A stretch of DNA of 64,000 nt, taken from sequence record PV159336. The stretch is one strand, 5' to 3'. The notes under the pieces are model-generated. The model did no database searches. It saw nothing but the letters and a program-made list of their open reading frames with translations, and had not been told where the DNA came from. How positions within the stretch are numbered: the first letter of the stretch is position 1; the number at the start of each line of letters is the position of its first letter. This document shows, piece by piece, positions 1-64,000 of the stretch. Source of the DNA: Escherichia phage W22. A program made the position numbers and the translations under genes.

Positions 1-1
1 G

Positions 2-112
2 ATCACAGGCTGGGGTTTTGGTGATAAGAAAGAACTTCGTGGTGCTTGGTATTGGTCTGCTCCGCTACAATATTACATTAATGGTAGGTGGATAACAGTA
101 ACCAACGTTTAG
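2..112 (+). CDS. partial CDS (3' end; 5' part lies outside window), product unknown
   Basis: Frame open from window edge to TAG at 110-112 (...RWITVTNV*); RBS of next gene follows directly. Confidence 0.35.
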   Translation: MTGWGFGDKKELRGAWYWSAPLQYYINGRWITVTNV

Positions 113-124
113 TAAGGAGAACAC

Positions 125-676
125 ATGAAAAAAGATGTTATTTACACTGGCTTTGAACTATATCAACCAGAATTGACAGAAGAAAATGTCATGTATCTTT
201 CAATAGGTGCTGGTTTTCTTAAAGATAAAGATGGTAATGATTGGTACGAAATTCAGAAATATTTATCCAAAAATTACCCTGATGCCTATTTCTTAACTCT
301 AGATCACAACAATGTAGTTGTTGCAGTTACGAAAGATGTTTCTACATATTTTCCTGCTGGTCTTACTGTTCTTGTAACGTATAATGTTCCAGATAAAATA
401 GAAGAAGAAAGCAATCTAGGATCGTGGAAATATGATAATGGTAAGTTTATTTCTTATAATGGGTTTGCAATAGAAGATGCCAACCTTAAAATGGAAAAAG
501 AATTAACTTGGGCCACAAATCAAATATCTGCAATGCAAGATTTAGAGGAATTACAAGGTTTATCTGAAGAACAAAAAGATTGGTTAGGAAAAGTTAAACT
601 ATATCGTGCAACACTGATTCAAATTAACGTTGAAGATGCACCTAATATAACTTGGCCTACAAGACCTAAGAAATAG
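125..676 (+). CDS. hypothetical protein (183 aa), probably virion/tail-associated
   Basis: ATG preceded by TAAGGAGA at 113-120; no recognisable motif; sits in fibre gene block. Confidence 0.5.
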   Translation: MKKDVIYTGFELYQPELTEENVMYLSIGAGFLKDKDGNDWYEIQKYLSKNYPDAYFLTLDHNNVVVAVTKDVSTYFPAGLTVLVTYNVPDKIEEESNLGSWKYDNGKFISYNGFAIEDANLKMEKELTWATNQISAMQDLEELQGLSEEQKDWLGKVKLYRATLIQINVEDAPNITWPTRPKK

Positions 677-685
677 GGGTAATGT

Positions 686-1027
686 ATGGAGCTAACAGAA
701 GTATGGGATATCGCTAAAGAGGCGATTATCCCTCTTATTGGTGTAATCTGGGTGGTCTTCAAACAGAAGATAGATGATATGGCAAGTGATTTGGATAAAA
801 TGGAAGACAAATACCGTGAACTAGAAAAGAAGTTGGTGTTTGTTGAATCCACTTATGCTACCAAAGCAGAACTTGCTCAAATGCTTAACCAGATCAACTC
901 TACATTAATGGCAAATAATACTGCCTTAGAACAGAAGATTGAAAAAATAATGGATTTAAAAAATGCTCCTGTTCAATTAATGCTAGAGGAGATTACGAAG
1001 CGCACACAAAGTAAGGACAAAAATTAA
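686..1027 (+). CDS. hypothetical protein with N-terminal hydrophobic segment and coiled-coil
   Basis: AGGGG RBS; hydrophobic AIIPLIGVIWVVF then heptad-like charged region; stop overlaps next start (TAATG). Confidence 0.5.
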   Translation: MELTEVWDIAKEAIIPLIGVIWVVFKQKIDDMASDLDKMEDKYRELEKKLVFVESTYATKAELAQMLNQINSTLMANNTALEQKIEKIMDLKNAPVQLMLEEITKRTQSKDKN

Positions 1028-3441
1028 TGGCGAATTTTCCAACATATCCTGCTACGACACTAGAACAAGGTGTTGATCTGGTTATATTCTCGTCTAACCA
1101 GATGCATGATGTTATTAACGGGGATGCTACAGCAACTGTAGAAACCGAAACAGGTTTAATACCTACACTGCGTAAAGCACTTGTTGATAACTTCTTCTTT
1201 AAGAGTCCTGTTGCTTGGTCAGCAGGATCAACTGAAACTGTATTTAACCAGTTACGTTATTTTGAAAACGGTATCTTGAGTGGGTACTACTATGCCCCAT
1301 CTGCCACTACTGCGAACCCTGTACCTATGCAGGGTACACCTGTAGGAGACAGTAACTGGACTCTGTACGCTCTTAAAACTGAACAGTTAGCTTCAGATGT
1401 GTATCCTTGGTATTTTAAAGGTGCTACAGGATATGAAACAGAAATCAGTCCTCCTTATATCTTTGATAATGCTATTGTCACCATTAACGGTGTAATTCAG
1501 ATTCAAGGTGAAGCATTTACTATCAAAGATAGTAAAATTATTCTGGCAGAACCATTAGGTTTAGATCCGTCTACTGGGCTACCTAACAAATTGTTTGCTT
1601 TTATTGGTAAAACAACAGCCTCTACTTCTTACGTAGAGAAAAACCTTTTGTCATCTACCACTGGTGCAGCAATGGTTGGTCTTCCATCTGGAGGCAACCT
1701 GTTACAAGCTCAATACTTTGTAACGCCTGAACAGTTTGGTGCAATTGGTGATGGAGTTACCGATGATACTCAAGCAATTTTAAAAACCATTACTTTCGCT
1801 AACACGAATAACATTCAAGTACGTGCAGATAAGAATTATAGATTCACAAGCTCAATTGCTATGTCTGGTATTCGTTGGTATGGTGGTACATTCACTGGTA
1901 ACGGTGGAACAATGATTTCTACTGTGTCCTGTTGGATTGAAAACGTTCGCTTTGAAAAATGTTATGTTAAGATGTTAGGTGGGGATTGCCGATTCTATCG
2001 TAATATCTTCTCCAACGCAACATCTACAGCAGCATTCTTAATGCAAGCGATGACAAGTGAAGGTACGTTGGACTTCAGTTACAACGAAATGTATGGTTGT
2101 AAATATGCGATCCTGCAACAAGGTACTGGAGAAGTAATGACCTATGGGCGTTACTCTAACAACTACATTCACGATATCAAAGGTGATGCTATTGAACTTA
2201 ACGTAGTTCAAAAACACTACACTGAAGGTTTGATCATCGAGAATAACCACATTGCTAACGTAGATGCTTCTGGACAAGGGGCAAACTGGGGTATTGGTAT
2301 TGGTGTAGCAGGTAGTGGCCCATATGGTGTTGATGCTCCTGATTCACAATATGTACGTAACTTCAGTATCGTTGGGAATAGGGTTTACAATTGCCGTCAA
2401 TGTTTACACGTTGAAATGGGTAAAAACTTTACGATACGTGATAATGAAGTTTATCCTAACACAGCAGTTTCAACAGGTACAGGTTTAACTACTTGTGGTG
2501 TTGCATTATACGGATGCCAAGACTTTGAAGTTGATGGTTTAACTGGTTATCTGCTTAATGATCCGTCTGTTTCAACACGCATGGTCTTTATTGACTGGGG
2601 TGTTAACAGTGGAAGATATGCGGGGCCACCAATTAACTTTACAATTAAGAATTTGGATATTCCAGAATCTTCAATTGAAATTGCAACGGCTGGATCAGAT
2701 GCCTGGGAAAACTCTACAATTGTTAGTAACATCAATTGTAATGTTTTTAAATGGCGTGGACTACCATCTAGCTCTACCTTTAATAATATTCGTTGCCGTA
2801 GTATTGACTTTATTGGTCAACACGGAAGCGGAGAAGGAAGTGGTGGCGGTTTCTATACTCGCAGCCAATTCACTTATATGAAGTGGGTAGGATGTACAGC
2901 ACTTAGCGGAGATGAAACAACAGTTTCTTTTGCTAAAATCTACACGGATCGTTGCGATCAGGTTGGAAATAACTTTGGTGTTCCAACTGCTGTTGATGGT
3001 ACAGGTCATCGTGGGCCAGTCTTAACCACTATTTCTGAACAATATTTTACAGATTATGATGAATTCCCAGGTGGGCGTGACTTCCCTACTGGAACAGTTA
3101 TTCATTGTGCAAGCGGTAAAAAACACGTTGTTACAGTAGGTGGTGCTTTCTTTAGTAATAATGAGAAAATAAAAGCAACTGTTACAGGTCAAACCTATCT
3201 ACAGTCTAATGCTTTAAACTGGGCTAGTAATGGCTACGCTAAAGCGGCAGGTACTAAGATTGTTATTCCAGGTGCAGGAGCAAATGGTGGCGATCTTGTG
3301 ACAACTATAGCACGTGCTACGTATGTGACAAATAGTTTGTACACAATAGATATTGCAGATCCAATTGTAACACCTACAGCAGAGAATACACAAATTAAAG
3401 CTCTGAACCCTGTTACTTTTGTTACTGTCAATAATGCTTAA
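1027..3441 (+). CDS. tail fibre/tailspike protein with predicted right-handed beta-helix (depolymerase-like) domain
   Basis: 804 aa; repetitive Gly/Asn/Thr-rich beta-helix-like repeats (NNHIANVD, GNRVYNC, NFTIRDNEVY); fibre gene context; family assignment from pattern, not search. Confidence 0.55.
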   Translation: MANFPTYPATTLEQGVDLVIFSSNQMHDVINGDATATVETETGLIPTLRKALVDNFFFKSPVAWSAGSTETVFNQLRYFENGILSGYYYAPSATTANPVPMQGTPVGDSNWTLYALKTEQLASDVYPWYFKGATGYETEISPPYIFDNAIVTINGVIQIQGEAFTIKDSKIILAEPLGLDPSTGLPNKLFAFIGKTTASTSYVEKNLLSSTTGAAMVGLPSGGNLLQAQYFVTPEQFGAIGDGVTDDTQAILKTITFANTNNIQVRADKNYRFTSSIAMSGIRWYGGTFTGNGGTMISTVSCWIENVRFEKCYVKMLGGDCRFYRNIFSNATSTAAFLMQAMTSEGTLDFSYNEMYGCKYAILQQGTGEVMTYGRYSNNYIHDIKGDAIELNVVQKHYTEGLIIENNHIANVDASGQGANWGIGIGVAGSGPYGVDAPDSQYVRNFSIVGNRVYNCRQCLHVEMGKNFTIRDNEVYPNTAVSTGTGLTTCGVALYGCQDFEVDGLTGYLLNDPSVSTRMVFIDWGVNSGRYAGPPINFTIKNLDIPESSIEIATAGSDAWENSTIVSNINCNVFKWRGLPSSSTFNNIRCRSIDFIGQHGSGEGSGGGFYTRSQFTYMKWVGCTALSGDETTVSFAKIYTDRCDQVGNNFGVPTAVDGTGHRGPVLTTISEQYFTDYDEFPGGRDFPTGTVIHCASGKKHVVTVGGAFFSNNEKIKATVTGQTYLQSNALNWASNGYAKAAGTKIVIPGAGANGGDLVTTIARATYVTNSLYTIDIADPIVTPTAENTQIKALNPVTFVTVNNA

Positions 3442-3444
3442 TTA

Positions 3445-3468
3445 AAAGGGGCGAAAGCCCCTTTATAA
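3445..3468 (+). terminator. rho-independent terminator
   Basis: AAAGGGGC-GAAA-GCCCCTTT hairpin followed by TAT-rich tract, directly after stop at 3441. Confidence 0.6.
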
Positions 3469-3481
3469 AAGGAGTAGTAAA

Positions 3482-5443
3482 GTGATTTTAACACGTCCAA
3501 ATAGTGCCATTGCAGACATGGTAGAGTCTCGCTATAGAAAGCGTAGAAGTTTTGCAAGTGGTTTTACCTTAAGAGATGCTCGTGAAGCATTGCTCTTTGA
3601 AGCTGACGGTAACTACTATCAGTGGAAAGGCTCTCTACCTAAAGTTGTACCTGCTAACTCTACTCCTACATCTACTGGAGGGATTTCAGATACAGCTTGG
3701 AAAAATGTGGGTAATGCAGATGACATTGCTCAAATAGAATCAGAATTAGATGCTATTGAAGCTGAAATTGAAGATCTTAGAGAATCCATCCCAGAAGCTG
3801 GTAAATCAGCTTACCAGATTGCCGTAGACAATGGTTTCCAAGGTACTGAGACACAGTGGTTGGCTTCTTTAAAAGGTGATCCAGGTGCTCCATTAAAGCT
3901 ATTAGGGACACTATCTAATACCAACCAATTACCTACAAGTGGAAACAATGCAGGGGATGCATGGATTGTAGGCGAGAATATGTATGCTTGGGATGGTACT
4001 GCTTGGAGAAAAGTAAACTCACAGGGGCCAGAAGGTAAATCTGCTTATGAAGTATGGCTTGCAGCAGGAAATGAAGGTACAGAACTAGATTATCTTGCTT
4101 CAATTAAAGGTGATAAAGGGGAGCCTGGCCCAGAGGGGCCACAAGGTGTGCCAGGTAATAATGCTAATGGTTTTGATTACCAAGGCGCAGCTAATTCCGT
4201 TTCAGATCTTCCTTCTGCATCTCATGGAAACACATCTCAAGCATGGAGTGTTGGTACATATCTATACGTGTCAAACGGTGTAGAATGGATCAATATGGGT
4301 GCTATAGTGGGGCCAAAAGGAGATAAAGGCGACAAAGGTGATAAGGGTAACACTGGTGATTCAGCTTATCAAGTCTGGTTAAATGCTGGTAACGTTGGTA
4401 CTATTGATGAATATATTGCCTCTCTGAAAGGAGAAAAAGGTGATAAGGGAGACAAGGGTGATCAAGGTGCACAGGGTATACAAGGCTTGACGGGGCCAAC
4501 TGGTGCAGGGTTGACCATTATTGACATTCTTACTAGCACTTCTGAACTACCACAAACTGGAGAAGAGGGTGATGGTTATCTAATCAATAATGAACTTTGG
4601 GTCTGGTTGCAAGGAGCCACAGAGTGGACAAATGTTGGTCGTTTAGCTGGTACTCCAATCACTGCAAAAGGACACGTTGCGTCTGCAAGTGCACTTCCTC
4701 CTACAGCTAATTACGGTGATGCTTATCTGACGGAAGATACAGGTCATCTTTACATTTACACCTATGATGAACAAACTCAAACTGCTGAATATGTAGATAT
4801 GGGTAGTTTGAAAGGTGATAAGGGTGAAAAAGGTGACGCTGGTACTAACGGTACAGACGGTGCAACTTGGATTGTTAAAACAACAGATCCAATCTCTAGT
4901 GATGGTAAACAAGGTGATTATGCCTTTAATATCTCCACTGGCGAGGTGTTCTTAAAAACATCTGCAACTGTCTGGACTTCTCAAGGTACACTACCTAGTA
5001 TCACAGATGCACCTAGTGATGGTAAGACTTATGCTCGTAAAGATGGGGCATGGGAAGAACTCACTAATTCTGTAGATGGTCAAGATATAGTTCCAACAAA
5101 AGTAACAACTAATTTTATAGAGGTTACAGCATATACCAACAATTCTGTTACAGGCGACTGGACACCTCCAGGAACACATAACATGAATGTGTTGAATCTT
5201 ACTGGTAACTCTACTATAAAAGCATGGCCTGGTGTCGAAGATAGCACAAAACCTAAACCATTCTCTGCAATAGTTTATCTTATCCAAGATGCCACTGGAG
5301 GTCATACTGTTACTTTAGATCCATCTTACAAAGTAATTGGTTCTAGTGATATTAATACAGATCCTAACGGAGTAACAATACTACAACTAACATATTGTGG
5401 TGTTGGCGATTACGTGGATGCTATTGTTGCTAAACGCACATAA
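3482..5443 (+). CDS. collagen-like repeat tail fibre protein
   Basis: GTG start with AAGGAG RBS; multiple G-X-Y runs (KGDKGEPGPEGPQGVPG, GPKGDKGDKGDKGNTGD, KGEKGDKGDKGDQGAQGIQGLTGPTGAG). Confidence 0.7.
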   Translation: MILTRPNSAIADMVESRYRKRRSFASGFTLRDAREALLFEADGNYYQWKGSLPKVVPANSTPTSTGGISDTAWKNVGNADDIAQIESELDAIEAEIEDLRESIPEAGKSAYQIAVDNGFQGTETQWLASLKGDPGAPLKLLGTLSNTNQLPTSGNNAGDAWIVGENMYAWDGTAWRKVNSQGPEGKSAYEVWLAAGNEGTELDYLASIKGDKGEPGPEGPQGVPGNNANGFDYQGAANSVSDLPSASHGNTSQAWSVGTYLYVSNGVEWINMGAIVGPKGDKGDKGDKGNTGDSAYQVWLNAGNVGTIDEYIASLKGEKGDKGDKGDQGAQGIQGLTGPTGAGLTIIDILTSTSELPQTGEEGDGYLINNELWVWLQGATEWTNVGRLAGTPITAKGHVASASALPPTANYGDAYLTEDTGHLYIYTYDEQTQTAEYVDMGSLKGDKGEKGDAGTNGTDGATWIVKTTDPISSDGKQGDYAFNISTGEVFLKTSATVWTSQGTLPSITDAPSDGKTYARKDGAWEELTNSVDGQDIVPTKVTTNFIEVTAYTNNSVTGDWTPPGTHNMNVLNLTGNSTIKAWPGVEDSTKPKPFSAIVYLIQDATGGHTVTLDPSYKVIGSSDINTDPNGVTILQLTYCGVGDYVDAIVAKRT

Positions 5444-5445
5444 TC

Positions 5446-5471
5446 AAAGCCCCTTCGGGGGCTTATTATTT
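5446..5471 (+). terminator. rho-independent terminator
   Basis: AAGCCCC-TTCG-GGGGCTT hairpin then ATTATTT, 3 nt after stop. Confidence 0.65.
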
Positions 5472-5482
5472 AAGGAGATTAA

Positions 5483-8302
5483 ATGTATCCTATTCCTTTA
5501 TTTATGTCAACAACATCAGCTTCAGTAGTAACAGCTACATCTATAACCACTTCCTCTATTGGTATTGCAATAGTTGGTAGTAAAAAGCAACTGACATACA
5601 CAGTTTCACCGGAAGATGGTGCGTTATTTGATATAGCTTTTTCATCTTCAGATAATACCAAAATGGTTATAGATAATAACGGTATGATGGAGTTTGTTGC
5701 TGAAGGCGGTTTTGATGCAATAATGACAGCTAAAAATAATTTAGGTGCTGTCTTAACTGATCAGTCTGGTGGCTATGCTTCAGAATTAAGTGTGTACACT
5801 GAAAGTCTGTCTGCTATGGATGCAGGAACTACTCAACAATTGGTTGCTACAATCAGTCCAGAAGGTGCTAAAGACCTTCCAGACATGGTAATTACGTACA
5901 CCACAACAGATCCAGAAGTAGCTACTGTAAGCCCTACAGGATTAATAACTGCTCTTAAAGATGGCAGTTGCCGTATAGGTTGCACTGCAACTTATCAAGG
6001 AACAGTGGTGGCCTCTGATAGTTCTTATTTAGGTGTTAATGCTGTTCCTGTTATTTCTAATGTAACAGCCGTGGCAAACAGCTATGGAGACATTCGTGTT
6101 GCTTGGGATGTAGCTGATCCGCTAGATGGTGATACTTATACTGTAGAAGTATTAGATTTAAGTAATAACAGTGTCCAGTGGACTACAACAACCACGAATA
6201 CTTACGCCTACTTTGATATCTCTGACTCTATTCCTCTTTATGGGTTTGCTCCAACATACCTTAAAATTAGCGTTAAGAGCACCAAAGCAGCAGCCGTTAT
6301 CTTTAATAACTCAATAGCTACAGATGATTCATTCATTAAAGAAGTTATTGTCTTTGCTGGACAAGATAACGTAAATGCACACTTTACAGAACTATCTGGT
6401 GCAAATAAAGCAGCAATGAGTAGCACAACAGCCCGTAATGCATATGCTACGCAACGTGGTTTAGCAAATGCTGAAGTTCTCCCGTTAAATACAGCTTCTG
6501 GATCATCAGCAGCAGATAAATATGCAGATGATAAAGCCGGAACAGGTACACCAGACAACTACTGGTATGATCTGGATAACACAGCAGATGGGCCATGCTT
6601 AACTAACTTTATCACTAAAGTCACACCTTATGCAAGTAAGGTTAAAGCAATTATTTGGGGACAAGGTGAAAATGATGCTGTATCAGCATCTTCGACTGTT
6701 GCAGGAAGATACAGTAACACTACACGTTACCATGATGCTACGATAGCTATCTTTGATAAGATGCGTACAATAGTTCCTGCTTCTCAAGCAAAAATTGTTT
6801 GGCAGATCCTAGGACGTTCTTATCTGTATGGTGTAGAAGTTAATGGTGTGGATTGGCAGAAATACAGAAATGTACAAAGAACCATCTCTACAGCACGTGA
6901 CGATGTTATCATTGGTTCTTGGGTAGATGGTGCTGAACGTTACAGTGGTTATGTTTATGAAGAAGGTATTGATGGTCGTATCCATTATATTTCTTCTGTA
7001 TACCAGACAGCAGCTACAAAACTTGCTAAATCAGCAGCAGACGGTACAGACCTAACATCAACGTCACCTGTTTGGGTTGATATGGCTGTTCCAACTGGAG
7101 CAACAGCTACTTCCCAACCTAATCAAGATACAATCTTAGCATGGGATGCTCAAGGTTATAGTAAACACTACTTCCGTAATATTAACGTCTTAACAGCATC
7201 TGTATTAACTGAACAAACGCTTAATACGAACAGTTATACGTTTACCTATGCAGATCAAGTAGAACAATATGGTTTTGCAGCAGGTACTACGATATTTGAT
7301 GTTGCATATTATGACGAAGCAAATGATGTGTTATCTCCTTTAGTACGTTTTAATGTTAGCGTTACAGCAGGAAAAGTAGAAGATAAACCTGTCGTGATGG
7401 ACTATGATTTGACGCAAGAAACTCTCCCATCAGATGTTAAGGTTAATGGTGGAAACTCTTTTGCTCGTGCTTCTGGAGATACACTTGTAGCCACTAACAC
7501 CTTGGTTGCTCCGTTGGAGTATGTTGGCACTACCCCTGTAGGTAGACGTGTAACAGCTAACACAGCTACACAAATTTTTGTCAACAACGCCTTAACAAGC
7601 GCAAGCCCGTGGGTAAAGACCAACTTAACTGTTGCAGCTTCATCTGATAAATCTCCGGCTGGAACTACTGCTAATGTATTCAAATTAACTCCGACTACAA
7701 CCTCTGGTAGTCATATCTTAACTGCAACATATACTAACGCGTACAACATATCTGCCGGACGTAACTGGTCTGCCTCTGTTTTCTTGAAAGCGAACGGGAT
7801 TACTAAGGCCAAACTAAGATTAAAAGCAGGGACTGAAGTTAATGAAGGTACTTTTGATTTAGCAGCAGGTACATTCACAGGAAGTGAAGCTAATATTATA
7901 TCTATGGGCAACGGTTGGTATCGTGCTATTCTGCATAAAACAGGGATAGCCAAACAGTCCTCCATAAGTTTTGAAATAATTGCCTTGGATGCTACTGGTG
8001 CGGAGATTTTCGCTGGGGATGGTACTAGTAACCTTGCAGTTTGGTTGCCACAGCTTGAAGGTGCTTCTACAGGAGAAACATCAAAAGCTGGATCGCCTTA
8101 TGTCTGCACATATCCTGGAAATTTAGGAGGAGTATCCTTCACTATACCAAGGAACGGACATACTGGTGTGGATGTTTACTATTCCAACGGAGACGTTGTT
8201 CGTGACGTATTCTCTGGTACGGCATCTACTTGGACAATAAACTACTCCAGCTTGTACGATTGGGGATCAGTCTTTATTACAGGTTTGAAATATTACGACT
8301 AA
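5483..8302 (+). CDS. tail fibre protein with Ig-like (BIG2-type) repeats and SGNH/sialate-O-acetylesterase-like domain
   Basis: 939 aa; N-terminal Ig-like repeats; internal IIWGQGENDA resembles the W-x-QGESN esterase motif; AAGGAG RBS. Confidence 0.5.
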   Translation: MYPIPLFMSTTSASVVTATSITTSSIGIAIVGSKKQLTYTVSPEDGALFDIAFSSSDNTKMVIDNNGMMEFVAEGGFDAIMTAKNNLGAVLTDQSGGYASELSVYTESLSAMDAGTTQQLVATISPEGAKDLPDMVITYTTTDPEVATVSPTGLITALKDGSCRIGCTATYQGTVVASDSSYLGVNAVPVISNVTAVANSYGDIRVAWDVADPLDGDTYTVEVLDLSNNSVQWTTTTTNTYAYFDISDSIPLYGFAPTYLKISVKSTKAAAVIFNNSIATDDSFIKEVIVFAGQDNVNAHFTELSGANKAAMSSTTARNAYATQRGLANAEVLPLNTASGSSAADKYADDKAGTGTPDNYWYDLDNTADGPCLTNFITKVTPYASKVKAIIWGQGENDAVSASSTVAGRYSNTTRYHDATIAIFDKMRTIVPASQAKIVWQILGRSYLYGVEVNGVDWQKYRNVQRTISTARDDVIIGSWVDGAERYSGYVYEEGIDGRIHYISSVYQTAATKLAKSAADGTDLTSTSPVWVDMAVPTGATATSQPNQDTILAWDAQGYSKHYFRNINVLTASVLTEQTLNTNSYTFTYADQVEQYGFAAGTTIFDVAYYDEANDVLSPLVRFNVSVTAGKVEDKPVVMDYDLTQETLPSDVKVNGGNSFARASGDTLVATNTLVAPLEYVGTTPVGRRVTANTATQIFVNNALTSASPWVKTNLTVAASSDKSPAGTTANVFKLTPTTTSGSHILTATYTNAYNISAGRNWSASVFLKANGITKAKLRLKAGTEVNEGTFDLAAGTFTGSEANIISMGNGWYRAILHKTGIAKQSSISFEIIALDATGAEIFAGDGTSNLAVWLPQLEGASTGETSKAGSPYVCTYPGNLGGVSFTIPRNGHTGVDVYYSNGDVVRDVFSGTASTWTINYSSLYDWGSVFITGLKYYD

Positions 8303-8303
8303 T

Positions 8304-8335
8304 AAAAAAGGAGCCATTAGGCTCCTTTTCTTTTA
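8304..8335. terminator. bidirectional rho-independent terminator between convergent genes
   Basis: AAGGAGCC-ATTA-GGCTCCTT hairpin flanked by A-run upstream and T-run downstream; lies between + gene stop 8302 and - gene stop 8338. Confidence 0.65.
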
Positions 8336-8337
8336 TC

Positions 8338-8769
8338 TTAATCAGTGAAAATTACGCTCACATCTTCTTTAGAGAAGAGTTTATGATCTTCGCCTTTTGT
8401 CTCAAGAGTTTCATACAGGTTAAGAAGTTCTGAAACATCTTTCTCTACCAGTTTCTTCAATGTTGCAATTTTCTGTTTGCGACTCTTAATACGTTCAGCT
8501 ACAACCTTACGTTGGTATCCAGCAGTACGATAACCTGAGAAAGTTACACCAGTAAGACTTGCAGTTACAGGATCGTAGTGACGTTCAATCTGAAATTTAT
8601 TAAAAGGTACAGCGTCATCACGAATAATCTTACCGCCATTACTTACTTGACGAAGACCAGTAACTTGTTCCAGTCGTGCCATAGAAATCTTTGGAGACAG
8701 ACCAGAGTCCAAATTCATACCGTTGTTAATCAGTGCTTTCAGGGTGATTTTGCTGTTCATTGTACTCAT
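8338..8769 (-). CDS. hypothetical protein
   Basis: ORF of 143 aa; 5' end overlaps stop of upstream MTase gene so true start may be an internal Met. Confidence 0.4.
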   Translation of the reverse strand: MSTMNSKITLKALINNGMNLDSGLSPKISMARLEQVTGLRQVSNGGKIIRDDAVPFNKFQIERHYDPVTASLTGVTFSGYRTAGYQRKVVAERIKSRKQKIATLKKLVEKDVSELLNLYETLETKGEDHKLFSKEDVSVIFTD

Positions 8770-9457
8770 TTAGTCGTTCCTCCGCTTGCTTAAAAATATT
8801 TACATCGGCTTCACAGCCTAAGTATTCTCTACCTGTTAAAAGTGCCGCAACTTGTGTTGTTGCACTTCCAGAGAAGAAGTCTAAGACTACATCTCCTTCG
8901 TTGGTATGTATATTAATAAGGTCACAAAACAAAGTCAAGTGTTTTTGTGTTGGATGAAAACGATCTGCTCCTTGATAGATAGGATACTCAAACACACCCT
9001 TATGGTAGGAAGCATTGAAGGTTGGCTTCGAACCTTTAACACAAACAATAGCCATCTCTTTAGCGTTACTAAGGTAGTTAACACCACTGTTGATGGGTAC
9101 AGGGTTTGTTTTAATCCATTCAATAGTACGGAACATACGAAAACCAAGCGGTTCAAGGATTTCACGTAGCTCCTGGATCTTCCAGATATCATACCAAACT
9201 ATGCAAGTACCACCTTTTCTAAGCACCCTATAGGCTTCTTTGAATACTTCTTTAAAGTAAGGAATATCTACAACGTCCCAGTCACCAAAGTTGTAAGATA
9301 CACGGAATCTATCCGTATCTTTTCCAGTAGGCTCTCCAGATTGAAAATTTGTGTCACGAGAAATAGCATATGGTGGGTCAGTAAGAATCAAATCTACACT
9401 ATTGCTTTCGAGGGTTTGCAGGTAGTTTAATGCAGTGTTGTTTACAAATTCGCTCAT
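8726..9457 (-). CDS. DNA methyltransferase (N6-adenine/N4-cytosine class, motif IV before motif I)
   Basis: ILTDPPY catalytic motif near N-terminus and VLDFFSGSATT AdoMet-binding motif near C-terminus; GGAGAT RBS. Confidence 0.8.
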   Translation of the reverse strand: MSEFVNNTALNYLQTLESNSVDLILTDPPYAISRDTNFQSGEPTGKDTDRFRVSYNFGDWDVVDIPYFKEVFKEAYRVLRKGGTCIVWYDIWKIQELREILEPLGFRMFRTIEWIKTNPVPINSGVNYLSNAKEMAIVCVKGSKPTFNASYHKGVFEYPIYQGADRFHPTQKHLTLFCDLINIHTNEGDVVLDFFSGSATTQVAALLTGREYLGCEADVNIFKQAEERLNEYNEQQNHPESTD

Positions 9458-9475
9458 TATATCTCCTTCAAAGAA

Positions 9476-9495
9476 AAGGAGCCGTTAGGCTCCTT
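9476..9495 (-). terminator. hairpin terminator downstream of SSB-like gene
   Basis: AAGGAGCC-GTTA-GGCTCCTT hairpin, near-identical to the 8310-8325 hairpin; U-rich tract on - strand. Confidence 0.5.
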
Positions 9496-9517
9496 ATATT
9501 CACACAATATTTAACTA

Positions 9518-10465
9518 TTAGAAACAGTGCAGGAAGTTTCGACCATATTGCAAACCAATAGGAGCAAACGGGATATCATCATCGAAATCTTGAACAACAG
9601 GTTCTGGTTCTTTCGGTGCTGGCTCTTTCTTCTCTACTTTTTTAGTTTCTTTCTTAACATCTTGTACTGGAGTAGACATTCCACGGATAGCAGCAGCTAC
9701 TTTATCAGACAAAGCAAGAACTTCACGAGCAGCTTCAATAATCTCTTCTGCCGTTACAGTTTTACCTGTATGATCACGACAAGCGTTAAGAATTGCGTGT
9801 CCAACTGAAGCACCAAGATCATAGTCAGTCACATCAACACCACGATCTTTAGCAATTTCAGCTTTCAGAGTAACAGTTGCAGATTGTACCACACCAGCCA
9901 AATCGAAAGCATCACCTTTCACACCAGCACGTAGAAGCTCCAGAGCGCCGTTTACAGCGTGTCCTGTTTCAATCCCTACGGTATCACGTTTTTTGTAGTT
10001 AGGCTTGTTACCGTCATTATTAGATGGCTTATTTCCACCTTTTGAAGAGGATTGCGCTTGCTGAACACCTTCTGTTGAAAGAATAGTGATTTTACCTTTA
10101 GAGGAGTTGTAGTATGTTTTACCATTCCATTCGGAAGGTTTAACATCCATAGTTAGTTCTACGCCTTTTTCGATAGTAACCCACTTATCACCATCTTTAA
10201 CTTGCAGGTTTTCATGTTCTGGGTGCAGTTTAACTTCACCTAGGCTAACCCAAACACCTTTATCATCAGCACCAGCACCTTTCTCTTTAATAAGCAGAGA
10301 TGCTTTGTGAGTTGATTCAATTTTCTTATCTGGCTGACCTGCAACCTTAATATAAGAGACTTTCATTTCATCAAACTTATCTAGCTTGACATATTCGACA
10401 ATACCTTCAGCCCAGAATGCTTCTTTTTTAGTACGACGGTCGATTTCAGAATTAATTACTGGCAT
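9518..10465 (-). CDS. putative single-stranded DNA-binding protein
   Basis: AGAGGAG RBS; acidic DFDDDIPF motif typical of SSB C-terminal tails, here followed by 15 extra residues; low-complexity Gly/Ser/Asn linker. Confidence 0.45.
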   Translation of the reverse strand: MPVINSEIDRRTKKEAFWAEGIVEYVKLDKFDEMKVSYIKVAGQPDKKIESTHKASLLIKEKGAGADDKGVWVSLGEVKLHPEHENLQVKDGDKWVTIEKGVELTMDVKPSEWNGKTYYNSSKGKITILSTEGVQQAQSSSKGGNKPSNNDGNKPNYKKRDTVGIETGHAVNGALELLRAGVKGDAFDLAGVVQSATVTLKAEIAKDRGVDVTDYDLGASVGHAILNACRDHTGKTVTAEEIIEAAREVLALSDKVAAAIRGMSTPVQDVKKETKKVEKKEPAPKEPEPVVQDFDDDIPFAPIGLQYGRNFLHCF

Positions 10466-10481
10466 AAATTCTCCTCTATAA

Positions 10482-10880
10482 TTACATTACTTTAACACAA
10501 AACTCTCGTAAAAGAGTAGCGTCAGTTTCTTCCAACAGGTATTTACCAAGACCAATACCAAATCCTATTTCACCACTTTCAAAATGGAGAATTTGTATCT
10601 TTTCTCCACCAAGGTTAATTACTTTTGCTTTTCCAGGATTGTCCAAAACATCTCGTATTGTGTCCTGTAGTAGCATTAGTTCACGTTTTGTGATAGTGGT
10701 TTCAGATATCTCTTTGTCTTCTACCCGCACTGTTAAACGGTTGTATCCACCAAAGAGACATAGTATTTGAATAAAAAAGGTATTATCTTGAGGTTCAACA
10801 TCTTTTTTAGTTAGTTCAAGACGATTAGTTTCTCTACTGTAGAACGTCTCGACTAAGATTTTAGAACGATTGTCTGTCAT
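10482..10880 (-). CDS. hypothetical protein
   Basis: 132 aa ORF with GAGGA RBS. Confidence 0.45.
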   Translation of the reverse strand: MTDNRSKILVETFYSRETNRLELTKKDVEPQDNTFFIQILCLFGGYNRLTVRVEDKEISETTITKRELMLLQDTIRDVLDNPGKAKVINLGGEKIQILHFESGEIGFGIGLGKYLLEETDATLLREFCVKVM

Positions 10881-10923
10881 TCAAGTCCTCATAATAACAC
10901 ATAATTGTAAGGTTTGTCAACAC

Positions 10924-11517
10924 TTAAATCTTAAATTCTTCGTTGTTAAATGAATCCAGTGTACGTACTTCTGGTTCTTTGGGAATGAAAACGTCTTTTA
11001 CAAAGCGGAACATAGGGAAACGTTCTGCCATTTTACGGACGTGTGCTTCTTTACCTGTGTATCGGTGATTAATAGTGCAAATATTAGTTTTCAATGCAAA
11101 TTCAAAATCTGGATGATATACATAATTTTGACCATCCCAGTAACACAGGCAAATAGCTACGTCAAAGTTCCATACGATTTCACTGCGTACACCTTCTTCC
11201 ATGATCATAAAGTTAAACTTAAGGTCTTTATAGTATGCTTCAAATACCCATTTCAAATGTGGTAGTTCGGCATAAGTGTGTTCTGTTTGCTTAGTAAGTT
11301 GTTTAACATTACGTGCACCAACACCCAACATCAAAAATTTCTCTACTAGCACGAGTGTATTGTGGTTAGGCATACGCAAGTAAATGTCAATGTTTTGTGC
11401 AGGTTTCTCTAATCGCCAATCACGTACAGCGCCGCCAGCTACAATTGCAAACGGATCTACCAGTTGGCACATACGTAATACTTCTAAAGCGCGTACTTTT
11501 TGATCTTCAATATTCAT
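10924..11517 (-). CDS. nucleotidyltransferase, CCA-adding/poly(A) polymerase head-domain-like
   Basis: Start refined to ATG 11517 (AGGAGA RBS); IVAGGAVRDW motif plus NIDIY acidic pair resemble GGxVRD and DxD of class II CCA enzymes. Confidence 0.5.
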   Translation of the reverse strand: MNIEDQKVRALEVLRMCQLVDPFAIVAGGAVRDWRLEKPAQNIDIYLRMPNHNTLVLVEKFLMLGVGARNVKQLTKQTEHTYAELPHLKWVFEAYYKDLKFNFMIMEEGVRSEIVWNFDVAICLCYWDGQNYVYHPDFEFALKTNICTINHRYTGKEAHVRKMAERFPMFRFVKDVFIPKEPEVRTLDSFNNEEFKI

Positions 11518-11525
11518 ATTTTCTC

Positions 11526-12122
11526 CTATCGTGTCCACTCTTTATGTTGTTCTACATGCTCAAGCATTTCATTATACAGTGCTTTAAGATGTGGAACAAC
11601 TCTTTCATCTTCAGTTTCAAAGAATTTTGTAAGCTGTTCTGCTTTAGCTTTCAACCAGCAAAGATGCGCTTCAATTTCAGTATTAAAACGCCCCAGCGTT
11701 TTCATGCGACCGTCTACTTTTATATTGGCTTTGTATTTATTACGATCTTTTTCGTAACTACAGCCTACCATAGTTCCATGAGATCTTTTACTTACTCTAT
11801 AAGCTAAGAACTTATTAAGATCTCCTGTTACTAAAAGACAGGTATCGGGAGAGTAAACCCTCCCTCCTATAATATCTTTATCAAGTTCTAAGTTTTCCCA
11901 GTTTTCCCAAGTTTGCAACCAGGAGTAGAAATTTGAGAACAGTTTCCATTCTTCACAAACCGTCACCCCCTTATAACAAGGATCACGTTCTTGTTGGCAA
12001 GGGGAGTAACACCTCCCCAACATAGCCATCCATTTCATATAATGCGGCGTTAGTTTCTTACTACCAGGTAGTGTACTCTCGCCTTCCAAATCATTAATAC
12101 CTTCACCATATACGGTAAGCAT
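11526..12122 (-). CDS. putative AP2-like DNA-binding / homing-endonuclease-like protein
   Basis: C-terminal KYKANIKVDGRMKTLGRFNTEIEAHLCW resembles AP2 domain pattern; free-standing between replication genes; weak call. Confidence 0.3.
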   Translation of the reverse strand: MLTVYGEGINDLEGESTLPGSKKLTPHYMKWMAMLGRCYSPCQQERDPCYKGVTVCEEWKLFSNFYSWLQTWENWENLELDKDIIGGRVYSPDTCLLVTGDLNKFLAYRVSKRSHGTMVGCSYEKDRNKYKANIKVDGRMKTLGRFNTEIEAHLCWLKAKAEQLTKFFETEDERVVPHLKALYNEMLEHVEQHKEWTR

Positions 12123-12149
12123 AAAAACTCCTTTAAAATCAAAGAGATG

Positions 12150-14729
12150 TCAGTGACAAGTTGACCATGAACTACCAACATCGTAACCAGCAGTGAGAGG
12201 TACATTAAGATTGTAATACTCACCAGCTTTATTAACAGCGATAGATGCTAATTCTCCAGCACGACTGTAGGCTGTAAACCAACCACCTTTCGGAGATTCA
12301 TGTACGTTAGCCCAAATCTTGCCAGTACGTTTCTCTTCCTCTTCTTTCCAGGCGTTAACTTTATCCAAACATTCTTTATCAATTTTCTTTTGTTCTTCTG
12401 GATCATCAACTTGAGTCCAACCTAAAGATTCTTTAGAGAACCATTTAAAATGCACCAGATCACGAGTTACTTCAAGCTGTGCTTCATCGTGATATGCAAT
12501 CATTTGTTGAACGAATGACTTATTTTTCCAGTCATCAACAAAAAAGTCAACAGCTAATCCTTCTTCTTCGATAAGATCATCGTAGATAACCATTGCTCTT
12601 TTTGCACAAATAACACCACCACTCTGGAACAGAGAGTTAAGTATTGCGTGTGCAGATCGTGTAGGTACTTTCCTACCATCAATACCAAGAATGTATTTCT
12701 TACCTGTTTTAACCCAAAAATCATGCAGACGTTCTTTAAGAAGAGCAAGAGGCTTTGCAGCTTCCCAGAAAGCATCGTATACAAGCTGTCCTGTATACAT
12801 ATCACTACCAATAGTTTTTGCTACTTTTGCAGCTTGAGCACCATAAGTAATGCCATACTTAACAGATTTAGCAGGGCTTCGTTCAAACTTGCGACCAATA
12901 GTGTCAGAAATACGTCGAGCCATCATTGTATGAACATCATTAGGTTTTTCCAACAATAGAGCATTACAATATTCGTGTGGTTCCTGCTCGTACCGCCAAC
13001 AGTAGTGTGATTCTATTTTTGCCTCAAGAGAATCAAAATCATAACCAATTTGGAAGTATTTTGGAACTTCTACACCAAATAAGTTACGCATTTCATATCC
13101 GTACAGAGATGTTACACGTGGGATATTTGCTACTAGCCTATGCTTCATACGAGACGTAGCTGCATCACACGTTGCAGCAGGAGTTGGTATACGACCATCA
13201 GCCCTTACTGCCGCCAGATAACCTTTATCGTAATCCTCTTCATCTTCTTCCCAATCAGCGCCACCACCTAGAATAGAGTTTCTACGATGTTTATACGTAA
13301 GATACTGCACAATCTGCGTAGCATAAGGAAACTTTTCACCTAGTGCTTCCAAGTTAGGACAAATATCCTTCTCTTGCCCTTTTGTAAAGGAAGGGTTAGT
13401 AAGCACTTTAACACCACGACCTTTAGCTTTAGCAATACGATCTCTTAGTTTCCATTCCAAAGTTTCTGGTGTGCACTCCAGATGATCACATCTGTCCTGG
13501 CAGAAATTAGATGCTAATGTTTGATCAACATAGTCACGAATAGCCTTCTCCATTTGTGCTTCATCTTTCTTAATCTTAGTGCCAGATTTAAGAGTGATAT
13601 CTTTATCTTTATATTCAGATGGACTCCAACCTAAACCAACTAACCAATTTTTAATATGTGTAGTGTCGTCTAAAGTAGCAGGTACTGTAGGATCACAAAT
13701 AGGTTCTTCTGCTGGAATAGGTAGTTTAAACTCTTTACCTAATGCAAATAACCACCAACCATCTTCTTTTTGTACAAGTTCACCAGAATGTTTCTCTGCA
13801 AACTTTATCATGTTACTTGAAGGTTCACCATTCTTTTTAAACTGTAGTTTAGGTGGAATGAATGATTTCAAATAACCTTTAGTAGCAGGTTTAGGAGGTA
13901 GCACAGGTTCTGCCTCTAAACGACATGCTTCCATTCGAGCATCCAGATCACGAATATTATCTTCTGCTTGTTTCATATTGAAAGCAAAGCCACGGTGCTC
14001 TTGACGTGTAATAATATCAGCTACACGTTGTTCTAAGTTAAATGGTTCAGACCACTTGTTATAATCACCCCACTCTTCCATCAAATAACGGAACACTGCG
14101 GTGTTAGCTTTGTTATCGTAAATACAGTAATACAGCATATCTGCTGCAAATGTTCTAAATCTTTCAGTTTCAGGAATGTTTTTTCTAAAATCAATTTTAA
14201 CATCCCCTCCAGCTTTCTTAGATAACTCTGCCAGACTATGACCACCGAAGCGATCAGGGTTTAGTGTCTTACTTAAGATCATAGTATCACAAATTTCAAT
14301 GTTACTATTACCCCAAGTATTGTACTTAATACTGTAGTTGAGTTTAAAAAATAATTTAATTGCCAGTAAGTCGAAGTTAATGATGTTGTGTCCAACTACT
14401 TTGGTAATTTTATAGTTTGAATTACCTTTAAATTTACCTGTTCCATTTACAAAATCAGGAAAATCTTTAAGAGGGAAATGGGTATATTCTAAATGCTCAT
14501 ATTCCTCCAGTCGGTATTCATACTTTCCGTCAGTCTCAATATACGGACGACCATCGAAAAGATATTTATCACCATCATGGAAAGCAATAATCTCTCCAGT
14601 ATCATGACTTTCGCACACAATACAGTGCATTGCAAAACTATCTTTTAAACGATATGGACTTGCCAAGTAATCTACACTTTCGTCATTAAGCAAGTTGTTA
14701 CTTTCAATGTCGAAAGTAAAAGCTCCCAT
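12150..14729 (-). CDS. DNA polymerase, family A (T7 gp5-like) with 3'-5' exonuclease domain
   Basis: 859 aa; N-terminal FDIESNNLL (Exo I), motif B KSVKYGITYGAQAAK, motif C YHDEAQLE, T7-like C-terminus ...SWSTCH; GGAGGG RBS. Confidence 0.9.
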   Translation of the reverse strand: MGAFTFDIESNNLLNDESVDYLASPYRLKDSFAMHCIVCESHDTGEIIAFHDGDKYLFDGRPYIETDGKYEYRLEEYEHLEYTHFPLKDFPDFVNGTGKFKGNSNYKITKVVGHNIINFDLLAIKLFFKLNYSIKYNTWGNSNIEICDTMILSKTLNPDRFGGHSLAELSKKAGGDVKIDFRKNIPETERFRTFAADMLYYCIYDNKANTAVFRYLMEEWGDYNKWSEPFNLEQRVADIITRQEHRGFAFNMKQAEDNIRDLDARMEACRLEAEPVLPPKPATKGYLKSFIPPKLQFKKNGEPSSNMIKFAEKHSGELVQKEDGWWLFALGKEFKLPIPAEEPICDPTVPATLDDTTHIKNWLVGLGWSPSEYKDKDITLKSGTKIKKDEAQMEKAIRDYVDQTLASNFCQDRCDHLECTPETLEWKLRDRIAKAKGRGVKVLTNPSFTKGQEKDICPNLEALGEKFPYATQIVQYLTYKHRRNSILGGGADWEEDEEDYDKGYLAAVRADGRIPTPAATCDAATSRMKHRLVANIPRVTSLYGYEMRNLFGVEVPKYFQIGYDFDSLEAKIESHYCWRYEQEPHEYCNALLLEKPNDVHTMMARRISDTIGRKFERSPAKSVKYGITYGAQAAKVAKTIGSDMYTGQLVYDAFWEAAKPLALLKERLHDFWVKTGKKYILGIDGRKVPTRSAHAILNSLFQSGGVICAKRAMVIYDDLIEEEGLAVDFFVDDWKNKSFVQQMIAYHDEAQLEVTRDLVHFKWFSKESLGWTQVDDPEEQKKIDKECLDKVNAWKEEEEKRTGKIWANVHESPKGGWFTAYSRAGELASIAVNKAGEYYNLNVPLTAGYDVGSSWSTCH

Positions 14730-14797
14730 TCTCCCTCCTTAAAATATTTCTAAAGTCTTAATTTGTTAATACTGTACCATAAATTAATTGTTTTGTA

Positions 14798-14815
14798 AAG
14801 GGGCTTTCGCCCCTT
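14798..14815 (-). terminator. intergenic hairpin (possible terminator or attenuator) upstream of DNA polymerase gene
   Basis: AAGGGGC-TTTC-GCCCCTT hairpin between stop 14820 and pol start 14729; weak U-tract on - strand. Confidence 0.35.
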
Positions 14816-14819
14816 CTTG

Positions 14820-15215
14820 TTATTTATTGTCAGCACTTAATTGTACTTTAATAAGGCAATTAGGGACACCATTGGTATTTCTCAAGCCTACACGTTCAAT
14901 TTTAACTGTCCCTGTTAAGCCACTAAAAGTGGAAACAATGTTATTAATGTTTTCATCCTTACTAGCTATATCAAGAACAACCTTATCACTAACATTTTTC
15001 AGCATACGATCTACAAGCTCTCCCACAAAACCACTGGTAGTTTGAATGAGAAGGTATAGGCAACCATCCTCAAACCACAAATGTTCACCATAAGCATAAC
15101 CGTATGGTTCTAACTCCGATCCATCTTGAAATTTAAACTTAGCAACAGTTTTCGTATAATCATACCCTAACGCAGAAGGGGATACCCCATAAAGGATATT
15201 TTCGTTGTCTTTCAT
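14820..15215 (-). CDS. hypothetical protein (131 aa)
   Basis: Start refined from track 15344 to ATG 15215 with AAGGAGA RBS, just downstream of primase stop. Confidence 0.45.
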   Translation of the reverse strand: MKDNENILYGVSPSALGYDYTKTVAKFKFQDGSELEPYGYAYGEHLWFEDGCLYLLIQTTSGFVGELVDRMLKNVSDKVVLDIASKDENINNIVSTFSGLTGTVKIERVGLRNTNGVPNCLIKVQLSADNK

Positions 15216-15225
15216 ATTTCTCTCC

Positions 15226-16998
15226 TTAATAAGAACCATCAGGAATATTCTCTGGGTTACTTGTGTATTGATCGTAATCGTGAAGTGTAGCTGTTTTAAT
15301 CTCATAGAAGAAACTACCTGCTGCACCAGTTTCTGAGAACTCACGGTTCTTTAGAATGTAGCAATATGTGCGGTTACGTTCCATAGGATCTTCAGCTTGT
15401 TTATCACGCTCCAGCGCAATTGTGATACCAGCACCTTTAGCAAGGAAGCTACTACCCATTGCATCATCTTCTACAATATGTTCATTACTATTGTTAGAAG
15501 ACTTTTTAACGTGTGAAATTACAACAATGGTAATTGCGTACTCTTTCATAATGCGTTTGAGCCACGTCGCAAGTTCCTCTTGTTGTGACACGTCCATACC
15601 AGAAAGCAAGTCAGAATAAGGGTCGATAACAAGAATGGTTACTCCGAAATAAATAATCATTTCCAGAACCTTCTCTTTAATCACATCTACGTTAGCTCCA
15701 CGATCATCACAAACATAGAAACGTGGTGTTCCATCTTCTCGTTCGTAAAAATCACGAATCTTTTCTTCATTATCTTTTAAAATCTTTTCCTTCTCTTCTT
15801 TTGTTTTACGGTGAAGAGGGATGTGCAAGAATGAAGACAGTAAGTTACGAGAATACTTCTTATACGTTGCCTCCAAAGATAAAATACCAAGAGTATGTTC
15901 TGGGTGTGCAAGAATAATGTGCTTCGTAATCTCGTTAACCAACAGTGTTTTACCGATACTTGTTTTTGCAAGTATAACAGTAATTTCTTCTTCTACCAAG
16001 CCTCCACCTAACATATTAGAAGCAACACGCATGAATGGAGGAAGGGTGATCATTTTAGCTTCCAGGCATTCCAAGGCTGCTTCATACAGTACGTTAGAAG
16101 CATAAACACCAGCAGGTGTGTACAGTTTAGCTTTGAAAAAGCGATCAAGAAAGTGATCAATTTTTCCTTCTACTAGTGCCTGGTTAGGATCTTTAACATC
16201 CGTTAGTTCCATCACGTAAACTTTATTACGTGGTAAGATTTTAACACATTTCTCAACTGCTGCACGTCCAGCTTCATCATTATCCATACACAGAACAATC
16301 TTTTTAAATTGATCTAAGAATTTATAACGATGTTGAAGCTGCTTATGCAGAGATGTTTCGCCACAAGTACCAGATACTACAGCAGGAACAGGATATTTAC
16401 CGCCCTTGTTATAATCTTTTAGCATCTGTGTTGCAGCCAGCATATCGTGTTCACCACCAACAATTAGAATAGTACCGCTGTGGTTACGATATTTAAACTC
16501 ACCAAAAAGATCACAATCCTTTCCTGTTTCACCAATAGGATGCGAAAAATCTTTTGGATCGATACGTTGTTTATACCCAGCAATATTGTAATCTTTAGTT
16601 GTAGGGTATAATGTTGAAATTACTTCGCCAGTAGCTTCATCGTACATATAGCGTACACCGAAAGGTTTAGAGATATCTTCACGAATACCGCGATAACCTT
16701 TTGGATTAGTTCCAGTGCTGGCTTTTAGTTTATCATGTACTTCTGGATTAAACTCACTACCCAAGATATCCTCCTCTTCAATTTCTTCGCCGTGTGCATT
16801 TAACCATTTTTGATCAGGGATAGTAAAGCCACAAGAAAAACAATGTGCGCCTCGATGGTCTTCATCGGCATCTAAGCCATATACCATCAAATTGTTTTGT
16901 GATCGATCACGCCCTCCTTTCATACAACGAGGACACCCAGTATGTCCTTCTTGACTTAGATCAATGTTATACCCATATTTATTTACAACATAAGACAC
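15226..16998 (-). CDS. DNA primase/helicase (T7 gp4-like)
   Basis: GTG start with AGGAGA RBS; N-terminal Cys4 zinc ribbon (CPRC...CFSC); C-terminal DnaB-like helicase with P-loop AKTSIGKT. Confidence 0.85.
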   Translation of the reverse strand: MSYVVNKYGYNIDLSQEGHTGCPRCMKGGRDRSQNNLMVYGLDADEDHRGAHCFSCGFTIPDQKWLNAHGEEIEEEDILGSEFNPEVHDKLKASTGTNPKGYRGIREDISKPFGVRYMYDEATGEVISTLYPTTKDYNIAGYKQRIDPKDFSHPIGETGKDCDLFGEFKYRNHSGTILIVGGEHDMLAATQMLKDYNKGGKYPVPAVVSGTCGETSLHKQLQHRYKFLDQFKKIVLCMDNDEAGRAAVEKCVKILPRNKVYVMELTDVKDPNQALVEGKIDHFLDRFFKAKLYTPAGVYASNVLYEAALECLEAKMITLPPFMRVASNMLGGGLVEEEITVILAKTSIGKTLLVNEITKHIILAHPEHTLGILSLEATYKKYSRNLLSSFLHIPLHRKTKEEKEKILKDNEEKIRDFYEREDGTPRFYVCDDRGANVDVIKEKVLEMIIYFGVTILVIDPYSDLLSGMDVSQQEELATWLKRIMKEYAITIVVISHVKKSSNNSNEHIVEDDAMGSSFLAKGAGITIALERDKQAEDPMERNRTYCYILKNREFSETGAAGSFFYEIKTATLHDYDQYTSNPENIPDGSY

Positions 16999-17010
16999 AT
17001 GATTCTCCTA

Positions 17011-17280
17011 CTAAAATGATTCGTTTGTCTCCATAATATATTGCATTTCCAAATCTTCCATATGTTTCTTAAATTGGTAAACAATTTCCGATGGGGAAAT
17101 ATCTATATCAAAAAGTTCTTTTGTACCAGAATAAAACCTAATACCGTCAACAATAAGTCCACCATAATAATCCCAATCACTTTCTCGTGAGAAAGGATTA
17201 GGTTCTTCATAATAGTAATCTACTTCAACAATAATAGGTTCTTTATTATCTTGTTTATACTCAAAATCAAAAGTGTTCAT
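17011..17280 (-). CDS. hypothetical protein
   Basis: 89 aa ORF; stop/start packing with neighbours. Confidence 0.4.
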   Translation of the reverse strand: MNTFDFEYKQDNKEPIIVEVDYYYEEPNPFSRESDWDYYGGLIVDGIRFYSGTKELFDIDISPSEIVYQFKKHMEDLEMQYIMETNESF

Positions 17281-18224
17281 TATAAATCCTCGATAAGCAG
17301 TCTGCGGGTTTCATTTAAATCATCAATATTGTAGTTATCTCTTACATATTTAGCAAGAGCCAATCCTTTCTCAATACAAACATCAGGAGATTCGATTAAG
17401 TATTCTACAATATCTTTCCACTCTTTAACTGAATCAGCAAAGAAGATTAGATCTTTAAATTCTTCAGTATAGTAGTTCTCTCGTGGAGAACAAACGAGTG
17501 GCAAACCTTTAGCACCAGCCTCAAGAATTTTTAAATTACTTTTGGCATTATTAAAATGATTATTTACTAATGGAGCTATGGAGATTTGATGACCATCGTA
17601 TGCTTCCATATAACACTCATAAGGACGAATACCTTCATAAACACAATCTGGTTGAATCTCTTCTTTAATTTGCAACCATTGAGCACTACTTAACTCTTCG
17701 TGATCTCTACGAAATCCACATAAAGTTAAATCTTTACCAAAAGCAGGAAGAATTGCTAAATCATGTTTATGTGTTTCACTTCCCGCCCAAACCAGTGGGC
17801 TTTTAGAATAACGATCTTTAGTAAGAACAAACTGCCCTTCATCAAAAGGTAGTCCGTTAGGCACAATATGTACATTATCATTGTATTGGCTTAATTCAAC
17901 CTTTAATGCTGGAGTTGTTGTAGTTACAAGATCGCTTCTTTCAAGGAACCATTTTAGGTCATCTCGGATTTGACTTTCAAATAATCCTTCCAGCATATGC
18001 CCTTCAGGAATAATTAAAGAATCATCCAGATCCATTACCAATTTAAACCCAAGTTGTTTAAGAGCCAGGAAACCTGGCTTTCCACGAGTTGGTACTCCAT
18101 TGAATACAAAAATATTATGCTTAGGATTAATAGTCAGTTTGCGTTTATATGGCAAAATGATTCTATGAAAATCACATACACTATACCTTTCATGTCCACG
18201 TGTGTCAAGAATAATATTAGGCAT
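17280..18224 (-). CDS. glycosyltransferase (GT-B fold-like), paralogue A
   Basis: AAGGAG RBS; shares YDGH-IAPLV-N-FNN-KSNLKILEAGAKGLP block with adjacent paralogue. Confidence 0.5.
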   Translation of the reverse strand: MPNIILDTRGHERYSVCDFHRIILPYKRKLTINPKHNIFVFNGVPTRGKPGFLALKQLGFKLVMDLDDSLIIPEGHMLEGLFESQIRDDLKWFLERSDLVTTTTPALKVELSQYNDNVHIVPNGLPFDEGQFVLTKDRYSKSPLVWAGSETHKHDLAILPAFGKDLTLCGFRRDHEELSSAQWLQIKEEIQPDCVYEGIRPYECYMEAYDGHQISIAPLVNNHFNNAKSNLKILEAGAKGLPLVCSPRENYYTEEFKDLIFFADSVKEWKDIVEYLIESPDVCIEKGLALAKYVRDNYNIDDLNETRRLLIEDL

Positions 18225-18235
18225 ATGGCTCCTTG

Positions 18236-19210
18236 TTAAAGACTTTCAATAACTTGACGACGCAGTTCATTGGCATCTGCAAGATTATAATTAAGACGAA
18301 CGTGTTCTGCAAGCATCATACCACGATCTTCTGTGTATCTAGGGTTCCTCATTAGCTTGACAACTTCATAATGCCAAGATGCTTTAGAGTCTGCATAAAT
18401 AACAGCCTTTGCATCTACCGGATTGAAGTACGGCAGCACAGGAGAACAGATAATAGGAAGACCCTTTGCACCTGCTTCCAAAATCTTCAAATTGCTTTTA
18501 CAGTTGTTGAAGTCATTATCTACCAGAGGAGCAATTGCAATACTGTGACCGTCATACACAGACATATACTCACCTAAATTTTTAATAGCTGGTTTATACT
18601 GTGCATTTGGAATTTTACGTTTTACTTTAACCCACTCCGCAGTAGTTAGATACTGACTATTATTTCCAACAGGTGCAGAAGGATACACTTCATACCCTGC
18701 AATTGTCAATAGCGTATCATCAAATGTGTTAGCTACAAGAGATAAATCAGGTTCATGGCTTGCTCCTCCAGCCCAAACGATAGGCGTGTCAGAATAACGG
18801 TCTTTTGTCAAAGTAAATTGACCTTCATCGTAAGGTAGTGCGTTTCTAATAACGACAACATTACGATTTAAATGACGAATTTTGTAAGCTAGGTATTCTG
18901 TTGTTACAGTAACAACATCTGCTAACTTAACCATCTCTACAATAGTCTTTGAGTGATTAGTAAATACGCCAGCCATATAATGTTCAGGATTAAGCGAATA
19001 AAAGTCATCTAAATCAACAATAATCTTAACACCTTGTGCCTTCAGGCGTTTAACTTCGTCTGATCCACGAGAATACACTCTATTAAAAACTAAAACGTCT
19101 TTCTTAGGCTTAAACGTATTTCCCGCAAATGGCATTACAATACGATGGTAATCACAACCACTGCCTAACTTATTATCACACTTAAGTACAGGAGTATTAG
19201 GATTTACCAT
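18236..19210 (-). CDS. glycosyltransferase (GT-B fold-like), paralogue B
   Basis: Start refined to ATG 19210 (GAGGAGG RBS, overlaps stop of upstream gene); clear paralogue of 17280-18224. Confidence 0.5.
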   Translation of the reverse strand: MVNPNTPVLKCDNKLGSGCDYHRIVMPFAGNTFKPKKDVLVFNRVYSRGSDEVKRLKAQGVKIIVDLDDFYSLNPEHYMAGVFTNHSKTIVEMVKLADVVTVTTEYLAYKIRHLNRNVVVIRNALPYDEGQFTLTKDRYSDTPIVWAGGASHEPDLSLVANTFDDTLLTIAGYEVYPSAPVGNNSQYLTTAEWVKVKRKIPNAQYKPAIKNLGEYMSVYDGHSIAIAPLVDNDFNNCKSNLKILEAGAKGLPIICSPVLPYFNPVDAKAVIYADSKASWHYEVVKLMRNPRYTEDRGMMLAEHVRLNYNLADANELRRQVIESL

Positions 19211-19883
19211 ATTTTTGAGCCTCCTCATAAGAGATAAAAGTTTTACCATTGCGAAGATCCTCCAGTGATTGTTTATATTGTTCCCAGTTTACACCAATCC
19301 CCTGTTCTTTCTCTTCTTTTGACAGATTCGCAAAAGGTAAAGGGTTGTCTCCAAACACATCATCAGGATGGATAAACGCCATAATTCGAATAGGACATGG
19401 TACGCCCTGAATACCTCGGTTCAAACCTGCTAGTGGAACGCGCTGAATCCACTCTGCATCTTCATATCCATAACCGTGGGTGTATGAGCGGAAATAGCCA
19501 GCTTTCTCAATAACTGCACGGGAATACATACCAAACTGGCACATACCTAGTTCCCAAATAACCACTTCACCTTCAATACCTTTTACTTTATCTTTAAAGT
19601 ATTCAGGCATACCAAAGAAATCCCAGCCATTTTCCTTAGCTTGTTTTACAAAATATGTTTCCCAACCTGGCACAACCGGATAGCAATCATCATCAAAAAT
19701 AAACCAGTAATCATACCCTTCATCATAAAACTTTTTCATCAGTTCATTACGAGCATATGCAACACCTTTTCGTTCCCGATCATACTGTACAACAAAAGTA
19801 GCATTAGGATCAGTCACAAGATAATCTTTAAGAGGACGCTTACCTACAGTAATAACACCAACACCAATTTTTGTATTTTCCAA
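19197..19883 (-). CDS. glycosyltransferase (GT-A fold-like, DxD)
   Basis: TTG start with AAGGAG RBS; FIFDDDCYP acidic motif typical of nucleotide-sugar transferases. Confidence 0.45.
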   Translation of the reverse strand: MENTKIGVGVITVGKRPLKDYLVTDPNATFVVQYDRERKGVAYARNELMKKFYDEGYDYWFIFDDDCYPVVPGWETYFVKQAKENGWDFFGMPEYFKDKVKGIEGEVVIWELGMCQFGMYSRAVIEKAGYFRSYTHGYGYEDAEWIQRVPLAGLNRGIQGVPCPIRIMAFIHPDDVFGDNPLPFANLSKEEKEQGIGVNWEQYKQSLEDLRNGKTFISYEEAQKYGKS

Positions 19884-19892
19884 AATAACTCC

Positions 19893-20456
19893 TTAAATAA
19901 TTTTATTCATGTCTTGACAATGTAAAAGGTGTGAAACAGCTTTTCTAGGATCATCATTACCTAAACGGTATGTGTGAAATAAATATAACCCACGTAGTAA
20001 ACCTAGCCTTTTATTGTTAGCGTGTAATGCTTTAGAGAAAATTATATCAAACTGTATTGATCTTTCCTCAAAAGGGATTTCATTCCACAAACTCTTACGA
20101 AAGAGAAGAAAGAATCCTGCTAAGATAGCATCTGTAGGTACTTCCTCTATTGAGTTTCCCCATTCTAGATGTGCTCTTTTTGCAATCTCAATGTGGTGTA
20201 ATATATTTGGATCTTCACTTCTTTCATTATTAAATAATTGATATGTTGATCCCAGTCTATTACAAGATGCACCAAGAACATCAAAATCAGGATTTGAACG
20301 GACTATTGATTCCAACCAAGCAGGTTGTTCTGGAAGAAGAAACATTGTATCAATGTCTCTTAGGCAAATCCAACTATCTTCTGGTAAGACACTTATTGTG
20401 TCATTGATACCTTTTCCAATATCTCCAGAAAGATAGGGAGTTATGTGAAATATCAT
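19893..20456 (-). CDS. putative glycosyltransferase/nucleotide-sugar transferase
   Basis: GGAGGG RBS; CLRDIDTMF acidic motif; fourth member of the transferase cluster; weak call. Confidence 0.35.
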   Translation of the reverse strand: MIFHITPYLSGDIGKGINDTISVLPEDSWICLRDIDTMFLLPEQPAWLESIVRSNPDFDVLGASCNRLGSTYQLFNNERSEDPNILHHIEIAKRAHLEWGNSIEEVPTDAILAGFFLLFRKSLWNEIPFEERSIQFDIIFSKALHANNKRLGLLRGLYLFHTYRLGNDDPRKAVSHLLHCQDMNKII

Positions 20457-20513
20457 ACTCCCTCCGTATTATTACTTTAGCATTTTTAGACTAAAAAGTC
20501 CAAATGGTTTTAC

Positions 20514-20708
20514 CTATTGATTACGTTTTGCGAGTTCCATTTGGATAGCTAAACTGTGATCTCGTGCTTCCATATACTCTTTATATGTTTCATTAAGATG
20601 ATCACGACAAACATCACGCAGTTTAATCAGTTTATCTGTAGGGATACCACTAAGATCATCCCAAGACTTTACAACTTCACCAGTATCATTGATCCCAATG
20701 GTTTTCAT
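20514..20708 (-). CDS. hypothetical protein
   Basis: 64 aa ORF. Confidence 0.35.
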   Translation of the reverse strand: MKTIGINDTGEVVKSWDDLSGIPTDKLIKLRDVCRDHLNETYKEYMEARDHSLAIQMELAKRNQ

Positions 20709-20916
20709 CTACAACCTCCTTAATTGCTACAGCACAGTTTTTGCAGATACACTGCCCTTTACCTTTAGAAATCTGGATGTAAGGTTCATTTTCATTTTCG
20801 CCCTTACGTGAGTCATATATTACAGAATTGAAGCACACAACGCAAATATTTTTTAAGATTGTATACTTATCAACTTTCTTTTTTGTTTTAAAGTTAACTT
20901 CAATAACATCAGCCAT
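20686..20916 (-). CDS. small zinc-ribbon protein
   Basis: Start refined to ATG 20916 (TGATG overlap with upstream stop); two CxxC pairs (CVVC...CICKNC). Confidence 0.4.
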   Translation of the reverse strand: MADVIEVNFKTKKKVDKYTILKNICVVCFNSVIYDSRKGENENEPYIQISKGKGQCICKNCAVAIKEVVDENHWDQ

Positions 20917-21194
20917 CAGTGTAACACTCCCAGTATGTTGTTTTGTGACATAACCATAGAACATTCAACATTATCGTGACTACGTGAAAAACGTTCCCAA
21001 ACATCTTCATCGACTCGTAAAGCTATACAAGGATAGACGTTATCATTGATCATTTCAATTGAATAAACATCCACATTGTCTTCGTCCTCGATGAACATCA
21101 TTGCAAACTGTTCTAAATGTTTCCTAATGTAATGTACATCCTCTTCTGTAAGACCAATAACAAGATAACTTGCAACGATAACGCCATCTTTCAT
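20916..21194 (-). CDS. hypothetical protein
   Basis: 92 aa ORF, translationally coupled to downstream gene. Confidence 0.4.
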   Translation of the reverse strand: MKDGVIVASYLVIGLTEEDVHYIRKHLEQFAMMFIEDEDNVDVYSIEMINDNVYPCIALRVDEDVWERFSRSHDNVECSMVMSQNNILGVLH

Positions 21195-21204
21195 CTATAT
21201 CTCC

Positions 21205-21714
21205 TTAGCGATAGAATTGATGTTCTTTGTAGCGGTACACCAGAACCATATCTTTTTCCCAGTGTGCTCTTATTGTAGATTTTTTAAAGTATAATGCTCC
21301 TTTTGTAATATCTAATGCAATTCGTAATTCTGGAAAATGGTTATCGAGATAAAGTAGACGTTCTGCTATAGCTTTAGCGTCTTTCCACTTATCGTGTTCC
21401 ATAACGTTGAATGTCTTCGTGTAAGAGAATTGTCCTTTCTGAAACAAAACTTCTTTTATAGTATCAGGGAAATATGAATCTCTAGCCCTATTCAATACTA
21501 CATTACCAACAGCAGACATACCGCGCTTTCCTTGATTACGACTTTCTGCATAGATTGCACAAGCTAATAGATTTTCTTTACTATCACGCTTTGTACACTT
21601 GTGAACTACTTTAGCAGTTTTTACGTTTGCAGCTTCGGCTTGCGCCACAACAGGTGTAAATGTAAAAGCAGTTAAGGATAGTAACGCAATTGCGACAAAG
21701 GTTTTTATTGACAA
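21205..21714 (-). CDS. secreted cell-wall hydrolase (SleB/CwlJ-type), candidate endolysin
   Basis: TTG start with AGGAGG RBS; signal peptide MSIKTFVAIALLSLTAFTFTPVVAQA; CAIYAESRNQ...AVGNVVLNRA...FPDTIKEVLFQKGQFS block. Confidence 0.65.
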   Translation of the reverse strand: MSIKTFVAIALLSLTAFTFTPVVAQAEAANVKTAKVVHKCTKRDSKENLLACAIYAESRNQGKRGMSAVGNVVLNRARDSYFPDTIKEVLFQKGQFSYTKTFNVMEHDKWKDAKAIAERLLYLDNHFPELRIALDITKGALYFKKSTIRAHWEKDMVLVYRYKEHQFYR

Positions 21715-21745
21715 ACTTGCCTCCTATTTTGTTAAACGAACTTTT

Positions 21746-21774
21746 ATTGTAACACAGAAGAGGCTATTTTGCAA
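21746..21774 (-). promoter_or_regulatory. sigma70-like promoter for cell-wall hydrolase gene
   Basis: On - strand TTGCAA (21769-74), 17 nt, TACAAT (21746-51), about 30 nt upstream of start. Confidence 0.5.
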
Positions 21775-21806
21775 GTGGAGGGGGACTATCCCCCTCTTAC
21801 ACTCTG

Positions 21807-22409
21807 TTAGATATTGTAAACCTTTGTATGAGTTACTACACCATCTTCTACAAAATCAATACGTTCTTGATCCGTGACTAGTGCAGACAACACTTTAAAT
21901 TTAATTTTTACACGTTCAAAAGCTGGTTGACCATCTTTAAGATAATTATGTTCGGTTGTCACTGTCTTGTTTACAAAATCAACTTTCGCTTTACCGTTTT
22001 CGCGTAGGTGGAATGTTTTTCCTGCTTTGTACACAATTTCAACATTACCTTCGAGAGTAATTCCTTCAAAAAGTTCACCCTCTTCTTCATTTTCTTCACT
22101 TTTGAACAGACGACGAAACTCTTCCATATCAAGATAAACAACATCTTCAGAAGAACTATCAGTAAGATATGTCTTACCCTCCATCAACCCGAAATATTGC
22201 CAGATTGCCGAATAAACATCACTAGATGATCCAAGGGTTTCTCTGAGTTTAGTTCCACGGATTACTTCATAAACTTCAAAATTGAAACCAGACTGCAAAG
22301 CATCAAACAGCACATCACTAACTTCTAAAGCATAATCTTCATCGCTGTCAATATCTACAAGAAAATTGCCGCTACGAATAAGTTTTTGACCTTCTAAAGT
22401 AATACCCAT
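21807..22409 (-). CDS. hypothetical acidic protein
   Basis: 200 aa ORF with AGAGGAG RBS. Confidence 0.45.
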   Translation of the reverse strand: MGITLEGQKLIRSGNFLVDIDSDEDYALEVSDVLFDALQSGFNFEVYEVIRGTKLRETLGSSSDVYSAIWQYFGLMEGKTYLTDSSSEDVVYLDMEEFRRLFKSEENEEEGELFEGITLEGNVEIVYKAGKTFHLRENGKAKVDFVNKTVTTEHNYLKDGQPAFERVKIKFKVLSALVTDQERIDFVEDGVVTHTKVYNI

Positions 22410-22436
22410 TGTTTTCTCCTCTTTTATTTCAAATAT

Positions 22437-22452
22437 GCGCCCCGAAGGGCGC
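22437..22452 (-). terminator. hairpin terminator downstream of TerD-like gene
   Basis: GCGCCC-CGAA-GGGCGC hairpin followed by AT-rich tract on - strand. Confidence 0.4.
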
Positions 22453-22473
22453 TATGATTTATTACTTGACGTC

Positions 22474-23070
22474 TTACTCGAACCAATCGTCGCCAGCGCC
22501 AAACGCTTTAACTACATCGTAAATGTCAAGCCCAGCTTTACCTACACCATATGCTTTCAGTTTCCATTCGCTATCTTCTCGCACCAGGGAGGCAACGTGG
22601 CAAATGGTGTTACCTGCAAGTTCTGGAGCCAAGAAGTCAAAGTCCAGCAGTTCAACATTACGTTCATCATCGAAGATTTTAAGGAAACCTTCGGTAGCGT
22701 GACCAAGGCGTTTCTTACCCGTTTCGTCATCAATAGTAATTACGAATGCAATTTCCTGTGCTTCAGCAGAGATATTATCCAGTGTAACATCAATCTGCTC
22801 CATCTGTCCTACACCATCACGAACATCTTCACCTGCAAAAGTAGAACGTTCAGGATCAAATTTCTGCGCGTAGCACACCAGGTGACGAGGAGACAACAGT
22901 TCCGGCAGACCAGATGCATTGTGTCGGCAAATCAGAGCACTAACATCCAGATCCAGTTTTTCGTTAGATTTCCAAGAGAATTCCAGACGAATGCGTTTCA
23001 GTGCTGGTGCGATCTTTTTCAGAGAAACTTTTTCGCTAGAACCTTTTTTCAGGGAAATTTTCTGAGTCAT
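22474..23070 (-). CDS. TerD-family protein
   Basis: AAGGAGA RBS; ISLKKGSSEKVSLKK, LDLDVSAL, acidic GEDVRDGVG, EIAFVITIDD and EWKLKAYGVG blocks match TerD pattern. Confidence 0.8.
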   Translation of the reverse strand: MTQKISLKKGSSEKVSLKKIAPALKRIRLEFSWKSNEKLDLDVSALICRHNASGLPELLSPRHLVCYAQKFDPERSTFAGEDVRDGVGQMEQIDVTLDNISAEAQEIAFVITIDDETGKKRLGHATEGFLKIFDDERNVELLDFDFLAPELAGNTICHVASLVREDSEWKLKAYGVGKAGLDIYDVVKAFGAGDDWFE

Positions 23071-23142
23071 AATTTATTATCTCCTTTGTTGTTAATTTAC
23101 GTTGTCTATTTTACTAATCTTTTCTACAAAGTCAAGCGTTTT

Positions 23143-23937
23143 TTACGCTTTTGCTCCGAATTTTTTAACCCACTCACCAAACTCTTCGGATAACAGTTTA
23201 TCGTAAAGTTCTTCATCAGACAAGGACAAATCTGCAATACCGATAAAATCAACATTATCGTACTCTTTTGCCAAGTCTTTCAGGAATTTAAAGTTTGCAT
23301 TACCTACACCAACCATAAACCAGTAAACAGGCGTATTGCGGTGTTTGTTCAGTAAGCTACGTACTGCTGAAGTATCCATGTTTTCCCCGTCAGTTTGGAA
23401 GAAAATCATTGCAGGAGTACGATCAACTTGTGCATCAGTATCTACAACCTGTTCTACAACAGTACGTGTTACTTCTACAAGTTCTTTTTTACCAGTTAGT
23501 TTAGCAAGGAAACCCTTAGCCGGGACTTCTTCATACTCAACGACTTCACGTGTAATATTTTTCATAGGTACACTACCGAAGTATGTATCATAGATCTCTT
23601 GCATTACTGGAGCATAAGCAGTACCACCGTTGATGCAAACATTAGACATGCAAGAGCCGACATAATCATCATACACATCAGCCGTTGCAGGAGGCAGTTC
23701 AAAAGAAGAACTATTGAAAGCCCACATGTCAATCTGTGCATTATCATCAAACTTCATACCAAACGGCAGCAGTTTACCTACAAAATCACTAACAGTGCCA
23801 TCACGATACAGCTCACACATACTACCCGAAATATCTAAGGCGCTACCGACACGAAGAACAACATCGTTAATCTTTTTCTTACGCAGAGATACAGTAAGAG
23901 TTTCTTGACGTTTTTTAAGACTGATTTTATTGGACAT
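23143..23937 (-). CDS. von Willebrand factor A (vWA) domain protein
   Basis: AAAGGAGA RBS; MIDAS-like DISGSM and downstream GGTAY; N-terminus ISLKK...VSLRK resembles TerD N-terminus. Confidence 0.5.
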   Translation of the reverse strand: MSNKISLKKRQETLTVSLRKKKINDVVLRVGSALDISGSMCELYRDGTVSDFVGKLLPFGMKFDDNAQIDMWAFNSSSFELPPATADVYDDYVGSCMSNVCINGGTAYAPVMQEIYDTYFGSVPMKNITREVVEYEEVPAKGFLAKLTGKKELVEVTRTVVEQVVDTDAQVDRTPAMIFFQTDGENMDTSAVRSLLNKHRNTPVYWFMVGVGNANFKFLKDLAKEYDNVDFIGIADLSLSDEELYDKLLSEEFGEWVKKFGAKA

Positions 23938-23938
23938 A

Positions 23939-24208
23939 TTATTTCTCCTTTCTGAGTGTAATGTTAGTAACTTCTAAATCCACTTCTACCACTTCTGTAT
24001 CATATAAAATACAGTTAAGTTGACCTCTTTGTGAACCGTTCAGACACATTGCTTGGTTTGTATTAACTTTAATAAACACTAAGTTTCTGAACGTATCTAA
24101 ACCAGAATCTTGATACGCAACATAATATACGAATGTATCACCTGCGTCAAGTTCTCCAAAACATTTAGGTTCATCTGATTTATCGTCTTTGATATTAAAT
24201 TTAAGCAC
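23939..24208 (-). CDS. hypothetical protein
   Basis: 89 aa ORF tightly packed. Confidence 0.4.
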   Translation of the reverse strand: MLKFNIKDDKSDEPKCFGELDAGDTFVYYVAYQDSGLDTFRNLVFIKVNTNQAMCLNGSQRGQLNCILYDTEVVEVDLEVTNITLRKEK

Positions 24209-24764
24209 TGTCTTCTCCTTTACCTGCCATCCAGCCTAAATAGAAAGCCTCTCTGGTGATCTTTTGCAACTCGTTTAAAGAGATAGTTACAACTAAATCA
24301 TCTTCAATTTCTAGCTTTGAGTCTTCTTCTGTCTCAATGCAAGTATTATGCACTTTGTGGTAAGGATTGTCAACACGTTTAAATTTATTATTTTCAGTGC
24401 TGAAGAAGCAATCTGGATCTTCTTCTCCATCACCCCAACCCTGGTTAGGGTCTTCTTCAGATCTTTCTGTTGGGATCTCACCTGTAAAGTGCTCTTCTAA
24501 TACCATAGCGATACCATCTCCAAGATCGGAAGAGAACATCAAATTACAAACTTCTTCCCAAGGCATAGACCACTTAAATCTTTTACGATTGCCATGTTTA
24601 TCTTCTTCGTTAGAGAAAACACTACCATAGCTATCATAATTGCCATACATCTCTTCAACAACTTTACCACCTTTCAAAAGAAATAGGTAGCAAGGAGAAC
24701 CATCGAAAGAGGTAGAAAGAGCAGCATTACCAGACTCTTTGCACAAGAAACTAAAACACCCCAT
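24201..24764 (-). CDS. hypothetical acidic protein
   Basis: 187 aa ORF. Confidence 0.4.
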   Translation of the reverse strand: MGCFSFLCKESGNAALSTSFDGSPCYLFLLKGGKVVEEMYGNYDSYGSVFSNEEDKHGNRKRFKWSMPWEEVCNLMFSSDLGDGIAMVLEEHFTGEIPTERSEEDPNQGWGDGEEDPDCFFSTENNKFKRVDNPYHKVHNTCIETEEDSKLEIEDDLVVTISLNELQKITREAFYLGWMAGKGEDSA

Positions 24765-24964
24765 TATACACCAGCCTTAAGATCAATTAAAGCCAAAGTT
24801 GTTTCAGAATGTGTTTGCTCGTCTACAGGTGCAGTCATATGATAATACAAAAAGTCTTCGGCATCATACCAATCTGACTCTTGACCTTGTTTCCAACCAT
24901 CAATGAAAGCATCTTCCATAATGGTTTGTAATTCTTCACGAGTTAAGTGAATATCTTTATTCAT
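24764..24964 (-). CDS. hypothetical protein
   Basis: 66 aa ORF, start/stop coupled. Confidence 0.35.
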   Translation of the reverse strand: MNKDIHLTREELQTIMEDAFIDGWKQGQESDWYDAEDFLYYHMTAPVDEQTHSETTLALIDLKAGV

Positions 24965-25197
24965 TACACATTCTCCTCTTTTACCAATTCCATCGTTGAA
25001 CTATCAAAACCATCTTTAGAAGAATAGGTATAGACAGAACGTAGTTCTCGCAGGACAGTAAATACATTAGGATCATCTAACCAAGCATCCTGGAGGAGAA
25101 CATAACGATCTTCATTGTCGTACTGGACAGCGATCATAGAACCAGACAGTTTGTAAATTTTAATATTCATAATATATTGCTCCTTAAAGTAGACCAC
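24964..25197 (-). CDS. hypothetical protein
   Basis: 77 aa ORF. Confidence 0.35.
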   Translation of the reverse strand: MVYFKEQYIMNIKIYKLSGSMIAVQYDNEDRYVLLQDAWLDDPNVFTVLRELRSVYTYSSKDGFDSSTMELVKEENV

Positions 25198-26287
25198 GTT
25201 TAACAGTTTGAATCATACCATCTTCAAGAGATTGCACTTCTTGAATATAATCAATACGAGCAGCACGGGCTTCAGTGTTGATTCGGTTAGTTTCTTCCAA
25301 CATTTTAACTAAGTTTTCTTGATCGCGACGTAATGTTTCAATATCCAATACTTGACGATTAGCAAGTTGCGTAGCTTCAATTTGGTTTTGTGAAGCCAGA
25401 TCACTACCCATTGCAATAGCAGCATTAAATTCATTCAGTACATTGTTCTGTGTATCGGCTGCTTTCTTCTGGCGTAGACTTTCAATATACATAGAAAAGT
25501 TTGCAGAGTAAGCAGGGATAACATTATTCACAATGTTACGTGCTGATCGCATCAAACTTGCAGATACTTTCTGCATACTTTGTACACGTGGCCCCATCTG
25601 AACACACAGTAAACGCAAGGCTTTCAGGTCTGCAATACGAATTTCAAGCAGATCCATAGTATCACGAGTACGTTGACGCTCTTCTACTTCATTTTCAGGT
25701 AGTGTATTAAGGCGAACTTCTTCTTTTTCATAAGTAGCTGTTAGAAGCTCTATATCCCTGTTTAAGCTAAGAGCATATTTTGCAATAGCCTCTTCTAAAC
25801 GTTGCAGATATCGTAAAGAATCTTCTTCTTTTTTCAAGTCTGTTTGGAGTGTCTTTACCAAACCTTCAATACGATTATTGATGGTGTCAAATTCACCAAA
25901 CAAATCTTCTTTCATACCTAATACTTTCTTAACTAGTTTACCTAAGCCTTTAGATTGTTTAATAGAGTTAGGATCAAGTTGCTTTGCTTGCTTAATAAGT
26001 GCAGTTAAACGTTCACTCATTTCATCTCCCTGAGATGAACGCTGGTGTTTAAGCACTTCAGCATTAAGGTTACGAAGAGTAAGTCCTGCATCAGCACCAA
26101 CTTGTTCAATCTCTTCACGAGACATTGGAGGCAGCATTTGTACAGGTCGTGCAACAGCAGGGGCATATACAGGGCTTGCATCCATAGCACTTGGAGCAAA
26201 CAAAGACTTACTTTTTTCTGTTGTTGCCGTGAATACACTCATTTCAGACGGTTTGCTTTTTACGGCACTGATAAAAGGACTGGACAT
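25184..26287 (-). CDS. TelA-like (toxic anion resistance family) helical protein
   Basis: GGAGGA RBS; 367 aa, alpha-helical, coiled-coil-rich; similarity judged by pattern and by context with TerD/TerC; unverified. Confidence 0.4.
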   Translation of the reverse strand: MSSPFISAVKSKPSEMSVFTATTEKSKSLFAPSAMDASPVYAPAVARPVQMLPPMSREEIEQVGADAGLTLRNLNAEVLKHQRSSQGDEMSERLTALIKQAKQLDPNSIKQSKGLGKLVKKVLGMKEDLFGEFDTINNRIEGLVKTLQTDLKKEEDSLRYLQRLEEAIAKYALSLNRDIELLTATYEKEEVRLNTLPENEVEERQRTRDTMDLLEIRIADLKALRLLCVQMGPRVQSMQKVSASLMRSARNIVNNVIPAYSANFSMYIESLRQKKAADTQNNVLNEFNAAIAMGSDLASQNQIEATQLANRQVLDIETLRRDQENLVKMLEETNRINTEARAARIDYIQEVQSLEDGMIQTVKRGLL

Positions 26288-26355
26288 TCAATTTCCTCCA
26301 TATTCTTTAGTAGATGGTGATACCTCTGTACCACCATCATAACACAAATTAAGTA

Positions 26356-27207
26356 TTAAACAAACATATCTAAATAATTTGTAGTAATAAATGCTCCATC
26401 TGCTTCCAGATTAACATAACCAGTAGCATTAGTGGTTAAGAAATCCAGATCGAAGGATTCTTTAACACCCCGTACCTCAACACGAGAGATATCGAATACA
26501 GGTAGTGTAACAGCCTCTTCGTGCAATACCGTACCTTTGTAGGTTGCCTTAATGATAAACTTGATATTACCCGTTCCCGCATCATACAAAACACTTTCAA
26601 ACCCTTTGAGAGTATACTTATCACCAGAAGTGAAGTGCAAAGTGGCTTTGTTTACAGTACGTTTTTTACGAGGAGTTCCTTTCACACGTTTATGATCACT
26701 ACGTTTTTTGTATTTAGGAGTGAATACAAACGATACACTCTCAAGAAAGGTATCAACATCAAGGATTTCAATATCCTCTGTTGCAGCAAATTTTGAAGTC
26801 GTTGCATCAAAATGCTTTCCCCTGCGATCATACATAAAGATATCAAACCGATCTTCTACATCAAACAAATTATGTATCTTAATTTCAGAATGCTTGCACA
26901 TTGCAGCAACCTTAAACTCTTCAAAACGTGGGTGTTCTACAAGCTCTTCAAGTTTTACACCAAAGACAGTATATTGTTTCGAAGTTTTTTCTGGCGTTGG
27001 CATTACAGAAGCATAATCACCGATTGCGCTTTTAAAGCAAAATTGTTCTTGACCTGTATTTTTACCAACGAATTTACAGTATTCGTCATCGTGCATACTT
27101 TCTTTGGTAGTACCAACAAACTCAAAACCATCTTTATTCTTCTCAAGAATTTCTTGATTAAAGATCCAACCTTCCAGGCGATACACTTTACCAACTTCTA
27201 GTTTCAT
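26356..27207 (-). CDS. hypothetical protein
   Basis: 283 aa ORF. Confidence 0.45.
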   Translation of the reverse strand: MKLEVGKVYRLEGWIFNQEILEKNKDGFEFVGTTKESMHDDEYCKFVGKNTGQEQFCFKSAIGDYASVMPTPEKTSKQYTVFGVKLEELVEHPRFEEFKVAAMCKHSEIKIHNLFDVEDRFDIFMYDRRGKHFDATTSKFAATEDIEILDVDTFLESVSFVFTPKYKKRSDHKRVKGTPRKKRTVNKATLHFTSGDKYTLKGFESVLYDAGTGNIKFIIKATYKGTVLHEEAVTLPVFDISRVEVRGVKESFDLDFLTTNATGYVNLEADGAFITTNYLDMFV

Positions 27208-27242
27208 CTGTTTCTCCTTCTTATTTAATCTGTATTAAATTA

Positions 27243-27833
27243 TTAACGACGACGTGAGCTACTAAAACTACGTTTCGACGAAGAATAACTTTTCGAAGAC
27301 TTACTATAAGAGCTAATAGGGCTTGAGTAAGACTTACGAGCAGAGTAATTACTATTCACTTTTGTTGTTGATGGGCGTGAATACGTTTGTACACTTTGCT
27401 GCTTAATTGTGTTTTGTTTAGTGGTTGTATATGTATTCCCTTGTTTATCATAAAAACTATGCTTTTGTGTTGTATATGCTTTACTGTTAGTTGTAGGAGC
27501 AGCGTTGTTATTAATAATTGTTGTATTGCTACCGCCATCTCTATAACCACCACCGCCACTATTACCACTCAACATATGACCAAGAAGCATACCTGTAGCA
27601 AACTCACCTACACCAGAAGAACCACTGCCGCCTCCTTGCACAACAACTGTTGAAGGTTGTGCAGGTGCTGCTTGAACAACTTGAGGTGCAGGTTGATTTA
27701 CATATTGTTCATCTACCATCTGATTTGGTGTTTGTTGGTAACGTTGGTTTTGTACATTTTCAGAATCATCACAACCTACCAGCAATGCACTGCCTAAAAC
27801 AACTGCAACAATAAAAGATTTAATGTTTTTCAT
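27243..27833 (-). CDS. lipoprotein with glycine-zipper-like segment and Ser/Tyr/Lys-rich tail
   Basis: Start taken at MKNIKSF; signal peptide with lipobox LLVGC; GMLLGHMLSGNSGGGG. Confidence 0.5.
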   Translation of the reverse strand: MKNIKSFIVAVVLGSALLVGCDDSENVQNQRYQQTPNQMVDEQYVNQPAPQVVQAAPAQPSTVVVQGGGSGSSGVGEFATGMLLGHMLSGNSGGGGYRDGGSNTTIINNNAAPTTNSKAYTTQKHSFYDKQGNTYTTTKQNTIKQQSVQTYSRPSTTKVNSNYSARKSYSSPISSYSKSSKSYSSSKRSFSSSRRR

Positions 27834-28026
27834 TTGTAACCCTCTCATTTAAAGTCTCAACACAATTTTTAAAATCTCTAGAGAAACAATACATCTGTTC
27901 TCCGTTCCTGTTGATAGTAATTGTATGGTTATCAATATATGTTGTCAATATAAAAATCAAACAAAATAGCCCTAAAGCAAAACAAATATTTTCAAACAGA
28001 ATCCAAAGAACACGTAAAACCACCAT
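27820..28026 (-). CDS. small hydrophobic protein
   Basis: 68 aa ORF with hydrophobic core. Confidence 0.3.
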   Translation of the reverse strand: MVVLRVLWILFENICFALGLFCLIFILTTYIDNHTITINRNGEQMYCFSRDFKNCVETLNERVTNEKH

Positions 28027-28029
28027 CAG

Positions 28030-28060
28030 ATCACCTCAACAAAGCCCCCGAAGGGGCTTA
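28030..28060 (-). terminator. rho-independent terminator after TerC-like gene
   Basis: AAGCCCC-CGAA-GGGGCTT hairpin then UUUGUUG on - strand. Confidence 0.55.
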
Positions 28061-28065
28061 ATGAA

Positions 28066-29043
28066 TTAAGCAACAGCCTGGTCTTCTTTTTCAGGGAAGA
28101 TTAAACTTGCAATAACACCCAGCCCCAGAGTACCTAACACAATATACATACTGATCGTCGGATCAATGTGTGCTGGCAGGAAACTCACTTTTGCGTGCAG
28201 AGTTTCTGCAAACGGGTGATACATCAGTTTTACACCCACAAATACCAGGACTACGATAACTGCTTTCTCCAGATGAACCAAATATTTCAGTGCAACACTA
28301 AGGACAAAGAACAGAGCACGTAGACCTAAAATTGCACACAGCATTGAAGAAAATACAAGCAGAGGTTCTTGTGTCACTGCAATTACTGCTGGAACAGAGT
28401 CTACTGCAAAGATTACGTCAACCATTTCCATTACAAACACACAAACCAATGCAGGAGTTGCTACACGAACACCATTTTTGATTGTGAAGAACTTCTCACC
28501 ATCCATCTGATCAGATACAGGGAACAGCTTACGAACAATGCGAGTAGCCCAGTGTTTAGAGTAATCAACTTCTGCGTCATTATCTCCAGCGAATACCATT
28601 TTAGCTGCACAGAAAAGGATGACCGCACCGAAGAAGATATTAACATACCAGCCCAAACTCAACAAGTAAGTACCTACTGCTACAAACACACCTCGGAAGA
28701 CAATCGCACCTGCAATACCCCAAAGTAGAATCTTGTGTTGCAAGTGTGTACTTTTAATACCAAAACTTGCGAATACTGCCACAAATACTACTAAGTTATC
28801 TACAGAAAGAGATTTCTCCAACACATACCCACTCAAGAACAAGCTCGCAAAATCAGCACCGTGTTGGAAGTATACAAAACCATAGTAGGCTAATGATACC
28901 CCAATCCAGAAAATTGACCAGCCAATTGCAGATTTAAATGAAATTTCTTTGTTTTCCCTGTGTCCAAAGAAATCAATACAAATCGACAAGACTAAAATAC
29001 CCACTAAAACAACCACATCAATAATTGGGAAACCCAGTTGCAT
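28066..29043 (-). CDS. TerC-family integral membrane protein
   Basis: AGAGGAG RBS; multi-TM; signature LEKSLSVDNLVVF. Confidence 0.8.
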   Translation of the reverse strand: MQLGFPIIDVVVLVGILVLSICIDFFGHRENKEISFKSAIGWSIFWIGVSLAYYGFVYFQHGADFASLFLSGYVLEKSLSVDNLVVFVAVFASFGIKSTHLQHKILLWGIAGAIVFRGVFVAVGTYLLSLGWYVNIFFGAVILFCAAKMVFAGDNDAEVDYSKHWATRIVRKLFPVSDQMDGEKFFTIKNGVRVATPALVCVFVMEMVDVIFAVDSVPAVIAVTQEPLLVFSSMLCAILGLRALFFVLSVALKYLVHLEKAVIVVLVFVGVKLMYHPFAETLHAKVSFLPAHIDPTISMYIVLGTLGLGVIASLIFPEKEDQAVA

Positions 29044-29120
29044 TCTTTTCTCCTCTTTAATGCGGAGGACAATCCTCCGCTCTATGTCGTATACTATAAA
29101 CTGTTTTTAAAGAAAGTCAA

Positions 29121-29369
29121 CTAGTTCAGTTCTGTAATTTTAAGTTTATCTTCTTTGTTAATGATAGGGAAAGCTACAGCATCACCTACATCATCAATAA
29201 AGCAAACAGCAAGACCACCTTCCACTTTGCTAACCTGGCCATTAAAGGCGTGATACGGGGCAGGAACAATATCTCCATCTTCAAGGAGAATAGCCTCATA
29301 AACCTTACCAACAGTACAATCACGAGTGTTTATAAATTTTTCAAGCACTTCAACATTTACTTTACGCAT
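29121..29369 (-). CDS. hypothetical protein
   Basis: 82 aa ORF. Confidence 0.4.
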   Translation of the reverse strand: MRKVNVEVLEKFINTRDCTVGKVYEAILLEDGDIVPAPYHAFNGQVSKVEGGLAVCFIDDVGDAVAFPIINKEDKLKITELN

Positions 29370-29383
29370 ATAAAAATCCTCTC

Positions 29384-29590
29384 TTATTTGTTAGATTGAA
29401 AGATACCACGAAGTACCGCAAGAATGAACGTCACACAGACTACACTCCAAAACGTTACAGGAACATGATGCCAGTCTAAACCGATAATGTCAATCATATA
29501 GTTGTATGCTAAAAGCAGTAGCCAACTAGGGATTAACACAATCAAGAATACAACAATAAAACAACCTAATACTGCTAAAACACCTGCCAT
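29384..29590 (-). CDS. small membrane protein
   Basis: 68 aa, two hydrophobic segments. Confidence 0.4.
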   Translation of the reverse strand: MAGVLAVLGCFIVVFLIVLIPSWLLLLAYNYMIDIIGLDWHHVPVTFWSVVCVTFILAVLRGIFQSNK

Positions 29591-29599
29591 ACTTTCTCC

Positions 29600-30316
29600 T
29601 TATTTCAGTTTGTAAACAATTACATTTAAACCTTTGTTTACTAGAGTTTCTTCGATCATAAGTTTTACAATATTCCAAGAACCTCCAGCCAAACCACAAC
29701 CAAGCATTGGTAAACCTACAATTTTACCGCCTGAAGATACAACATCGTCTCCCATACTATCTAACGCATTGTAGATAGCTTCATAATTCAGGTCACGCTT
29801 ACCTTCCTCACGACGACTATAACCATATTGTCCATATAAATTATAAATTGTCAAATTGTTTTCTGTATACTTAGTAAACGTACCTAATTTTTTATAATCA
29901 CCACGTTTAGTGGCACAATCTGCTTTAAACGCACCAGGCCACTTGCTTTTAATTTTTGGTGCAATACCACTACCCATAGTGCAAAAACAGTTACAGCAGT
30001 GTGCTATAGCGTCTATATCGCCTCTCTCGGCTGCTGCTAAAAGATCACCGTATACCTCAATGATACCTGCTGGATAACTTGTTACAATTTCATCTTCCCA
30101 GTACATTTGCTCTACACCACCGATCAGTGCAAAGTTTTGTGTAATGCGATCATCAATATAATTAAGACCTGAAACATACACAGCATATTCATCCTGTGCT
30201 GTAATGCCTTGTACACGAATTCTTAAGACACCATCTTTATCTGTTGCTACACGCCCAAAATCTTTTTCTGTAATATTGGTGATAGGATCTCCGAAAGTCG
30301 TCACTTTATTAGACAT
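29600..30316 (-). CDS. Macro-domain protein (ADP-ribose binding/processing)
   Basis: Start refined to ATG 30316 (overlaps PRTase stop as ATGTCTAA); DAIAHCCN...MGSGIA and KIVGLPMLGCGLAGGSW fit macro-domain glycine-rich blocks. Confidence 0.45.
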   Translation of the reverse strand: MSNKVTTFGDPITNITEKDFGRVATDKDGVLRIRVQGITAQDEYAVYVSGLNYIDDRITQNFALIGGVEQMYWEDEIVTSYPAGIIEVYGDLLAAAERGDIDAIAHCCNCFCTMGSGIAPKIKSKWPGAFKADCATKRGDYKKLGTFTKYTENNLTIYNLYGQYGYSRREEGKRDLNYEAIYNALDSMGDDVVSSGGKIVGLPMLGCGLAGGSWNIVKLMIEETLVNKGLNVIVYKLK

Positions 30317-31166
30317 AATAATCCCCTTTAACATTAGATTTGTTGATAATGTTGCTTTCAAAAAATTGACGCAGGAAATCAAAGTTCTCTTTGTATTTTT
30401 CAATATTATTGTAACCTTCTGCAAGGCAACCAAAGAACAGTTGTTCTACATAATACAAAGGAAGTTGTGAAAGTGCAATTTTAAAATCAACTTCGCTTTG
30501 ACTCATTAGATACTTAATAGGACGAACCAAACATTTAGCATCAGTTTCTTGCTTAATCATTTTAATAAAAGCTGCCAGGTTATTGATATAGTTGAAGTTA
30601 AGTGCAGCTTCGGTGTTGGCTTCTGTACCTTCATACTTTGCAAAGTACAGGAAAAACGTATCGTTTTCAACACCTTCTTTGTCTAAAATTTCAATAAGTT
30701 TTTCTTCGTGTGTTCCTGTAATATTAACATCATCAATGAAAATCAGAGTTTTATTACCCCAGAAATCACGATTGATAGAGAAAGTGTCACCATCGATCAA
30801 AGCCTTACGATCTTCTTTGCTAAGAAATCCATAATCATTGATATAACTCACTTTACGATGAACGATATCCCACTCTACTGCTTTACCTCCTTTGATAGAG
30901 ATTAGGTAGTTGAGGTGATCTACAAAATGTTCAGATAACACTGTAGCTGCATTTTTCACATAGTTATATGGAGATGGAATAACAACAAAACTTTCATTTA
31001 CTAGTCGTTCTTCATATTTAGAAAAGAAACTTTCAGCCAGAATGCGTCCCATTCTTTTTGCTGCCTGGTTACTACCAAACTTTAGTTTGGAATAATCTGC
31101 AATGTTAAATTTTGCTTCCTTCAGGTTAGTAAAAGTATTAGCAAAATGTTGAATTTGATTACGCAT
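30309..31166 (-). CDS. phosphoribosyltransferase (type I PRTase-like)
   Basis: AGAGGA RBS; PRPP-binding-like KTLIFIDDVNITGTHEEK. Confidence 0.5.
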   Translation of the reverse strand: MRNQIQHFANTFTNLKEAKFNIADYSKLKFGSNQAAKRMGRILAESFFSKYEERLVNESFVVIPSPYNYVKNAATVLSEHFVDHLNYLISIKGGKAVEWDIVHRKVSYINDYGFLSKEDRKALIDGDTFSINRDFWGNKTLIFIDDVNITGTHEEKLIEILDKEGVENDTFFLYFAKYEGTEANTEAALNFNYINNLAAFIKMIKQETDAKCLVRPIKYLMSQSEVDFKIALSQLPLYYVEQLFFGCLAEGYNNIEKYKENFDFLRQFFESNIINKSNVKGDYYV

Positions 31167-31815
31167 TAATAAGTTCCTCTTTTTTAAGTTTAGCCAACAA
31201 GTCTTCTGGATTAATAATATGACAGAACTTCATCCCTATGTCAACAGCTTTTCCATCATAAATCAAACTATCTCCAACGTGTAAAATCTCCTCTGGTGCG
31301 AGATCAAACGTTACCATTTCATCAAAAGAGAGTTTAAAAAACCTAGGATCTGGTTTACACAAGCAAAACTCATCAGAAAAATGCATAAAGTCAAATGGTA
31401 ATTTTGTTAAGCCAGAATATACAGCTAAGAAACTACCTGGTACAAAATTAGTATTGCTCTTAATACTCAAAGAATAGATTGAACTTAGCTCTTCCAACTT
31501 CTTGCAAAGCTCAGGGTTCAATATTGGAGGATGTTTTATAAACATTGCTAAACAGTCTCTTTTTAACCCATCTACTTTATCAAGATCAATGTTCAAACGA
31601 GTAGAAAGTGTTTCCCAAGCATTCCTAGACGTTCCACAAATGCCTTTTTCTGCTTTTAAATCCAGGAGAGTTTTTACCTCTTTATATACAGTAGCTGCTT
31701 CTGCCTCAGAACAAGAGGCATACTCGGCAATAACCTTGTTGCGTTCTTCTGCATACAAAGGATTAGCAGTAATAAGAGTATTCCATACATCAAAAGAAAT
31801 ATGCTTAACAGTCAT
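31159..31815 (-). CDS. HAD-superfamily hydrolase
   Basis: Start refined to ATG 31815 (GGAGGA RBS); motif I ISFDVWNTL (second Asp replaced), motif III CKPDP, motif IV VGDSLIYDG. Confidence 0.55.
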   Translation of the reverse strand: MTVKHISFDVWNTLITANPLYAEERNKVIAEYASCSEAEAATVYKEVKTLLDLKAEKGICGTSRNAWETLSTRLNIDLDKVDGLKRDCLAMFIKHPPILNPELCKKLEELSSIYSLSIKSNTNFVPGSFLAVYSGLTKLPFDFMHFSDEFCLCKPDPRFFKLSFDEMVTFDLAPEEILHVGDSLIYDGKAVDIGMKFCHIINPEDLLAKLKKEELINA

Positions 31816-31984
31816 TTTTAATCCTCCGTCCAAAAGAATATCATCTGCTTAATTTTATTGATCTCTTGATGTAGTAACTTTCCAGCATGTGATTGATCTT
31901 TAATATTGATAGCAAGAATTTCAAGCTCCGTTAGTTTTTCTTGGATAGCTTTATATTCATCATCTGTAAGCATTTTCTTCCCCT

Positions 31985-32188
31985 TTAGAATGGTAATCTT
32001 TGTATGTCACTTATCCCCACACCCAGAAGTCTAGCAATATCCTTATCTAAAAGCAACTCTTTTTGTTCTAAAATGTTAATCAAATCTCCTAATACTTCTT
32101 TAATGTCACGATCATTTTTAGCAACGTGACCACCTGCGGTATCAACTTTATCTTTAAAAACAAAATAATGATCCATAATACCCTCCAT
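31985..32188 (-). CDS. hypothetical protein
   Basis: 67 aa ORF. Confidence 0.35.
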   Translation of the reverse strand: MEGIMDHYFVFKDKVDTAGGHVAKNDRDIKEVLGDLINILEQKELLLDKDIARLLGVGISDIQRLPF

Positions 32189-32195
32189 ATAAATA

Positions 32196-32215
32196 AAGGA
32201 GGCTTTCGCCTCCTT
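32196..32215 (-). terminator. hairpin terminator after ATPase gene
   Basis: AAGGAGGC-TTTC-GCCTCCTT hairpin with flanking A/T runs. Confidence 0.5.
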
Positions 32216-32222
32216 TTATCAC

Positions 32223-33383
32223 TTAGTAAGAACGACCACCAAACACATACTCTGTGTAGTTTTTACGTTCTTTGTTTTTAATAACAACTTCAATGTTGTT
32301 ACCTTTATCATCGGTGAACATAAAGTGATAACCGTCACCACCCATTGTACGAATGTGTTTTTCATCATACGTTAGCAAGATACGGTCTACACCCCAGTAG
32401 TAGTCACCTTCTTCATCTTTATCTTCTACGGTAACAATCCCTTCCATTTCAGGAAGATGCTCTTCTCCTGACTTATGATCTACAGCTACAACATAACGAT
32501 TACCGCTAAACAAACCTTGTGCTGTCATACCGTCAATATCGGTATCTGACGAAACATCTGCTGTACGATCTACACCGTTAACTTTCAGAAGTTTAACTTC
32601 TTTTGCAGCATAGCGGTGTTCAGTAATACTGATACCCATTAATGCAAGTGCATCAGAGAATTTGTCATTAGGATAACGGTTAAGTTCTTCTACTAATGAC
32701 TGAACAATATCAAAGTTCAAATCCACGGAGAGATTATAAAGCGTTTCAAAATCTGGTAAGAAGGCTTTGTTCTCCAGATTTTTAGCCAGATAATCATCCA
32801 TAGTAGCTTTAGGTAGTTTCTTATAACTAAAACTGTAGAAAATACGGCTAGGACGATTACGCAAAAATTCTGATACATAACCATCATTTTTAGTCAATAC
32901 AAACAGCTTGTCATAACCACCAACACCATCCAGCAGGGTAAGCAAACCGTCTTGTGCATCTTTTTCAGCATACAGTTTATCAAATTCATCGATCATAATC
33001 ATCACAGGTTGTGTGATTTTAGACATAAAATTGATAAAGCCTTCACCATTAAAAGCACTACCGATAGAAATAGTAGGAATACCCATTTCACGAAGAGCAG
33101 AAGACAGCATTTTAGCTTGCAAAGTTTTACCGCTACCTTTCGTACCCTCAAGGAGAACACCTGTGTTTTTACCTTTGCGGCTAAGGAACGTCTTGATAAT
33201 ACGTTCTGATTTATCATCAGTATCACCGTATGTTACTGAAGGGACTTCCATATCGTTTTTAGGATACAGGAAGAACTCGCCACTTTGAGTAACACCTACA
33301 CCAAAAGTTCCTGCTGGAATTTCTTCAATATCTGTACCAGACTTCTGACGCAGGAAGATTTGATTGCCGAATACTGTAAACAT
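32223..33383 (-). CDS. P-loop NTPase (AAA-type ATPase), paralogue 1
   Basis: AGAGGAG RBS; Walker A GTKGSGKT, Walker B IMIDEFDK; paralogous to 49186-50313. Confidence 0.6.
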   Translation of the reverse strand: MFTVFGNQIFLRQKSGTDIEEIPAGTFGVGVTQSGEFFLYPKNDMEVPSVTYGDTDDKSERIIKTFLSRKGKNTGVLLEGTKGSGKTLQAKMLSSALREMGIPTISIGSAFNGEGFINFMSKITQPVMIMIDEFDKLYAEKDAQDGLLTLLDGVGGYDKLFVLTKNDGYVSEFLRNRPSRIFYSFSYKKLPKATMDDYLAKNLENKAFLPDFETLYNLSVDLNFDIVQSLVEELNRYPNDKFSDALALMGISITEHRYAAKEVKLLKVNGVDRTADVSSDTDIDGMTAQGLFSGNRYVVAVDHKSGEEHLPEMEGIVTVEDKDEEGDYYWGVDRILLTYDEKHIRTMGGDGYHFMFTDDKGNNIEVVIKNKERKNYTEYVFGGRSY

Positions 33384-33403
33384 AGTTTTCTCCTCTATTT
33401 AAT

Positions 33404-33874
33404 TTAGTCAGATTCCCAAATGTTGTCTTTCTTAACCCACATTCGTTGATTATCTGAACCTCTATAACGTTTCGTTGTTGGTTGATTCATATCATACTTA
33501 CCATCTATCACTATGTCAACCAGTTTTTTAATTTTCTCTGGAATTTCTTCAAAAAGATATCCTGTATATAAGACAATATCTTTTTTGTTTCCAAAACAAT
33601 CTCTTACCTTCTCAAGAACATACTCTACAGTGTCAATGTTCTCTTTGTCAAGAGGTTCACCACCTAAAACTGTTAATCCTTTAATGAAAGGTCGAGATAA
33701 ATCTTCCAAGATAAGATCTAATGTTTCAGCAGTGAACTCTTGTCCGTAATTATACGACCAGGCTTTCTGGTTAAAGCAGCCACGGCAACCGTGGCTACAA
33801 CCGCTCACCCACAAAGAGCATCTTACACCGTCACCGTTGAGCATGTCAACAGGTTCATATCCGGCGTAATTCAA
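33404..33874 (-). CDS. nrdG: anaerobic ribonucleotide reductase activating protein (radical SAM)
   Basis: CSHGCRGCFN Cys cluster; ATGA overlap with nrdD stop. Confidence 0.85.
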   Translation of the reverse strand: MNYAGYEPVDMLNGDGVRCSLWVSGCSHGCRGCFNQKAWSYNYGQEFTAETLDLILEDLSRPFIKGLTVLGGEPLDKENIDTVEYVLEKVRDCFGNKKDIVLYTGYLFEEIPEKIKKLVDIVIDGKYDMNQPTTKRYRGSDNQRMWVKKDNIWESD

Positions 33875-35670
33875 AAATGTTTCTCCCTTTCTAGTACCTC
33901 TTGCATTTTACCTTTGTTATAAGGGCGAGAGTTAGGGGCAGAAAGGTATCCTGACACTCTTCTGATCACAGATATGGATTCTTCTTCATGATTACCACAA
34001 CTTGGACACTCGAAGCCTTTAGCTGTTGCCTTAAATTCACCATGAAAACCACATTTGAAACACTGATCTACAGGTTGGTTCACGCCAAAATAAGGAATTT
34101 TATTGTAGGCATAATCTACAAGAGTTTCCAGTGCTTGCAAGTTATTTTTAAGGTTTGGTGTTTCTACATAACCTATGTTCCCACCATTACTAATTTGTGC
34201 AAAACCTTCCTCATAATCCCACTTTTGGAACGGGGTAGTGTGCATCCATACAGGTTGATGGAAAGAGTTTGTCAAGTAGTCACGATCAATAGAGCCAGGA
34301 TAGCGATCATTTAACGCTTTGGCAAATTTATAGCACAAGGATTCTGCTGGTGTTCCATACAAACTAAAAGCTAAACCAGAACGTTCTTTAAATGTGCAAC
34401 AGATATCCTTCATATATTGAAGGATGTTTTTACCCATTGCTTTTGGATTGGTGTTATTTGGGTATAAAATCTCCATAGCTTCTGCTAAACCTACATAACC
34501 GATACTAATAGAGGCATAACCACCTTCAAATAGTTTACCAATCTCTTCATTAGCTTCTAGTCGAGCTAAAGCACCTTCCATAAACAATGTAGGGTTTTGA
34601 GATGCTTTGGTATGTCTAATACGGTTAACACGTAGCATATGTGCCTTATACGCCATCTCCATATGTTGTTCCAACAGTTCAGTAAATAAGATGCCCTTTT
34701 CACGGGACTCTGCTGCAATGATAGGTAAGTTTAAAGAAACTACGCCTAAGTTGAAACGACCATCATATTTTTCACCTTGCTCTGTTGCATAGTATGACAA
34801 GAAACTACGGCAACCCATGCTTGTGACGCGACCATCTGAAGATCCTGTAACTTCTTTGTTTAAAGGTACAGAGATAAAATCAGGATAAATGCGTTCAGCA
34901 CAACACTCCATTGCCAGTTGCTTCAAATCATAGTTTGGATCGCCAGCTTTCATGTTAACACCATCTTCCAAGAAGAAGATAACTTTAGGAAACACAGGAG
35001 TTACCCTATCTTTTCCTAATCCTTGTTTGTGCACCATTAGGTAGTTTTTAGTGATCATTCTACCAAAAGCAGAGGTATCCAAACCTAAACTAATTGTTAT
35101 AAAAGGTGACTGACCATTTACACTCATTAGAGTGTTCACCTGGTAGATTAAAGTTTGCATTGCATCATAGACCTGTTTATCTACCATACGCATAGCAATA
35201 TCATAATCGCCAACATCGGCATATATTTTATTAAAACTTGCTTTAACGTATTGACTAAGCCCAGTATCAACATGTGCACAAGTTTGTCCACCATATTGGC
35301 TAGAGGCTACTGCTTGAATAATTTGAGTTAGGACAGTAGTCGCTACACCGATAGATTTTGGTTTTTCAATATGTGCATTACCAATACGGAAACCGTTCTC
35401 AAGCATATCTTGGTAATTTACCAGGCAACAATTAGTTAAAGGTGAGAGTAAATAATCTAAATCGTGAATGTGACCATACCCACTTTTATGCCATTCTGCT
35501 AAATCTTCAGGTAAAATATGGGTCATTGCCATGTGCTTGCTTAGGATACCTGCTAGTAAATCTCGGTGAGTATTAACAATCATTGCAGGTTTGTTTGCAT
35601 TTTCACGAGTAAATTCTTCGGATGTTTGTTCGAGGAATCCGATTACATCCTCATATAGTTTTTGGGTCAT
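33871..35670 (-). CDS. nrdD: anaerobic ribonucleoside-triphosphate reductase
   Basis: 599 aa; C-terminal zinc ribbon CFKCGF...CPSCG and glycyl-radical-type RRVSGYLS; CGGAGG RBS. Confidence 0.9.
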   Translation of the reverse strand: MTQKLYEDVIGFLEQTSEEFTRENANKPAMIVNTHRDLLAGILSKHMAMTHILPEDLAEWHKSGYGHIHDLDYLLSPLTNCCLVNYQDMLENGFRIGNAHIEKPKSIGVATTVLTQIIQAVASSQYGGQTCAHVDTGLSQYVKASFNKIYADVGDYDIAMRMVDKQVYDAMQTLIYQVNTLMSVNGQSPFITISLGLDTSAFGRMITKNYLMVHKQGLGKDRVTPVFPKVIFFLEDGVNMKAGDPNYDLKQLAMECCAERIYPDFISVPLNKEVTGSSDGRVTSMGCRSFLSYYATEQGEKYDGRFNLGVVSLNLPIIAAESREKGILFTELLEQHMEMAYKAHMLRVNRIRHTKASQNPTLFMEGALARLEANEEIGKLFEGGYASISIGYVGLAEAMEILYPNNTNPKAMGKNILQYMKDICCTFKERSGLAFSLYGTPAESLCYKFAKALNDRYPGSIDRDYLTNSFHQPVWMHTTPFQKWDYEEGFAQISNGGNIGYVETPNLKNNLQALETLVDYAYNKIPYFGVNQPVDQCFKCGFHGEFKATAKGFECPSCGNHEEESISVIRRVSGYLSAPNSRPYNKGKMQEVLEREKHF

Positions 35671-35681
35671 TAATCCTCCGT

Positions 35682-35712
35682 GGAAAATAAAAGCCAGCTT
35701 AATGCTGGCTTT
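35682..35712 (-). terminator. rho-independent terminator upstream of nrdD
   Basis: AAAGCCAGC-TTAAT-GCTGGCTTT hairpin with U-rich tract on - strand. Confidence 0.55.
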
Positions 35713-35759
35713 AGGGTGGATCTTTATTTTAAATCTTTTTCGTAAGATTGTCCTTGATC

Positions 35760-36710
35760 TTAGTCAAGGTTTTTGGTAATACGTGTACAACCGTCAGAAG
35801 TCAAACCGTCAACTTGAGTTTCCCAAGTGCCATGAATATTTCGGAACAATGTTGTTACACCTTTTGGTTCATTAATAATGATTGCCATAACAAGTTTAGG
35901 ATCGATAACAGACATAATCTTTTCCTCAATACCCTCTGTAATAACATTATTGCGCACAATATTAATTGCATCTTCTTGTACAGTAAGAGCACTTACGTTC
36001 TTAAGAGTATATACCTGCTGTGTAGTGTAAATGATACGAACATAACTTACAGAACGAGTAGGCACAGGTTTACGCGGTCGGCGAAAACGTGATTTTGGTG
36101 AAGATTCAGTCTTACTTTCATGTTTTGAATAATACTCCTCAAACAGTTTAGTAAATGTTTTTACATCAACTACAAACCGATCTTTCCGGTATGGAGAATT
36201 CTTATGTGCACCATTAATACCACTGTTTTCATCGAAGAAAGTAATGTTTTCTTCAGTTGAATACATTAGATAATGATCTGCATTTTTCCAATGTGGTTGT
36301 GGACAACGAGAATTACAAACGGAAAGCAGATAATTAATATTTTCTTCCGTGGCCTCAGTATCCAGGAAACACGTATTATGCACAGTCAGTTGTACTTTTT
36401 CAGCCATATCTTTTTCTTTATCCTCTTTAGCAAGATATTCAGTACGAATAATCTCCAGAAAACCTTCAGGTGTTACTTCCATAAATGTATATTCAGGATG
36501 AAGTTCCATATATTCAAATCCACAACCATCTAATTGCTGTAGAAAGTTAGGGTAGAAGAACAAATCATTAACACTGTGAATCAGATCATTGATTTCTGCT
36601 TCAGTTGTGTAACCAAAACTCTTGTGAATTGCTTCGTTAAGAACATGCAGGATACCCATCTCTTCTGCTGCTTTTTTAACTTCCAGTTTATTAGCGTAAA
36701 ATGCAATCAT
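35760..36710 (-). CDS. hypothetical protein
   Basis: 316 aa ORF. Confidence 0.45.
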   Translation of the reverse strand: MIAFYANKLEVKKAAEEMGILHVLNEAIHKSFGYTTEAEINDLIHSVNDLFFYPNFLQQLDGCGFEYMELHPEYTFMEVTPEGFLEIIRTEYLAKEDKEKDMAEKVQLTVHNTCFLDTEATEENINYLLSVCNSRCPQPHWKNADHYLMYSTEENITFFDENSGINGAHKNSPYRKDRFVVDVKTFTKLFEEYYSKHESKTESSPKSRFRRPRKPVPTRSVSYVRIIYTTQQVYTLKNVSALTVQEDAINIVRNNVITEGIEEKIMSVIDPKLVMAIIINEPKGVTTLFRNIHGTWETQVDGLTSDGCTRITKNLD

Positions 36711-36727
36711 TATGTTTTCCTTCTAAA

Positions 36728-37162
36728 TTAGTTTAAAATTTCTTTTGCAATGGTAGAAGCAAGTTTTCCATCGTATTGATTCGGATACTCTGCTTTAAGG
36801 TGTTTCATCATATCTGGCATTTTCTTGCCTGTCAAGGCAAATTCTTCAGCAATAGCTCGAAGATCATCTTCAGATAGCATTTCTGGCAAATATTTTTCCA
36901 GAGTGGTGATATCACGCATAGCTCGCTCACATTTGCTAATGGAGGCATTAACTTTCTTAAGCGAGTCTAGTTCCTCTTTAGCGTGTGCAATACCAATCTT
37001 AACAATGTTAATCATAATATCGTCTTCTGATTTGTTTAGATTTGCCTTTTGAGTACGAGCAAGGTCAAACTCACCAATAATATTAGTTAACAAAGCAAAA
37101 GCACCCTTATCGGTTGTACGTGCTAAGATACGATCTGCTTTCATTTGTGTCACAATAGACAT
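36728..37162 (-). CDS. GatB/YqeY-domain protein
   Basis: LEKYLPEMLSEDDLRAIAEEFA...GKKMPDMMKHLKAEYPNQYDGKLASTIAKEILN resembles YqeY pattern. Confidence 0.45.
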   Translation of the reverse strand: MSIVTQMKADRILARTTDKGAFALLTNIIGEFDLARTQKANLNKSEDDIMINIVKIGIAHAKEELDSLKKVNASISKCERAMRDITTLEKYLPEMLSEDDLRAIAEEFALTGKKMPDMMKHLKAEYPNQYDGKLASTIAKEILN

Positions 37163-37174
37163 TCTATTCTCCTC

Positions 37175-37747
37175 TTATTTGCTAATGCTTTGAATGTTAT
37201 TTACAACACGGTTTATTGCCAGTGAAGCCCTAGGCTCCGCAATACCTGTTGCATAGATATAAGGATGACCTTTTGGAGACTCCCTCATACCGAATGAACC
37301 TAATTCTAAACCATATTCATCCTCTACGTCAACCCCAATATTAGTGGGTACTAAATATGTTTTAACTCCATAATAAGTAGAGAAGAAACAGCGCATAGCG
37401 TTAGCATACTCTTCAATTGTAGCATCAGGGTAGAACTCAATCAACTCCAATTTCAAGAAAATATTAAAATGGGTATCATCTAAATTTTCTTCTGTACGGT
37501 AACATGGCGTTAGTGCCATATACGGATTACCTGCTGCAAATTCAAAACCATCCTTCTCCATTTGCAGGAAAGATTGTTCTGCACTAGCTACATAGTATTT
37601 ACCGTTAGGATGCCCTAATGGGCGATCCTCTTTATTTTCTGGTAGTGTGTACGCCAGTATATCAGCATCCACGAGATATGGAACTTCCAACATTTGTGCA
37701 AACCGACCATAGTAATCAATAGCTTGAGCTATTACTGCAACATTCAT
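37175..37747 (-). CDS. hypothetical protein
   Basis: 190 aa ORF; no confident motif. Confidence 0.45.
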   Translation of the reverse strand: MNVAVIAQAIDYYGRFAQMLEVPYLVDADILAYTLPENKEDRPLGHPNGKYYVASAEQSFLQMEKDGFEFAAGNPYMALTPCYRTEENLDDTHFNIFLKLELIEFYPDATIEEYANAMRCFFSTYYGVKTYLVPTNIGVDVEDEYGLELGSFGMRESPKGHPYIYATGIAEPRASLAINRVVNNIQSISK

Positions 37748-37995
37748 GATCGACCTCCATTGCGGAATGCACGTTTAGTAATGTTTGACATAGTGATCAA
37801 ATCTTGAAGCGTCATATCAGGAAAATGCTGTTCAAGAACACCTTCAACAGCGCCTACAATATCTGATAACTCAATAAGTTGCATCAGCTTGCAATCTTGA
37901 TCAATAGCATCTTGAAGTTCATAAAGCTCTTCTTGAATCTTAGCAACAGAACCATATTCCTCTTTGCTAATCTCCTTCAAATGATACCCTGCCAC
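37744..37995 (-). CDS. MazG-like nucleotide pyrophosphohydrolase (small)
   Basis: GTG start with AGGGGG RBS; KIQEELYELQDAI...LIELSDIVGAV resembles MazG EExxE/D core; weak. Confidence 0.35.
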   Translation of the reverse strand: MAGYHLKEISKEEYGSVAKIQEELYELQDAIDQDCKLMQLIELSDIVGAVEGVLEQHFPDMTLQDLITMSNITKRAFRNGGRS

Positions 37996-38005
37996 TTTAA
38001 CCCCC

Positions 38006-40780
38006 TTAGTTTACCAGTTTATTTATGTCTGGTAAAAGATTTATTTCACCTAAGAAATCACCTTCACCTTCCTCTAGCCAACTCTCATATGCTTGTGCAT
38101 GATTATAGTTACCATCAAAAGAATCTGCAACAAATTTTTCTACAGTTTTTCGAGATGTGCCAGCGCCAAATACACCAAGTTTAATACCATTGATCGGTAA
38201 AGTAGGGCTTGTTGGTACTTTCTCTGTTGCAACACGGTTGATATCTATAATCTCCTGTACGGTTGTATTCCATTGTAAGCATTTAACACAACGGGTGTGC
38301 GCTACATACAGTAGGTTTCGCTCTGCCTCTTCTAGTCCTACCCATTCACCAGTCTTTTTATCATAGTTGGAAGGAAAATCATTAGCAACAATAACCTGAT
38401 CCCACTCCAAACCTTTAGACTTATGTGCTGTAGTCAGTGTGACTTTTGCTGTAGGAGAATTTCTATGCGTTCTAAGTGTATGTGCTATAGTGTTTGCCTT
38501 ACCAGAAACTACAATGTTTAACAAGCGTTTAGCATCTGGATCAGCCTCTGCACACTCAACAAATTCATTCCAGTCTGCGTAAGGTAATACAGTTTCATGT
38601 TTTACTTTCTCAATATCTCCTCTCCGAAGAGCATTAACACTATCTACCATAGAGATAAAATCCCTGGTATCTACGTTAATAATAATTTCTTCCCCATCTG
38701 CAATACGATCCATTGCCTCCATAAGCAAGGTTAAATTCTTGCGAAAGATGATAGTGTAAGGTTTTGTATAGTCTACAACATCTGATTTGTAGCTACCTAC
38801 TACAGTATCAAAGCCTTTACCAACCAAAGGATGACGCAAAGGTTCTTTATCACTTAAAATCATATTCGCAATGTTTGCCACTTTGGGGCCAAAACGGAAG
38901 CAAGCAGTTAATGGAAGCTCTGCCCCATACTTAGCTGTTTCAATCATCATATTAGAGCTACCTCTAAATTGATAAATGCAGTTATGGCTAAGAATTTCAT
39001 TGCCAAAGAAGTTAGCAGTATCCTCTACTTCAATATCATAATAGATACCATCACTATCTACAATGTCCACAATTTCTTCTGCCGTTACAGTATCACCATC
39101 TTTTACTAACACAGACATGCCTTTAAACAAACCCGCTGCCGGAATTAAATTATATTTGGCAGTGTTCACAGAGGACATGCATTCTTTTAAAGATGCAAAC
39201 GGAACTATTTCAAGGATCTTTTGTGCAAAACTCAATGCTTCACGATAAGAATTGAAATATTTACGTACACGGTAACGACCTTCCAATTTAGCAACACTTA
39301 CGCTTACACCTGCTTCAATGAGTGAGGCATAGATTGGCATTTCACTTTCTGTCCACTCAAAGCTAACTTGTGTTCCTTTACAACCTTGTGCTCGCAAAGT
39401 CACTGTTAACATTTTTCTTGCATCTACTGTACAATTGATGCTGTGCCAATGTGGATAAGCAAAATGATAATCTTTATCCTCTAAAAGTTTAAAACCATTT
39501 TGTCCGAATTGTTCAAAGATATTGTTGATCCTTTCTTGATTAATACCGCGTGAACTTGCCTCAAATACACAAGTAGGAATGCCATATTGTAAACTGTATG
39601 CCATTTCTTTTTCCATAGCAGCTTCACGGTTTTCAACAATATCCAACACCCACAACTTCTGTGCTTTTTCAGAACGTGTACGTTGCCCCAGTTTAGAAAA
39701 ACCTTCTTTATCATCGAATTTGTTAGTGATCCCTACTCGGAAACCTAAATCTTTTCTCCACATTAGGTATACCACCATCTGATCATCTTTCAGAACATAA
39801 GGTGAAGCCCAAATACGATGGTTATGTGTCATATCTAAAGTCTTACCTTTAGCAGTAATAATATTCCTACCTTTTGTACGTGTAGATAAAGTTTTATTTG
39901 TTACTTTTCTAAATGTAACTTTACCGTTAGAATAAGACTCTACCTTATCACCGATTTGCAGGTCTTTCATTGTAACCTGACCATTTTCGGTATTAAGTAC
40001 CGTGTTTTCTGACACACATTGGAATTCATCACCAACTACCACAATTTGTTTGGCAGATTTAGCATTCCGCAGAATAGACAAGAATGCAGGGTTAACATCC
40101 TGGAATTCATCCCCAAAAATAATGTCATAACCAAGATCAGCACCAGACAATTCAAACAATTTTACATAGGTGTCATGCGTCATCAAAGTATCTGTGTTAG
40201 GGTCAATGCGCTCTCGCCACAATTGTTTTGCATACTTAACTACTTCTGTAATTAGTTTGTGTTCGTTAATACCTTTTCTTTTAATATCTGCAAGATGTAC
40301 ACTAGGAAAATGTTTACGGCTGATAAAAGGATCATCCGAAAATTCAAACTTACCTACGGTTTGCTTGATCATTAAACCAATCATAGCACGAGTTAAAAGT
40401 GTTTTCCCTCGTTTATCAATAAGATTATTAATCTTAAATTTCTTTGCTATCTCACTACCTGTACCTGCAACGTTAACATACTGTCCTTCTGGTCGTGACA
40501 GTTTTGCACGTAAACGATGATCCAGGAATTGATAGCAAATGGAATGCAATGTACGGCATTCTACATTTGGTGGCATCTTACGCCGTGCTTCTTCTGCCAT
40601 GCTTTTATTGAAAGCTAAGTAAAGAATGCGATCTTCTGTACTGTTAGCCAGCAAATAAAGTGTTGACGTTTTTCCTGATCCAGATTTAGCTTGGATAGTT
40701 AAAAACCGATGATCTGGAAAAGCCTCCTTAATAGCTGTTTGCTCTTCTGTTGGAGTAAAACTCAACTCTTTCTTAGCCAT
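38006..40780 (-). CDS. SF1 DNA helicase (UvrD/Dda-like) interrupted by an intein
   Basis: Start taken at MAKKEL; Walker A AKSGSGKT, motif II GDEFQD, motif III split as VVGDEFQ / CIYQFRGS by a 346-aa insert. Confidence 0.8.
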   Translation of the reverse strand: MAKKELSFTPTEEQTAIKEAFPDHRFLTIQAKSGSGKTSTLYLLANSTEDRILYLAFNKSMAEEARRKMPPNVECRTLHSICYQFLDHRLRAKLSRPEGQYVNVAGTGSEIAKKFKINNLIDKRGKTLLTRAMIGLMIKQTVGKFEFSDDPFISRKHFPSVHLADIKRKGINEHKLITEVVKYAKQLWRERIDPNTDTLMTHDTYVKLFELSGADLGYDIIFGDEFQDVNPAFLSILRNAKSAKQIVVVGDEFQCVSENTVLNTENGQVTMKDLQIGDKVESYSNGKVTFRKVTNKTLSTRTKGRNIITAKGKTLDMTHNHRIWASPYVLKDDQMVVYLMWRKDLGFRVGITNKFDDKEGFSKLGQRTRSEKAQKLWVLDIVENREAAMEKEMAYSLQYGIPTCVFEASSRGINQERINNIFEQFGQNGFKLLEDKDYHFAYPHWHSINCTVDARKMLTVTLRAQGCKGTQVSFEWTESEMPIYASLIEAGVSVSVAKLEGRYRVRKYFNSYREALSFAQKILEIVPFASLKECMSSVNTAKYNLIPAAGLFKGMSVLVKDGDTVTAEEIVDIVDSDGIYYDIEVEDTANFFGNEILSHNCIYQFRGSSNMMIETAKYGAELPLTACFRFGPKVANIANMILSDKEPLRHPLVGKGFDTVVGSYKSDVVDYTKPYTIIFRKNLTLLMEAMDRIADGEEIIINVDTRDFISMVDSVNALRRGDIEKVKHETVLPYADWNEFVECAEADPDAKRLLNIVVSGKANTIAHTLRTHRNSPTAKVTLTTAHKSKGLEWDQVIVANDFPSNYDKKTGEWVGLEEAERNLLYVAHTRCVKCLQWNTTVQEIIDINRVATEKVPTSPTLPINGIKLGVFGAGTSRKTVEKFVADSFDGNYNHAQAYESWLEEGEGDFLGEINLLPDINKLVN
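38981..40018 (-). other. intein (346 aa) within helicase motif III
   Basis: Starts CVSENTVLNT (block A), TxxH at MTHNH (block B), ends YDIEVEDTANFFGNEILSHN followed by +1 Cys; flanks rejoin as GDEFQ-CIYQFRGS. Confidence 0.7.
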
Positions 40781-40781
40781 T

Positions 40782-41258
40782 TCAACCTCTCTTAATTTGT
40801 TTAACAAGCATAGGAACAAAATCTCGTTTTAAAATTTGTTCAATAATATGATCAGGTAGCTGTTGGAAATTATAATTAAACGCTACTGTTTCACCTTTAG
40901 GTGTTTCTACCCGCACATATAACATGTTGCGAAGTTTATCCACTTGTGCTGTATATTCTAAACCACGTAATTGATGCATTGCAAACATCAAATCATCAGT
41001 TTCAGTTTGGAATCTATCCCTTGTCTGCATCAAGGATAAGGCAAAAGGTAGATTTTCCCTAAGAGCCACCTTCTTAGGCACTAGTGAAGGGAAATACTCC
41101 CCAATAACTTCCTGTGTAAGCTGAATACACTCTTTTTCAAGCTGGTTTTGTTCCTTGAGTTCACAAACACTTTTTTGTAAAGTGTTAACCTCTTTTTGCA
41201 AAGCTGCTAGTTGAGCACTTAACTTTCTTTTTTGATTACGACCGAAACGTTTAGACAT
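40782..41258 (-). CDS. hypothetical coiled-coil protein
   Basis: 158 aa ORF. Confidence 0.45.
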   Translation of the reverse strand: MSKRFGRNQKRKLSAQLAALQKEVNTLQKSVCELKEQNQLEKECIQLTQEVIGEYFPSLVPKKVALRENLPFALSLMQTRDRFQTETDDLMFAMHQLRGLEYTAQVDKLRNMLYVRVETPKGETVAFNYNFQQLPDHIIEQILKRDFVPMLVKQIKRG

Positions 41259-41266
41259 ATTTCCCC

Positions 41267-41782
41267 CTAGTAAAACCCCTTAACAATTTGTATTAACTCG
41301 GCACAACGGTTGACCAACTTTTCATCGTACAATACACGTTGTGGCATATGTTGTATAATATACTCCATTTGCTCATGCCATGTCCACTTTTCTTTTTTGT
41401 CTGGGATAACATCACTAGCACGAGAATTATCTTTTAATGTTTGTATAATCCAATTACTTGGAAAGTGCTCTCCACCTTTCTTAAATGGTTTATAGTGGCC
41501 TAGAGTGAATTGAGAATCCCCTGTTAGAGCACCCAATTTATTTAGATGGATAATCAAACTACGAAACACATAATATTCATAGATGTTATCCACCGTATAG
41601 CAAGCATAATATTTCAAGATACCCTTATCTCGCGGATACTTACCAACATCCAGATTACACCAGTTGACATTTTCTGGATCATAGTGGTGTTCCTTAAGCC
41701 ATATTTCTCTTTCATCAAAGTCTGGATATATTACCGCCCTACTTACAGAGTCAACAAGTGGAGATTGAGCATCAAAAAACAT
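41267..41782 (-). CDS. hypothetical protein
   Basis: 171 aa ORF. Confidence 0.45.
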   Translation of the reverse strand: MFFDAQSPLVDSVSRAVIYPDFDEREIWLKEHHYDPENVNWCNLDVGKYPRDKGILKYYACYTVDNIYEYYVFRSLIIHLNKLGALTGDSQFTLGHYKPFKKGGEHFPSNWIIQTLKDNSRASDVIPDKKEKWTWHEQMEYIIQHMPQRVLYDEKLVNRCAELIQIVKGFY

Positions 41783-41804
41783 TATATTTTTCCTTATTGG
41801 TTTA

Positions 41805-42170
41805 TTAAACGTTTTCTAAATCTTTTAAGGCATTACCCAACGTTAGAACAATAACATCGTTTGCTGCCTCTTCCCCATTGATATTGGTGAAATTTGGTGT
41901 GACAAAAGTAACCATATAAAACTCGTCCACCTGGAAGACAGCAATAACACCGTCCATCTTAACATCTTGACGAAAGGAAAAACCAATCATCTTCTCTTGC
42001 AAAGGCATATCCCCTTCCTTCATTACTGCCAGGGAGTTTTCAGGAATGTTATATTTATCTGCTCCGATGTAGATGTACGTAATGTTATCTTTATCGTGAT
42101 GATACAGGGTTGCTTTTTCCATATCTAAACCTGACAGATCAAATACGTTAATTTCTTGTGTAGTCTTCAT
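41805..42170 (-). CDS. hypothetical protein
   Basis: Start refined to ATG 42170 with GGGAGG RBS. Confidence 0.45.
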   Translation of the reverse strand: MKTTQEINVFDLSGLDMEKATLYHHDKDNITYIYIGADKYNIPENSLAVMKEGDMPLQEKMIGFSFRQDVKMDGVIAVFQVDEFYMVTFVTPNFTNINGEEAANDVIVLTLGNALKDLENV

Positions 42171-42534
42171 AAATATCCTCCCAAATCCAATAATCATCTG
42201 TGTAAGTAGGATGCCTTTTATCCCACTCTGTTCTAGCCCAAGCAACCGCTGCTACCAATACATCACCATGACAAGGTTGAGGTGAGCAGAAGCAAACTAA
42301 GTCTTTCCCTTCTAATTCTAACAAATCCTCAAGAGTGATTTTACCACAACGAATTTGTTCCCACAACCACTCTTTATATCTTTGTATAGTTGATCCTCGT
42401 GGTTCATCATCCTTTAACTTAAAAGGATTTGCAAACTTTGAGGCTTTTAACCCCATATGAGGCATAGCTCTGCCAATGTACACTGCACCTTCAGGTATTA
42501 CTTTACCTAAATGGTAGAAATTTAATACTTTCAT
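42148..42534 (-). CDS. DUF4326-like protein
   Basis: Start refined to ATG 42534; YIGR...NPF...Y.EWL...CFC...CH pattern. Confidence 0.45.
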   Translation of the reverse strand: MKVLNFYHLGKVIPEGAVYIGRAMPHMGLKASKFANPFKLKDDEPRGSTIQRYKEWLWEQIRCGKITLEDLLELEGKDLVCFCSPQPCHGDVLVAAVAWARTEWDKRHPTYTDDYWIWEDIYEDYTRN

Positions 42535-42535
42535 A

Positions 42536-42886
42536 TTAACCCAAACACATCTGTGCAATCAAGCCCTGTATAAATTTATTAGCTTCTTTACTGTCGTAAT
42601 CAGTTTCTTCTGGATATCCATCTTCATCGTACACAACTGTACCTTCAATATACCCTGCCTCAATTAAGGCACGGATCATATCAAATTGCCAGCATGAGTT
42701 ACCAAATGGACGTTTACCATTAAAACACTCTTCTTCTCTCCATAACGTAGAGAGTAGTTGTCGGAAATATTCCCGTACAGTGACAGTACCAAGATCTGAA
42801 TCCTCAAACATAACATCCAGGGCATCAGGATTGCTTTTCTCTACATAAGGAATATATTTAACACCATTAATAGTTACATCAAGCAT
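42536..42886 (-). CDS. hypothetical protein
   Basis: 116 aa ORF. Confidence 0.45.
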   Translation of the reverse strand: MLDVTINGVKYIPYVEKSNPDALDVMFEDSDLGTVTVREYFRQLLSTLWREEECFNGKRPFGNSCWQFDMIRALIEAGYIEGTVVYDEDGYPEETDYDSKEANKFIQGLIAQMCLG

Positions 42887-43249
42887 TTATTTCTCCTTAT
42901 CATCATATTCTAGGAACATATCTGCACGATATGCTTTACGCTCTTCAAACTTAGCAGGATCTACAACAATAAGCAATACAAGGTTAACATCTAAATACTT
43001 CTTAACAAATAGAAATAAATCTTTTCCACAGTTAAAACCTACACCAGTATAGGCATCCCCATATTGATCTACTGATTTAATCTTCTTACTAACCGTACAT
43101 TCTATGCTATTCTTTTCTTCTTGGTATAAGGCTTTCCCACCCCAATATGTAAAGAATTTAGTACCGTCAGCACCAAGTTTAAAACCTTCTGTTGCATGCA
43201 CAGCAAATGAAAGTAAACATAACCAAGTGATCATCAGGTACTTTAGCAT
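42887..43249 (-). CDS. secreted hypothetical protein
   Basis: Start refined to ATG 43249; signal peptide MLKYLMITWLCLLSFAVHA. Confidence 0.45.
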   Translation of the reverse strand: MLKYLMITWLCLLSFAVHATEGFKLGADGTKFFTYWGGKALYQEEKNSIECTVSKKIKSVDQYGDAYTGVGFNCGKDLFLFVKKYLDVNLVLLIVVDPAKFEERKAYRADMFLEYDDKEK

Positions 43250-43250
43250 T

Positions 43251-43733
43251 TTAACCACCCAATTGCAAATGTTTAGAAAGAACAATATCCCACTGATCAC
43301 CACAACCGTTATCTATGCGGAACATAATGTACGTATCATCTTCTTCTACAACATATAACACCTCATAGGAATTACAACAGCCTTCCCAATTTTTAACAGC
43401 CTCTGGTGTATCATGTGTAAAAATTTCATTACCATCATATGACCAAAACAAAGGGGTGAGGTTTTCGAACGTCAGTGAAGTAGGGTTCACTTCATCTTTA
43501 ACTGCTTCCTCATACTCCTTATGCGTTTGTACTGCTTTAGTTAGTGTACTCATGTCTATCTCCTTTTCTCCTTCTTGACTATGGAGGATAGCGAACTCTC
43601 TAAACTCCACTTCACGCCATGTTTTTAGGTAGTGCTTTATAATTTTATCAACATCTGCCTGTTCGACATTACTTTTCAAGCAATAGTAATCATGGTCTTC
43701 GCCCATTCTACCCCATATGCTGTACATTGTCAT
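43251..43733 (-). CDS. hypothetical protein
   Basis: 160 aa ORF. Confidence 0.45.
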   Translation of the reverse strand: MTMYSIWGRMGEDHDYYCLKSNVEQADVDKIIKHYLKTWREVEFREFAILHSQEGEKEIDMSTLTKAVQTHKEYEEAVKDEVNPTSLTFENLTPLFWSYDGNEIFTHDTPEAVKNWEGCCNSYEVLYVVEEDDTYIMFRIDNGCGDQWDIVLSKHLQLGG

Positions 43734-44001
43734 CTGATTGATCCTTTACATTGCTCTTGGTATACACAGGAATAACATCGTGTTGATCTTTATTACTTTC
43801 ATCTGTTAAAGCCCAAAACAACTTACCTGCTGGATGTTTAAAGATGTAGGCAATAGGTTCCTCTTCCTGTGCTTCTTTGCTACGGATACCATCCCGCCAG
43901 GCAAGCCAAGTGTAGATCATCACTTCTTGACGTTCTTCTTCGTTAGGCCACATATGTGGTGGGAAGGTTTTATCAAACCATTGCTTAAATTCTTCAGTCA
44001 T
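43708..44001 (-). CDS. hypothetical protein
   Basis: 97 aa ORF with AAGGAG RBS. Confidence 0.45.
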   Translation of the reverse strand: MTEEFKQWFDKTFPPHMWPNEEERQEVMIYTWLAWRDGIRSKEAQEEEPIAYIFKHPAGKLFWALTDESNKDQHDVIPVYTKSNVKDQSDDNVQHMG

Positions 44002-44011
44002 AATCTACTCC

Positions 44012-44176
44012 TTAGCGTACAAAGTTAACTTCTGCTTCTTTCAGCTTCGACACTTCTACATAACCACCATGATCATCTTTAATCCATTCTTTTCCTTTAC
44101 GGATGATAACAGGATATATAGAGTGAGTAAGTTTAGGCACAGATCTTTTTGTTTTAGTGATAGAAATGTTTTGCAT
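44012..44176 (-). CDS. small basic protein (54 aa), absent from ORF track
   Basis: ATG 44176 with AAGGAG RBS 6 nt upstream; ends TAA at 44012-14 just before next gene RBS. Confidence 0.4.
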   Translation of the reverse strand: MQNISITKTKRSVPKLTHSIYPVIIRKGKEWIKDDHGGYVEVSKLKEAEVNFVR

Positions 44177-44236
44177 AGTAGTCTCCTTAGTAAATTTTAC
44201 ATAGAGTCTAGATTATTTAGTAGATAGAGTCAATAA

Positions 44237-44503
44237 CTAATTACTGTTAGATCTGTACTCTGTCTTCCATTCACAATGGTAAACTTCAACAGGTTCTAAC
44301 TTCCAGTGTTCAGGAACTAATTCAGGGCAATATCTACAAAAGAGAAATAGATAGATAATTAAGACAGGTATTAAATAGTAAAATGGTATACGATCATAAC
44401 CATACTTACGAGATAACATGTAGACATAGAGATAGGGTATAACAATTAATCCTATAACTATAAGTAAGAAGAGAAGTATAAACCTTAGTGTAGTAACATC
44501 CAT
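44237..44503 (-). CDS. small membrane protein
   Basis: 88 aa with two hydrophobic helices. Confidence 0.4.
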   Translation of the reverse strand: MDVTTLRFILLFLLIVIGLIVIPYLYVYMLSRKYGYDRIPFYYLIPVLIIYLFLFCRYCPELVPEHWKLEPVEVYHCEWKTEYRSNSN

Positions 44504-44667
44504 AGTATTCTCCTATACAGTAATATACTCTGTTCCTGCCCCTCCATGAGTGACAGGAACAATATCTATAGAGAATACTAACTCGCTTCGCTCGTCACCT
44601 TTCAGGTTTAGGGTAGCATGTTTTTCTGAAAAAGTCAATACTCTCCACAAAACTTTACAAAATACTT

Positions 44668-44940
44668 TTACATAGGTACAACAGAGTCTGTTTTGAAGTC
44701 GTACATATGATTTACACCTGTGATTTTTGACATAGAGATTGCACGTTTAACACCTGCAATTACCTGGTCTGTCTTCTTAATCTCTTCACGGAACTTACGT
44801 ACAGTTAGAGAGAAGAAACGATGATCCATCCATTGACGATTCACACGATCACGTTTGAAGTGACGGAAATCTTCAATCTGTCTATTACGCAATCGGCGCA
44901 GTACATACAGTAATTCATAGTAAGGGTGTTTATTTTTCAT
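44668..44940 (-). CDS. hypothetical basic protein
   Basis: 90 aa ORF. Confidence 0.4.
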   Translation of the reverse strand: MKNKHPYYELLYVLRRLRNRQIEDFRHFKRDRVNRQWMDHRFFSLTVRKFREEIKKTDQVIAGVKRAISMSKITGVNHMYDFKTDSVVPM

Positions 44941-44943
44941 AAT

Positions 44944-45372
44944 TTATTCTCCAAATCGAAAATCGTCAATATCATCAAACCATACACAATGGCGAGTCCT
45001 TTCTTTTTCTGTTGCAGACATTGTTTCAACAGCTTTAGGACTAAGCACAACAGGAATGTAACGAATAGGTCGTTCATAATAGTAGCCATACTTTTCTGTA
45101 TTAGCTGCCTCAAAGACTTTACGGCGTTCTTCAAGATCTTCTATGGTGAATCCTACCATATAGCCATCATATTTGCTACCCCATCCTTCCTCGCTTTCAA
45201 CAACCGGGATATAAAAGCCGTTACGCGTCCCTGACGCTGGTTTTTCTTGAGCCTGAAGGCAAGCCTCCCATCCTGCTTTAAAGACGTTATAGAGCGATTT
45301 ACGCACGTTATGAGTGCCGCTTTCGCTTGCTGGATAGAGTTCATTAAATTTATCTTGGATTTGTTGTGTCAT
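44944..45372 (-). CDS. hypothetical protein
   Basis: 142 aa ORF. Confidence 0.45.
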   Translation of the reverse strand: MTQQIQDKFNELYPASESGTHNVRKSLYNVFKAGWEACLQAQEKPASGTRNGFYIPVVESEEGWGSKYDGYMVGFTIEDLEERRKVFEAANTEKYGYYYERPIRYIPVVLSPKAVETMSATEKERTRHCVWFDDIDDFRFGE

Positions 45373-45515
45373 ACTCGCCCCTTAGTGATTATTTGACCAG
45401 CTAAACAAATAGCTTGTAGTACAATAAAGAAGTAGCCTAATTTTACACTACCCAATACCCAGAATGCAATGTTTGCAAACAAACAAAAAGCAATATTAAG
45501 TCTAAAGAATAACAT
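45369..45515 (-). CDS. small hydrophobic membrane peptide (48 aa), absent from ORF track
   Basis: TAAATG coupling to upstream stop and ATGA overlap with downstream start; GAAGGGG RBS. Confidence 0.4.
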   Translation of the reverse strand: MLFFRLNIAFCLFANIAFWVLGSVKLGYFFIVLQAICLAGQIITKGRV

Positions 45516-45716
45516 TTAATCCCCTTCATATTTAGGTAAAGGCATATATGCCACAATAGGAGGGTAATCAAAGTGAAAATGATGGTTCACCACAATAATC
45601 TTACCAGACATACTTTTATGCACTTCACAATACCCTTTTTCACCATCTTCCATTACCACCACATACTCACCTAGTGGGATATCGTATGGATCTTCTACTT
45701 TTACCCATTCTGTCAT
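45516..45716 (-). CDS. hypothetical protein
   Basis: 66 aa ORF. Confidence 0.4.
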   Translation of the reverse strand: MTEWVKVEDPYDIPLGEYVVVMEDGEKGYCEVHKSMSGKIIVVNHHFHFDYPPIVAYMPLPKYEGD

Positions 45717-45748
45717 TTTGGAAATACCTCTTGTCCATCTTCATGCAT

Positions 45749-45982
45749 TTATAGTAAAGTTTCACAGATTTCATACACATCTTGGTATGTTACAACTGAG
45801 AGATCAGATTCTTGATCTTCGACAAGCATAGCACAAAGAGCTTTAATGTCAATACCTTTACAATGTTCCGTAGCTACACGGTACATTTCACCATCCTCCC
45901 AAACAATTGGTTGCGGGAGCAAAACATCTGTACCATCTTCACAAGTTACAATGTAGTCTGCAATATTATCACGAATTTTCAT
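45749..45982 (-). CDS. hypothetical protein
   Basis: 77 aa ORF. Confidence 0.4.
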   Translation of the reverse strand: MKIRDNIADYIVTCEDGTDVLLPQPIVWEDGEMYRVATEHCKGIDIKALCAMLVEDQESDLSVVTYQDVYEICETLL

Positions 45983-46236
45983 TGTACTACCCCCTTAAAT
46001 CCAGATGTACTGCCAGTTTTAACTTTTGCTTTAAGATGTTCCAACTCTACCATAGGTGTTGCTACTTGTATAGGATTTTCCTCAACCTCATAAATATAAT
46101 ATTCATAATAAGCATACTTACCAATAGAGTGCAGATACTTAATTGCATGTTCAGGCGAATCTGCTTCAACATACCCTAAATCTTTTGTGGTACGACCTTC
46201 GCAATCACCTTCGGTAGTTACATGATAAAGTGTCAT
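45979..46236 (-). CDS. hypothetical protein
   Basis: 85 aa ORF; last gene of - strand block before divergent region. Confidence 0.4.
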   Translation of the reverse strand: MTLYHVTTEGDCEGRTTKDLGYVEADSPEHAIKYLHSIGKYAYYEYYIYEVEENPIQVATPMVELEHLKAKVKTGSTSGFKGVVQ

Positions 46237-46366
46237 AAAACCTCCTCATAGTAAGGTAAAGCCTTGATCAGTTGTTCTGAAGTGCCATTTTGCACCCACG
46301 TAACACCATTGTCAACAGAAACATACCCTTTTTTTGTCAATAAATTTACGCAGACAACCAGTGAAC

Positions 46367-46546
46367 TTATTTTTGTAGATCATTTCTTCTTTCCTTTTTG
46401 ATTACAGCCCCGTCACTTCCTTGCCAAACTTCCGCTCTGAATTCCATCTCAAACCACTCACCACCGCAAAAACGGTTATGTTCAACACGTCTATCTTCCT
46501 TCATTGCTTCTTTAGCTTCGATAGAAGTTAGTTCGATGTTTTGCAT
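46367..46546 (-). CDS. possible small protein (59 aa) in divergent intergenic region
   Basis: ATG 46546 with AAGGAG RBS; longer track ORF 46367-46720 lacks RBS at its start. Confidence 0.3.
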   Translation of the reverse strand: MQNIELTSIEAKEAMKEDRRVEHNRFCGGEWFEMEFRAEVWQGSDGAVIKKERRNDLQK

Positions 46547-46664
46547 TTGTTTTTCTCCTTTCATTTGGTATGCGCTAATCTTAACAAAATAAAAATGTAT
46601 GTCAATACTTGATTTGAAATTAGTTTCTGGTACTCTGTGTGTATCGTAACAAAAGAGGTTAGAT

Positions 46665-46955
46665 ATGAACATCACACTAGCAACTAAGAATATTACAGAA
46701 ACTTTTGATGGTTTTGGCATTATTATTGCTGTTCATGGGCATAACGAAAAATGGTTAGCCTCTTTTGAAGAGGACAAAGAACGCAATGTACGTTTGAATG
46801 CACCAATCAAAGTTTTACACCAGGTAGGTGAGAATAAGAAACAATGGAGATCATATAAAGAGTGGAACATTACAAACGAGTTAATACACAAACTTGACAA
46901 AGTGATAAACATGTTCGACAATGCACCAAGCAGTGCAAAACGTGTCTTAATGTGA
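46665..46955 (+). CDS. hypothetical early protein
   Basis: 96 aa ORF with AGAGG RBS; first + strand early gene. Confidence 0.45.
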   Translation: MNITLATKNITETFDGFGIIIAVHGHNEKWLASFEEDKERNVRLNAPIKVLHQVGENKKQWRSYKEWNITNELIHKLDKVINMFDNAPSSAKRVLM

Positions 46956-46967
46956 GAGGAGAACCAA

Positions 46968-47255
46968 ATGTATTATTCACAAAATGAAGTAGCAAACATT
47001 AAACTGGCAGTGGGCGATCTTATTGTGTCACCTAACTACTATTGGGATAACACAGATTTGGTTGAAGTAGTAACCTATGTTGGAGTTGAAGGTATTGTGC
47101 TCTACACACTAGGTGGAGGTGTTGTTGGGGAAATGGAACGTTATACGACAACGAAGAAACTGGTAAGCTCTTATCGCATGTTTTTACACCAAGGTTCGGA
47201 AGAGTATACAGCTTTCTTGTTGAAATTAGATGCAGATCGGGAGAAGGCACGATGA
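46968..47255 (+). CDS. hypothetical early protein
   Basis: 95 aa ORF with GAGGAG RBS. Confidence 0.45.
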   Translation: MYYSQNEVANIKLAVGDLIVSPNYYWDNTDLVEVVTYVGVEGIVLYTLGGGVVGEMERYTTTKKLVSSYRMFLHQGSEEYTAFLLKLDADREKAR

Positions 47256-47605
47256 AAATTGTACACGATGAAATTCAATTTGAAGAGAGTGATCTTCTTG
47301 ATCTGGATGTGACACTAAGTAAACTGATCTACAACGCACTTTCTGCATATCGTGCAAAAGTGATAGCCACAAACAATGTTAAAATTCCTAGCGTGTTACT
47401 TCGTCGGATGTACCCACACGCTAAAGGTGACTATCTACCTTATATGGAAGAACGAGCAGCAGAACACTGGTTAGAAATTCTTGAAAAAATGGAGTCCTCT
47501 TTTAAAGATTCAACTCCACCGGAAGAAGTTAATGAAAAACAACGGCAAGAGCGTTTAGAAGGTCGTATTTTGTTTGCTAAGTATTTCCATAATTTGTGGA
47601 GCTAA
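47252..47605 (+). CDS. hypothetical early protein
   Basis: 117 aa ORF, ATGA overlap with upstream stop. Confidence 0.45.
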   Translation: MKIVHDEIQFEESDLLDLDVTLSKLIYNALSAYRAKVIATNNVKIPSVLLRRMYPHAKGDYLPYMEERAAEHWLEILEKMESSFKDSTPPEEVNEKQRQERLEGRILFAKYFHNLWS

Positions 47606-47685
47606 ACATATCTGGTAAAATCACTTATATGTTCTTAGTATACTTGTGTAAAGAAGTTATCGGTCTAATTAATTAAGGGGAAGAT

Positions 47686-47937
47686 ATGATTCAGTTTCAA
47701 AAAGGTCAAAAGATGACAGTTCACGATGCAGAGGAAATGGAGTTTGCACTTAAACTTCTCGAAAATGCTGGGTTTGTGTGGATCAACGGTGGAGAGAAGC
47801 CTACAGCTTGGCTTCCGCATGAGAAAATAGCCAACCACACCTTCCCTGATAGTATCAATTGGCATTCTGATGGTAAGATTTGCCGTGGAAGTTACCCAAC
47901 AGGTGTTGAGTGGACTATTAAATTAGGAGGGCTTTAA
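47686..47937 (+). CDS. hypothetical early protein
   Basis: 83 aa ORF with GGGGAAG RBS. Confidence 0.45.
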   Translation: MIQFQKGQKMTVHDAEEMEFALKLLENAGFVWINGGEKPTAWLPHEKIANHTFPDSINWHSDGKICRGSYPTGVEWTIKLGGL

Positions 47938-47938
47938 T

Positions 47939-48277
47939 ATGTTTAGTAAAGAAATGAGAGAAGTAATCGCCACTTTGGTAGTTGATCATGGTGTTGAAGT
48001 TGAGCGTCACGTTTGGAACGATGAACCTCCTTTCTTCGATTTGGCATCACGAGCTAAAAGTCATATGCACCTGCTGGAAGACGGTAATGAGTTTGTTCTC
48101 CGTATGCGTTATGATCGAGAGTTTCGAATTCCGCTTGACACTGAACCAGATGGTGTAGTAATGTGGTTGGCAGAACATTTCGCATACGATGCACTACATG
48201 GAAGAAGTTTTGGTAATGAGCGTTGGGATGCCATTTGTCGTAAGCATAATATTGAACCAGAGTACGGAGTTTTATAA
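47939..48277 (+). CDS. hypothetical early protein
   Basis: 112 aa ORF. Confidence 0.45.
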   Translation: MFSKEMREVIATLVVDHGVEVERHVWNDEPPFFDLASRAKSHMHLLEDGNEFVLRMRYDREFRIPLDTEPDGVVMWLAEHFAYDALHGRSFGNERWDAICRKHNIEPEYGVL

Positions 48278-48528
48278 TGTTAAGTATCAAACCTAAAATG
48301 ATAACAGCAGATGAAGCAGACTTTATTTTCAAATGTGGACGTGTATGGAGAGAATTCACAAAAGGGAATGAAGTGGTGGTTGTTGTCGAACACAAGATAT
48401 CTATCCAGGATCTGTTTGGACAATATGTTGATGTTATTAAATTAGGTATTGACAAGGGTTTAGTTGAGGTGTTAACATTAGATCAAGTTGAAGCAGAGCA
48501 CCTCGATAAAGTGGTGGTTGAATTTTAA
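48277..48528 (+). CDS. hypothetical early protein
   Basis: 83 aa ORF, overlapping start/stop. Confidence 0.45.
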   Translation: MLSIKPKMITADEADFIFKCGRVWREFTKGNEVVVVVEHKISIQDLFGQYVDVIKLGIDKGLVEVLTLDQVEAEHLDKVVVEF

Positions 48529-48548
48529 AATACAGACGGGAGAAAGGT

Positions 48549-48722
48549 ATGAGTTTCTTTGTTACAGTATTTATGGCTATCTGGATTGTAGTCTCACTCG
48601 TTCTTTTCCTGGTGGGTTGTCTGGAAGAGATTAAGAAAGCGGTTATTTGCGGTTTCTTTGGCTTTATTATCTCTCCTGCCTGGATGTGGTTCTTCATTAT
48701 GATTGGTTTCCTTAAAAGGTAA
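48549..48722 (+). CDS. small membrane protein (57 aa), absent from ORF track
   Basis: ATG 48549 with GGGAGAAAGG RBS; two hydrophobic segments. Confidence 0.4.
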   Translation: MSFFVTVFMAIWIVVSLVLFLVGCLEEIKKAVICGFFGFIISPAWMWFFIMIGFLKR

Positions 48723-48736
48723 GTGAGGAATAAAGA

Positions 48737-49174
48737 ATGAGTAAAACAAACGCAATCGCAGATAAAGCAACGGATGTACTTCTGAACATGGTTAACGTCA
48801 CTATTCAAACAATGAGTGATGTTGTAGAGTTTGGAAAACAACAAATTCCAGAAGTAATCCATCAATTATTAGTGTGGAAAGCAGTATCCGCAGGTTTATG
48901 GCAACTTTTTAGTATTTGCTTTATGTTTATTACTTTTATTGCTGTGCGGAACCTCGTAAAAGCAATTAAAGATAAAGAATGCCTGTGGTCACGAGATCGC
49001 TATGGTGAAGTATCTGCTTTACCTATTGTTGGTCTTGTTGTCTGTGCTTTCTTTTTCTTTTTAGGATTTGTTATTTTCTTTTCGAATTTTGATTGGCTAA
49101 AAATCATTATTGCACCAAAAGTGTATCTGATTGAATTTGCTGCTGATTTAATTCGTTCATCTCAACAAAAATAA
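48737..49174 (+). CDS. membrane protein
   Basis: 145 aa; GAGGAA RBS; multiple hydrophobic helices. Confidence 0.45.
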   Translation: MSKTNAIADKATDVLLNMVNVTIQTMSDVVEFGKQQIPEVIHQLLVWKAVSAGLWQLFSICFMFITFIAVRNLVKAIKDKECLWSRDRYGEVSALPIVGLVVCAFFFFLGFVIFFSNFDWLKIIIAPKVYLIEFAADLIRSSQQK

Positions 49175-49185
49175 AAGGGGTTAAA

Positions 49186-50313
49186 ATGAAATACACGATT
49201 TATGGTGATATTGTAAGTGTAAATAAAGATATGGGTGTGGAATCTAATTATCTTCCACCTGGATTCTATACTGTTAGTCGTGATCCCCTTGGCAATTATT
49301 TTTTAAGCCGTGGTAATCTAACAGGTGTACCGGATGTTCTGTATGGTGAAACAGAAAAACGAGCAAATCACGTTATCCGTACATTCCATCGCCGGAGTGC
49401 ACAAGGTAAAAATACAGGTTTGCTTCTGACAGGAACTAAGGGCAGTGGTAAAACTATGTTAGCCAAGCTCATTAGTCGTGACCTTGTAGAAGAAGGTATT
49501 CCAACTATTATGGTTACTCAAGCCTACAGTGATGCTAATTTCATTGAACTTATTAGCAAGATCACCGACAAAGCAGTGATTATTTTTGACGAGTTTGATA
49601 AAGTATATGAGAAGAAACAAGATCAAGAAGCACTTCTCACTTTGTTAGATGGTACTGGCAGTGGTAATAAACTGTTTATTCTAACTAAAAACAGTGGCTT
49701 TATCTCTGAATTCTTTCTAAATCGTCCTAGTCGTGTGTTTTATAATTTTAATTATGATAAAATCTCACTAGAAACTATGATTGACTATTTAGATAAAAAC
49801 CTGGATAACAAAGCACACTTTGATAATTTCCAAAGACTTTGGGATGTAAGTTTAGAGTTGTCCTTTGATGTGATCCAAGGTATAGTAGAAGAACTTAATT
49901 TCTACCCTGATTTATCCTTTAAAGAATGCATCTCTATGATGGGCGTTTCTTTGGGTGGTGGTAATAAATGGGATATCAGCAGTGTTGTTATTAATGGAAA
50001 ACTTCAGAAAGTTAGCTGGGTATCTAGTTGGCATAACTTCACACCTGCAATCTTTTTAGGTGGTTCGTGCACACTAGACGTGTACTTGTCATCTCCAAGT
50101 GATGCAGATTCTAAAGAAGCCCTTGCTAATAGCTCTTACGTGGTTTTTGATGATGAAGGCGATGCTCGAATTCCATTGAATGCGACAAAAATGAAAGCAG
50201 ATCTTATTACAGGCGGTAAAATCGTTGTGTTTAGTGATGATCCAGAAGATTCTTTCCGTATTGTTCTGGAACCAACTATCACCAATGGTGCAACTTTGGC
50301 AAGTGTGTTTTAA
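49186..50313 (+). CDS. P-loop NTPase (AAA-type ATPase), paralogue 2
   Basis: Walker A GTKGSGKT, Walker B IIFDEFDK; co-linear similarity to 32223-33383 (LLTLLDG, LFILTKN, NRPSRVFYNF). Confidence 0.6.
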   Translation: MKYTIYGDIVSVNKDMGVESNYLPPGFYTVSRDPLGNYFLSRGNLTGVPDVLYGETEKRANHVIRTFHRRSAQGKNTGLLLTGTKGSGKTMLAKLISRDLVEEGIPTIMVTQAYSDANFIELISKITDKAVIIFDEFDKVYEKKQDQEALLTLLDGTGSGNKLFILTKNSGFISEFFLNRPSRVFYNFNYDKISLETMIDYLDKNLDNKAHFDNFQRLWDVSLELSFDVIQGIVEELNFYPDLSFKECISMMGVSLGGGNKWDISSVVINGKLQKVSWVSSWHNFTPAIFLGGSCTLDVYLSSPSDADSKEALANSSYVVFDDEGDARIPLNATKMKADLITGGKIVVFSDDPEDSFRIVLEPTITNGATLASVF

Positions 50314-50327
50314 GTAAGCCAGTAAAT

Positions 50328-50354
50328 AAAAACCCGCTTCGGCGGGTTTTCTTG
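50328..50354 (+). terminator. rho-independent terminator
   Basis: AAAACCCGC-TTCG-GCGGGTTTT hairpin then CTTG. Confidence 0.7.
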
Positions 50355-50387
50355 TATTGATGCCAGATTTAATAAAAGGAGTAGTAG

Positions 50388-51365
50388 ATGGTAGCACCAA
50401 AATCATGGGAACAATATAAAGAAGAGTGTCAACCAATAGCAGAGAGTAAGCAAATCCAAATCTTAGGATGGACGGGACAATGGAAAGGGGGCCACACAAA
50501 ACTTGATTTGTTGTGCCATTGTGGTTATAAATGGGATACTACAAGTATTAACAGTTTTAAATGTGGTAGCGGTTGTCCACAATGTAAGAGGGAGAAACAA
50601 ACAATGTCCGACGATCAACATATTGCAGGTTTCTTTTCTACAGGGAAATTTAAGGAAGGCACTATCTTCACTAACACAGGAACACGGGGTAAAGGATGTA
50701 GGCATATTACCTGGATGGTTGAATGTCCTGTTTGCTCTCATGATGAATATGTTCAAGCAGGTGTTTGTGATGGTAAATTTTACTCTAAAGGACATCGCCT
50801 TAAACAAGGGTATATTCCGTGTCGTTGTGGGAACTATCAGTATACAGAAGACCAGATCACCTATAGGGTAAAAAAGGAAGTAGAAGGGAAAGGGTATGTC
50901 TGGGTAGATTGGATTACCAAACCCTCTTCTATAGGTAAGTTTAAATATCTTTGTCTTGTGCATGGTGAGCAGATAGGGAGTGCTCGTAATTTATTAAGCC
51001 TCGGTCAAGGTTGTCCACAGTGTGCTGGTCATAATCAACAGCAATTATATATTAATATTGTTAAAGATAATGATATTATAGTTGCTCTTAAGTTTGGTAT
51101 ATCTAAAGATAGTGATAGACGATTAAACGGTCAAAATAGCCGTAATCTGTTTTTTATGGAGCGTATTTGTTTATATGATTTTAGCACAGTGAAACAATGT
51201 AAGGCTGCTGAAAGAGCTATAAAGAAAAAATTAAAAACTGGTATTTTAACGGAAAGAGAGTTGAAAGACGGTTATACAGAAACAGTAAGTGTTTCTGATT
51301 TGGAAAATCTTCAAAAAATTATTACACAATATGGTGGCAAATTAGTATACAGTAAGGAGATGTAA
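50388..51365 (+). CDS. zinc-ribbon-rich protein with C-terminal T5orf172 (GIY-YIG-like) domain
   Basis: AAAGGAG RBS; repeated CxxC modules (CGSGCPQC, CPVCSH, CRCGNYQY, GCPQCAGH); C-terminal LKFGISKDSDRRLNGQNSRN. Confidence 0.4.
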   Translation: MVAPKSWEQYKEECQPIAESKQIQILGWTGQWKGGHTKLDLLCHCGYKWDTTSINSFKCGSGCPQCKREKQTMSDDQHIAGFFSTGKFKEGTIFTNTGTRGKGCRHITWMVECPVCSHDEYVQAGVCDGKFYSKGHRLKQGYIPCRCGNYQYTEDQITYRVKKEVEGKGYVWVDWITKPSSIGKFKYLCLVHGEQIGSARNLLSLGQGCPQCAGHNQQQLYINIVKDNDIIVALKFGISKDSDRRLNGQNSRNLFFMERICLYDFSTVKQCKAAERAIKKKLKTGILTERELKDGYTETVSVSDLENLQKIITQYGGKLVYSKEM

Positions 51366-51917
51366 ATGCGGATTACTGATAAGTATGTGTTCTTCTTCTC
51401 GGCAAAAGATGAATTTAGCAACTGGTATCTATCATCTTTTATTGAACCTTTAGCTCCCAAGTATAATAATTCTATTACAAGTTCTGTTGAATTTACTTGT
51501 GTGGAACAATATATGATGTGGAGAAAAGCATGTTTGTTTTATGATTACAGTATTGCATCTTCTATTTTAACCGGAGATCTAAGATATACAGGAGAAAAAG
51601 AACAAGCATATTATAAACGACTAGGCAGACTAGTTAAAGATTATGATGAAGATACCTGGACTTCTTTACGGGAGAAGATTGTCAAACGTGGTTTGTATCT
51701 TAAATACACACAAAATGAAGATCTCAAAAATAAACTTATAGCCTACGCAGATAAGGAGTTCGTAGAGGCAAGCCCTTATGATTCTATTTATGGTATCAAA
51801 ATGGGGATGTGGGATCGTGATGTGGAAAATAAGGACTGTTGGAAAGGACAAAATCTTTTAGGAAAATGGCATACAGACCTTGCTGTTTATCTAAAAGCAC
51901 AATCTGATATTTCCTGA
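51366..51917 (+). CDS. NADAR-domain protein (YbiA-like N-glycosidase / ADP-ribosyl-processing family)
   Basis: AGGAGA RBS; VFFFSAKDEFSNWY, CVEQYMMWRKACLF, EFVEASPYDSIYGIKMG, GQNLLGKW blocks. Confidence 0.7.
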   Translation: MRITDKYVFFFSAKDEFSNWYLSSFIEPLAPKYNNSITSSVEFTCVEQYMMWRKACLFYDYSIASSILTGDLRYTGEKEQAYYKRLGRLVKDYDEDTWTSLREKIVKRGLYLKYTQNEDLKNKLIAYADKEFVEASPYDSIYGIKMGMWDRDVENKDCWKGQNLLGKWHTDLAVYLKAQSDIS

Positions 51918-52132
51918 TATTTTGAAAATTTTTATTTTTATAAAAAGGGGTGTGGGTTTCATGTACAGAAATTCACCCTCTGCACAGTATATCCAGAGTA
52001 AATATTATTCTGTACTCTGTTAATAAAGTATTTAATTTGTTTGTTGGATTATGGTATCTGATCTTTAAAAGGCATACTATCTCTTAACTACTACTTATAA
52101 CAGAACAGTAAAATCATTTTTATAAAAAGGAC

Positions 52133-52340
52133 AAAATTATTTAAAGTTTTTACAGATTTTTGGGTACAAATTTTGAAAATGAAAAGTTCAAGTTTGGTCA
52201 AAATTATTTAAAGTTTTTGTACGTATTTCTATCCAGATTTTGAAAATGAAAACTTCAATTTTTTAAAAATTCCCCAGTTTATTTAAAGTTTTTTTGCCTT
52301 TTTCCGTAGAAAAATCAAAAATGAAAAGTTCAATTTCGTG
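52133..52340. repeat. three tandem AT-rich direct repeats (about 67-77 bp units)
   Basis: Each unit has ATTTAAAGTTTTT (52139, 52206, 52281) and TGAAAATGAAAA(G/C)TTCAA (52174, 52241, 52316). Confidence 0.7.
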
Positions 52341-52359
52341 TTTTTATGGGTATGCGTAT

Positions 52360-52470
52360 GATAATCATTCTCATTTGTAAATGAGAATCATTATCATTTA
52401 ATTATGTAAATGATAAGCATTCTCACTAAGAGAATGAGAATCATTAGCAAATGAGAATTTTTCTCATTTA
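52360..52470. promoter_or_regulatory. palindromic operator-like array built on TGAGAAT/ATTCTCA
   Basis: Three inverted repeats: 52360-52395 (17-bp arms), 52418-52436, 52449-52469; at least 7 copies of the 7-mer in 110 bp. Confidence 0.6.
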
Positions 52471-52730
52471 CAGAATAACGCGCAGGGGCGGTGTTTGTCT
52501 CGCGCTCCCGTGTCCCCTCGCCATACAATAAGAATAGCATAACCAACAACAAAAGCAAGCGATTATTTTTATCTTTACATTTCTTTACAAATTTATTTTG
52601 GACGAGCTACCGGCGATCAACCTTCCAACCAGTGCCCCCTGGTATGTTAGCCCCGCCTTTACGCCGTGGGGGTGGCGTTTCCTCTTCTGTATGTAAAACA
52701 GTATAAGCCCGATCCCTGGGCTTGTCAAGA

Positions 52731-52997
52731 TTATTTTTTGTTTTCTTGCCAGGATAGGACACCTAACCAAAAATACATGTCGCCCCGCGCCCCTGGCGGG
52801 ATCTTGCTTTCCCCGCCGCCACTGCAAGCCCATAAATAACCATCAGCGAACGGATCAAAGTGATCTATCTCTTCCACCTTATGATCGCCCAGGTTGAGAA
52901 CGGTTTCAACCTTTAAGCCCGTTGCGCTTGCTACCTGGTGCACCGTGCCGCCTTGCCAGCCCAATGAGTGCATGAGATGTAAAGGAGTATTTGTCAT
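52731..52997 (-). CDS. hypothetical protein encoded in GC-rich island
   Basis: 88 aa ORF with AAGGG RBS; local GC content far above surrounding phage DNA. Confidence 0.3.
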   Translation of the reverse strand: MTNTPLHLMHSLGWQGGTVHQVASATGLKVETVLNLGDHKVEEIDHFDPFADGYLWACSGGGESKIPPGARGDMYFWLGVLSWQENKK

Positions 52998-53108
52998 GGT
53001 ATCGCCCTTTCTTTGATGTGCGCCCTGGTTGGCGCGGTAGAAAGATAATAGCCGTTTCCTTTATAGATAGCAAGCAAAAAAGAAATGAAAAAAAGATTAA
53101 AAAAATGG

Positions 53109-53170
53109 TTGACGTTCCTCACCTGGTAGCGTAGTATTCATCTTGTCGAGGGGCGGCAATAGTGCCGCTC
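53109..53170 (+). promoter_or_regulatory. sigma70-like promoter plus 5'-UTR hairpin cassette
   Basis: TTGACG 53109-14, 17 nt, TAGTAT 53132-37; hairpin GCGGCA-ATAG-TGCCGC 53153-68. Confidence 0.6.
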
Positions 53171-53192
53171 ATAACAGAAGAGAGAAATAATC

Positions 53193-53465
53193 ATGGCATC
53201 ATATAGCGCATCAATGATCGTAAAGGGTATCACTGGTAAACCTATGCGCGGTGGCGGATCTTTCGCTAACATCAATATTGATGGACGTTTATCCCTGGAC
53301 GCAGCGATCACAGTGGCACGGGAAACGTTTAAAAAAGAATGTAATTTCAATAAACAAGATTATCTCGGTTTCGCTATTGAAAAAACCGCGCGATTTGTGG
53401 ATTATAAAAGCCCGAAAATGATCGACACTACACTAAAAGCGCAAGATGTAGCGTTTTTGCTTTAA
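53193..53465 (+). CDS. hypothetical early protein
   Basis: 90 aa ORF downstream of promoter-hairpin cassette. Confidence 0.5.
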   Translation: MASYSASMIVKGITGKPMRGGGSFANINIDGRLSLDAAITVARETFKKECNFNKQDYLGFAIEKTARFVDYKSPKMIDTTLKAQDVAFLL

Positions 53466-53468
53466 GTC

Positions 53469-53528
53469 TTGACACTGAAAAATAATTTGGTAATATATAC
53501 TCCATAAGGCGGGAAATGGTTTCCCGCC
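53469..53528 (+). promoter_or_regulatory. sigma70-like promoter plus 5'-UTR hairpin cassette
   Basis: TTGACA 53469-74, TAATAT about 53491-96; hairpin GGCGGGAAA-TGG-TTTCCCGCC 53508-28. Confidence 0.65.
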
Positions 53529-53550
53529 AAAACAAAGAAAGGGTAACACA

Positions 53551-53913
53551 ATGAGCAAGCAAATCAATACTATCATGTTAAACCTGGTATCTTTCCGCGA
53601 TGACGTGAAAAACCTTTCGCGTGATGCAGTGGATGCACGGATCGAAAGCTATCGCACACAGATCGCAACGTTACCGCTGAAACGTGATCAACATGCCGCT
53701 AATATGATGCTTGATGCTATGATTAAAAAGATGATTCAATGTGATCTTACCCTGGCTTATGAATATGCTGGCGATCTCTTTGTAACATATAGCAAGCCCG
53801 TTCCAGGTATGAGCACCACGGAAGAATTGCATGCCTTAAATCTGCGACAAGATGCATGGGATAACATGCGCCGTGTTATGGTATGGGTAGAAAGCGGTAA
53901 AATTTACGAATAA
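53551..53913 (+). CDS. hypothetical early protein
   Basis: 120 aa ORF after cassette. Confidence 0.5.
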   Translation: MSKQINTIMLNLVSFRDDVKNLSRDAVDARIESYRTQIATLPLKRDQHAANMMLDAMIKKMIQCDLTLAYEYAGDLFVTYSKPVPGMSTTEELHALNLRQDAWDNMRRVMVWVESGKIYE

Positions 53914-53919
53914 AAACGG

Positions 53920-53973
53920 TTGACATTGCACTAAAACCTGATAAGCTATCTTAAAGCGGGAATAGTTCCCGCT
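53920..53973 (+). promoter_or_regulatory. promoter-like -35 plus 5'-UTR hairpin cassette
   Basis: TTGACA 53920-25 with weak -10; hairpin AGCGGGAA-TAG-TTCCCGCT 53955-73. Confidence 0.5.
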
Positions 53974-53991
53974 TACATAGGATAAAACTTT

Positions 53992-54138
53992 ATGAAACAA
54001 TATGTAATGAGTATTCATACCAAAAACGGCGCTACTGTTACGACTCCGGCACGGTTTGCACTTGTAAACCGTTGCAAGAGACTAAAACGAGAGCTAAAAA
54101 ATAACCGTGCAACGGGCTTTAAACGCTGGGGAGGATAA
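53992..54138 (+). CDS. small basic protein (48 aa), absent from ORF track
   Basis: ATG 53992 after hairpin; K/R-rich; stop TAA 54136-38. Confidence 0.4.
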   Translation: MKQYVMSIHTKNGATVTTPARFALVNRCKRLKRELKNNRATGFKRWGG

Positions 54139-54140
54139 TC

Positions 54141-54401
54141 TTGTTTTTTCTAAAAGTTTTTGATAATGTGATCGCTTTTGAACATGCTACAACGTTCGAC
54201 CTGGCGAGATACGCTATCAGGTTTAAAGATAATGTTTATCCCCGTGCTGGCGGCGGTTACACTATTTTTAATCATCGCAACGCGCAACTGACTGATGTAA
54301 CTAATCCAGATCCTGGAGTGTATCGGATAGGCTGGCTACCGTCAAAAGACGCTGCAAGCATGTTTAAGGTATGTAAACTACTAACAGAAGAGGCGAACTA
54401 G
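54141..54401 (+). CDS. hypothetical early protein
   Basis: TTG start with GGGAGG RBS (GTG alternative at 54168); 86 aa. Confidence 0.4.
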   Translation: MFFLKVFDNVIAFEHATTFDLARYAIRFKDNVYPRAGGGYTIFNHRNAQLTDVTNPDPGVYRIGWLPSKDAASMFKVCKLLTEEAN

Positions 54402-54402
54402 C

Positions 54403-54957
54403 ATGGGGCGTGAATATGTGATCCAGTCCTGGGTAAAGCATGACGCAAATGATCCGCGCATAATACCAGATGACATGATCGATCACATGGTAGGGTATAG
54501 CGGGGAGCAGATAGGAAATCGAGCGGCAAAGAGCAACGGCAACACCAGGACGAGATCCGTTCGCCCTGGATGGCTGGCGAATGGTAACGCTGACATTGCA
54601 AGCGCCGCAGATCCAAGCGATGACGCTAAAAATAATCCCTTATACAGCATTGATCCGGCTTTTAAGGTGTTGGAAGAGTATCCCGCTAAATTAGCCGCAC
54701 TAGACAAGGCATACGAAGAAAAGCGCATGGCCTGGACTGTATACAACACCGCTAAAATGGTGCTAGATGCAAAACTAATTAAAGCCCAGGAGAAGATCAA
54801 TAAACTTGTTACCATAGCACAAGAGGAAGACCAGGGCGACCAGGAGGAAGAGGAAGAAATCATGCCTACCTTGGAAGAGGAAGAGATCCAGCCATACATG
54901 CCGACGGAAGAGGAAAAAAGACAAGCCTTAAAAAATTATGAAAATTGCATTGTGTAA
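54403..54957 (+). CDS. hypothetical early protein with acidic C-terminal tail
   Basis: 184 aa; start overlaps upstream stop (TAGCATG); C-terminus EEDQGDQEEEEE. Confidence 0.5.
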   Translation: MGREYVIQSWVKHDANDPRIIPDDMIDHMVGYSGEQIGNRAAKSNGNTRTRSVRPGWLANGNADIASAADPSDDAKNNPLYSIDPAFKVLEEYPAKLAALDKAYEEKRMAWTVYNTAKMVLDAKLIKAQEKINKLVTIAQEEDQGDQEEEEEIMPTLEEEEIQPYMPTEEEKRQALKNYENCIV

Positions 54958-54960
54958 GGC

Positions 54961-55016
54961 TTGACATATGCAAACAAGCACCGTAATATATACCACATAG
55001 AACGGGGCAACGCCCC
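54961..55016 (+). promoter_or_regulatory. sigma70-like promoter plus 5'-UTR hairpin cassette
   Basis: TTGACA 54961-66, 17 nt, TAATAT 54984-89; hairpin GGGGC-AAC-GCCCC 55004-16. Confidence 0.6.
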
Positions 55017-55038
55017 ATAAAGTGAAATAAAAAATCAC

Positions 55039-55066
55039 TTGACACCTGAAATCAGTAAGCTATAAT
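55039..55066 (+). promoter_or_regulatory. sigma70-like promoter (tandem, no hairpin)
   Basis: TTGACA 55039-44, 16 nt, TATAAT 55061-66. Confidence 0.65.
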
Positions 55067-55103
55067 GCTTATATAAATTAAAGCGTTACTAAGGAATAAA
55101 ATC

Positions 55104-55469
55104 ATGGCTAAAAATATCAATGTTTCTGCTTATGCTACCCTGGCTAACACTGCTAAAATTGAACTGTCCAGCATTGAAGCGGTACATATTAGCGCCCGTC
55201 GCTGGTTTCAAAAGTCTTATGGTAATACTTATTTCTCTTTGATGGTTGACGTTGAGATCGGCGGTAAACTGATTGAAGTCGTTAACGTTCCGTTTCAATA
55301 TGGCTATGGGGATCATTTTGATACCGTTGCCCTAGAAGAGTTTAGCAAGGTTATCAACCTGGAAGGTAAAGAGTTTTCAAATTATGCTTACCTTTCCCGT
55401 TTTTGCCGTGACAATGGGATCGCTGTATACAGTCATGCAAGCGATGTAAAACGTAAAAAAGATTTATAA
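55104..55469 (+). CDS. hypothetical early protein
   Basis: 121 aa ORF with AAGGAA RBS. Confidence 0.5.
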   Translation: MAKNINVSAYATLANTAKIELSSIEAVHISARRWFQKSYGNTYFSLMVDVEIGGKLIEVVNVPFQYGYGDHFDTVALEEFSKVINLEGKEFSNYAYLSRFCRDNGIAVYSHASDVKRKKDL

Positions 55470-55475
55470 AAAGCA

Positions 55476-55533
55476 TTGACAGCACGAATAAAAAGCATAT
55501 AATACTTATATCGAGAGCGGGAATAGTTCCCGC
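55476..55533 (+). promoter_or_regulatory. sigma70-like promoter plus 5'-UTR hairpin cassette
   Basis: TTGACA 55476-81, 16 nt, TATAAT 55498-55503; hairpin GCGGGAA-TAG-TTCCCGC 55517-33. Confidence 0.7.
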
Positions 55534-55557
55534 CTCACTGAAAAAGAGATTAACATC

Positions 55558-55797
55558 ATGGCTAAATCTAAAATGTACAACGGTCACAAAAATAAAACTC
55601 ATTGGAATGTAAGCCTTTGGATTAATAACGATCCAGGTTTTTATAATATGGCAAAAGAATTTATAGCCGTGAACAACAATAAAGATAACGCCGCGCGTGA
55701 AATGATGTCACTACTTAACGAAATGGGCCAAAATACTACGCCAGATGGCTATAAATTCAGTAAAACCAGTATCCGCGCCGCTATGGTAGGAATGTAA
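55558..55797 (+). CDS. hypothetical early protein
   Basis: 79 aa ORF. Confidence 0.5.
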   Translation: MAKSKMYNGHKNKTHWNVSLWINNDPGFYNMAKEFIAVNNNKDNAAREMMSLLNEMGQNTTPDGYKFSKTSIRAAMVGM

Positions 55798-55806
55798 TAA
55801 AAGCAG

Positions 55807-55866
55807 TTGACAACGTTTTTTAATCTGGTATAGTTTATCACATAGGGCGGGAAATGGTTTCCCGCC
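55807..55866 (+). promoter_or_regulatory. sigma70-like promoter plus 5'-UTR hairpin cassette
   Basis: TTGACA 55807-12, 16 nt, TATAGT 55829-34; hairpin GGCGGGAAA-TGG-TTTCCCGCC 55846-66. Confidence 0.65.
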
Positions 55867-55888
55867 AAATGAAAGAAAGGTTATCATT

Positions 55889-56116
55889 ATGGCTATCGTT
55901 ATTGTTCGCGTATCCGGCACGGTTGGAATCTCCCAGGTAGTAGCAGTTATCACCGAGAAGAAAGGGGATGATCTTCACTCCTCCTTGAATAGCTGGGCGG
56001 TCGCTAACTTTGGGCAATGGTCGAGCGTTGAGTACATCGAATCCTACCAGGTGCCAACGATTAGCCTGACCGATCTCAATGTTGATCGTCTGTTATGCCT
56101 GGATGAATTAATCTGA
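55889..56116 (+). CDS. hypothetical early protein
   Basis: 75 aa ORF. Confidence 0.5.
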   Translation: MAIVIVRVSGTVGISQVVAVITEKKGDDLHSSLNSWAVANFGQWSSVEYIESYQVPTISLTDLNVDRLLCLDELI

Positions 56117-56125
56117 AAAAGATTG

Positions 56126-56181
56126 TTGACACGGGAAAGAAAAAGAGTAAACTGTATTACGTAGGGCGGCAATAGTGCCGC
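56126..56181 (+). promoter_or_regulatory. sigma70-like promoter plus 5'-UTR hairpin cassette
   Basis: TTGACA 56126-31, 16 nt, TAAACT 56148-53; hairpin GCGGCA-ATAG-TGCCGC 56166-81. Confidence 0.55.
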
Positions 56182-56206
56182 TCATAACAGAAGAGAGATT
56201 ATCACG

Positions 56207-56422
56207 ATGGTTAATATCCGCACACTGTTAAAAAATGCAAGTCAAGTTTTATTTTCAGATGACGAGTATTTCAACAAAGACATTACAGGCGTGAAAAATT
56301 TAAAAGACGTGAAGGATGTTATCGGTATCCGTGGATCTTTACGTAAAGGTGACATATACGGTAACAAGGTGCAATATAAACTGTCAAAAGATTATGATTT
56401 TACTTTGACAATTATTTCATAA
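56207..56422 (+). CDS. hypothetical early protein
   Basis: 71 aa ORF. Confidence 0.5.
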   Translation: MVNIRTLLKNASQVLFSDDEYFNKDITGVKNLKDVKDVIGIRGSLRKGDIYGNKVQYKLSKDYDFTLTIIS

Positions 56423-56428
56423 AACTAC

Positions 56429-56489
56429 TTGCAAACCTGGTAAAATAAAGTAAACTATATTCATTAAGGCGGTGGAATAGCCCACCGCC
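56429..56489 (+). promoter_or_regulatory. sigma70-like promoter plus 5'-UTR hairpin cassette
   Basis: TTGCAA 56429-34, 16 nt, TAAACT 56451-56; hairpin GGCGGTGG-AATAGC-CCACCGCC 56468-89. Confidence 0.5.
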
Positions 56490-56512
56490 TAACAAAGAGA
56501 AGAGGAAACATC

Positions 56513-56683
56513 ATGATCACTTTCGCTACCCGTGAAGCCGCTCGCAACGTTGCACGTAAAGTTAATGCCGCCAACCTGGGCGCTACGCTTAAAGCCCCGG
56601 TTAAAGATGAATCAGGAAAATGGATCTTCCCTGGTCTGCGTCACGCTGATAAGCTGGGAACATTAACGTTAAAAAATAAATAA
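56513..56683 (+). CDS. small protein (56 aa), absent from ORF track
   Basis: ATG 56513 after hairpin; GAGGAAA RBS. Confidence 0.4.
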   Translation: MITFATREAARNVARKVNAANLGATLKAPVKDESGKWIFPGLRHADKLGTLTLKNK

Positions 56684-56690
56684 TATTCGC

Positions 56691-56749
56691 TTGACAGTAG
56701 CATCATTTATAAGTAAAGTAACAACAACGGCGGGAAATGGTTTCCCGCC
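56691..56749 (+). promoter_or_regulatory. sigma70-like promoter plus 5'-UTR hairpin cassette
   Basis: TTGACA 56691-96, 17 nt, TAAAGT 56714-19; hairpin GGCGGGAAA-TGG-TTTCCCGCC 56729-49. Confidence 0.6.
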
Positions 56750-56769
56750 ATCAATAAAGAGATAAGATT

Positions 56770-57129
56770 ATGAAATCAGTAAAAGCAATTAAAACTTACA
56801 TTGTGTCGGCTATTTCTTTTGATGGTACTACAACCGAAAAAGAAAAGATCACCGAACTGATGCGCCGTTTTAACTCTGAATACTGGTATCAATCTAATCG
56901 TGATCGTTATAATAACAATATGGTACAAGGTGTCAAAAGCTGGTTACAAGGTTTACCGTCAGATATCAATATCGCTTTTAATTATAACGAGATCGATCAA
57001 TTATTAATTGAATGGAAGTACATAAAAGAAACAAGCAAAGAAACAACCGTTACCCGTGAGCGGGAAAATTATTGGTTATATATTGCAAGCATGATCGTAA
57101 CTTTGGCAAAATATCATAACGTAGCGTAA
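56770..57129 (+). CDS. hypothetical early protein
   Basis: 119 aa ORF. Confidence 0.5.
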   Translation: MKSVKAIKTYIVSAISFDGTTTEKEKITELMRRFNSEYWYQSNRDRYNNNMVQGVKSWLQGLPSDINIAFNYNEIDQLLIEWKYIKETSKETTVTRERENYWLYIASMIVTLAKYHNVA

Positions 57130-57143
57130 TCGAGAGGAAAAAC

Positions 57144-57281
57144 ATGAACGCATCACAGCAGATCGAAAAATTCAACCGCAATAAAGCGCGTAAAGATTGG
57201 AACGAAGAGATCACCAAGAAAGGCGACAAGCGGAACAAAACAAAAAGAGATCGCAGCAGCAAAAGATACTGGAACGAATAA
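57144..57281 (+). CDS. small highly basic protein (45 aa), absent from ORF track
   Basis: ATG 57144 with GAGAGGAAA RBS; K/R-rich; followed by terminator. Confidence 0.4.
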   Translation: MNASQQIEKFNRNKARKDWNEEITKKGDKRNKTKRDRSSKRYWNE

Positions 57282-57283
57282 CA

Positions 57284-57308
57284 AAAAGGGCGCAATAAGC
57301 GCCCTTTT
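57284..57308 (+). terminator. rho-independent terminator
   Basis: AAAAGGGCGC-AATAA-GCGCCCTTTT. Confidence 0.7.
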
Positions 57309-57398
57309 AGCTTATATAGAGGCTTGTTGCTTATAGGCAAGGGTAACGCCAGGATAAGCCTATAAACCACGTTAGACGGCTTTACAGGAGCTTTAAAA

Positions 57399-57581
57399 AT
57401 GAAATTAGAGGAAATAAGCAAGGCACTAGCCCAGGGGCAAAGGTTATGCGCCCGATATCGTGATCAATATGGTTTCATAACTAGCGGCGTGATCCTGGGG
57501 ATTGAAGACAATAAGATTTTTATTGACACGTTGAAAAACGTTGTATATAGTGACAATATAATCTCAATAAAACATATATGA
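57399..57581 (+). CDS. hypothetical early protein
   Basis: 60 aa ORF with CAGGAG RBS. Confidence 0.4.
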   Translation: MKLEEISKALAQGQRLCARYRDQYGFITSGVILGIEDNKIFIDTLKNVVYSDNIISIKHI

Positions 57582-57589
57582 GGCAAGAA

Positions 57590-57991
57590 ATGAAAAAATT
57601 ATTGATAGCTGGTTTAATCTCTTTTGGCATGGTTGGAACATCTAGCGCGGCGATATCCTCCACAGTAGCAGAATTAAGCGCCGTTGATGCAATGGAAAAC
57701 GTCATGATCATTAATAATGCGATCCCCGATGAAATCATGGAGGATTCACACATGATCGCTTATGGTGCTGTTACACAATTAACGGCAAAAATAGATAAAT
57801 CTATTGTTAATGGCTTAAATGAAGATGTACCATGTGAAATTATTACCAGTGTGCTAACGACTCAAAATTTTACGCCGTGGTTAAAAAGTATTCAAAAAGT
57901 ACACAGTACAGCCGCAGATCGTAGCAATGAAAAACTAGTGTCAGCACTTGCAACGTATACCCTAGCAAAATGCACCGAAATAAAAGATTGA
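57590..57991 (+). CDS. secreted early protein
   Basis: Start taken at MKKLLIAGL (GAGG RBS); signal peptide ending SSAAIS. Confidence 0.5.
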   Translation: MKKLLIAGLISFGMVGTSSAAISSTVAELSAVDAMENVMIINNAIPDEIMEDSHMIAYGAVTQLTAKIDKSIVNGLNEDVPCEIITSVLTTQNFTPWLKSIQKVHSTAADRSNEKLVSALATYTLAKCTEIKD

Positions 57992-58016
57992 CAACATAGA
58001 AAGCACGTTATAAGAT
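57988..58016 (+). promoter_or_regulatory. sigma70-like promoter (no hairpin)
   Basis: TTGACA 57988-93, 17 nt, TAAGAT 58011-16. Confidence 0.5.
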
Positions 58017-58038
58017 ACACACAACAAAGGAGAACTAC

Positions 58039-58341
58039 ATGAACGGCATAGCTAAAACGTTTTTTCTTTTTTCTGGTGTAAATGACCCATCAATAAAAGT
58101 CGATAGCGTAAAAGAAAACAATACTATCACCGCTAAATTATTTCAAGATGAAACAAATAACGTGCTAATCATTAATCTTAAAGAAATAACAAAAGGTTAT
58201 TATACTATTGCTTACCATGCGATCTATAATGCTGATACTAGTGAGGAAGTGCAAACAAGCAACAACGAAAGCGCGGCGCTACCTGGTGATCTGGTGCTGG
58301 GCGTTATCAGTTTAATTGTCAATGATTTTTTTAAGGAGTAA
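58039..58341 (+). CDS. hypothetical early protein
   Basis: 100 aa ORF with AAGGAG RBS. Confidence 0.5.
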   Translation: MNGIAKTFFLFSGVNDPSIKVDSVKENNTITAKLFQDETNNVLIINLKEITKGYYTIAYHAIYNADTSEEVQTSNNESAALPGDLVLGVISLIVNDFFKE

Positions 58342-58345
58342 AACC

Positions 58346-58441
58346 ATGCCCTATTTACATTTATTTTTCGGGATCTTATTGACAGGATCTTTTTTCTTCT
58401 GTATGCTTGTTTCTATTGTAAACCACGTTTTAAAACATTAA
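58346..58441 (+). CDS. hydrophobic micro-protein (31 aa), absent from ORF track
   Basis: ATG 58346 with TAAGGAG RBS; single predicted TM helix. Confidence 0.35.
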   Translation: MPYLHLFFGILLTGSFFFCMLVSIVNHVLKH

Positions 58442-58599
58442 GGAAACAGCATGAAAATTATTCCCGTACAGTATAGCGTAATAAATCCAGCATATGAGGA
58501 AGGAAGGAAAACAAGCATGGCTTTATGTTGTATTGCTACTATAGCCATGTTATTATACACTGTGTTTTAATAGGTTTTATAGTTGTACGCTTTAAAGGC

Positions 58600-58627
58600 T
58601 TGACAATTTTTTGTTATGCTTTAAAAT
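58600..58627 (+). promoter_or_regulatory. sigma70-like promoter (no hairpin)
   Basis: TTGACA 58600-05, 16 nt, TAAAAT 58622-27. Confidence 0.45.
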
Positions 58628-58670
58628 ATATCTTGAAAACGGCAAAGGCCGCAAACAAAAGGGTAAAATT

Positions 58671-58994
58671 ATGAAATCTGTGATCGGTGTTTATTTGGAT
58701 AACTCTGATTTTTTCTATCATCGTGCGCGTTTACTTGATGCGATTGAAATGATAGAATCAGGCTTTAAAGAGTATCGCCTTGCACATGATGACCTGGAAG
58801 CATTACAGGGCAATAGTGTTTTTACATTGCAAGCTAAAGCACTATGTAAAAGCCGGATCGACATTGCAAGCAAAAAGATAGAACGCGGCATGTCCTGGTT
58901 GCGCACCGCAGAAATCAACATGGGGCAATGGTACGGCGAAAACTTAGAAAATAAACTCACTTTTGTAAATGTAGAAAATATTAAAGATTATTGA
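58671..58994 (+). CDS. hypothetical early protein
   Basis: Start taken at MKSVIGV, downstream of promoter; 107 aa. Confidence 0.45.
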   Translation: MKSVIGVYLDNSDFFYHRARLLDAIEMIESGFKEYRLAHDDLEALQGNSVFTLQAKALCKSRIDIASKKIERGMSWLRTAEINMGQWYGENLENKLTFVNVENIKDY

Positions 58995-59056
58995 TTGACA
59001 GCACACCTGATAAGTAATATATTGTATCTCATAGAGCGGGGAAATGGTTTCCCCGC
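58995..59056 (+). promoter_or_regulatory. sigma70-like promoter plus 5'-UTR hairpin cassette
   Basis: TTGACA 58995-59000, -10 TATATT about 59018-23; hairpin GCGGGGAAA-TGG-TTTCCCCGC 59036-56. Confidence 0.6.
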
Positions 59057-59076
59057 CTTAACAGAAGAGATAAGAT

Positions 59077-59361
59077 ATGAAGATCACAAAAGCACTTTCC
59101 AACTATGCAGCACGTCGCGGCTTATGCTTAACCGTTGAAAACTTAGGGAAAGAAGATTTTTTGTGCTTTTGGGAGCTTGAGAATGATAATGAGTGGATCT
59201 TCTCTTATTCTATCTGCAAAGATCAAAATGGTTGCTTGTTAACCTGGCGCGGTAATATCTATTTGCCGGAAGAAATAAAACAAGAATTACCAGGCACGAT
59301 CATGACTGAGAAACAGCTTAAGGAAGTGATCAATTTTGTAGGGCAAAACATTAAAAAATAA
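59077..59361 (+). CDS. hypothetical early protein
   Basis: 94 aa ORF. Confidence 0.5.
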   Translation: MKITKALSNYAARRGLCLTVENLGKEDFLCFWELENDNEWIFSYSICKDQNGCLLTWRGNIYLPEEIKQELPGTIMTEKQLKEVINFVGQNIKK

Positions 59362-59362
59362 T

Positions 59363-59423
59363 TTGACAGTAGGCAAACAACGTAGTAAAGTTTATCACAT
59401 AGGGCGGGAAATGGTTTCCCGCT
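59363..59423 (+). promoter_or_regulatory. sigma70-like promoter plus 5'-UTR hairpin cassette
   Basis: TTGACA 59363-68, 17 nt, TAAAGT 59386-91; hairpin GGCGGGAAA-TGG-TTTCCCGCT 59403-23. Confidence 0.6.
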
Positions 59424-59445
59424 CACAGCAGAAGAGAAACAAATC

Positions 59446-59616
59446 ATGATCCCAACTATGTTTTACGTATCGCGCAAAGGTCACAATATTTTTTGGTCTG
59501 AAGATTTAAATGAAGCCATGACGTTTGCCCGTGATCGTGTTGCTATCGGTGGCGTTAATATTACCGTAACCGATGAAAACGGCATTGAATACTATAACGG
59601 CGACGATGAAGAGTAA
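59446..59616 (+). CDS. small protein (56 aa), absent from ORF track
   Basis: ATG 59446 after hairpin; acidic C-terminus. Confidence 0.4.
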   Translation: MIPTMFYVSRKGHNIFWSEDLNEAMTFARDRVAIGGVNITVTDENGIEYYNGDDEE

Positions 59617-59623
59617 TTAATAA

Positions 59624-59644
59624 GGCGGGGGAGTATTCCCCGCC
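59624..59644 (+). promoter_or_regulatory. stand-alone 5' hairpin (no recognisable promoter)
   Basis: GGCGGGG-GAGTATT-CCCCGCC between two ORFs; may terminate upstream or mark a processed 5' end. Confidence 0.45.
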
Positions 59645-59663
59645 ATCAATAAAGAGATAAATC

Positions 59664-59933
59664 ATGAAAATATCATTGGACGTTGCAATCAAGGCCATCG
59701 AATCCGGTTACACCCTGGTAAAAGATGATAAGGCTAAAATAGTGCATCATGTTAGCAAGGAAACAGGCGAAAGCATGATCACATATAAAGCCGCCTACTT
59801 TCTCCAATCAGTAGCAGATCCGCGCGTACAGCGCCAGGTCACGGCGGCTATTGCTAAAAAATTATGTGCTTTACAGGGCACAAGTTTTAACGAGATCCCG
59901 CCGTGTTTTGACTGGTCGAGCTTGAAAAAATAG
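59664..59933 (+). CDS. hypothetical early protein
   Basis: 89 aa ORF. Confidence 0.5.
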   Translation: MKISLDVAIKAIESGYTLVKDDKAKIVHHVSKETGESMITYKAAYFLQSVADPRVQRQVTAAIAKKLCALQGTSFNEIPPCFDWSSLKK

Positions 59934-59934
59934 T

Positions 59935-59990
59935 TTGACAATAATTATAAATAGGGTAGAATGTATTGCGTAGGGCGGCAATAGTGCCGC
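59935..59990 (+). promoter_or_regulatory. sigma70-like promoter plus 5'-UTR hairpin cassette
   Basis: TTGACA 59935-40, 16 nt, TAGAAT 59957-62; hairpin GCGGCA-ATAG-TGCCGC 59975-90. Confidence 0.65.
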
Positions 59991-60013
59991 TCACAACTAA
60001 AAGAGAAATCATC

Positions 60014-60208
60014 ATGGCGCTTAAAAAACTAACAAGCAATACTCGTTGGGATGAAATTGACGGGGAAGTATACATTTTCGCCCGTAAACCAGGTGATCAA
60101 AAATGGTCAAAGGCTTTTACTTGTCACCCTGCAACAATAGATCTAATAAAAAGTAAAGGTTTTCGTGAAGCAGTAGCGAGAAGTTTACTGATCCCTTGTA
60201 AAAAATAG
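60014..60208 (+). CDS. hypothetical early protein
   Basis: Start taken at MALKKL (track ORF runs through the hairpin); 64 aa. Confidence 0.45.
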   Translation: MALKKLTSNTRWDEIDGEVYIFARKPGDQKWSKAFTCHPATIDLIKSKGFREAVARSLLIPCKK

Positions 60209-60209
60209 T

Positions 60210-60269
60210 TTGACAATATGCGGTTATCTGGTAAAGTGTACCACGTAGGGCGGGAAATGGTTTCCCGCC
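60210..60269 (+). promoter_or_regulatory. sigma70-like promoter plus 5'-UTR hairpin cassette
   Basis: TTGACA 60210-15, 16 nt, TAAAGT 60232-37; hairpin GGCGGGAAA-TGG-TTTCCCGCC 60249-69. Confidence 0.6.
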
Positions 60270-60287
60270 AGAATAGAGAGAACTAAA

Positions 60288-60392
60288 ATGATTATTCTTA
60301 CCATGATGTGCGCGGCGGTTATTATTCCTTTGATAACGCTTATTGTTTCTGAGATCGATGATCTTCTCTTTGAAAGAAGTTTAAAAAAGTAA
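60288..60392 (+). CDS. hydrophobic micro-protein (34 aa), absent from ORF track
   Basis: ATG 60288 after hairpin; single TM helix. Confidence 0.35.
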   Translation: MIILTMMCAAVIIPLITLIVSEIDDLLFERSLKK

Positions 60393-60455
60393 TTGACAAC
60401 GGCTAATAAGCTGATAATATGTATCACATAGGGCGGGGCAATAAGGCAACGCCCA
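60393..60455 (+). promoter_or_regulatory. sigma70-like promoter plus degenerate hairpin
   Basis: TTGACA 60393-98, 16 nt, TAATAT 60415-20; imperfect hairpin GGGCG...CGCCC 60431-55. Confidence 0.5.
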
Positions 60456-60472
60456 CTAATGAGGGTAGCATC

Positions 60473-60577
60473 ATGTTAGAGAAAATTTTCACGGTTGTAA
60501 TAGTGGGCCTGGCGTTATCGGTTGGAGTGATTGCAACTATGGCTAACATGATCCTATCTTCCCACGGTATTGGATAA
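60473..60577 (+). CDS. hydrophobic micro-protein (34 aa), absent from ORF track
   Basis: ATG 60473; single TM helix. Confidence 0.35.
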   Translation: MLEKIFTVVIVGLALSVGVIATMANMILSSHGIG

Positions 60578-60587
60578 GGTGAAACAA

Positions 60588-60803
60588 ATGATCACGAATA
60601 AGACAGGTAAAACGGAATTTTTACGCGGCTTGCAAATAGGTAAACCTGAGATCTGGTATTGCACTAAAACACCACGTGACGAAATGAAAGACTTTACCGC
60701 CACGCTGAAGCGGGTAAAGATATCTATTACGCAGAAAAAAGCCTTGATAGTAGTAGAAAACGAGATCCCGCAAACCATTATTATTGTTGAGCGTACAGCA
60801 TGA
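60588..60803 (+). CDS. hypothetical early protein
   Basis: Start taken at MITNKTGK with AAGGTGAAA RBS; 71 aa. Confidence 0.45.
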   Translation: MITNKTGKTEFLRGLQIGKPEIWYCTKTPRDEMKDFTATLKRVKISITQKKALIVVENEIPQTIIIVERTA

Positions 60804-61186
60804 AAACAGAAATCATTAACGAAATGATCAACGGCTATAAAGAAGCCTTTATTTTTGCTGAACCAGCGACGGATCACAATGGGGAATATATTGAGAATCT
60901 AGACGATTATGATTTTTCTTCTAGCGCCCTGAAACGTATTACCAGCGATGTGACCGCCTTTTGTAATGCCAATGTTGCCGCTATCTCTGAGGCAATGAGC
61001 GACGGCGCTACAGCAAACCAGATCGGGAATGATTTACATTTTACCCGTAACGGTCACGGCGTAGGCTTTTGGGATCGCCCTGAAATATACACCACTAACA
61101 CGGCGAACCGCCTAACAAATGCCGCTAAATTAATGCCATCGGTGCATGCTTACATTGGTGAAGATAATTTGATTTATATTGAATAA
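60800..61186 (+). CDS. hypothetical early protein
   Basis: 128 aa; ATGA overlap with upstream stop. Confidence 0.5.
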   Translation: MKTEIINEMINGYKEAFIFAEPATDHNGEYIENLDDYDFSSSALKRITSDVTAFCNANVAAISEAMSDGATANQIGNDLHFTRNGHGVGFWDRPEIYTTNTANRLTNAAKLMPSVHAYIGEDNLIYIE

Positions 61187-61192
61187 AAAGTA

Positions 61193-61251
61193 TTGACACC
61201 GATCCCCAGTATGGTATTATTTACCACGTAGGCGGGAAATGGTTTCCCGCC
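61193..61251 (+). promoter_or_regulatory. sigma70-like promoter plus 5'-UTR hairpin cassette
   Basis: TTGACA 61193-98, 16 nt, TATTAT 61215-20; hairpin GGCGGGAAA-TGG-TTTCCCGCC 61231-51. Confidence 0.65.
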
Positions 61252-61274
61252 AGGTAATCAAAAAGGTAAATACT

Positions 61275-61664
61275 ATGCGCAACCTGGTTTCTGTTTCTAA
61301 CGTTGAAAAATTCCAATCCTTGCAGGGTATCGTTAACAACGTAGCGCCTTTTTTAGTCAATGGCTTGATTGCAAAGATGAAAAATAAACATCATGCCGCA
61401 TGGTCTGCTTACTGCTTTGACAATGATGAAAAAGCGGCTGAAATGATGTTAAATATGCTGTTAGACAGTGTAGAATCATCTTTACCGGAAAACATCGCAG
61501 AAGAGATCACCTATCGTTATAATATGGCGATCACTTACCAGGAGGTTGCGCAATTTAATATGATGGACGATGACGAACAACAGGATCAGGAAATTTTCTG
61601 GGAGTATGCTGATCGTCAATCGGCTTTTGATGAAAAGTTAGCGATGTATTATAATGAATATTAA
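61275..61664 (+). CDS. hypothetical early protein
   Basis: Start taken at MRNLVSV after the hairpin; 129 aa. Confidence 0.5.
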   Translation: MRNLVSVSNVEKFQSLQGIVNNVAPFLVNGLIAKMKNKHHAAWSAYCFDNDEKAAEMMLNMLLDSVESSLPENIAEEITYRYNMAITYQEVAQFNMMDDDEQQDQEIFWEYADRQSAFDEKLAMYYNEY

Positions 61665-61676
61665 TACACGGTAAAA

Positions 61677-61705
61677 GAAAGGGGCGCACTAAGCGCCCTT
61701 TTTTG
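61677..61705 (+). terminator. rho-independent terminator
   Basis: GGGGCGC-ACTAA-GCGCCC then TTTTTTG. Confidence 0.7.
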
Positions 61706-61978
61706 TATTCTTTTTTCACGATGGAAACAACACGTAAAGAATAGGCGTAAAGGTGGCGTAAAACAGCCTAAAACCGATTATAACCGCTTAAACAAGGTAG
61801 GGATGATTAATCACCTTACCAGGATGAAAAAGCCGTTATAAAGCTATCTAGAGCGTTTAAAGCACATAGGGAATAATTTGCTTTTTATCTTGCCTTTTAT
61901 TCTGCTTTTGATTATTATTATGGAACGGGCGGCACCTGGGGACAGGGGAAGATAATCACCGGACGACCCCGCTATATA

Positions 61979-61999
61979 TTGATAGCTAACATCTATCAA
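61979..61999. promoter_or_regulatory. inverted repeat, candidate operator
   Basis: TTGATAG-CTAACAT-CTATCAA, 50 bp upstream of promoter at 62049. Confidence 0.35.
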
Positions 62000-62048
62000 A
62001 CAACAAAACATCAAAGAAATAAACTATCAAATCTTTACAATCTCATCT

Positions 62049-62077
62049 ATTGACCGATAAATCATAGCAGTTTAATA
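62049..62077 (+). promoter_or_regulatory. sigma70-like promoter (no hairpin)
   Basis: TTGACC 62049-54, 17 nt, TAATAT 62072-77. Confidence 0.55.
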
Positions 62078-62126
62078 TTGTTTTTAGAGGGTAGAACATA
62101 CCCAAAACGAAAACAGGAAAAAGAAA

Positions 62127-62363
62127 ATGAAAGAAGTCATGATCCTCAAAAAATCACCTATTTTACGTGGTGGCTTTATCGCTTACTCTGATGATCTGTT
62201 AATTGCAACGGTTGCAAAAATACTAAAATCAGAAGAGGATAGTAAAAACGGCGTTTATCGTATCTGTTTCACCCGTGGGAAATTGCAAGGCAAGATCGCC
62301 TATGCTTTTGATTTACAAGATGTAAATGATAAAATCTGCGCTGTTATTGATTATGCAAAATAA
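62127..62363 (+). CDS. hypothetical early protein
   Basis: 78 aa ORF with AGGAAAAAGAAA RBS. Confidence 0.5.
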   Translation: MKEVMILKKSPILRGGFIAYSDDLLIATVAKILKSEEDSKNGVYRICFTRGKLQGKIAYAFDLQDVNDKICAVIDYAK

Positions 62364-62375
62364 TGAACTTTCTTA

Positions 62376-62404
62376 TTGACACCGGATCACGCTTACATTA
62401 TTAT
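62376..62404 (+). promoter_or_regulatory. sigma70-like promoter with lost hairpin
   Basis: TTGACA 62376-81, 17 nt, TATTAT 62399-62404; conserved CACGTAGGGC start motif present but stem absent. Confidence 0.5.
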
Positions 62405-62450
62405 TTATCACGTAGGGCAAATCATTTTAAACGGTAAACGAGGAAACACC

Positions 62451-62834
62451 ATGAGCAATATCATCAACCTGGCAGCGACTGTAAACGGTAAAGACTTTAA
62501 CGGCGCTGTAGACCGTGATCCTATGTGGTGCTTATCAGTGTTTAAAGGCGACCTGGTTGAAGTTAGAACAACCGAAGGGTATAGCGATGATTATAAATGC
62601 GAGATCCATTTACATAACTGGTACACGGGTAAAACTTATGCGCTGAATCACGCGTTTATCGGGAAAATTGAATATCGCGAAATGATCGACGAAGAAACGG
62701 GGCAAGATTTTAGCGATTATGTTTATATTCGTTCCGAAACATTAGCCGAACGGTTGATCGAGAAAATGAAAGCAAAAAATAAAATTAATTTATCTCATTG
62801 GATTGATATAACAAACGATCCAGCTTATCAGTAA
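62451..62834 (+). CDS. hypothetical early protein
   Basis: Start taken at MSNIINL; 127 aa. Confidence 0.5.
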   Translation: MSNIINLAATVNGKDFNGAVDRDPMWCLSVFKGDLVEVRTTEGYSDDYKCEIHLHNWYTGKTYALNHAFIGKIEYREMIDEETGQDFSDYVYIRSETLAERLIEKMKAKNKINLSHWIDITNDPAYQ

Positions 62835-62848
62835 ATAACATTCCATAC

Positions 62849-62876
62849 AAGGGCGCAATAAGCGCCCTTTCTTTTT
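62849..62876 (+). terminator. rho-independent terminator
   Basis: GGGCGC-AATAA-GCGCCC then TTTCTTTTT; same hairpin as 57288-57304. Confidence 0.7.
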
Positions 62877-63169
62877 ACCTCAATAAAGATGATAGCTTTT
62901 ACCTATCAAAAACGTTCACCGAAAAAAGTGAATAGATCGCGGTATCGAGCTAATCAAGGAGCAGATGAATAACCATACCATGAAGATCATAAGGCGCTTA
63001 CAACGTGTTTTAGACCGCTTATTTTTAATTTCTCCATGTAACTATCTGGCAAAAACAGCCTTTTTCTTATCTTTCCTCTTAAATAATAATCATTCTCATT
63101 TATAGCTGATTATTTATGCAATAAACTGAATAATGCAATAATGATAATCATTCTTAACTTAAGACCATC

Positions 63170-63480
63170 TAACCTATAAAATAATAAGTTATCTAACTAA
63201 ATTAAAACTAATTATCTTACTTTTATTTATAACTTACTGTTACTATCTCATTGATAACCTTATATTAAACAACAATAACTAATATAAATCATTACTAAGC
63301 TAAATATAATCTATCTAACCTTTAAAACTATAACTATAATCTATTTAATTATTGCACAAAGTAACTATTAAATCGTTAGTAACATTACTAAATAATTAAT
63401 ATCCTATCTATTTATGATCTAATCTTTACCTTACTATCTATTACCTAAATAATCATTTCATACCGTAATCATTTCATACA
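63170..63480. repeat. G-depleted, extremely AT-rich low-complexity tract
   Basis: About 10 G in 300 nt on + strand; built from CTAA/TTAT/ATCT-type words; no ORF. Confidence 0.7.
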
Positions 63481-63523
63481 ATAATTATAACAAGAAATAT
63501 AATTCGCAAGCGTATCATTAGCA

Positions 63524-63692
63524 GCCTATGCCGGACACATAGGCGGCTAATAATAACGCAACTACACACCTCACATAATAACTATCACCGATAGTTATTA
63601 TCTGTGCTTATGTAGCTTGCAACAATTGCAAGCGCAACAATATACACGGTATATTGTATTCCCTTACATTGTTGCGGTGCGTTATTATTAGC
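63524..63692. repeat. cluster of nested inverted repeats (cruciform/structured-RNA candidate)
   Basis: GCTAATAATAACGC 63546-59 pairs with 63679-92; inner IRs at 63524-44, 63576-63600 (11-bp arms), 63615-33, 63633-76. Confidence 0.65.
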
Positions 63693-63900
63693 TAATGTTT
63701 AGAACATTGGCTATAATATAAGCTATCCAATAATAAACATAGTGAATAATGACCCTGATGATCATAATGCGCCACCTTCCAGGGGGCGCTATGTGAACAC
63801 AAAGAAATCTTTCTTGTCAAGAAAAATATTACCATTATTGCGCAAAATTATTTACATCTGAATAGATGGTTTTTCATACTATTGGCCCAATGTAACTTGT

Positions 63901-64000
63901 CATTTGTTGAGCATAGTTATAGCCTATTTGTTGCAATGTATCTTCCTATTTGTTGCCCTAACTATTGCTATTTGTTGGGTACAACTATTCCTATTTGTTG
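63901..64000. repeat. iteron-like array: five copies of C(T/A)ATTTGTTG at 22-23 bp spacing, running off window edge
   Basis: Copies at 63901, 63924, 63946, 63968, 63991. Confidence 0.7.

Follow-up and report, generated by a model that had tools for sequence, protein, structure and literature searches.

The described systems closest to the two phage ATPases reported here are classical AAA proteins. A Foldseek search of the PDB returned Bcs1, Rpt subunits, FtsH, NSF, bacterial Trip13, AFG2, Rix7 and YjoB as the closest solved structures, and the bacterial Trip13/Pch2-like ATPase of CBASS operons (PDB 6p8v) is among the closest known systems. About 210-250 residues of the phage proteins align with classical AAA structures, and identity to Bcs1, the FtsH AAA domain, Rpt/PAN/Mpa, p97/Cdc48 D2, NSF D2 and B. 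subtilis YjoB is only 13-20%. The N- and C-terminal beta domains of the phage proteins have no counterpart in these matches. The phage proteins further differ from classical AAA proteins in their shorter pore-loop-1 segment and in lacking a peptidase domain, a membrane anchor and a second AAA ring.

Among phages, both proteins belong to PHROG 2376 ('ATPase'), a phage-only family in which a central AAA module is flanked by an N-terminal and a C-terminal beta domain. It occurs in Stephanstirmvirinae, jumbo, Bastille-like Bacillus, Lactococcus 949-like, Enterococcus, Staphylococcus and crAss-like phages. Predicted structures of members from unrelated phages show the full three-domain architecture again (TM 0.6-0.8 over 380-436 columns). 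The members phi92 gp190 and gp221, phAPEC8 gp014, Salmonella phage 7-11 gp125, Pectobacterium phage CBB gp602 and Bacillus phage Deep Blue 066 have the same motifs as the proteins described here. Most phages of the family are single-copy, in contrast to Justusliebigvirus and the related Klebsiella Stephanstirmvirinae, which alone have two copies. A survey of the literature on the PHROG 2376 family, the Justusliebigvirus ATPases and the phi92 transcriptomes and structure found no experimental or transcript data.

The window, a stretch of 64,000 nucleotides, belongs to a Justusliebigvirus (a phi92-like myovirus of E. coli). An earlier note on this DNA had singled out two AAA-type ATPase genes lying on opposite strands in different expression modules. 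Both open reading frames, the opposite strands and the separate gene blocks were borne out; nothing in the sequence verifies the note's labels 'middle' and 'early'. The genes, hereafter A and B, and their parts are as follows:

32223..33383, minus strand: gene A, open reading frame for an AAA ATPase of 386 aa; orthologue of phi92 gp190, the lineage-specific extra copy
32226..32624, minus strand: C-terminal beta-rich domain of A, fast-evolving, aa 254-386 (AF2; hhalign to the C and B clades)
32625..33218, minus strand: AAA module of A, aa 56-253 (invariant columns and Foldseek against the PDB)
33249..33383, minus strand: N-terminal five-strand beta domain of A, aa 1-45 (AF2 secondary structure)
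49186..50313, plus strand: gene B, open reading frame for an AAA ATPase of 375 aa; orthologue of phi92 gp221 and phAPEC8 gp014, the ancestral, syntenic copy
49351..49953, plus strand: AAA module of B, aa 56-256
49954..50310, plus strand: C-terminal beta-rich domain of B, aa 257-375 (AF2, hhalign and tail analysis)

Relationship of the two ATPases

Both proteins exceed the gathering cut-off of Pfam PF00004 (21.2 bits), A with 29.4 bits and B with 38.9 bits, and the 363-position profile of phrog_2376 matches each of them at full length (A, residues 1-376, E=2.2e-104; B, residues 1-367, E=6.6e-108). The AF2 models, made of monomers, are confident, with a pLDDT of 85 for A and 90.4 for B.

The earlier note had proposed that A and B are co-linear over their whole length. 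BLASTP aligned residues 2-253 of A with residues 3-256 of B (119/254 identities, 47%; E=1e-81), a likeness clearly not confined to the P-loop motifs. For the last ~120 aa BLASTP gave no match and homology was seen only at profile level. With hhalign, the C-terminal domains proved co-linear and homologous, the A clade matching the B clade with P=69% (E=4e-5, 17% identity) and the two being linked via an intermediate 'C' clade at 95.7% (E=9e-9) and 92% (E=6e-7). Of the motifs listed as shared, GTKGSGKT, LLTLLDG, LF(V/I)LTKN and NRPSR(I/V)FY are indeed common to both proteins, while B reads IIFDEFDK and not I(M/I)IDEFDK. By these comparisons A and B are true paralogues. Their duplication is an ordinary lineage-specific one, and both genes are already annotated in public genomes. 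A 'hypothetical tRNA' annotated within phi92 gp190 is unsupported; ARAGORN returned no tRNA in the window.

A shared AAA motor

The AAA module of A comprises Walker A (GTKGSGKT), a pore-loop-like A-F-N-G, Walker B (IDEF), LLTLLDG, the sensor-1 residue N166, the arginine fingers R177/R180 and a lid of four helices. Both A and B keep the Walker A Lys, the Walker B Asp-Glu, the sensor-1 Asn and the two arginine fingers of N-R-P-S-R. The G and K of Walker A and the D and E of Walker B, I(M/I)(I/F)DEF, do not vary in 99 and 126 homologues. Across 126 homologues, the invariant or near-invariant positions are G83xxG86xG88-K89-T, D135-E136, Q147...L151-T-L-L-D155-G156, N169 and N179-R180-P-[GS]-R183. 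The second region of homology is present as LTKN, with an invariant N, followed by N-R-P-[GS]-R, in which both R are invariant and which aligns with the RPGR of p97. The inter-subunit signalling motif is present as well (Q147-x3-L-T-L-L-D-G versus the classical NQLLxEMDG[FM]), its Q, L, D and G being invariant; its third residue is T/V, not F/M.

At the pore-loop-1 position, an F/Y/W is found in 84% of the homologues and a Gly two residues on in 65%. A by-eye reading that there was no pore loop was dropped, given this conserved aromatic and Gly in the family alignment. A has F-N-G here and B has Y-S-D, without the Gly, in a loop ~4-6 residues shorter than in FtsH/p97.

Taken together, motifs and predicted fold assign A and B to the protein-remodelling ATPases of the classical AAA clade. 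The earlier note saw no way to assign a function from the sequence, which was too cautious for the biochemical class but holds for the substrate.

The AAA domains resemble that of FtsH, and GenBank labels such as 'putative ATPase or Zn metalloprotease', the public annotation of phi92 gp190 and gp221, and 'FtsH-like protease' would make the proteins FtsH-like, ATP-dependent Zn metalloproteases. However, neither A nor B contains an HExxH or HxxEH motif, and Pfam gave no match to Peptidase_M41 or any other peptidase. In the AF2 models the C-terminal domain is a beta-rich domain of ~120 aa, and the N-terminus is a beta domain and not a membrane anchor. Judged by motifs and models, an intrinsic protease is already refuted, and the labels, which have spread over dozens of GenBank records, are unsupported.

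It is also conceivable, though unlikely, that A and B are replication-type AAA+ proteins (a DnaC/IstB-like loader, an Hda-like regulator or a clamp-loader-like protein) acting on DNA or the replisome, with A serving phage replication and B interfering with that of the host. Weak HMM matches to Hda (E=4e-7), the IstB helper and ORC/Cdc6 and matches to PHROG clamp-loader and DnaC-like families (E=1e-8 to 1e-6) speak for it, as do database names such as 'DNA replication protein DnaC', 'putative DNA replication protein' and 'regulatory inactivator' and the position of A within a block of replication and nucleotide-metabolism genes. Bacterial clamp-binding peptides follow the consensus QL[SD]LF, which the C-terminal tip of the B clade, [LF]-[SA]-x-[VLI]-F-COOH, loosely resembles, so that the tip might be such a peptide. 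What A and B have in common with Hda, DnaC, IstB and clamp loaders, however, is the generic AAA+ core and weak sub-threshold matches. Scores are 6-10 times below the curated NCBIfam cut-offs (Hda 29.8 vs 194.8 bits, IstB helper 19.9 vs 200, PRK08116 27.5 vs 189), and the NCBIfam scan of A and B gave nothing above them. Moreover, the NRPxR second region of homology and LLxxLDG are classical-AAA signatures, the segment from beta2 to Walker B is short and has no space for the initiator-specific insertion, and the lid is without the conserved sensor-2 arginine. DNA- or helicase-binding domains are absent from both proteins, their closest structural neighbours are classical AAA proteins, and in other phages the gene lies outside replication modules.

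Diverged ends and retention of both copies

The terminal domains have diverged far more than the motor. The AAA alpha/beta parts of A and B are 58% identical and their lids 46%, whereas identity falls to 24% for the N-terminal beta domains and to ~20% for the C-terminal ones. The N-terminal 45 residues of both proteins form five beta strands in the AF2 models (pLDDT ~90). The C-terminal beta domain of PHROG 2376 closes with a flexible tail, the tip of which is conserved and either hydrophobic or aromatic. This tip is Ar-N-Ar-x-D-A-F-COOH in most of the family and the conserved L-A-S-V-F-COOH in B. In A, NYTEYVF is internal and is followed by an extra GGRSY tail; the ancestral tip of A is buried beneath a new tail of 2-6 residues with Tyr last. 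A profile search of 1.84 billion representatives with the C-terminal domain alone retrieved the A, B and C clades and fragments, with no informative domain context. The same search gave a few multi-stretch matches in proteins of 1200-3800 aa, which are suspected to be compositional.

Relative to phi92, both genes are under purifying selection (dN/dS about 0-0.15), and the C-domain dN is 2.3-6x that of the rest of the protein. In A, dN is 0.47 in the C domain versus 0.08 in the remaining protein. Both copies are kept in about 55 genomes, and every Justusliebigvirus genome carries the two in intact form. A is 98-100% identical across Justusliebigvirus genomes.

The earlier note had suggested sub-functionalisation, for instance into an early and a later-acting ATPase with a different partner each. 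A conserved motor, diverged ends and retention of both copies fit sub- or neo-functionalisation. Our preferred reading, at a probability of roughly 0.55, is that A and B are lineage-specific paralogues within a phage-only group of classical-clade AAA proteins, ring-forming remodelling ATPases that share a motor and whose diverged ends direct them to different targets. Each protein would form a ring, with ATPase sites completed by the arginine fingers of the neighbouring subunit. Each ring would then act on a protein target, remodelling, unfolding or disassembling it at the expense of ATP, and the N- and C-terminal domains may guide the two copies to different targets or partners. The short pore-loop-1 equivalent, with the Gly-less Y-S-D of B, and the lack of a conserved neighbour pointing to a partner were counted against this reading.

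As an extension of this reading, the flexible tip could be a docking peptide that plugs the phage AAA ring into a host machine, such as HslV/ClpP or the beta sliding clamp, with the paralogues delivering different targets via their diverged N- and C-terminal domains. This idea is a long shot. For HslV/ClpP, the analogues are HbYX tails and the tails of HslU. The new Tyr-ended tail of A might confer a different partner.

A could instead be a redundant, decaying duplicate without a function of its own. Its absence from the sister genus Phapecoctavirus indicates that phages of this type can do without it. Nevertheless, 54 of the 56 records that matched carry an intact A (95-100% nucleotide identity), all its catalytic residues are conserved, it has dN/dS values relative to phi92 of 0.015 (motor) and 0.155 (C domain), and it is retained, at 71% amino-acid identity, in the more distant Klebsiella Stephanstirmvirinae phages, which carry both copies. 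Decay is therefore highly improbable.

Origin and surroundings of A and B

The following features surround the two genes, both hairpins past the stop codons being putative and based on a pattern match only:

32195..32216, minus strand: terminator-like hairpin, 7 nt past the A stop, AAAGGAGGC-GAAA-GCCTCCTTT
33404-33874, minus strand: nrdG, anaerobic ribonucleotide reductase, directly upstream of A
33871-35670, minus strand: nrdD, anaerobic ribonucleotide reductase
35690-35712: terminator-like hairpin near nrdD
50329..50350, plus strand: terminator-like hairpin, 16 nt past the B stop, AAAACCCGC-TTCG-GCGGGTTTT

B was found in all Stephanstirmvirinae examined, and its orthologue is syntenic in phAPEC8 and Klebsiella phage phi1_175008; by synteny, B is the ancestral copy. 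A was found only in Justusliebigvirus and related Klebsiella phages, as a 1.2-kb single-gene addition (gene and hairpin) where the nucleotide-metabolism genes end, with nrdG on one side and a small ORF on the other. In phAPEC8 the B orthologue is in place and nothing lies between nrdG and the small ORF. In a neighbor-joining tree, the A, B and C clades are monophyletic relative to other homologues (bootstrap 92/100). For their order the tree was almost evenly split (A+C 52, B+C 48), and A was never sister to B. Since A, a single-gene indel, is missing from the sister genus and is never sister to B, it did not necessarily originate by a simple in-genome tandem duplication.

Co-assembly of A and B into one hetero-oligomeric ring, like Pex1/Pex6 or the Rpt subunits, would agree with the 58% identity of the AAA core and with arginine-finger and inter-subunit motifs that are identical in both. 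Nevertheless, we consider it quite improbable. With only one copy in Phapecoctavirus, in the phiWec179 record listed and in most other phages, B-type proteins must be able to act by themselves. In the window, 16 kb separates the two genes, which are on opposite strands and in separate units bounded by terminator-like hairpins.

Sigma-70-like matches were found upstream of both genes. One of these (11/12), in the 3' end of nrdG and 108 nt upstream of A, was considered as a sign of independent expression and rejected. phAPEC8, which has no A, shares its -35 hexamer and most of its -10, so the match is largely dictated by the coding sequence; promoter-like matches in the nrdG/A region were also not above shuffled controls (69 vs 65.6±7.5). 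A functional link of A to the anaerobic ribonucleotide reductase through an nrdD-nrdG-A operon was likewise rejected, as A occupies the corresponding position in Klebsiella phage KP13-26 with no nrdDG upstream, and phAPEC8 has nrdDG without A.

B lies in a block of small accessory genes, beside a divergent intergenic region and two genes upstream of a NADAR-domain gene. No conserved neighbours were found as partner candidates for the two proteins, the only neighbour in common with phAPEC8 being a downstream CapR/T5orf172 gene. In Salmonella phage 7-11, Bacillus phage Deep Blue and Pectobacterium phage CBB the homologues have small hypothetical genes as neighbours, and the one in Salmonella phage 7-11 is near an Srd-like anti-sigma decoy. 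PADLOC defence models gave nothing above cut-off for A or B (best match mad8, E~1e-3, 16-17 bits). Because in unrelated phages the family members are surrounded by small genes of early or accessory type, our leading guess for the role of B is host takeover or counter-defence.

Should tip docking prove true, the phage would bring its own unfoldase and redirect host proteolysis or replisome traffic. PHROG 2376 is widespread in large virulent phages. It can be approached conveniently by genetics in phages that naturally carry two copies, with the motor conserved and the targeting domains diverged, using BASEL-collection phages and E. coli K-12.

Two paralogous ATPase genes

A and B, the two AAA ATPase genes of the window that the earlier note had described as paralogues, are intact exactly where it placed them:

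32223-33383, minus strand: A, intact ORF, 386 aa
49186-50313, plus strand: B, intact ORF, 375 aa

Annotation in phi92 and other records means that both genes are already known to databases. They share 95-100% nucleotide identity with about 55 genomes of Justusliebigvirus (phi92-like myoviruses of E. coli, subfamily Stephanstirmvirinae). In phi92, where A is gp190 and B is gp221, both are labeled 'predicted AAA domain fold; putative ATPase or Zn metalloprotease', while other records use 'ATPase', 'FtsH-like protease' or 'hypothetical protein'. We found no paper on these genes or their paralogy in a literature search. Absence of an HExxH motif and of any peptidase domain from both proteins leaves the names 'Zn metalloprotease' and 'FtsH-like protease' unsupported and makes an intrinsic protease unlikely. 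The phi92 record also places a 'hypothetical tRNA' inside gp190 on the opposite strand (117581-117668, equivalent to the 32540-32630 region of the window), which is probably spurious because ARAGORN found no tRNA anywhere in the 64-kb window.

The similarity of A and B goes beyond shared P-loop motifs, with 47% identity (BLASTP, E=1e-81) spanning residues 2-253 of A and 3-256 of B. All motifs quoted for the pair are present, although B reads IIFDEFDK, contrary to the quoted form. Identity is 58% in the AAA alpha/beta domain, 46% in the lid, 24% in the N-terminal domain and about 20% over the last ~120 residues. The proposed whole-length co-linear similarity thus fails at the BLASTP level in the last third, where no match was found, but extends through it at the profile level: profile-profile comparison found the last thirds of the A and B clades homologous and co-linear (P=69%, E=4e-5), and related to that of a third clade, C (P=95.7%, E=9e-9 for A; P=92%, E=6e-7 for B). 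This argues that the duplication took in the entire protein, the ends having diverged far more than the motor (the AAA module).

Gene neighborhoods and expression signals

A lies 20 nt past nrdG in a long block of minus-strand genes for replication and nucleotide metabolism, and B in a plus-strand block of small ORFs starting near 46.7 kb; these separate blocks are compatible with the suggestion that the two belong to different modules. The following features accompany them:

7 nt after A, minus strand: 9-bp GC-rich hairpin
35690-35712, minus strand: strong terminator-like hairpin (9 bp, 5 GC, then a T run), 20 nt before the start codon of nrdD
16 nt after B, plus strand: hairpin with a short T run
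50388-51365, plus strand: CapR/T5orf172 protein downstream of B, 325 aa, two CapR-homology zinc-ribbon repeats and a weak T5orf172 match
51366-51917, plus strand: gene for a NADAR-domain protein (Pfam E=3.5e-36), second after B
55039 and 55476, plus strand: perfect (12/12) sigma-70 consensus promoters before small ORFs, further along B's block
55807, plus strand: near-perfect sigma-70 promoter (11/12 plus extended -10)

Either nrdD-nrdG-A relies on read-through or the 35690-35712 hairpin is the 5' end of that transcript. Around A, promoter-like matches showed no excess over shuffled controls, and the best of them, inside nrdG, was discarded as largely dictated by coding sequence. The promoter cluster at 55039-55834 appears typical of an early region dependent on host RNA polymerase. 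The CapR/T5orf172 protein has a phAPEC8 orthologue, gp013 ('endonuclease', 394 aa, 58% identical), with one extra repeat. Since NADAR enzymes can reverse DarT-type DNA ADP-ribosylation, the NADAR-domain gene, which the annotation of phage EmilieFrey calls 'YbiA-like N-glycosidase', may act in counter-defence. In other phages, too, the family gene is surrounded by small hypothetical genes that look early or accessory, and that of Salmonella phage 7-11 has an Srd-like anti-sigma decoy close by; no neighbor conserved across phages was found.

Separately, the minus-strand genes downstream of A (~25184-31833) encode a HAD hydrolase, a ComF-like PRTase (PF15610), a phosphatase, a TerC-like membrane protein and a 'tellurite resistance' protein. 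This run is unusual cargo in a phage and is reminiscent of bacterial Ter-associated nucleoside-metabolite gene sets.

Domain plan and origin of the pair

PHROG 2376 ('ATPase') matched both proteins over their full length (A, E=1e-104; B, E=1e-108) and Pfam AAA matched both above threshold; NCBIfam and PADLOC scans of the two yielded nothing up to curated cut-offs. Confident AlphaFold2 models built from 99- and 126-sequence alignments (pLDDT 85 for A, 90 for B) predict a common plan: a five-strand N-terminal beta domain (~aa 1-45), the AAA alpha/beta domain, a four-helix lid, a beta-rich C-terminal domain (~aa 255-370) and a low-confidence tail. The same three-domain architecture is predicted in homologues from Erwinia jumbo phages, Salmonella SE131, Agrobacterium Atu_ph07, Proteus P59 and Lactobacillus phages (TM 0.6-0.8 over 380-436 columns).

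Little or no variation is seen across the family in the Walker A GxxGxGKT, the Walker B DE, the sensor-1 Asn, Q-x3-L-T-L-L-D-G (corresponding to NQLLxEMDG in classical AAA proteins) and N-R-P-[GS]-R, whose two arginines are invariant; the position aligned with pore loop 1 is aromatic in 84%, followed by Gly in 65%. Mainly these motifs, and also the predicted fold, support assignment to the classical clade. The motifs contradict the main rival, a replication-type AAA+ role, to which only sub-threshold matches and the location of A would point. A and B are best read as putatively active, ring-forming classical AAA ATPases, a hetero-oligomer of the two being unlikely, that would remodel or unfold protein targets.

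By tblastn, the family occurs in many large virulent phages, almost always in one copy: jumbo, Aeromonas, Acinetobacter, Salmonella 7-11, Bastille-like Bacillus, Lactococcus 949-like, Lactobacillus, Enterococcus, Staphylococcus 6ec-like and crAss-like phages. Among the records listed, only Justusliebigvirus and related unclassified Klebsiella Stephanstirmvirinae (KP13-26, phi1_175008) have two, Lactobacillus phage LpeD, with two tblastn match places, aside. The Phapecoctavirus (phAPEC8 and relatives) and phiWec179 records listed hold the B orthologue only, 64-67% identical to B versus 43% to A, and in phAPEC8 it keeps its position a few genes into a plus-strand block starting at a divergent intergenic region. 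No gene separates nrdG in phAPEC8 from the small ORF found after A in the window, which argues that A and its hairpin are a 1.2-kb single-gene indel. Klebsiella phage KP13-26 carries A before the same small ORF without nrdDG upstream, and a functional tie of A to the anaerobic reductase was thus rejected.

A neighbour-joining tree built on 252 columns from the conserved first two-thirds of the proteins gave 100% bootstrap to each of the A, B and C clades and 92% to the three as one monophyletic group, with support for their branching order split (A+C 52, B+C 48, A+B 0). The C clade comes from an unclassified 154-kb metagenomic phage contig (Logan SRR10882646, locus L004; gene 10001-11107, in a B-like position); its 368-aa ATPase has a motor ~54% identical to A and to B, and its C-terminal domain bridges theirs in profile comparisons. 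The monophyly argues that the paralogues arose within this phage lineage. The pair may go back to an old duplication with loss of A in Phapecoctavirus or to acquisition of A from a related phage; the best-supported reading takes B as the ancestral copy and A as a later addition kept in one sub-lineage.

Divergence of the C-terminal domain and tip

Compared with phi92, B has 0 non-synonymous changes among 23 substitutions, while dN/dS in A is 0.015 over codons 1-253 and 0.155 over the C-terminal domain. In comparisons with the orthologues of the Klebsiella phages and of phAPEC8, the C-terminal domain has 2.3-6 times the dN of the rest of the protein, and protein identities follow the same pattern (N-terminal part 81-87%, C-terminal part 48-57%). 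Both copies are maintained and the C-terminal domain is the fast-evolving part with no sign of decay, making a decaying duplicate unlikely. The sub-functionalisation proposed earlier is reasonable, with a common motor and diverged terminal domains that would do the targeting.

At the extreme C-terminus of the family proteins (P0001-P0204), a tail disordered in AlphaFold2 models carries a conserved tip that is hydrophobic or aromatic:

32226-32260, minus strand: tail of A, low pLDDT
50290-50310, plus strand: tail of B, low pLDDT

The tip is [LF]-[SA]-x-[VLI]-F-COOH in the B clade (Phe in 83%) and F-R-[AV]-W in the C clade. Most other members end in Ar-N-Ar-x-D-A-F-COOH; 52 of 96 sequences have an aromatic last residue, against a 12.6% background. 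In the A clade, the equivalent N-Y-x-D-Y-A-F is internal (NYTEYVF), and after it comes a new tail of 2-6 residues, the last of them Tyr in 82%. Docking through a free aromatic C-terminal tip is known from the HbYX tails of proteasomal ATPases, from HslU tails in their contact with HslV, from the tails of SSB and T7 gp2.5, and from clamp-binding peptides; by analogy, the family tip may dock a partner.

The pair is an ordinary lineage-specific duplication in an uncharacterised, already annotated phage AAA family. Its most interesting open possibility, though an improbable one, is that the conserved tip might dock these ATPases onto a host machine.

Follow-up and report, generated by a model that had tools for sequence, protein, structure and literature searches.

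A class 1 intein in the UvrD/Rep-type helicase of Escherichia phage W22 and its putative GIY-YIG-like nuclease module

Inteins in UvrD-type helicases are known from several phages. The intein of phage CampHawk has been described (PMC3868849), and the inteins of the BASEL collection phages were identified by comparative annotation (PMC8594841). The element described herein occurs in the same gene and at the same site in the sister phages JohannJBalmer (MZ501084.1), PaulScherrer (MZ501100.1), and vB_EcoM_ZYD, with 97-98% amino acid identity. The sister-phage annotation reads "intein-containing UvrD/Rep family helicase precursor"; these three records name the element only as an intein, without stating an endonuclease type. 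In JohannJBalmer, the mat_peptide is 347 codons long and hence includes the Cys+1 codon. Most other records, including those of phi92 and of the closest match, PHB05, carry the label "DNA helicase" or "hypothetical protein". Given these sister-phage annotations and the precedent of other UvrD-type helicase inteins, there is no novelty in the intein as such. What is of interest is its central module, as the GIY-YIG family has been described as not known in inteins (PMC1564403; PMC2677866). Searches of open-access papers and bioRxiv brought up no description of the endonuclease type of this intein or of a GIY-YIG domain inside inteins.

The window is the whole analyzed stretch of 64,000 nucleotides of Escherichia phage W22 (PV159336), a phi92-like coliphage (Justusliebigvirus). 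Its helicase CDS is the homologue of phi92 gp198, has limits identical to those in MZ501084.1, and matches Pfam UvrD-helicase, UvrD_C, and AAA_19 as well as PHROG 1967 (DNA helicase, E 8.5e-163). The plus-strand reading of 38981-40018 is full of stops, and the feature thus lies on the minus strand. The gene and its parts are arranged as follows.

38006-40780, minus strand: CDS encoding the unspliced UvrD/Rep-type (SF1) helicase precursor, 924 aa plus stop
40019-40780, minus strand: N-extein, residues 1-254, with Walker A (GSGKT) and motif II (DEFQD)
38981-40018, minus strand: intein, 346 aa, Cys1 to Asn346, missing from 98%-identical helicases and matched by Hint/intein HMMs
38006-38980, minus strand: C-extein with stop codon, Cys+1 first, CIYQFRGS being the second half of motif III
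39803-40018, minus strand: N-terminal Hint (splicing) part, intein residues 1-72, with Cys1 and block B T64xxH67
40016-40018, minus strand: Cys1 codon, checked codon by codon
39818-39829, minus strand: block B T64-H-N-H67 ("MTHNH"), checked codon by codon
38981-38986, minus strand: His345-Asn346, checked codon by codon
38978-38980, minus strand: Cys+1, checked codon by codon
39434-39787, minus strand: central subdomain 1, putative GIY-YIG-like nuclease core, intein residues 78-195
39767-39769, 39737-39739, 39731-39733, and 39680-39682, minus strand: Y84, R94, G96, and R113 of subdomain 1
39668-39670, 39650-39652, and 39605-39607, minus strand: E117, W123, and E138 of subdomain 1
39155-39433, minus strand: central subdomain 2, intein residues 196-288, an alpha/beta module by alignment and model
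38981-39154, minus strand: C-terminal Hint part, intein residues 289-346, blocks F and G, TIGR01443 intein_Cterm above cut-off
38930-40051, minus strand: intein plus co-inherited extein patch, 33 nt upstream (40019-40051) and 51 nt downstream (38930-38980)

A first-pass annotation had proposed a 346-aa intein at 38981-40018 that splits motif III of the SF1 helicase, and the minus strand indeed contains exactly 346 stop-free codons there, running from CVSENTVLNT to NFFGNEILSHN within the 924-aa ORF. The N-extein ends at VVVGDEFQ, the first half of motif III, and the frame reads ...VVVGDEFQ-CVSEN...ILSHN-CIYQFRGS... across both junctions. The Cys start, the MTHNH block, and the HN end followed by Cys, all named in that annotation, were each located by codon-level coordinates. 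Pfam Hint scores 29.9 bits on the insert (cut-off 29.7) and NCBIfam TIGR01443 intein_Cterm 20-23.3 bits (cut-off 15.6), with Intein_splicing (34.2 bits, E 2.7e-8, cut-off 35.8) and TIGR01445 (20.7-21.6 bits, cut-off 24.5) slightly below their thresholds. Pfam Hint, Hint_2, and TIGR01445 cover intein residues 1-73, and a PDB search weakly matches the C-terminal Hint part to the corresponding blocks of the Spl DnaX, gp41-1, and PI-PkoII inteins. All 106 of 106 relatives keep C1, H67, and N346, with S or T at position 64; of 125 related inteins, 123 have S or C at +1 and 2 have T.

Excision of the insert leaves a helicase of 578 aa that is 98% identical, end to end, to the uninterrupted helicases of the sister phages alia, outra, 92CQ, and VivaForever; EmilieFrey is also intein-less. 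The expectation that excision restores a helicase thus stands, but the predicted GDxxQ-CIYxFRG junction is not that of the natural intein-less alleles, which read GDEYQ-SIYQFRG with Ser instead of Cys at +1. Among near-identical phage records, about 20 have the uninterrupted junction and about 37 the intein. That the segment could be an integral accessory domain of the helicase and no intein at all is hardly conceivable: the phi92 record notes merely "2 discontinuous domains", whereas the segment is precisely missing from 98%-identical helicases, has canonical termini and Hint HMM matches, and shares its module with a DNA methylase and with other helicase sites. The first-pass annotation would have given way had all homologues carried the segment as an integral part, and intein-less alleles exist within the same phage genus, so that the integral-domain reading is refuted. 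With every testable class 1 feature present and the precise absence seen in alignment with intein-less homologues, the segment is almost certainly a class 1 intein, inserted between the Gln and the next residue of motif III GDxxQ-[S/C]IYxFRG.

The splicing route is the one expected of an established class 1 mechanism acting through these conserved residues. The precursor would be translated as a single 924-aa chain, Cys1 would perform an N-S acyl shift, and trans-thioesterification would pass the N-extein to Cys+1. Cyclization of Asn346, aided by His345, would then free the intein, and an S-N shift would create a normal peptide bond, restoring the 578-aa helicase. Because the insert parts the two halves of motif III, the helicase is expected to be inactive until spliced.

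The intein is present in roughly two thirds of the sequenced phi92-like genomes, and its distribution does not track the relatedness of the flanking DNA. It carries along about 85 nt of foreign extein sequence. This ~85-nt patch, with the insertion site at its center, exists in two haplotypes that are 25-28 differences apart and follow intein presence strictly. Between -33 and +51 nt of the junction, there are about 26 shared differences, compared with about 2% elsewhere; outside the patch, genomes with the intein are interspersed among those without it (42-108 differences per 4640 nt). In the downstream flank, the intein-less alleles match intein-less outgroup genera. On the upstream side, the QVVVVGDEYQ haplotype of intein-less Justusliebigvirus genomes is derived relative to the outgroups; therefore, target-site escape or recombination may have contributed. 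The patch is no one-directional co-conversion tract, and its 33 upstream nt leave the transfer direction ambiguous. By base composition, the intein is not marked as foreign, with a GC content of 0.36-0.38 inside and outside. As read from the aligned genomes, the patch and its linkage are the signature of homing or co-conversion, which is the DNA-level behavior of a homing element, and the intein is probably mobile by homing, now or in the recent past. Herein, the 210-aa central module would supply the endonuclease that cuts intein-less alleles, repair from a co-infecting intein-plus genome would copy the intein into the cut allele, and subdomain 2, perhaps together with the Hint domain, would add target recognition.

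Central-domain relatives number at least 662 cluster representatives at E<=1e-3 in an exhaustive representative search, and 125 of the best 150 are full-length inteins. Most reside in SF1 helicases of phages and metagenomes, where they occupy at least four sites, and the module also occurs in a DNA methylase. Besides the methylase, the sites comprise motif III, DEAQDLNK-CQH, VDE-CQDLN, and LIxHN-SKQ. Homologous-protein searches gave 2 matches for the intein query and 9 close ones for I-TevI, too few for deep alignments. Y84, R94, G96, R113, E117, W123, and E138 of subdomain 1 are each kept in 103-106 of 106 sequences. The window differs from phi92 by 13 synonymous and 0 non-synonymous changes; compared with KP2025, subdomain 2 shows dN 0.23 and dS 0.77, and subdomain 1 a dN of 0.011. 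Subdomain 2 is the most variable part of the intein and is missing in the shorter SPO1, phiD12, and RYC versions. Its strands and helices lie at model residues 131-209, structure searches of the model gave no convincing fold match for it, and its role in DNA-target recognition is only inferred. Six free-standing relatives, phage or metagenomic genes adjoining a helicase gene, lack C1, N346, and mostly H67, and keep the central residues in 41/42 cells, the sole changed cell being an E117Q; two of the six lie directly downstream of intact UvrD-type helicase genes.

Curated families do not identify the module. Pfam, NCBIfam, and PHROGs hold no family for the central domain, and none of 47 family members matches Pfam, including GIY-YIG PF01541, even at E<=10. 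PDB sequence and profile searches with the central domain found nothing relevant, a CFAP161 match (E 0.039) being judged chance. The HMM search of the central region for HNH or other nuclease folds, which the first-pass annotation had suggested, returned no match, and an HNH homing endonuclease was rejected, with neither an HNH/beta-beta-alpha-Me motif nor an HMM match found. In some actinophage inteins, the endonuclease is encoded in another frame or on the opposite strand (preprint 10.1101/2025.01.02.630785); for the W22 intein this is unlikely, the alternative ORFs comprising merely 61-77 aa without a family match. Of the early expectation that any endonuclease would be "unusual or degenerate", the first word applies, as no usual type matched, and the second does not, as the domain is conserved.

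Structure and profile comparisons, in turn, tentatively point to a GIY-YIG-like fold. For the whole intein, single-sequence AlphaFold modeling gave no usable result (pLDDT 31); the AF2 model of the central module reached a pLDDT of 91.7 and a pTM of 0.85 and has the order beta1-beta2-alpha1-beta3-alpha2-alpha3. Among its BFVD structure matches, GIY-YIG homing endonucleases recur with a probability of up to 0.99. Comparison of the 106-sequence profile with the 9-sequence GIY-YIG seed by hhalign gave a probability of 63% and an E of 7e-5 over 66 columns, a score reached by 0/300 column shuffles; the subdomain-2 control gave a probability of 1.3%. No signal came from a shallow 8-sequence profile compared with I-TevI alone. 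The likeness is thus detected by profile-profile comparison only, and not by the curated PF01541 profile. In the seed alignment, VVY falls on GIY, RVG on YVG, and E138 on the catalytic Glu column. The Tyr of V-V-Y84, present in 105/106 sequences, is herein aligned to the GIY of I-TevI and UvrC, and E138, kept in 103/106, to the conserved Glu column of the seed, which corresponds to the metal-binding Glu of GIY-YIG enzymes. In R94-V-G96, the Gly is invariant and the Tyr is replaced by an invariant Arg, so that a YIG motif as such is not present. R113 is kept in 104/106 and lies on a short helix between model strands 2 and 3, 17 residues past the Gly; the I-TevI spacing is 8, and hhalign leaves R113 unpaired with the canonical Arg (R27).

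Subdomain 1 is, on this predicted structure and residue pattern, most likely a divergent GIY-YIG-type nuclease with the candidate signature Y84...R94-V-G96...R113...E138. That the central module is the nuclease of the element is probable, and its homology to GIY-YIG enzymes is favored with more modest confidence. A real intein whose module is a nuclease or nicking enzyme of a separate lineage, with the GIY-YIG likeness arising by convergence or chance, is unlikely. Less likely still is a real intein with a non-nuclease module, for example, a DNA-binding or structural one, where the patchy distribution would come from recombination, precise loss, or a nuclease elsewhere in the phage. The lack of nuclease HMM matches speaks for such a module, as does the gene two ORFs upstream (41267-41782), a phi92 gp200 homologue annotated with an HNH-like fold. 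However, the gp200 homologue also occurs in intein-less phages and so shows no linkage to the intein; Y, R, R, E, and E, polar and nearly invariant, form a set typical of catalytic sites, the free-standing relatives next to helicase genes keep the central residues and not the splicing residues, and the conversion patch is centered exactly on the insertion site. A degenerate LAGLIDADG endonuclease with lost motifs is highly improbable: Foldseek against the PDB lists many LAGLIDADG meganucleases, yet the module has no such motif, HMM match, or fold, and the first-pass observation that no LAGLIDADG motif is evident was borne out by HMM searches, in which family members were likewise without a match.

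Taken jointly, a class 1 helicase intein that spreads by homing, with a central nuclease module that is probably a divergent GIY-YIG, is the best explanation and a likely one. It is an evenly balanced proposition that the element represents a large unnamed intein family with an in-frame divergent GIY-YIG ("GIY-RVG") endonuclease, ancestral to free-standing HO-like genes that adjoin their presumed helicase target. If the module is of the GIY-YIG type, a long-noted gap would be filled, since this type is known in introns and free-standing genes and not in inteins. It would further support that inteins gained endonucleases several times from free-standing phage genes, and a domain that recurs in hundreds of unannotated "helicase" or "hypothetical" proteins would gain a name and a candidate active site (Y84, R113, E138). 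In many records, among them that of the closest match to the window, the gene is wrongly presented as one 924-aa helicase or as a hypothetical protein. JohannJBalmer and PaulScherrer (intein-plus) and EmilieFrey (intein-less) are E. coli K-12 phages from one collection and would offer a convenient, crossable lytic-phage system for measuring intein homing.

Compared with known systems, the inteins of SPO1 gp34.33 and of the CampHawk UvrD-type helicase occupy the same motif III point (GDDDQ-C...THN-SMYSFRGA) and share central subdomain 1 with the same invariant residues. They differ in being 275 aa long, lacking subdomain 2, starting with CQPAG, and having Ser at +1, and they are 24% identical overall. 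With PI-SceI (VMA1) and PI-PkoII, the W22 intein shares the logic of a Hint domain split by an in-frame endonuclease module and spread by homing, and weak sequence similarity of the C-terminal Hint blocks; those two are LAGLIDADG enzymes, whereas the W22 module shows no LAGLIDADG motif, HMM match, or fold. The W22 module is predicted to have an order of strands and helices like that of I-TevI, I-BmoI, the T4 Seg proteins, and the nuclease domains of UvrC and SLX1. As in those proteins, a first-strand Tyr, a Gly following strand 2, and a Glu are conserved, and perhaps also the Arg; structural and profile similarity is weak but recurrent. Known GIY-YIG homing endonucleases are intron-encoded or free-standing, in contrast to the W22 domain, which lies in frame inside a Hint domain; cleavage by GIY-YIG enzymes typically produces 2-nt 3' overhangs. 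The yeast HO endonuclease is a free-standing intein descendant. The free-standing relatives of the W22 element appear analogous to it, both being Hint-plus-endonuclease proteins without splicing residues; HO is a eukaryotic LAGLIDADG enzyme, whereas the relatives belong to phages and metagenomes and adjoin a helicase gene.

The UvrD-type helicase gene of the window is interrupted by an intein at 38981-40018, the coordinates of the first-pass annotation being correct. The segment lies on the minus strand, where it forms an open stretch of 346 codons (CVSENTVLNT...NFFGNEILSHN), and the plus-strand translation of the same interval contains stops throughout. The Cys start, the TxxH block, and the final HN followed by Cys, as previously read, are all present, and their codon positions were verified (residues are numbered from Cys1 to Asn346 of the intein; Cys+1 is the first C-extein residue; slashes mark junctions).

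Window 38006-40780, minus strand: precursor ORF, single, 924 aa, ...VVVGDEFQ/C...HN/CIYQFRGS...
Window 40016-40018, minus strand: Cys1
Window 39818-39829, minus strand: block B, T64-H-N-H67
Window 38981-38986, minus strand: His345-Asn346
Window 38978-38980, minus strand: Cys+1

The termini are thus canonical for class 1, and the insertion is an in-frame Hint domain plus a central module. The exteins comprise the domains UvrD-helicase, AAA_19, and UvrD_C and match PHROG 1967 'DNA helicase' with E 8.5e-163. The insert exceeds the cut-offs of Pfam Hint (29.9 bits; cut-off 29.7) and NCBIfam intein_Cterm, stays slightly under that of NCBIfam intein_Nterm, and matches Intein_splicing with E 2.7e-8 (34.2 bits; cut-off 35.8). 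In GC/base composition, the intein is indistinguishable from its surroundings.

Removal of the segment gives a conceptual spliced product of 578 aa, to which one uninterrupted 1734-nt ORF corresponds at 98% identity in four congeneric phages (alia, outra, 92CQ, and VivaForever). Further matches are in Phapecoctavirus (~82% identity) and in Vibrio, Pseudomonas, and Acinetobacter phages (30-43%). With a 200-nt probe across the junction, the empty junction was found in 20 records at identities of at least 96.5%, including the BASEL phage EmilieFrey; the intein is present in ~37 records (at least 90% amino-acid identity). The empty site reads GDEYQ/SIYQFRG, with Ser at +1 as in nearly all uninterrupted relatives. 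Since collinear helicases lacking the segment exist in the same genus, the proposed comparison with intein-less homologues upholds the intein assignment, and by sequence comparison, the segment is an insertion and no helicase domain. Under the single species name Justusliebigvirus alia, MN850632.1 and OZ035799.1/OZ035770.1 differ in intein presence, and the intein is therefore polymorphic within a named species.

The intein itself is already known. The closest helicase gene is that of Escherichia phage vB_EcoM_PHB05 (99.8% identity), and phage phi92 (Justusliebigvirus, Stephanstirmvirinae) follows with 97.5%. JohannJBalmer (MZ501084.1) has the same segment annotated under the label 'intein-containing UvrD / Rep family helicase precursor' and gives mat_peptides for both the helicase and the intein, as do PaulScherrer and vB_EcoM_ZYD; in the BASEL collection, inteins were delimited via comparative annotation (PMC8594841). 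Related inteins are annotated at the same site in CampHawk (PMC3868849) and, by its record note, in SPO1, and UvrD inteins are included in surveys (PMC4760082). Most other records, among them phi92 and PHB05, call the gene helicase or hypothetical protein, the phi92 annotation saying no more than '2 discontinuous domains'. The JohannJBalmer intein mat_peptide (3973-5013 of its locus, equal to window 38978-40018) spans 347 codons and includes the Cys+1 codon, although by convention this belongs to the C-extein. Four records labeled 'Campylobacter phage' with host Campylobacter jejuni (MG065639.1, MG065645.1, MG065656.1, MG065689.1) carry a helicase and intein 97-99% identical to those of E. coli phi92-like phages, and their label or host looks doubtful. 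Two genes upstream of the helicase, a 171-aa ORF (window 41267-41782, minus strand) is homologous to phi92 gp200, described in the phi92 record as 'predicted HNH endonuclease-like fold'; as it also occurs in intein-less phages, it is unlinked to the intein.

A signature of homing became apparent when the extein and flanking DNA of the window (4.7 kb) was aligned with that of six phages, four of them intein-less and two intein-plus. About 26 differences common to all intein-less alleles are confined to -33 to +51 nt of the junction, the remainder of the aligned region differing by ~2%. Inside this patch, there are two haplotypes in perfect linkage with intein presence (25-28 differences between and 0-3 within haplotypes). 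Outside, intein-plus and intein-less genomes are intermixed: the window differs at 73 positions from intein-less 92CQ and at 94 from intein-plus OZ035799, and intein-less VivaForever differs at 57 from intein-plus phi92. Hence, the intein and ~85 nt of flank travel together between otherwise recombining genomes. The comparison shows a presence/absence polymorphism and a linked conversion patch. Downstream, the intein-less haplotype SIYQFRGSQNMMKETSTYG agrees with intein-less outgroups, so that the intein-plus flank CIYQFRGSSNMMIETAKYG appears imported. Upstream of the junction, the derived haplotype is the intein-less Justusliebigvirus one, and target-site escape may therefore be involved as well.

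The central module lies between the Hint halves and comprises subdomain 1 (residues 78-195, nuclease-like core) and subdomain 2 (residues 196-288). Residues 73-288 match no Pfam, NCBIfam, or PHROG family of known function, nor does the module match PDB sequences. By tblastn, it was located in the annotated inteins of the SPO1, CampHawk, and Goe2 UvrD-type helicases, where it sits at the same motif III site and the junctions read GDDDQ/C...THN/SMYSFRGA, as well as in a Streptococcus suis phage DNA methylase and directly after motif II of an uncultured jumbo phage helicase. The Vibrio phage RYC helicase carries a related intein three residues further downstream than the other helicases do (GDKYQQLY/C...THN/CFRGS; 1403-4057 of its locus), which suggests a small target-site shift within motif III. 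A 60% identical intein occupies the motif III site of the window's helicase in Klebsiella phage KP13-16 (OP617741.1; 1240-4836 of its locus). The orthologous helicase of this phage (1198 aa), annotated 'hypothetical protein', bears a second intein in the Walker A loop (GTGK/AQPL...VTHN/TSTL) with clear LAGLIDADG motifs (LGVLIGDGY and LLRGLMDTDGS) and an apparent first residue Ala instead of Cys or Ser. An exhaustive HMMER search with the module alone yielded 662 cluster representatives at E<=1e-3 (208 at E<=1e-10), and 125 full-length inteins were delimited among the best 150. Their main insertion site is GDxxQ/[S/C]IYxFRG; others in large helicases are DEAQDLNK/.../CQH, VDE/.../CQDLN, and LIxHN/.../SKQ. 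Eleven metagenomic SF1 helicases of 1100-2500 aa (P0004-P0009, P0015, P0072, P0085, P0090, and P0141) contain two or three inteins of this family, each at another conserved motif: DEAQDLNK/CQH, VDE/CQDLN, GDxxQ/SIY, and LIxHN/SKQ.

Of 106 aligned relatives, 103-106 retain Y84, M86, G92, R94, G96, R113, E117, W123, A134, E138, and P148, so that these positions are conserved as tightly as C1, H67, and N346, the residues of splicing. Purifying selection acts on the module: in residues 78-195, dN/dS is ~0 against phi92 (13 synonymous, 0 non-synonymous changes) and 0.08 against Klebsiella phage KP2025 (8 and 3), and it is 0.30 in residues 196-288 against KP2025 (dS 0.77, dN 0.23), the most variable part of the intein. 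Near-invariant residues and purifying selection indicate that the module is no decaying remnant; of the two options offered earlier for an endonuclease without LAGLIDADG motif, "unusual or degenerate", the evidence favors the first. Between the otherwise 90% identical inteins of the window and KP2025, subdomain 2 (window 39155-39433, minus strand) is strongly diverged beside a core with a dN of 0.011. The intein is thus a mosaic, which could stem from module exchange or from adaptation to a different target sequence.

A confident AlphaFold2 model of the module from a 47-sequence alignment (pLDDT 91.7, pTM 0.85) shows two subdomains, β-β-(short α)-β-α-α-α (model residues 9-109) and β-β-α-β-α-β (131-209), and superposes on the BFVD full-precursor model with a TM of 0.86. 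Among viral models, Foldseek returned the own family first and then a series of homing endonucleases of the GIY-YIG or NUMOD kind (probability 0.6-0.99); against the PDB, it gave no match under E 0.01. A LAGLIDADG fold was rejected, its PDB entries in Foldseek reaching only probability <=0.5 and TM <=0.25.

Fold comparison of the module (entry and its three values)
9u75_A: 4.8; 4.1 Å; 18
SLX1 6seh_C: 4.7; 3.4 Å; 13
7wme_A: 4.6; 2.3 Å; 13
I-TevI 1ln0_A: 4.4; 2.9 Å; 16
UvrC 1ycz_A: 4.3; 4.1 Å; 20

A 106-sequence profile of residues 78-165 was compared by hhalign with a nine-sequence GIY-YIG seed (I-TevI, I-BmoI, three UvrC N-termini, YhbQ, Slx1, and two database relatives; I-TevI verified against the PDB, the other eight against Pfam PF01541). 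The alignment scores 28.3 (probability 62.9%, E 7.1e-5, 66 columns) and places V-V-Y84 opposite G-I-Y, F-R94-V-G96 opposite V-Y-V-G, and E138 in the column of the conserved Glu. None of 200 target-column shuffles (mean 9.4, SD 1.9, maximum 17.5) and none of 100 query-column shuffles (maximum 19.0) reached this score; it was 7.2 for the seed in reverse and 13.7 for subdomain 2 (probability 1.3%). Against membership stand the replacement of the Tyr of YIG by an invariant Arg, R113 being unpaired with the canonical Arg, and the absence of PF01541 matches in all 47 family members. For these reasons, we describe subdomain 1 as GIY-YIG-like and regard homology to GIY-YIG as somewhat favored.

According to the established class 1 pathway, Cys1 would form the thioester, the N-extein would move to Cys+1, and after Asn346 cyclization, an S-N shift would restore motif III and hence helicase activity. 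During co-infection, the excised intein or the precursor would cut empty alleles, presumably with Y84, R113, and E138 as a GIY-YIG-type one-metal active site and with target recognition by subdomain 2 and/or the Hint domain; repair would then copy in the intein and adjacent extein sequence.

The intein is already explained; what may be new lies in the endonuclease module, for which the computational evidence is weak but convergent. No description of the endonuclease type of this intein was found in open-access papers and bioRxiv. According to Dunin-Horkawicz et al. (2006), no GIY-YIG members were known from inteins (PMC1564403), and PMC2677866 says likewise. The non-canonical types given in a 2025 survey of actinophage inteins are HNH, antisense LAGLIDADG, VSR-like, and endonuclease VII-like; GIY-YIG is mentioned there only in passing as an intein-associated type (10.1101/2025.01.02.630785).

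The module also has free-standing relatives, with six representatives of 328-366 aa (P0031, P0032, P0046, P0049, P0071, and P0140; for example L017 1943-2929, also in L018 and L019, and L020 3340-4392). They start with Met instead of Cys1, five of six replace H67 by Q or C, and their last residues are S, E, T, D, A, and T, never Asn. Y84, R94, G96, R113, W123, and E138 are kept in all six, and E117 is Q in one. Two have a known genomic neighborhood: a complete UvrD-type helicase gene without insertion ends 48 nt upstream of P0032 (five contigs) and another 11 nt upstream of P0049. The motif III of these helicases reads GDCNQ/AIYSFRG and GDNFQ/AIYLFRQ, respectively, with Ala in place of the +1 nucleophile. 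Loss of splicing residues and retention of central ones, beside a gene invaded by relatives of the intein, are as expected if the module is an endonuclease. The arrangement of P0032 and P0049 is like that of free-standing phage homing endonuclease genes, and the free-standing relatives similarly recall yeast HO.

Follow-up and report, generated by a model that had tools for sequence, protein, structure and literature searches.

The ten short open reading frames (ORFs) reported here from Escherichia phage W22 (PV159336) are very probably ordinary small protein-coding genes, already known from related phage genomes. By sequence, the source is a Justusliebigvirus (phi92-like) E. coli myophage; the window, by which we mean the whole 64,000-nt stretch analysed, matches Justusliebigvirus genomes at 96-97% nucleotide identity. 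The original prediction had offered the ten ORFs as candidate genes missed by a 60-aa ORF cut-off. All were found exactly where it placed them, with ATG starts and the lengths it gave, and each occupies a gap between longer genes; it gave no strand, and 44012 and 45369 (ORFs are named here by their lowest coordinate) lie on the minus strand (Table 1). That they are genes is upheld in at least eight cases and plausible in the remaining two. Only the predictor's own 60-aa cut-off kept them out of its gene track; relatives already carry them as annotated genes. Phage phi92 (2012) annotates six (gp207, 211, 219, 228, 235 and 237) and the BASEL phage Bas61 (EmilieFrey) nine, with identical lengths, and the hypothetical proteins of these two phages are 90-100% identical to the ORF products, at the same positions and of the same lengths. 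Unlike the W22 window, phi92 is without the 59446 and 60288 modules, and it leaves 58346 and its homologue of 60473 unannotated. Nine of the ten ORFs match PHROG v4 families.

Table 1. Small genes, promoter-hairpin cassettes and a terminator-like hairpin in the W22 window.
Feature	Coordinates	Strand	Counterpart or remark
54-aa basic protein	44012..44176	-	phi92 gp207, phrog_10388
48-aa hydrophobic protein, two predicted TM segments	45369..45515	-	phi92 gp211, phrog_27111
57-aa protein, two predicted TM segments	48549..48722	+	phi92 gp219, phrog_22950
Cassette before 53992: TTGACA, 16 nt, TAAGCT, hairpin AGCGGGAATAGTTCCCGCT	53920..53973	+	
48-aa very basic protein (pI 11.7)	53992..54138	+	phi92 gp228, phrog_8393
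Cassette before 56513: TTGCAA, 16 nt, TAAACT, hairpin GGCGGTGGAATAGCCCACCGCC	56429..56489	+	
56-aa basic protein, small alpha/beta fold	56513..56683	+	phi92 gp235, phrog_13689
45-aa very basic protein, T7 gp1.1 family	57144..57281	+	phi92 gp237, phrog_2490
Terminator-like GC hairpin, A/T runs on both sides (AAAAGGGCGCAATAAGCGCCCTTTT)	57284..57308		directly after ORF 57144-57281
31-aa peptide, one predicted TM segment	58346..58441	+	least supported candidate
39-aa protein, hydrophobic C-terminal stretch	58451..58570	+	eleventh small gene, not in the original prediction
Cassette before 59446: TTGACA, 17 nt, TAAAGT, hairpin GGGCGGGAAATGGTTTCCCGCT	59363..59423	+	
56-aa acidic protein (pI 4.3)	59446..59616	+	phrog_20874; accessory gene absent from phi92
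Cassette before 60288	60210..60269	+	repeat at the left boundary of the 183-bp module
34-aa protein, N-terminal TM segment	60288..60392	+	phrog_7482; cargo of the 183-bp accessory module
Cassette before 60473	60393..60454	+	-10 hexamer overlapped by ATG 60419 (start in some GenBank records)
34-aa peptide, one predicted TM segment	60473..60577	+	phrog_14631

The ten ORFs lie in the putatively early, highly variable region of the phage, a type of region made up mostly of genes of 30-120 codons. In DNA of 37% GC, frames of 31-57 codons are common by chance, and the gaps between 43 and 62 kb hold 48 small ORFs of 25-59 aa. Among these 48, complete intactness in relatives combined with third-position-biased variation was found only in ORFs of the original prediction, barring one antisense frame. 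That antisense frame shares its third positions with 59446. Third-codon-position bias with an excess of synonymous change characterizes 44012, 53992, 56513, 57144, 59446 and 60473; diverged full-length homologues elsewhere were found for 48549 and 60288; 45369 and 58346, both confined to the genus, are no more than plausibly coding. Homologues outside Justusliebigvirus exist for 44012, 48549, 53992, 56513, 57144, 60288 and 60473, and wherever a relative aligns to one of the six candidates without close relatives beyond the genus, that candidate is intact. Three competing ORFs in the same gaps (44069+, 56532+ and 57153-) were rejected: they lack third-position bias, and most of their changes are non-synonymous; 56532+ is additionally broken in most relatives. 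A search of the accessible literature found no transcriptome, Ribo-seq or proteome for the phi92-like phage group.

Good Shine-Dalgarno (SD) sequences at correct spacing had been claimed for every ORF. When SD strength was ranked against all 736 ATGs in the region, this stood for the four strong cases (44012, 45369, 48549 and 58346; dG -7.4 to -9.0, best 2-4%) and moderately for 56513, 57144 and 60473 (about the best 10%), and it did not stand for 53992, 59446 and 60288, whose SDs are no better than those of 17-32% of random ATGs. A weak SD of the AGAGA type is also found on accepted longer genes behind the same cassette (55558, 56770, 59077, 59664 and 60014).

A possible objection is that the conservation comes from cis-acting elements (promoters, hairpins, recombination sites, small RNAs) or from very recent horizontal transfer, rather than from selection on protein. 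Conserved non-coding repeats are indeed abundant in the region, the segment 60420-60801 has 92% identity to phage FV3 and was apparently exchanged recently, and 60288 shows zero variation among close copies. We nevertheless consider this explanation very improbable: what variation there is clusters at third codon positions, most of it synonymous, protein-level homologues of 26-67% identity with matching length and start occur in unrelated phages, an Rfam search of the window found no RNA family, and AlphaFold2 models 59446 with a confident compact fold (pLDDT 85).

The two minus-strand ORFs are part of a tightly packed leftward operon. The ATG of 44012 is preceded by the SD TAAGGAGA at a spacing of 5 nt; the frame is intact in 13/13 relatives, its variable sites at the first, second and third codon positions number 1/1/12 (p = 8e-5), with 13 synonymous vs 3 non-synonymous changes, and full-length homologues of 40-61% identity occur in Certrevirus-like, Cronobacter, Erwinia and Klebsiella phages. 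ORF 45369 starts directly behind the TAA of its upstream neighbour (TAA-ATG) and overlaps the next start with its own stop (ATGA); it is likewise intact in 13/13 relatives, with variable sites 4/2/7 (p = 0.1) and 8 synonymous vs 5 non-synonymous changes. It is confined to Justusliebigvirus, where each of 55 records matches it at 90% identity or more, and we regard it as a probable, not a proven, gene.

Where the original prediction counted four hydrophobic micro-proteins we count five (45369, 48549, 58346, 60288 and 60473), all of which presumably insert into the inner membrane by their one or two predicted TM segments. ORF 48549 has the SD GGGAGA at 5 nt, is intact in 14/14 relatives with only 3 variable sites (1/0/2), and has an annotated, similarly hydrophobic homologue of 58 aa in Phapecoctavirus (26-33% identity). 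Downstream of it are encoded a 145-aa protein, hydrophobic by reading its sequence, and an AAA ATPase. ORF 58346 begins 5 nt past the upstream stop, with the SD TAAGGAGT at 6-nt spacing, and is intact in 13/13 relatives; it too is confined to Justusliebigvirus (55 records, none below 90% identity), and is annotated in Bas61, KMB37, ZYD and Eryne and not in phi92.

The genus-restricted hydrophobic ORFs (58346, 45369 and perhaps 48549) might instead be untranslated chance frames in U-rich intergenic or UTR sequence, which gene callers would annotate as gap fillers. Their third-position bias is not significant, and the substitution patterns of 45369 and 58346 (the latter 1/2/4) do not discriminate coding from non-coding sequence; in 58346 the changes are 4 non-synonymous to 3 synonymous, and that ORF matched nothing in the PHROG v4 search and has no homologue beyond Justusliebigvirus; with 3-13 variable sites, openness across 13 genomes is expected even without selection; and a hydrophobic translation is the default outcome of T-rich codons. 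Against this, the SDs of all three are strong (best 3-4% of ATGs), 45369 is coupled at either end within an operon that has overlaps among its other genes, 48549 has its diverged Phapecoctavirus homologue, the substitutions in 58346 are conservative (T13S, M20I, K30R), and the 58346 and 45369 frames are open in all 55 records. On balance we find the chance-frame explanation unlikely. Close to 58346 lies an eleventh small gene, 58451, intact in 13/13 relatives; its product matches phrog_10979 (E 3e-8, residues 6-38 of 39) and, by side-by-side reading only, resembles end to end a 39-aa 'membrane protein' of Phapecoctavirus (L002 18075-18194).

The eight ORFs other than 44012 and 45369 lie in a rightward array, many genes of which have their own strong sigma70-type promoter, a GC-rich hairpin within ~10 nt, a weak purine-rich SD and an ATG. 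The strict form of this cassette, TTGACA-N16/17-TAnnnT-N5-14-GGSGG, occurs in nine copies vs 0.02 expected, all on the plus strand between 53.4 and 61.3 kb. The ORFs had been described as often sitting directly behind such a cassette, which holds for five of the ten (53992, 56513, 59446, 60288 and 60473). Judged by promoter consensus only, host RNA polymerase would transcribe the cassettes immediately after infection, and each transcript would start with the hairpin, located as it is just downstream of the -10 box, which could serve as a 5'-end stabiliser and/or attenuator. The cassettes are points of gene gain, loss and exchange between related phages: modular indels between relatives terminate at them, and segments that the W22 window has in common with the rV5-like phage FV3, and with A7_1, have both ends at cassettes.

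These cassettes resemble the PeSL (promoter-early stem-loop) cassettes of T4-type phages (Arbiol et al. 2010, PMC2839356; Comeau et al. 2014, PMC4122927) in their consensus sigma70 promoter with an A-rich upstream tract, G/C stem-loop, SD and start codon; in both systems the repeats precede small ORFans in a variable region, and indel or replacement junctions fall inside the repeats. They differ in that a W22-type phage is not T4-like, and in that the W22 stem-loop is in every case placed immediately after the -10 box, whereas in phi1/RB49 it lies mostly between or over the promoter boxes.

The 183-bp module carrying 60288 illustrates such exchange: KMB37 and alia lack exactly this module, and their junction falls within the repeat GTAyCACrTAGGGCGGG. 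The ORF is present as 100% identical copies in only 10 Justusliebigvirus records and is intact in 2/2 aligning relatives, with zero variable sites; Mooglevirus ESh21 and Seuratvirus have annotated homologues that match over the full length and from the start (44-56% identity).

For the last ORF, 60473, the start needed to be decided. It is carried by 228 phage records, rV5-like phages included, and is conserved as a pair together with the 71-aa gene 60588-60803. Several GenBank records (among them KMB37, Schickermooser, ZYD and Eryne) annotate a 159-nt gene encoding a 52-aa protein from ATG 60419, which is in frame with 60473 through an open frame, and tblastn aligns all 52 residues in other genomes at 84-92% identity. 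We nonetheless hold this longer protein to be highly unlikely. The extension 60419-60472 has its variable sites distributed 6/5/6, with 17 non-synonymous changes to 2 synonymous ones, as against 4/1/9 and 6 to 12 in 60473 itself; its start is missing in 4/19 relatives; its ATG overlaps the -10 hexamer of the ORF's own promoter and the extension runs through the hairpin; and KMB37 and alia have another promoter fused at the extension. The PHROG profile is 34 aa long, 105 nt are annotated in FV3 (FV3_00160) and Bas61 (bas61_0135), and an SD (GAGGG) lies 7 nt upstream of 60473. The 34-aa start of the original prediction is thus correct, against those annotations.

Apparent frameshifts were called for 60473 in 4/21 relatives and for 56513 in 6/19; these are probably alignment-edge effects, since tblastn shows the frames open there. 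ORF 59446 is intact in 16/16 aligning relatives, and the nearest solved folds to its model include ClpS, T4 Dmd and AcrIF9. The likeness to ClpS, to the Dmd antitoxin and to small anti-CRISPR proteins is at fold level only, with no sequence similarity (2-19% identity), and the match, involving a common topology and marginal scores, is a lead rather than evidence of membership. As these nearest folds are small inhibitor or adaptor proteins, the modelled 59446 product probably inhibits some host protein stoichiometrically.

A role in host takeover, suggested originally for such small peptides, gains support from homology for 53992 and is weakly suggested for 57144; these are the only two ORFs that we could link, by sequence, to known T7 early proteins (gp0.6 and gp1.1). 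The 53992 product is homologous to T7 gp0.6A: BLASTP aligns the two over 50 aa at 56% identity (E 9e-18), and tblastn finds 67% identity to T7-like phages over residues 1-39. The ORF is intact in 13/13 relatives, with variable sites 1/0/5 and 6 synonymous vs 1 non-synonymous changes; the GGAGG at its 3' end serves the next gene (TTG start at 54141). Like gp0.6A, a class I early protein, the product is small (48 vs 53 aa), basic and encoded behind a host-type promoter, although T7 is a podovirus and W22 a 148-kb myovirus; a counterpart of the T7 0.6B frameshift extension was looked for and is not conserved. MreB is the reported target of T7 Gp0.6 (PMC6965359; bioRxiv 10.64898/2026.09.14.751387), and from the identity to gp0.6A the 53992 product most likely inhibits the host MreB cytoskeleton.

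The 57144 product matches Pfam PF08200 (Phage_1_1) at E 1.1e-11 and 45.5 bits (cut-off 21) over profile positions 2-40 of 40; it shares 46% identity with T7 gp1.1 and keeps nearly all of the core KGxKxNKTKRDRSxKRxW; homologues in Phapecoctavirus and A7_1 show 58-62% identity, and the variable sites are 2/2/8. The gp1.1 family has no known function, although co-expression of gp1.1 and Ocr did stop protein synthesis in the host (PMC7064336); its homologue 57144 is possibly linked to host shut-off. In T7 the gene has T7 RNA polymerase promoters (phi1.1A and phi1.1B) and adjoins gene 1.2, of whose product no homologue was found in the window. ORF 57144, in contrast, stands last in a host-promoter unit, which ends at the terminator-like hairpin; the hairpin scan called this hairpin on the minus strand only, and as its sequence is symmetric it would function on the plus strand as well.

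The ten short ORFs, each called here by its first coordinate, are all present at the predicted positions with ATG starts, 44012 and 45369 on the minus strand. The finding is correct and already known, because these ORFs are annotated in public genomes and represented in PHROGs; they were absent only from the track used for the original prediction, with its 60-aa cut-off. The first six are annotated in phi92 (gp207, gp211, gp219, gp228, gp235 and gp237), nine in Bas61 at exactly these lengths (the last one 105 nt), and eight or nine of the ten in KMB37, ZYD, Eryne and 92CQ. PHROG v4 gave full-length family matches for nine, 58346 being the only one of the ten with no match there. Since curated relatives already carry these genes, the gain in gene finding is small, and the added value lies in the placement of two ORFs in T7 families, one demonstrated and two probable annotation corrections, and a genomic context resembling the promoter-early stem-loops (PeSLs) described in T4-type phages. 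A 60-aa ORF cut-off misses about a fifth of the genes in such phage regions.

The window belongs to the Stephanstirmvirinae, genus Justusliebigvirus, the phi92-like E. coli myophages of ~148 kb; its positions 44,000-60,600 are 96-97% identical to Justusliebigvirus genomes and, patchily, ~86% identical to Phapecoctavirus. Genes run leftward left of ~46.7 kb and rightward right of it, and the sign of the GC skew flips there. Because an IMG/VR scan for relatives gave only 5 loci, we took the comparative set from GenBank records, fetching 23 homologous loci: 14 Justusliebigvirus (including phi92 and the BASEL phage Bas61/EmilieFrey), 6 Phapecoctavirus, 2 Vequintavirinae (A7_1 and FV3) and the more distant L016, which was left out of further comparison. 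Near-identical genomes are filed as 'Campylobacter phage' (A145, C3 and others), 'Pseudomonas phage PsgM04F' and 'Acinetobacter phage ABPW7', and vB_EcoM_ZYD, a Justusliebigvirus, is deposited under Vequintavirus; these are probably host or taxonomy mislabels. The searchable literature yielded no transcriptome or Ribo-seq study of Phapecoctavirus, phi92 or rV5.

From an alignment of the 19-kb region with all loci, we scored every ORF for variable sites by codon position, synonymous and non-synonymous codon changes, and frame integrity.

Coding test for the ten short ORFs, and positions of example promoter-hairpin cassettes
Feature	Position (ORFs: first coordinate)	Strand	Variable sites at codon positions 1/2/3	Third-position excess, p	Synonymous:non-synonymous	Intact loci
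ORF	44012	-	1/1/12	8e-5	13:3	13/13
ORF	45369	-	4/2/7	0.1	8:5	13/13
ORF	48549		1/0/2	0.26	2:1	14/14
ORF	53992		1/0/5	0.018	6:1	13/13
ORF	56513		5/0/12	0.002	15:3	13/19
ORF	57144		2/2/8	0.019	7:4	13/13
ORF	58346		1/2/4	0.17	3:4	13/13
ORF	59446		4/0/14	1e-4	14:4	16/16
ORF	60288		0/0/0		0:0	2/2
ORF	60473		4/1/9	0.017	12:6	17/21
Cassette	55807-55866	+
Cassette	59363-59423	+
Cassette	60210-60269	+
Cassette	60393-60454	+

Six ORFs (44012, 53992, 56513, 57144, 59446 and 60473) carry a coding signature; the substitution patterns of 45369, 48549 and 58346 are uninformative, and 60288 shows no variation. Eight of the ten are intact in every aligned locus. The shortfalls of the other two, 56513 and 60473, are frameshift calls in the pile-up, which we take to be alignment-edge effects because tblastn gives open frames in those loci. 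As a control, all 48 gap sORFs of 25-59 aa were scored in the same way; full integrity combined with third-position bias occurred only in the predicted ORFs, the sole exception being an antisense frame with the same third positions as 59446. Rival ORFs in the same gaps fell short: 44069 on the plus strand has 1 synonymous versus 15 non-synonymous changes, 57153 on the minus strand has variable sites 8/2/2, and 56532 on the plus strand keeps its frame in 1 of 19 loci. A long antisense ORF, 57050-57421, has its third positions in common with 57144 and takes in a terminator-like hairpin as well as portions of two other genes; here a Pfam match (see below) decides the strand in favor of 57144.

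A good Shine-Dalgarno sequence (SD) had been claimed for every ORF. Ranking the duplex energy with the 16S 3' end among all 736 ATGs of the region, we found strong SDs (best 2-4%) at 44012, 45369, 48549 and 58346 and moderate ones (about the best 10%) at 56513, 57144 and 60473; those of 53992, 59446 and 60288 are weak, no better than 17-32% of random ATGs. These last three have an AGAGA-type motif, as do accepted longer genes behind the same promoter-hairpin cassette, so that weakness of the SD goes with the cassette and does not count against the ORFs. The number of hydrophobic products needs correcting, from four to five.

Homologues outside the genus were found for several ORFs. Those of 44012, in Certrevirus-like, Cronobacter, Erwinia and Klebsiella phages, are 40-61% identical; that of 48549, annotated in Phapecoctavirus and 26-33% identical, resembles it in size and hydrophobicity; and 56513 occurs in both genera and, at 38%, in A7_1. 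For 57144, identity is 58-62% in Phapecoctavirus and A7_1, with tblastn matches in 135 phage records. Start-aligned homologues of 60288, at 44-56% identity, are annotated in Mooglevirus and Seuratvirus, and 228 records, rV5-like phages included, carry a homologue of 60473. The remaining two, 45369 and 58346, are restricted to Justusliebigvirus, where each occurs in 55 records at identities of 90% or more. Because they have strong SDs, are tightly coupled to their neighbors and show conservative substitutions, we consider 45369 probably a gene and 58346 a plausible one, with the odds fairly well in its favor. A syntenic 147-nt Phapecoctavirus ORF was rejected as the orthologue of 45369; it is orthologous instead to a disrupted gene at 46233-46383 (minus strand). 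This disrupted gene is homologous to a conserved one of 48-49 aa (phrog_2381), which measures 147-150 nt in KMB37, Schickermooser and tuntematon; here it is divided between two reading frames, within or beside a run of seven A at ~46329-46335, and this could reflect a pseudogene, a sequencing error or slippage.

The original prediction had suggested that small basic or membrane peptides of this kind are host-takeover or superinfection-exclusion effectors. This is partly supported, in that at least eight of the ten are genes, the other two plausibly so, and two of the ten are homologues of T7 early proteins; as genes, they were already annotated in relatives. The first, 53992 (phrog_8393), is 56% identical to T7 gp0.6A over 50 aa (BLASTP, pairwise E 9e-18), and tblastn of T7 gp0.6A on the window matches 53989-54126 (E 9e-14); this similarity, significant over most of its length, identifies 53992 as a gp0.6A homologue. 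A promoter-like site (TTGACA-16-TAAGCT) and hairpin lie 72 nt upstream, and may serve early expression by host RNA polymerase. T7 gp0.6 also has a longer frameshift form, 0.6B, only 'possible' even in T7, which has no counterpart for 53992; a fusion of this type was rejected, the next ORF (54141-54401, in another frame) having no similarity to the C-terminal part of 0.6B. T7 Gp0.6 is reported to target MreB and distort cell shape, giving rounded or lemon-shaped cells (Molshanski-Mor 2014, as cited in PMC6965359 and bioRxiv 10.64898/2026.09.14.751387).

The second, 57144, matches Pfam PF08200 (Phage_1_1) at 45.5 bits (gathering threshold 21; E 1.1e-11) over profile positions 2-40 of 40. Identity to T7 gp1.1 is 46%, the basic core motif KGxKxNKTKRDRSxKRxW is retained nearly throughout (14 of 18 residues identical), and K26, G27, K29, N31, K32, T33, K34, R35 and K40 are invariant across 57144, T7 gp1.1 and three relatives. 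By these matches, 57144 is a member of PF08200, the T7 gp1.1 family. One paper notes effective shut-off of host protein synthesis by Ocr and gp1.1 (PMC7064336). Two 'hypothetical' micro-proteins can be named gp0.6A-like and gp1.1-like, which supplies a host target, MreB, that is open to direct testing in a group of therapeutic-type coliphages. No homologue of other T7 early proteins (gp0.3, 0.4, 0.5, 0.7, 1.2, 1.4-1.8, 2, 2.8, 3.8 and 4.1) was found in the window. PF08200 was the only Pfam family above threshold among the ten ORFs, weak matches to DUF4222, TRF, MOSC and YbgT being below cut-off and discarded, and NCBIfam matched none of the ten. A PDB sequence search with 59446, 56513 and 57144 gave nothing meaningful; a moderate structure model of 56513 had no match in a fold search; 59446 matched only its own family and uncharacterized proteins in BFVD, a resemblance to the T4 antitoxin Dmd being a marginal lead at fold level; and no Rfam family was detected anywhere in the window.

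The ORFs had been described as often lying behind a promoter-hairpin cassette; this holds for five of the ten, which follow one directly, and the other five do not. The pattern TTGACA-N16/17-TAnnnT-N5-14-GGSGG has nine strict copies in the window versus 0.02 expected, all on the plus strand at 53.4-61.3 kb (53469-61251), and looser copies precede 53992 and 56513. Each cassette runs from an A-rich tract through a near-consensus sigma70 promoter, a GC hairpin and a purine-rich weak SD to the ATG. The hairpin, typically GGGCGGGAAATGGTTTCCCGCC (-15 to -19 kcal/mol), begins at about the expected transcription start and is not followed by a T-run, and so does not look like a classic intrinsic terminator. 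The repeats form families D1-D10, and the genes behind them encode 34-141 aa with no known function.

Gene gain and loss follow these cassettes. A 183-bp module carrying 60288 (60255-60410) is precisely missing in eight of 13 Justusliebigvirus loci, with its junction inside the repeat GTAyCACrTAGGGCGGG. A hairpin or promoter also lies close to one or both ends of several further presence/absence gaps (e.g. 53160-53502, 56199-56443 and 59944-60200). Segments shared with the rV5-like FV3 (59935-60256 and 60420-60801, 87-92% identity) are bounded by cassettes, as are those shared with A7_1. Such cassette-bounded gain and loss accounts for 59446 and 60288 being accessory genes, and the cassette architecture for differences of whole small genes between close relatives. 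The pair at 60473-60803 (plus strand), a 34-aa TM peptide and a 71-aa protein (phrog_5988), has ~92% nucleotide identity to FV3_00160 and FV3_00159; four Justusliebigvirus relatives retain the peptide yet have something else in place of the 71-aa gene. Short segments of jumbo coliphages (PBECO4, G17) and of rV5-like phages match 55491-55632 (plus strand), a cassette with the 5' end of a 79-aa gene (55558-55797), at 82-96% identity; this is another widely exchanged module.

In layout the cassettes match the PeSLs of T4-type phages, one subclass of which also places the stem-loop after the -10 (PMC2839356; PMC4122927). Both have a repeated sigma70 promoter with an AT-rich upstream tract and a stable G/C stem-loop, then an SD and start codon; both lie ahead of small ORFans in a hyperplastic region; and in both, indel and replacement junctions between close relatives fall in the cassettes. 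By analogy, the cassettes would work like the PeSL system outside the group where PeSLs were defined. We stop short of counting them as PeSLs. They lie in a phage outside the T4-like group, and two further PeSL traits, termination or attenuation of transcription by the stem-loop and mini-circles formed through recombination between cassettes, are ones that they may share. We put at about even chances the proposal that PeSL-like cassettes in phi92-/rV5-like myoviruses are portable units moving single micro-protein genes between genomes, even between subfamilies. If so, their cargo would range from small membrane peptides shared with Mooglevirus and Seuratvirus to homologues of the T7 takeover proteins gp0.6 and gp1.1, and the array would be a naturally shuffled library of early effectors. 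The rV5 genome paper had already reported "88 mainly small ORFs" as a block, together with a non-coding stretch (PMC3606486). In the searchable literature, which does not extend to subscription papers on phi92 and PVP-SE1, we found none that connects PeSLs with rV5-/phi92-like phages.

Some public annotations in this group look wrong. Several GenBank records lengthen 60473 to 52 aa from an ATG at 60419. This extension varies equally at all codon positions (variable sites 6/5/6), with 2 synonymous versus 17 non-synonymous changes, and 4 of 19 relatives have lost its start. Its ATG shares sequence with the -10 hexamer of the promoter that belongs to this gene, and the added codons continue across the hairpin. 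The PHROG profile of the family is 34 aa long. The 52-aa annotation reaching into the promoter is thus wrong, and the 34-aa start originally predicted is right. A further ORF outside the original ten, 58451-58570 (plus strand), encodes 39 aa, hydrophobic toward the C-terminus, and its matches are phrog_10979 'membrane protein' and gp148, a membrane protein of Phapecoctavirus; KMB37, Bas61, ZYD and Eryne instead annotate an overlapping 49-aa ORF, 58525-58674 (plus strand), which has no PHROG match and is probably a mis-call. In the gene at 61239-61664 (plus strand), the start used in relatives (ATG 61239, a 426-nt CDS) sits in the loop of a cassette hairpin (GGGAAATGGTTTCCC), and the real start is likely ATG 61275, behind AAAAGG; gene starts placed in the hairpin loop are probably wrong in public annotations.

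Two neighboring stretches stand out. The 164-nt intergenic segment 44504-44667 (minus strand) has almost no variable sites in 13 Justusliebigvirus genomes, where the flanking genes vary by ~4%. It contains a promoter-like site (TTGACT-17-TACCCT), a GTTCCTG...CAGGAAC hairpin and a 45-aa TTG ORF (44513-44650), annotated in some relatives and with no PHROG match; the segment may be regulatory rather than coding. In the gene-poor stretch 51920-53190 there are three direct repeats of ~75 nt (52116-52336), along with iteron-like ATGAGAATCATT repeats (52357-52470). Almost none of the small ORFs there carries a coding signature, and in most of them the frame is disrupted in some relatives. The stretch is analogous to a 2.6-kb non-coding region in rV5, and may be an origin or other cis-acting region.
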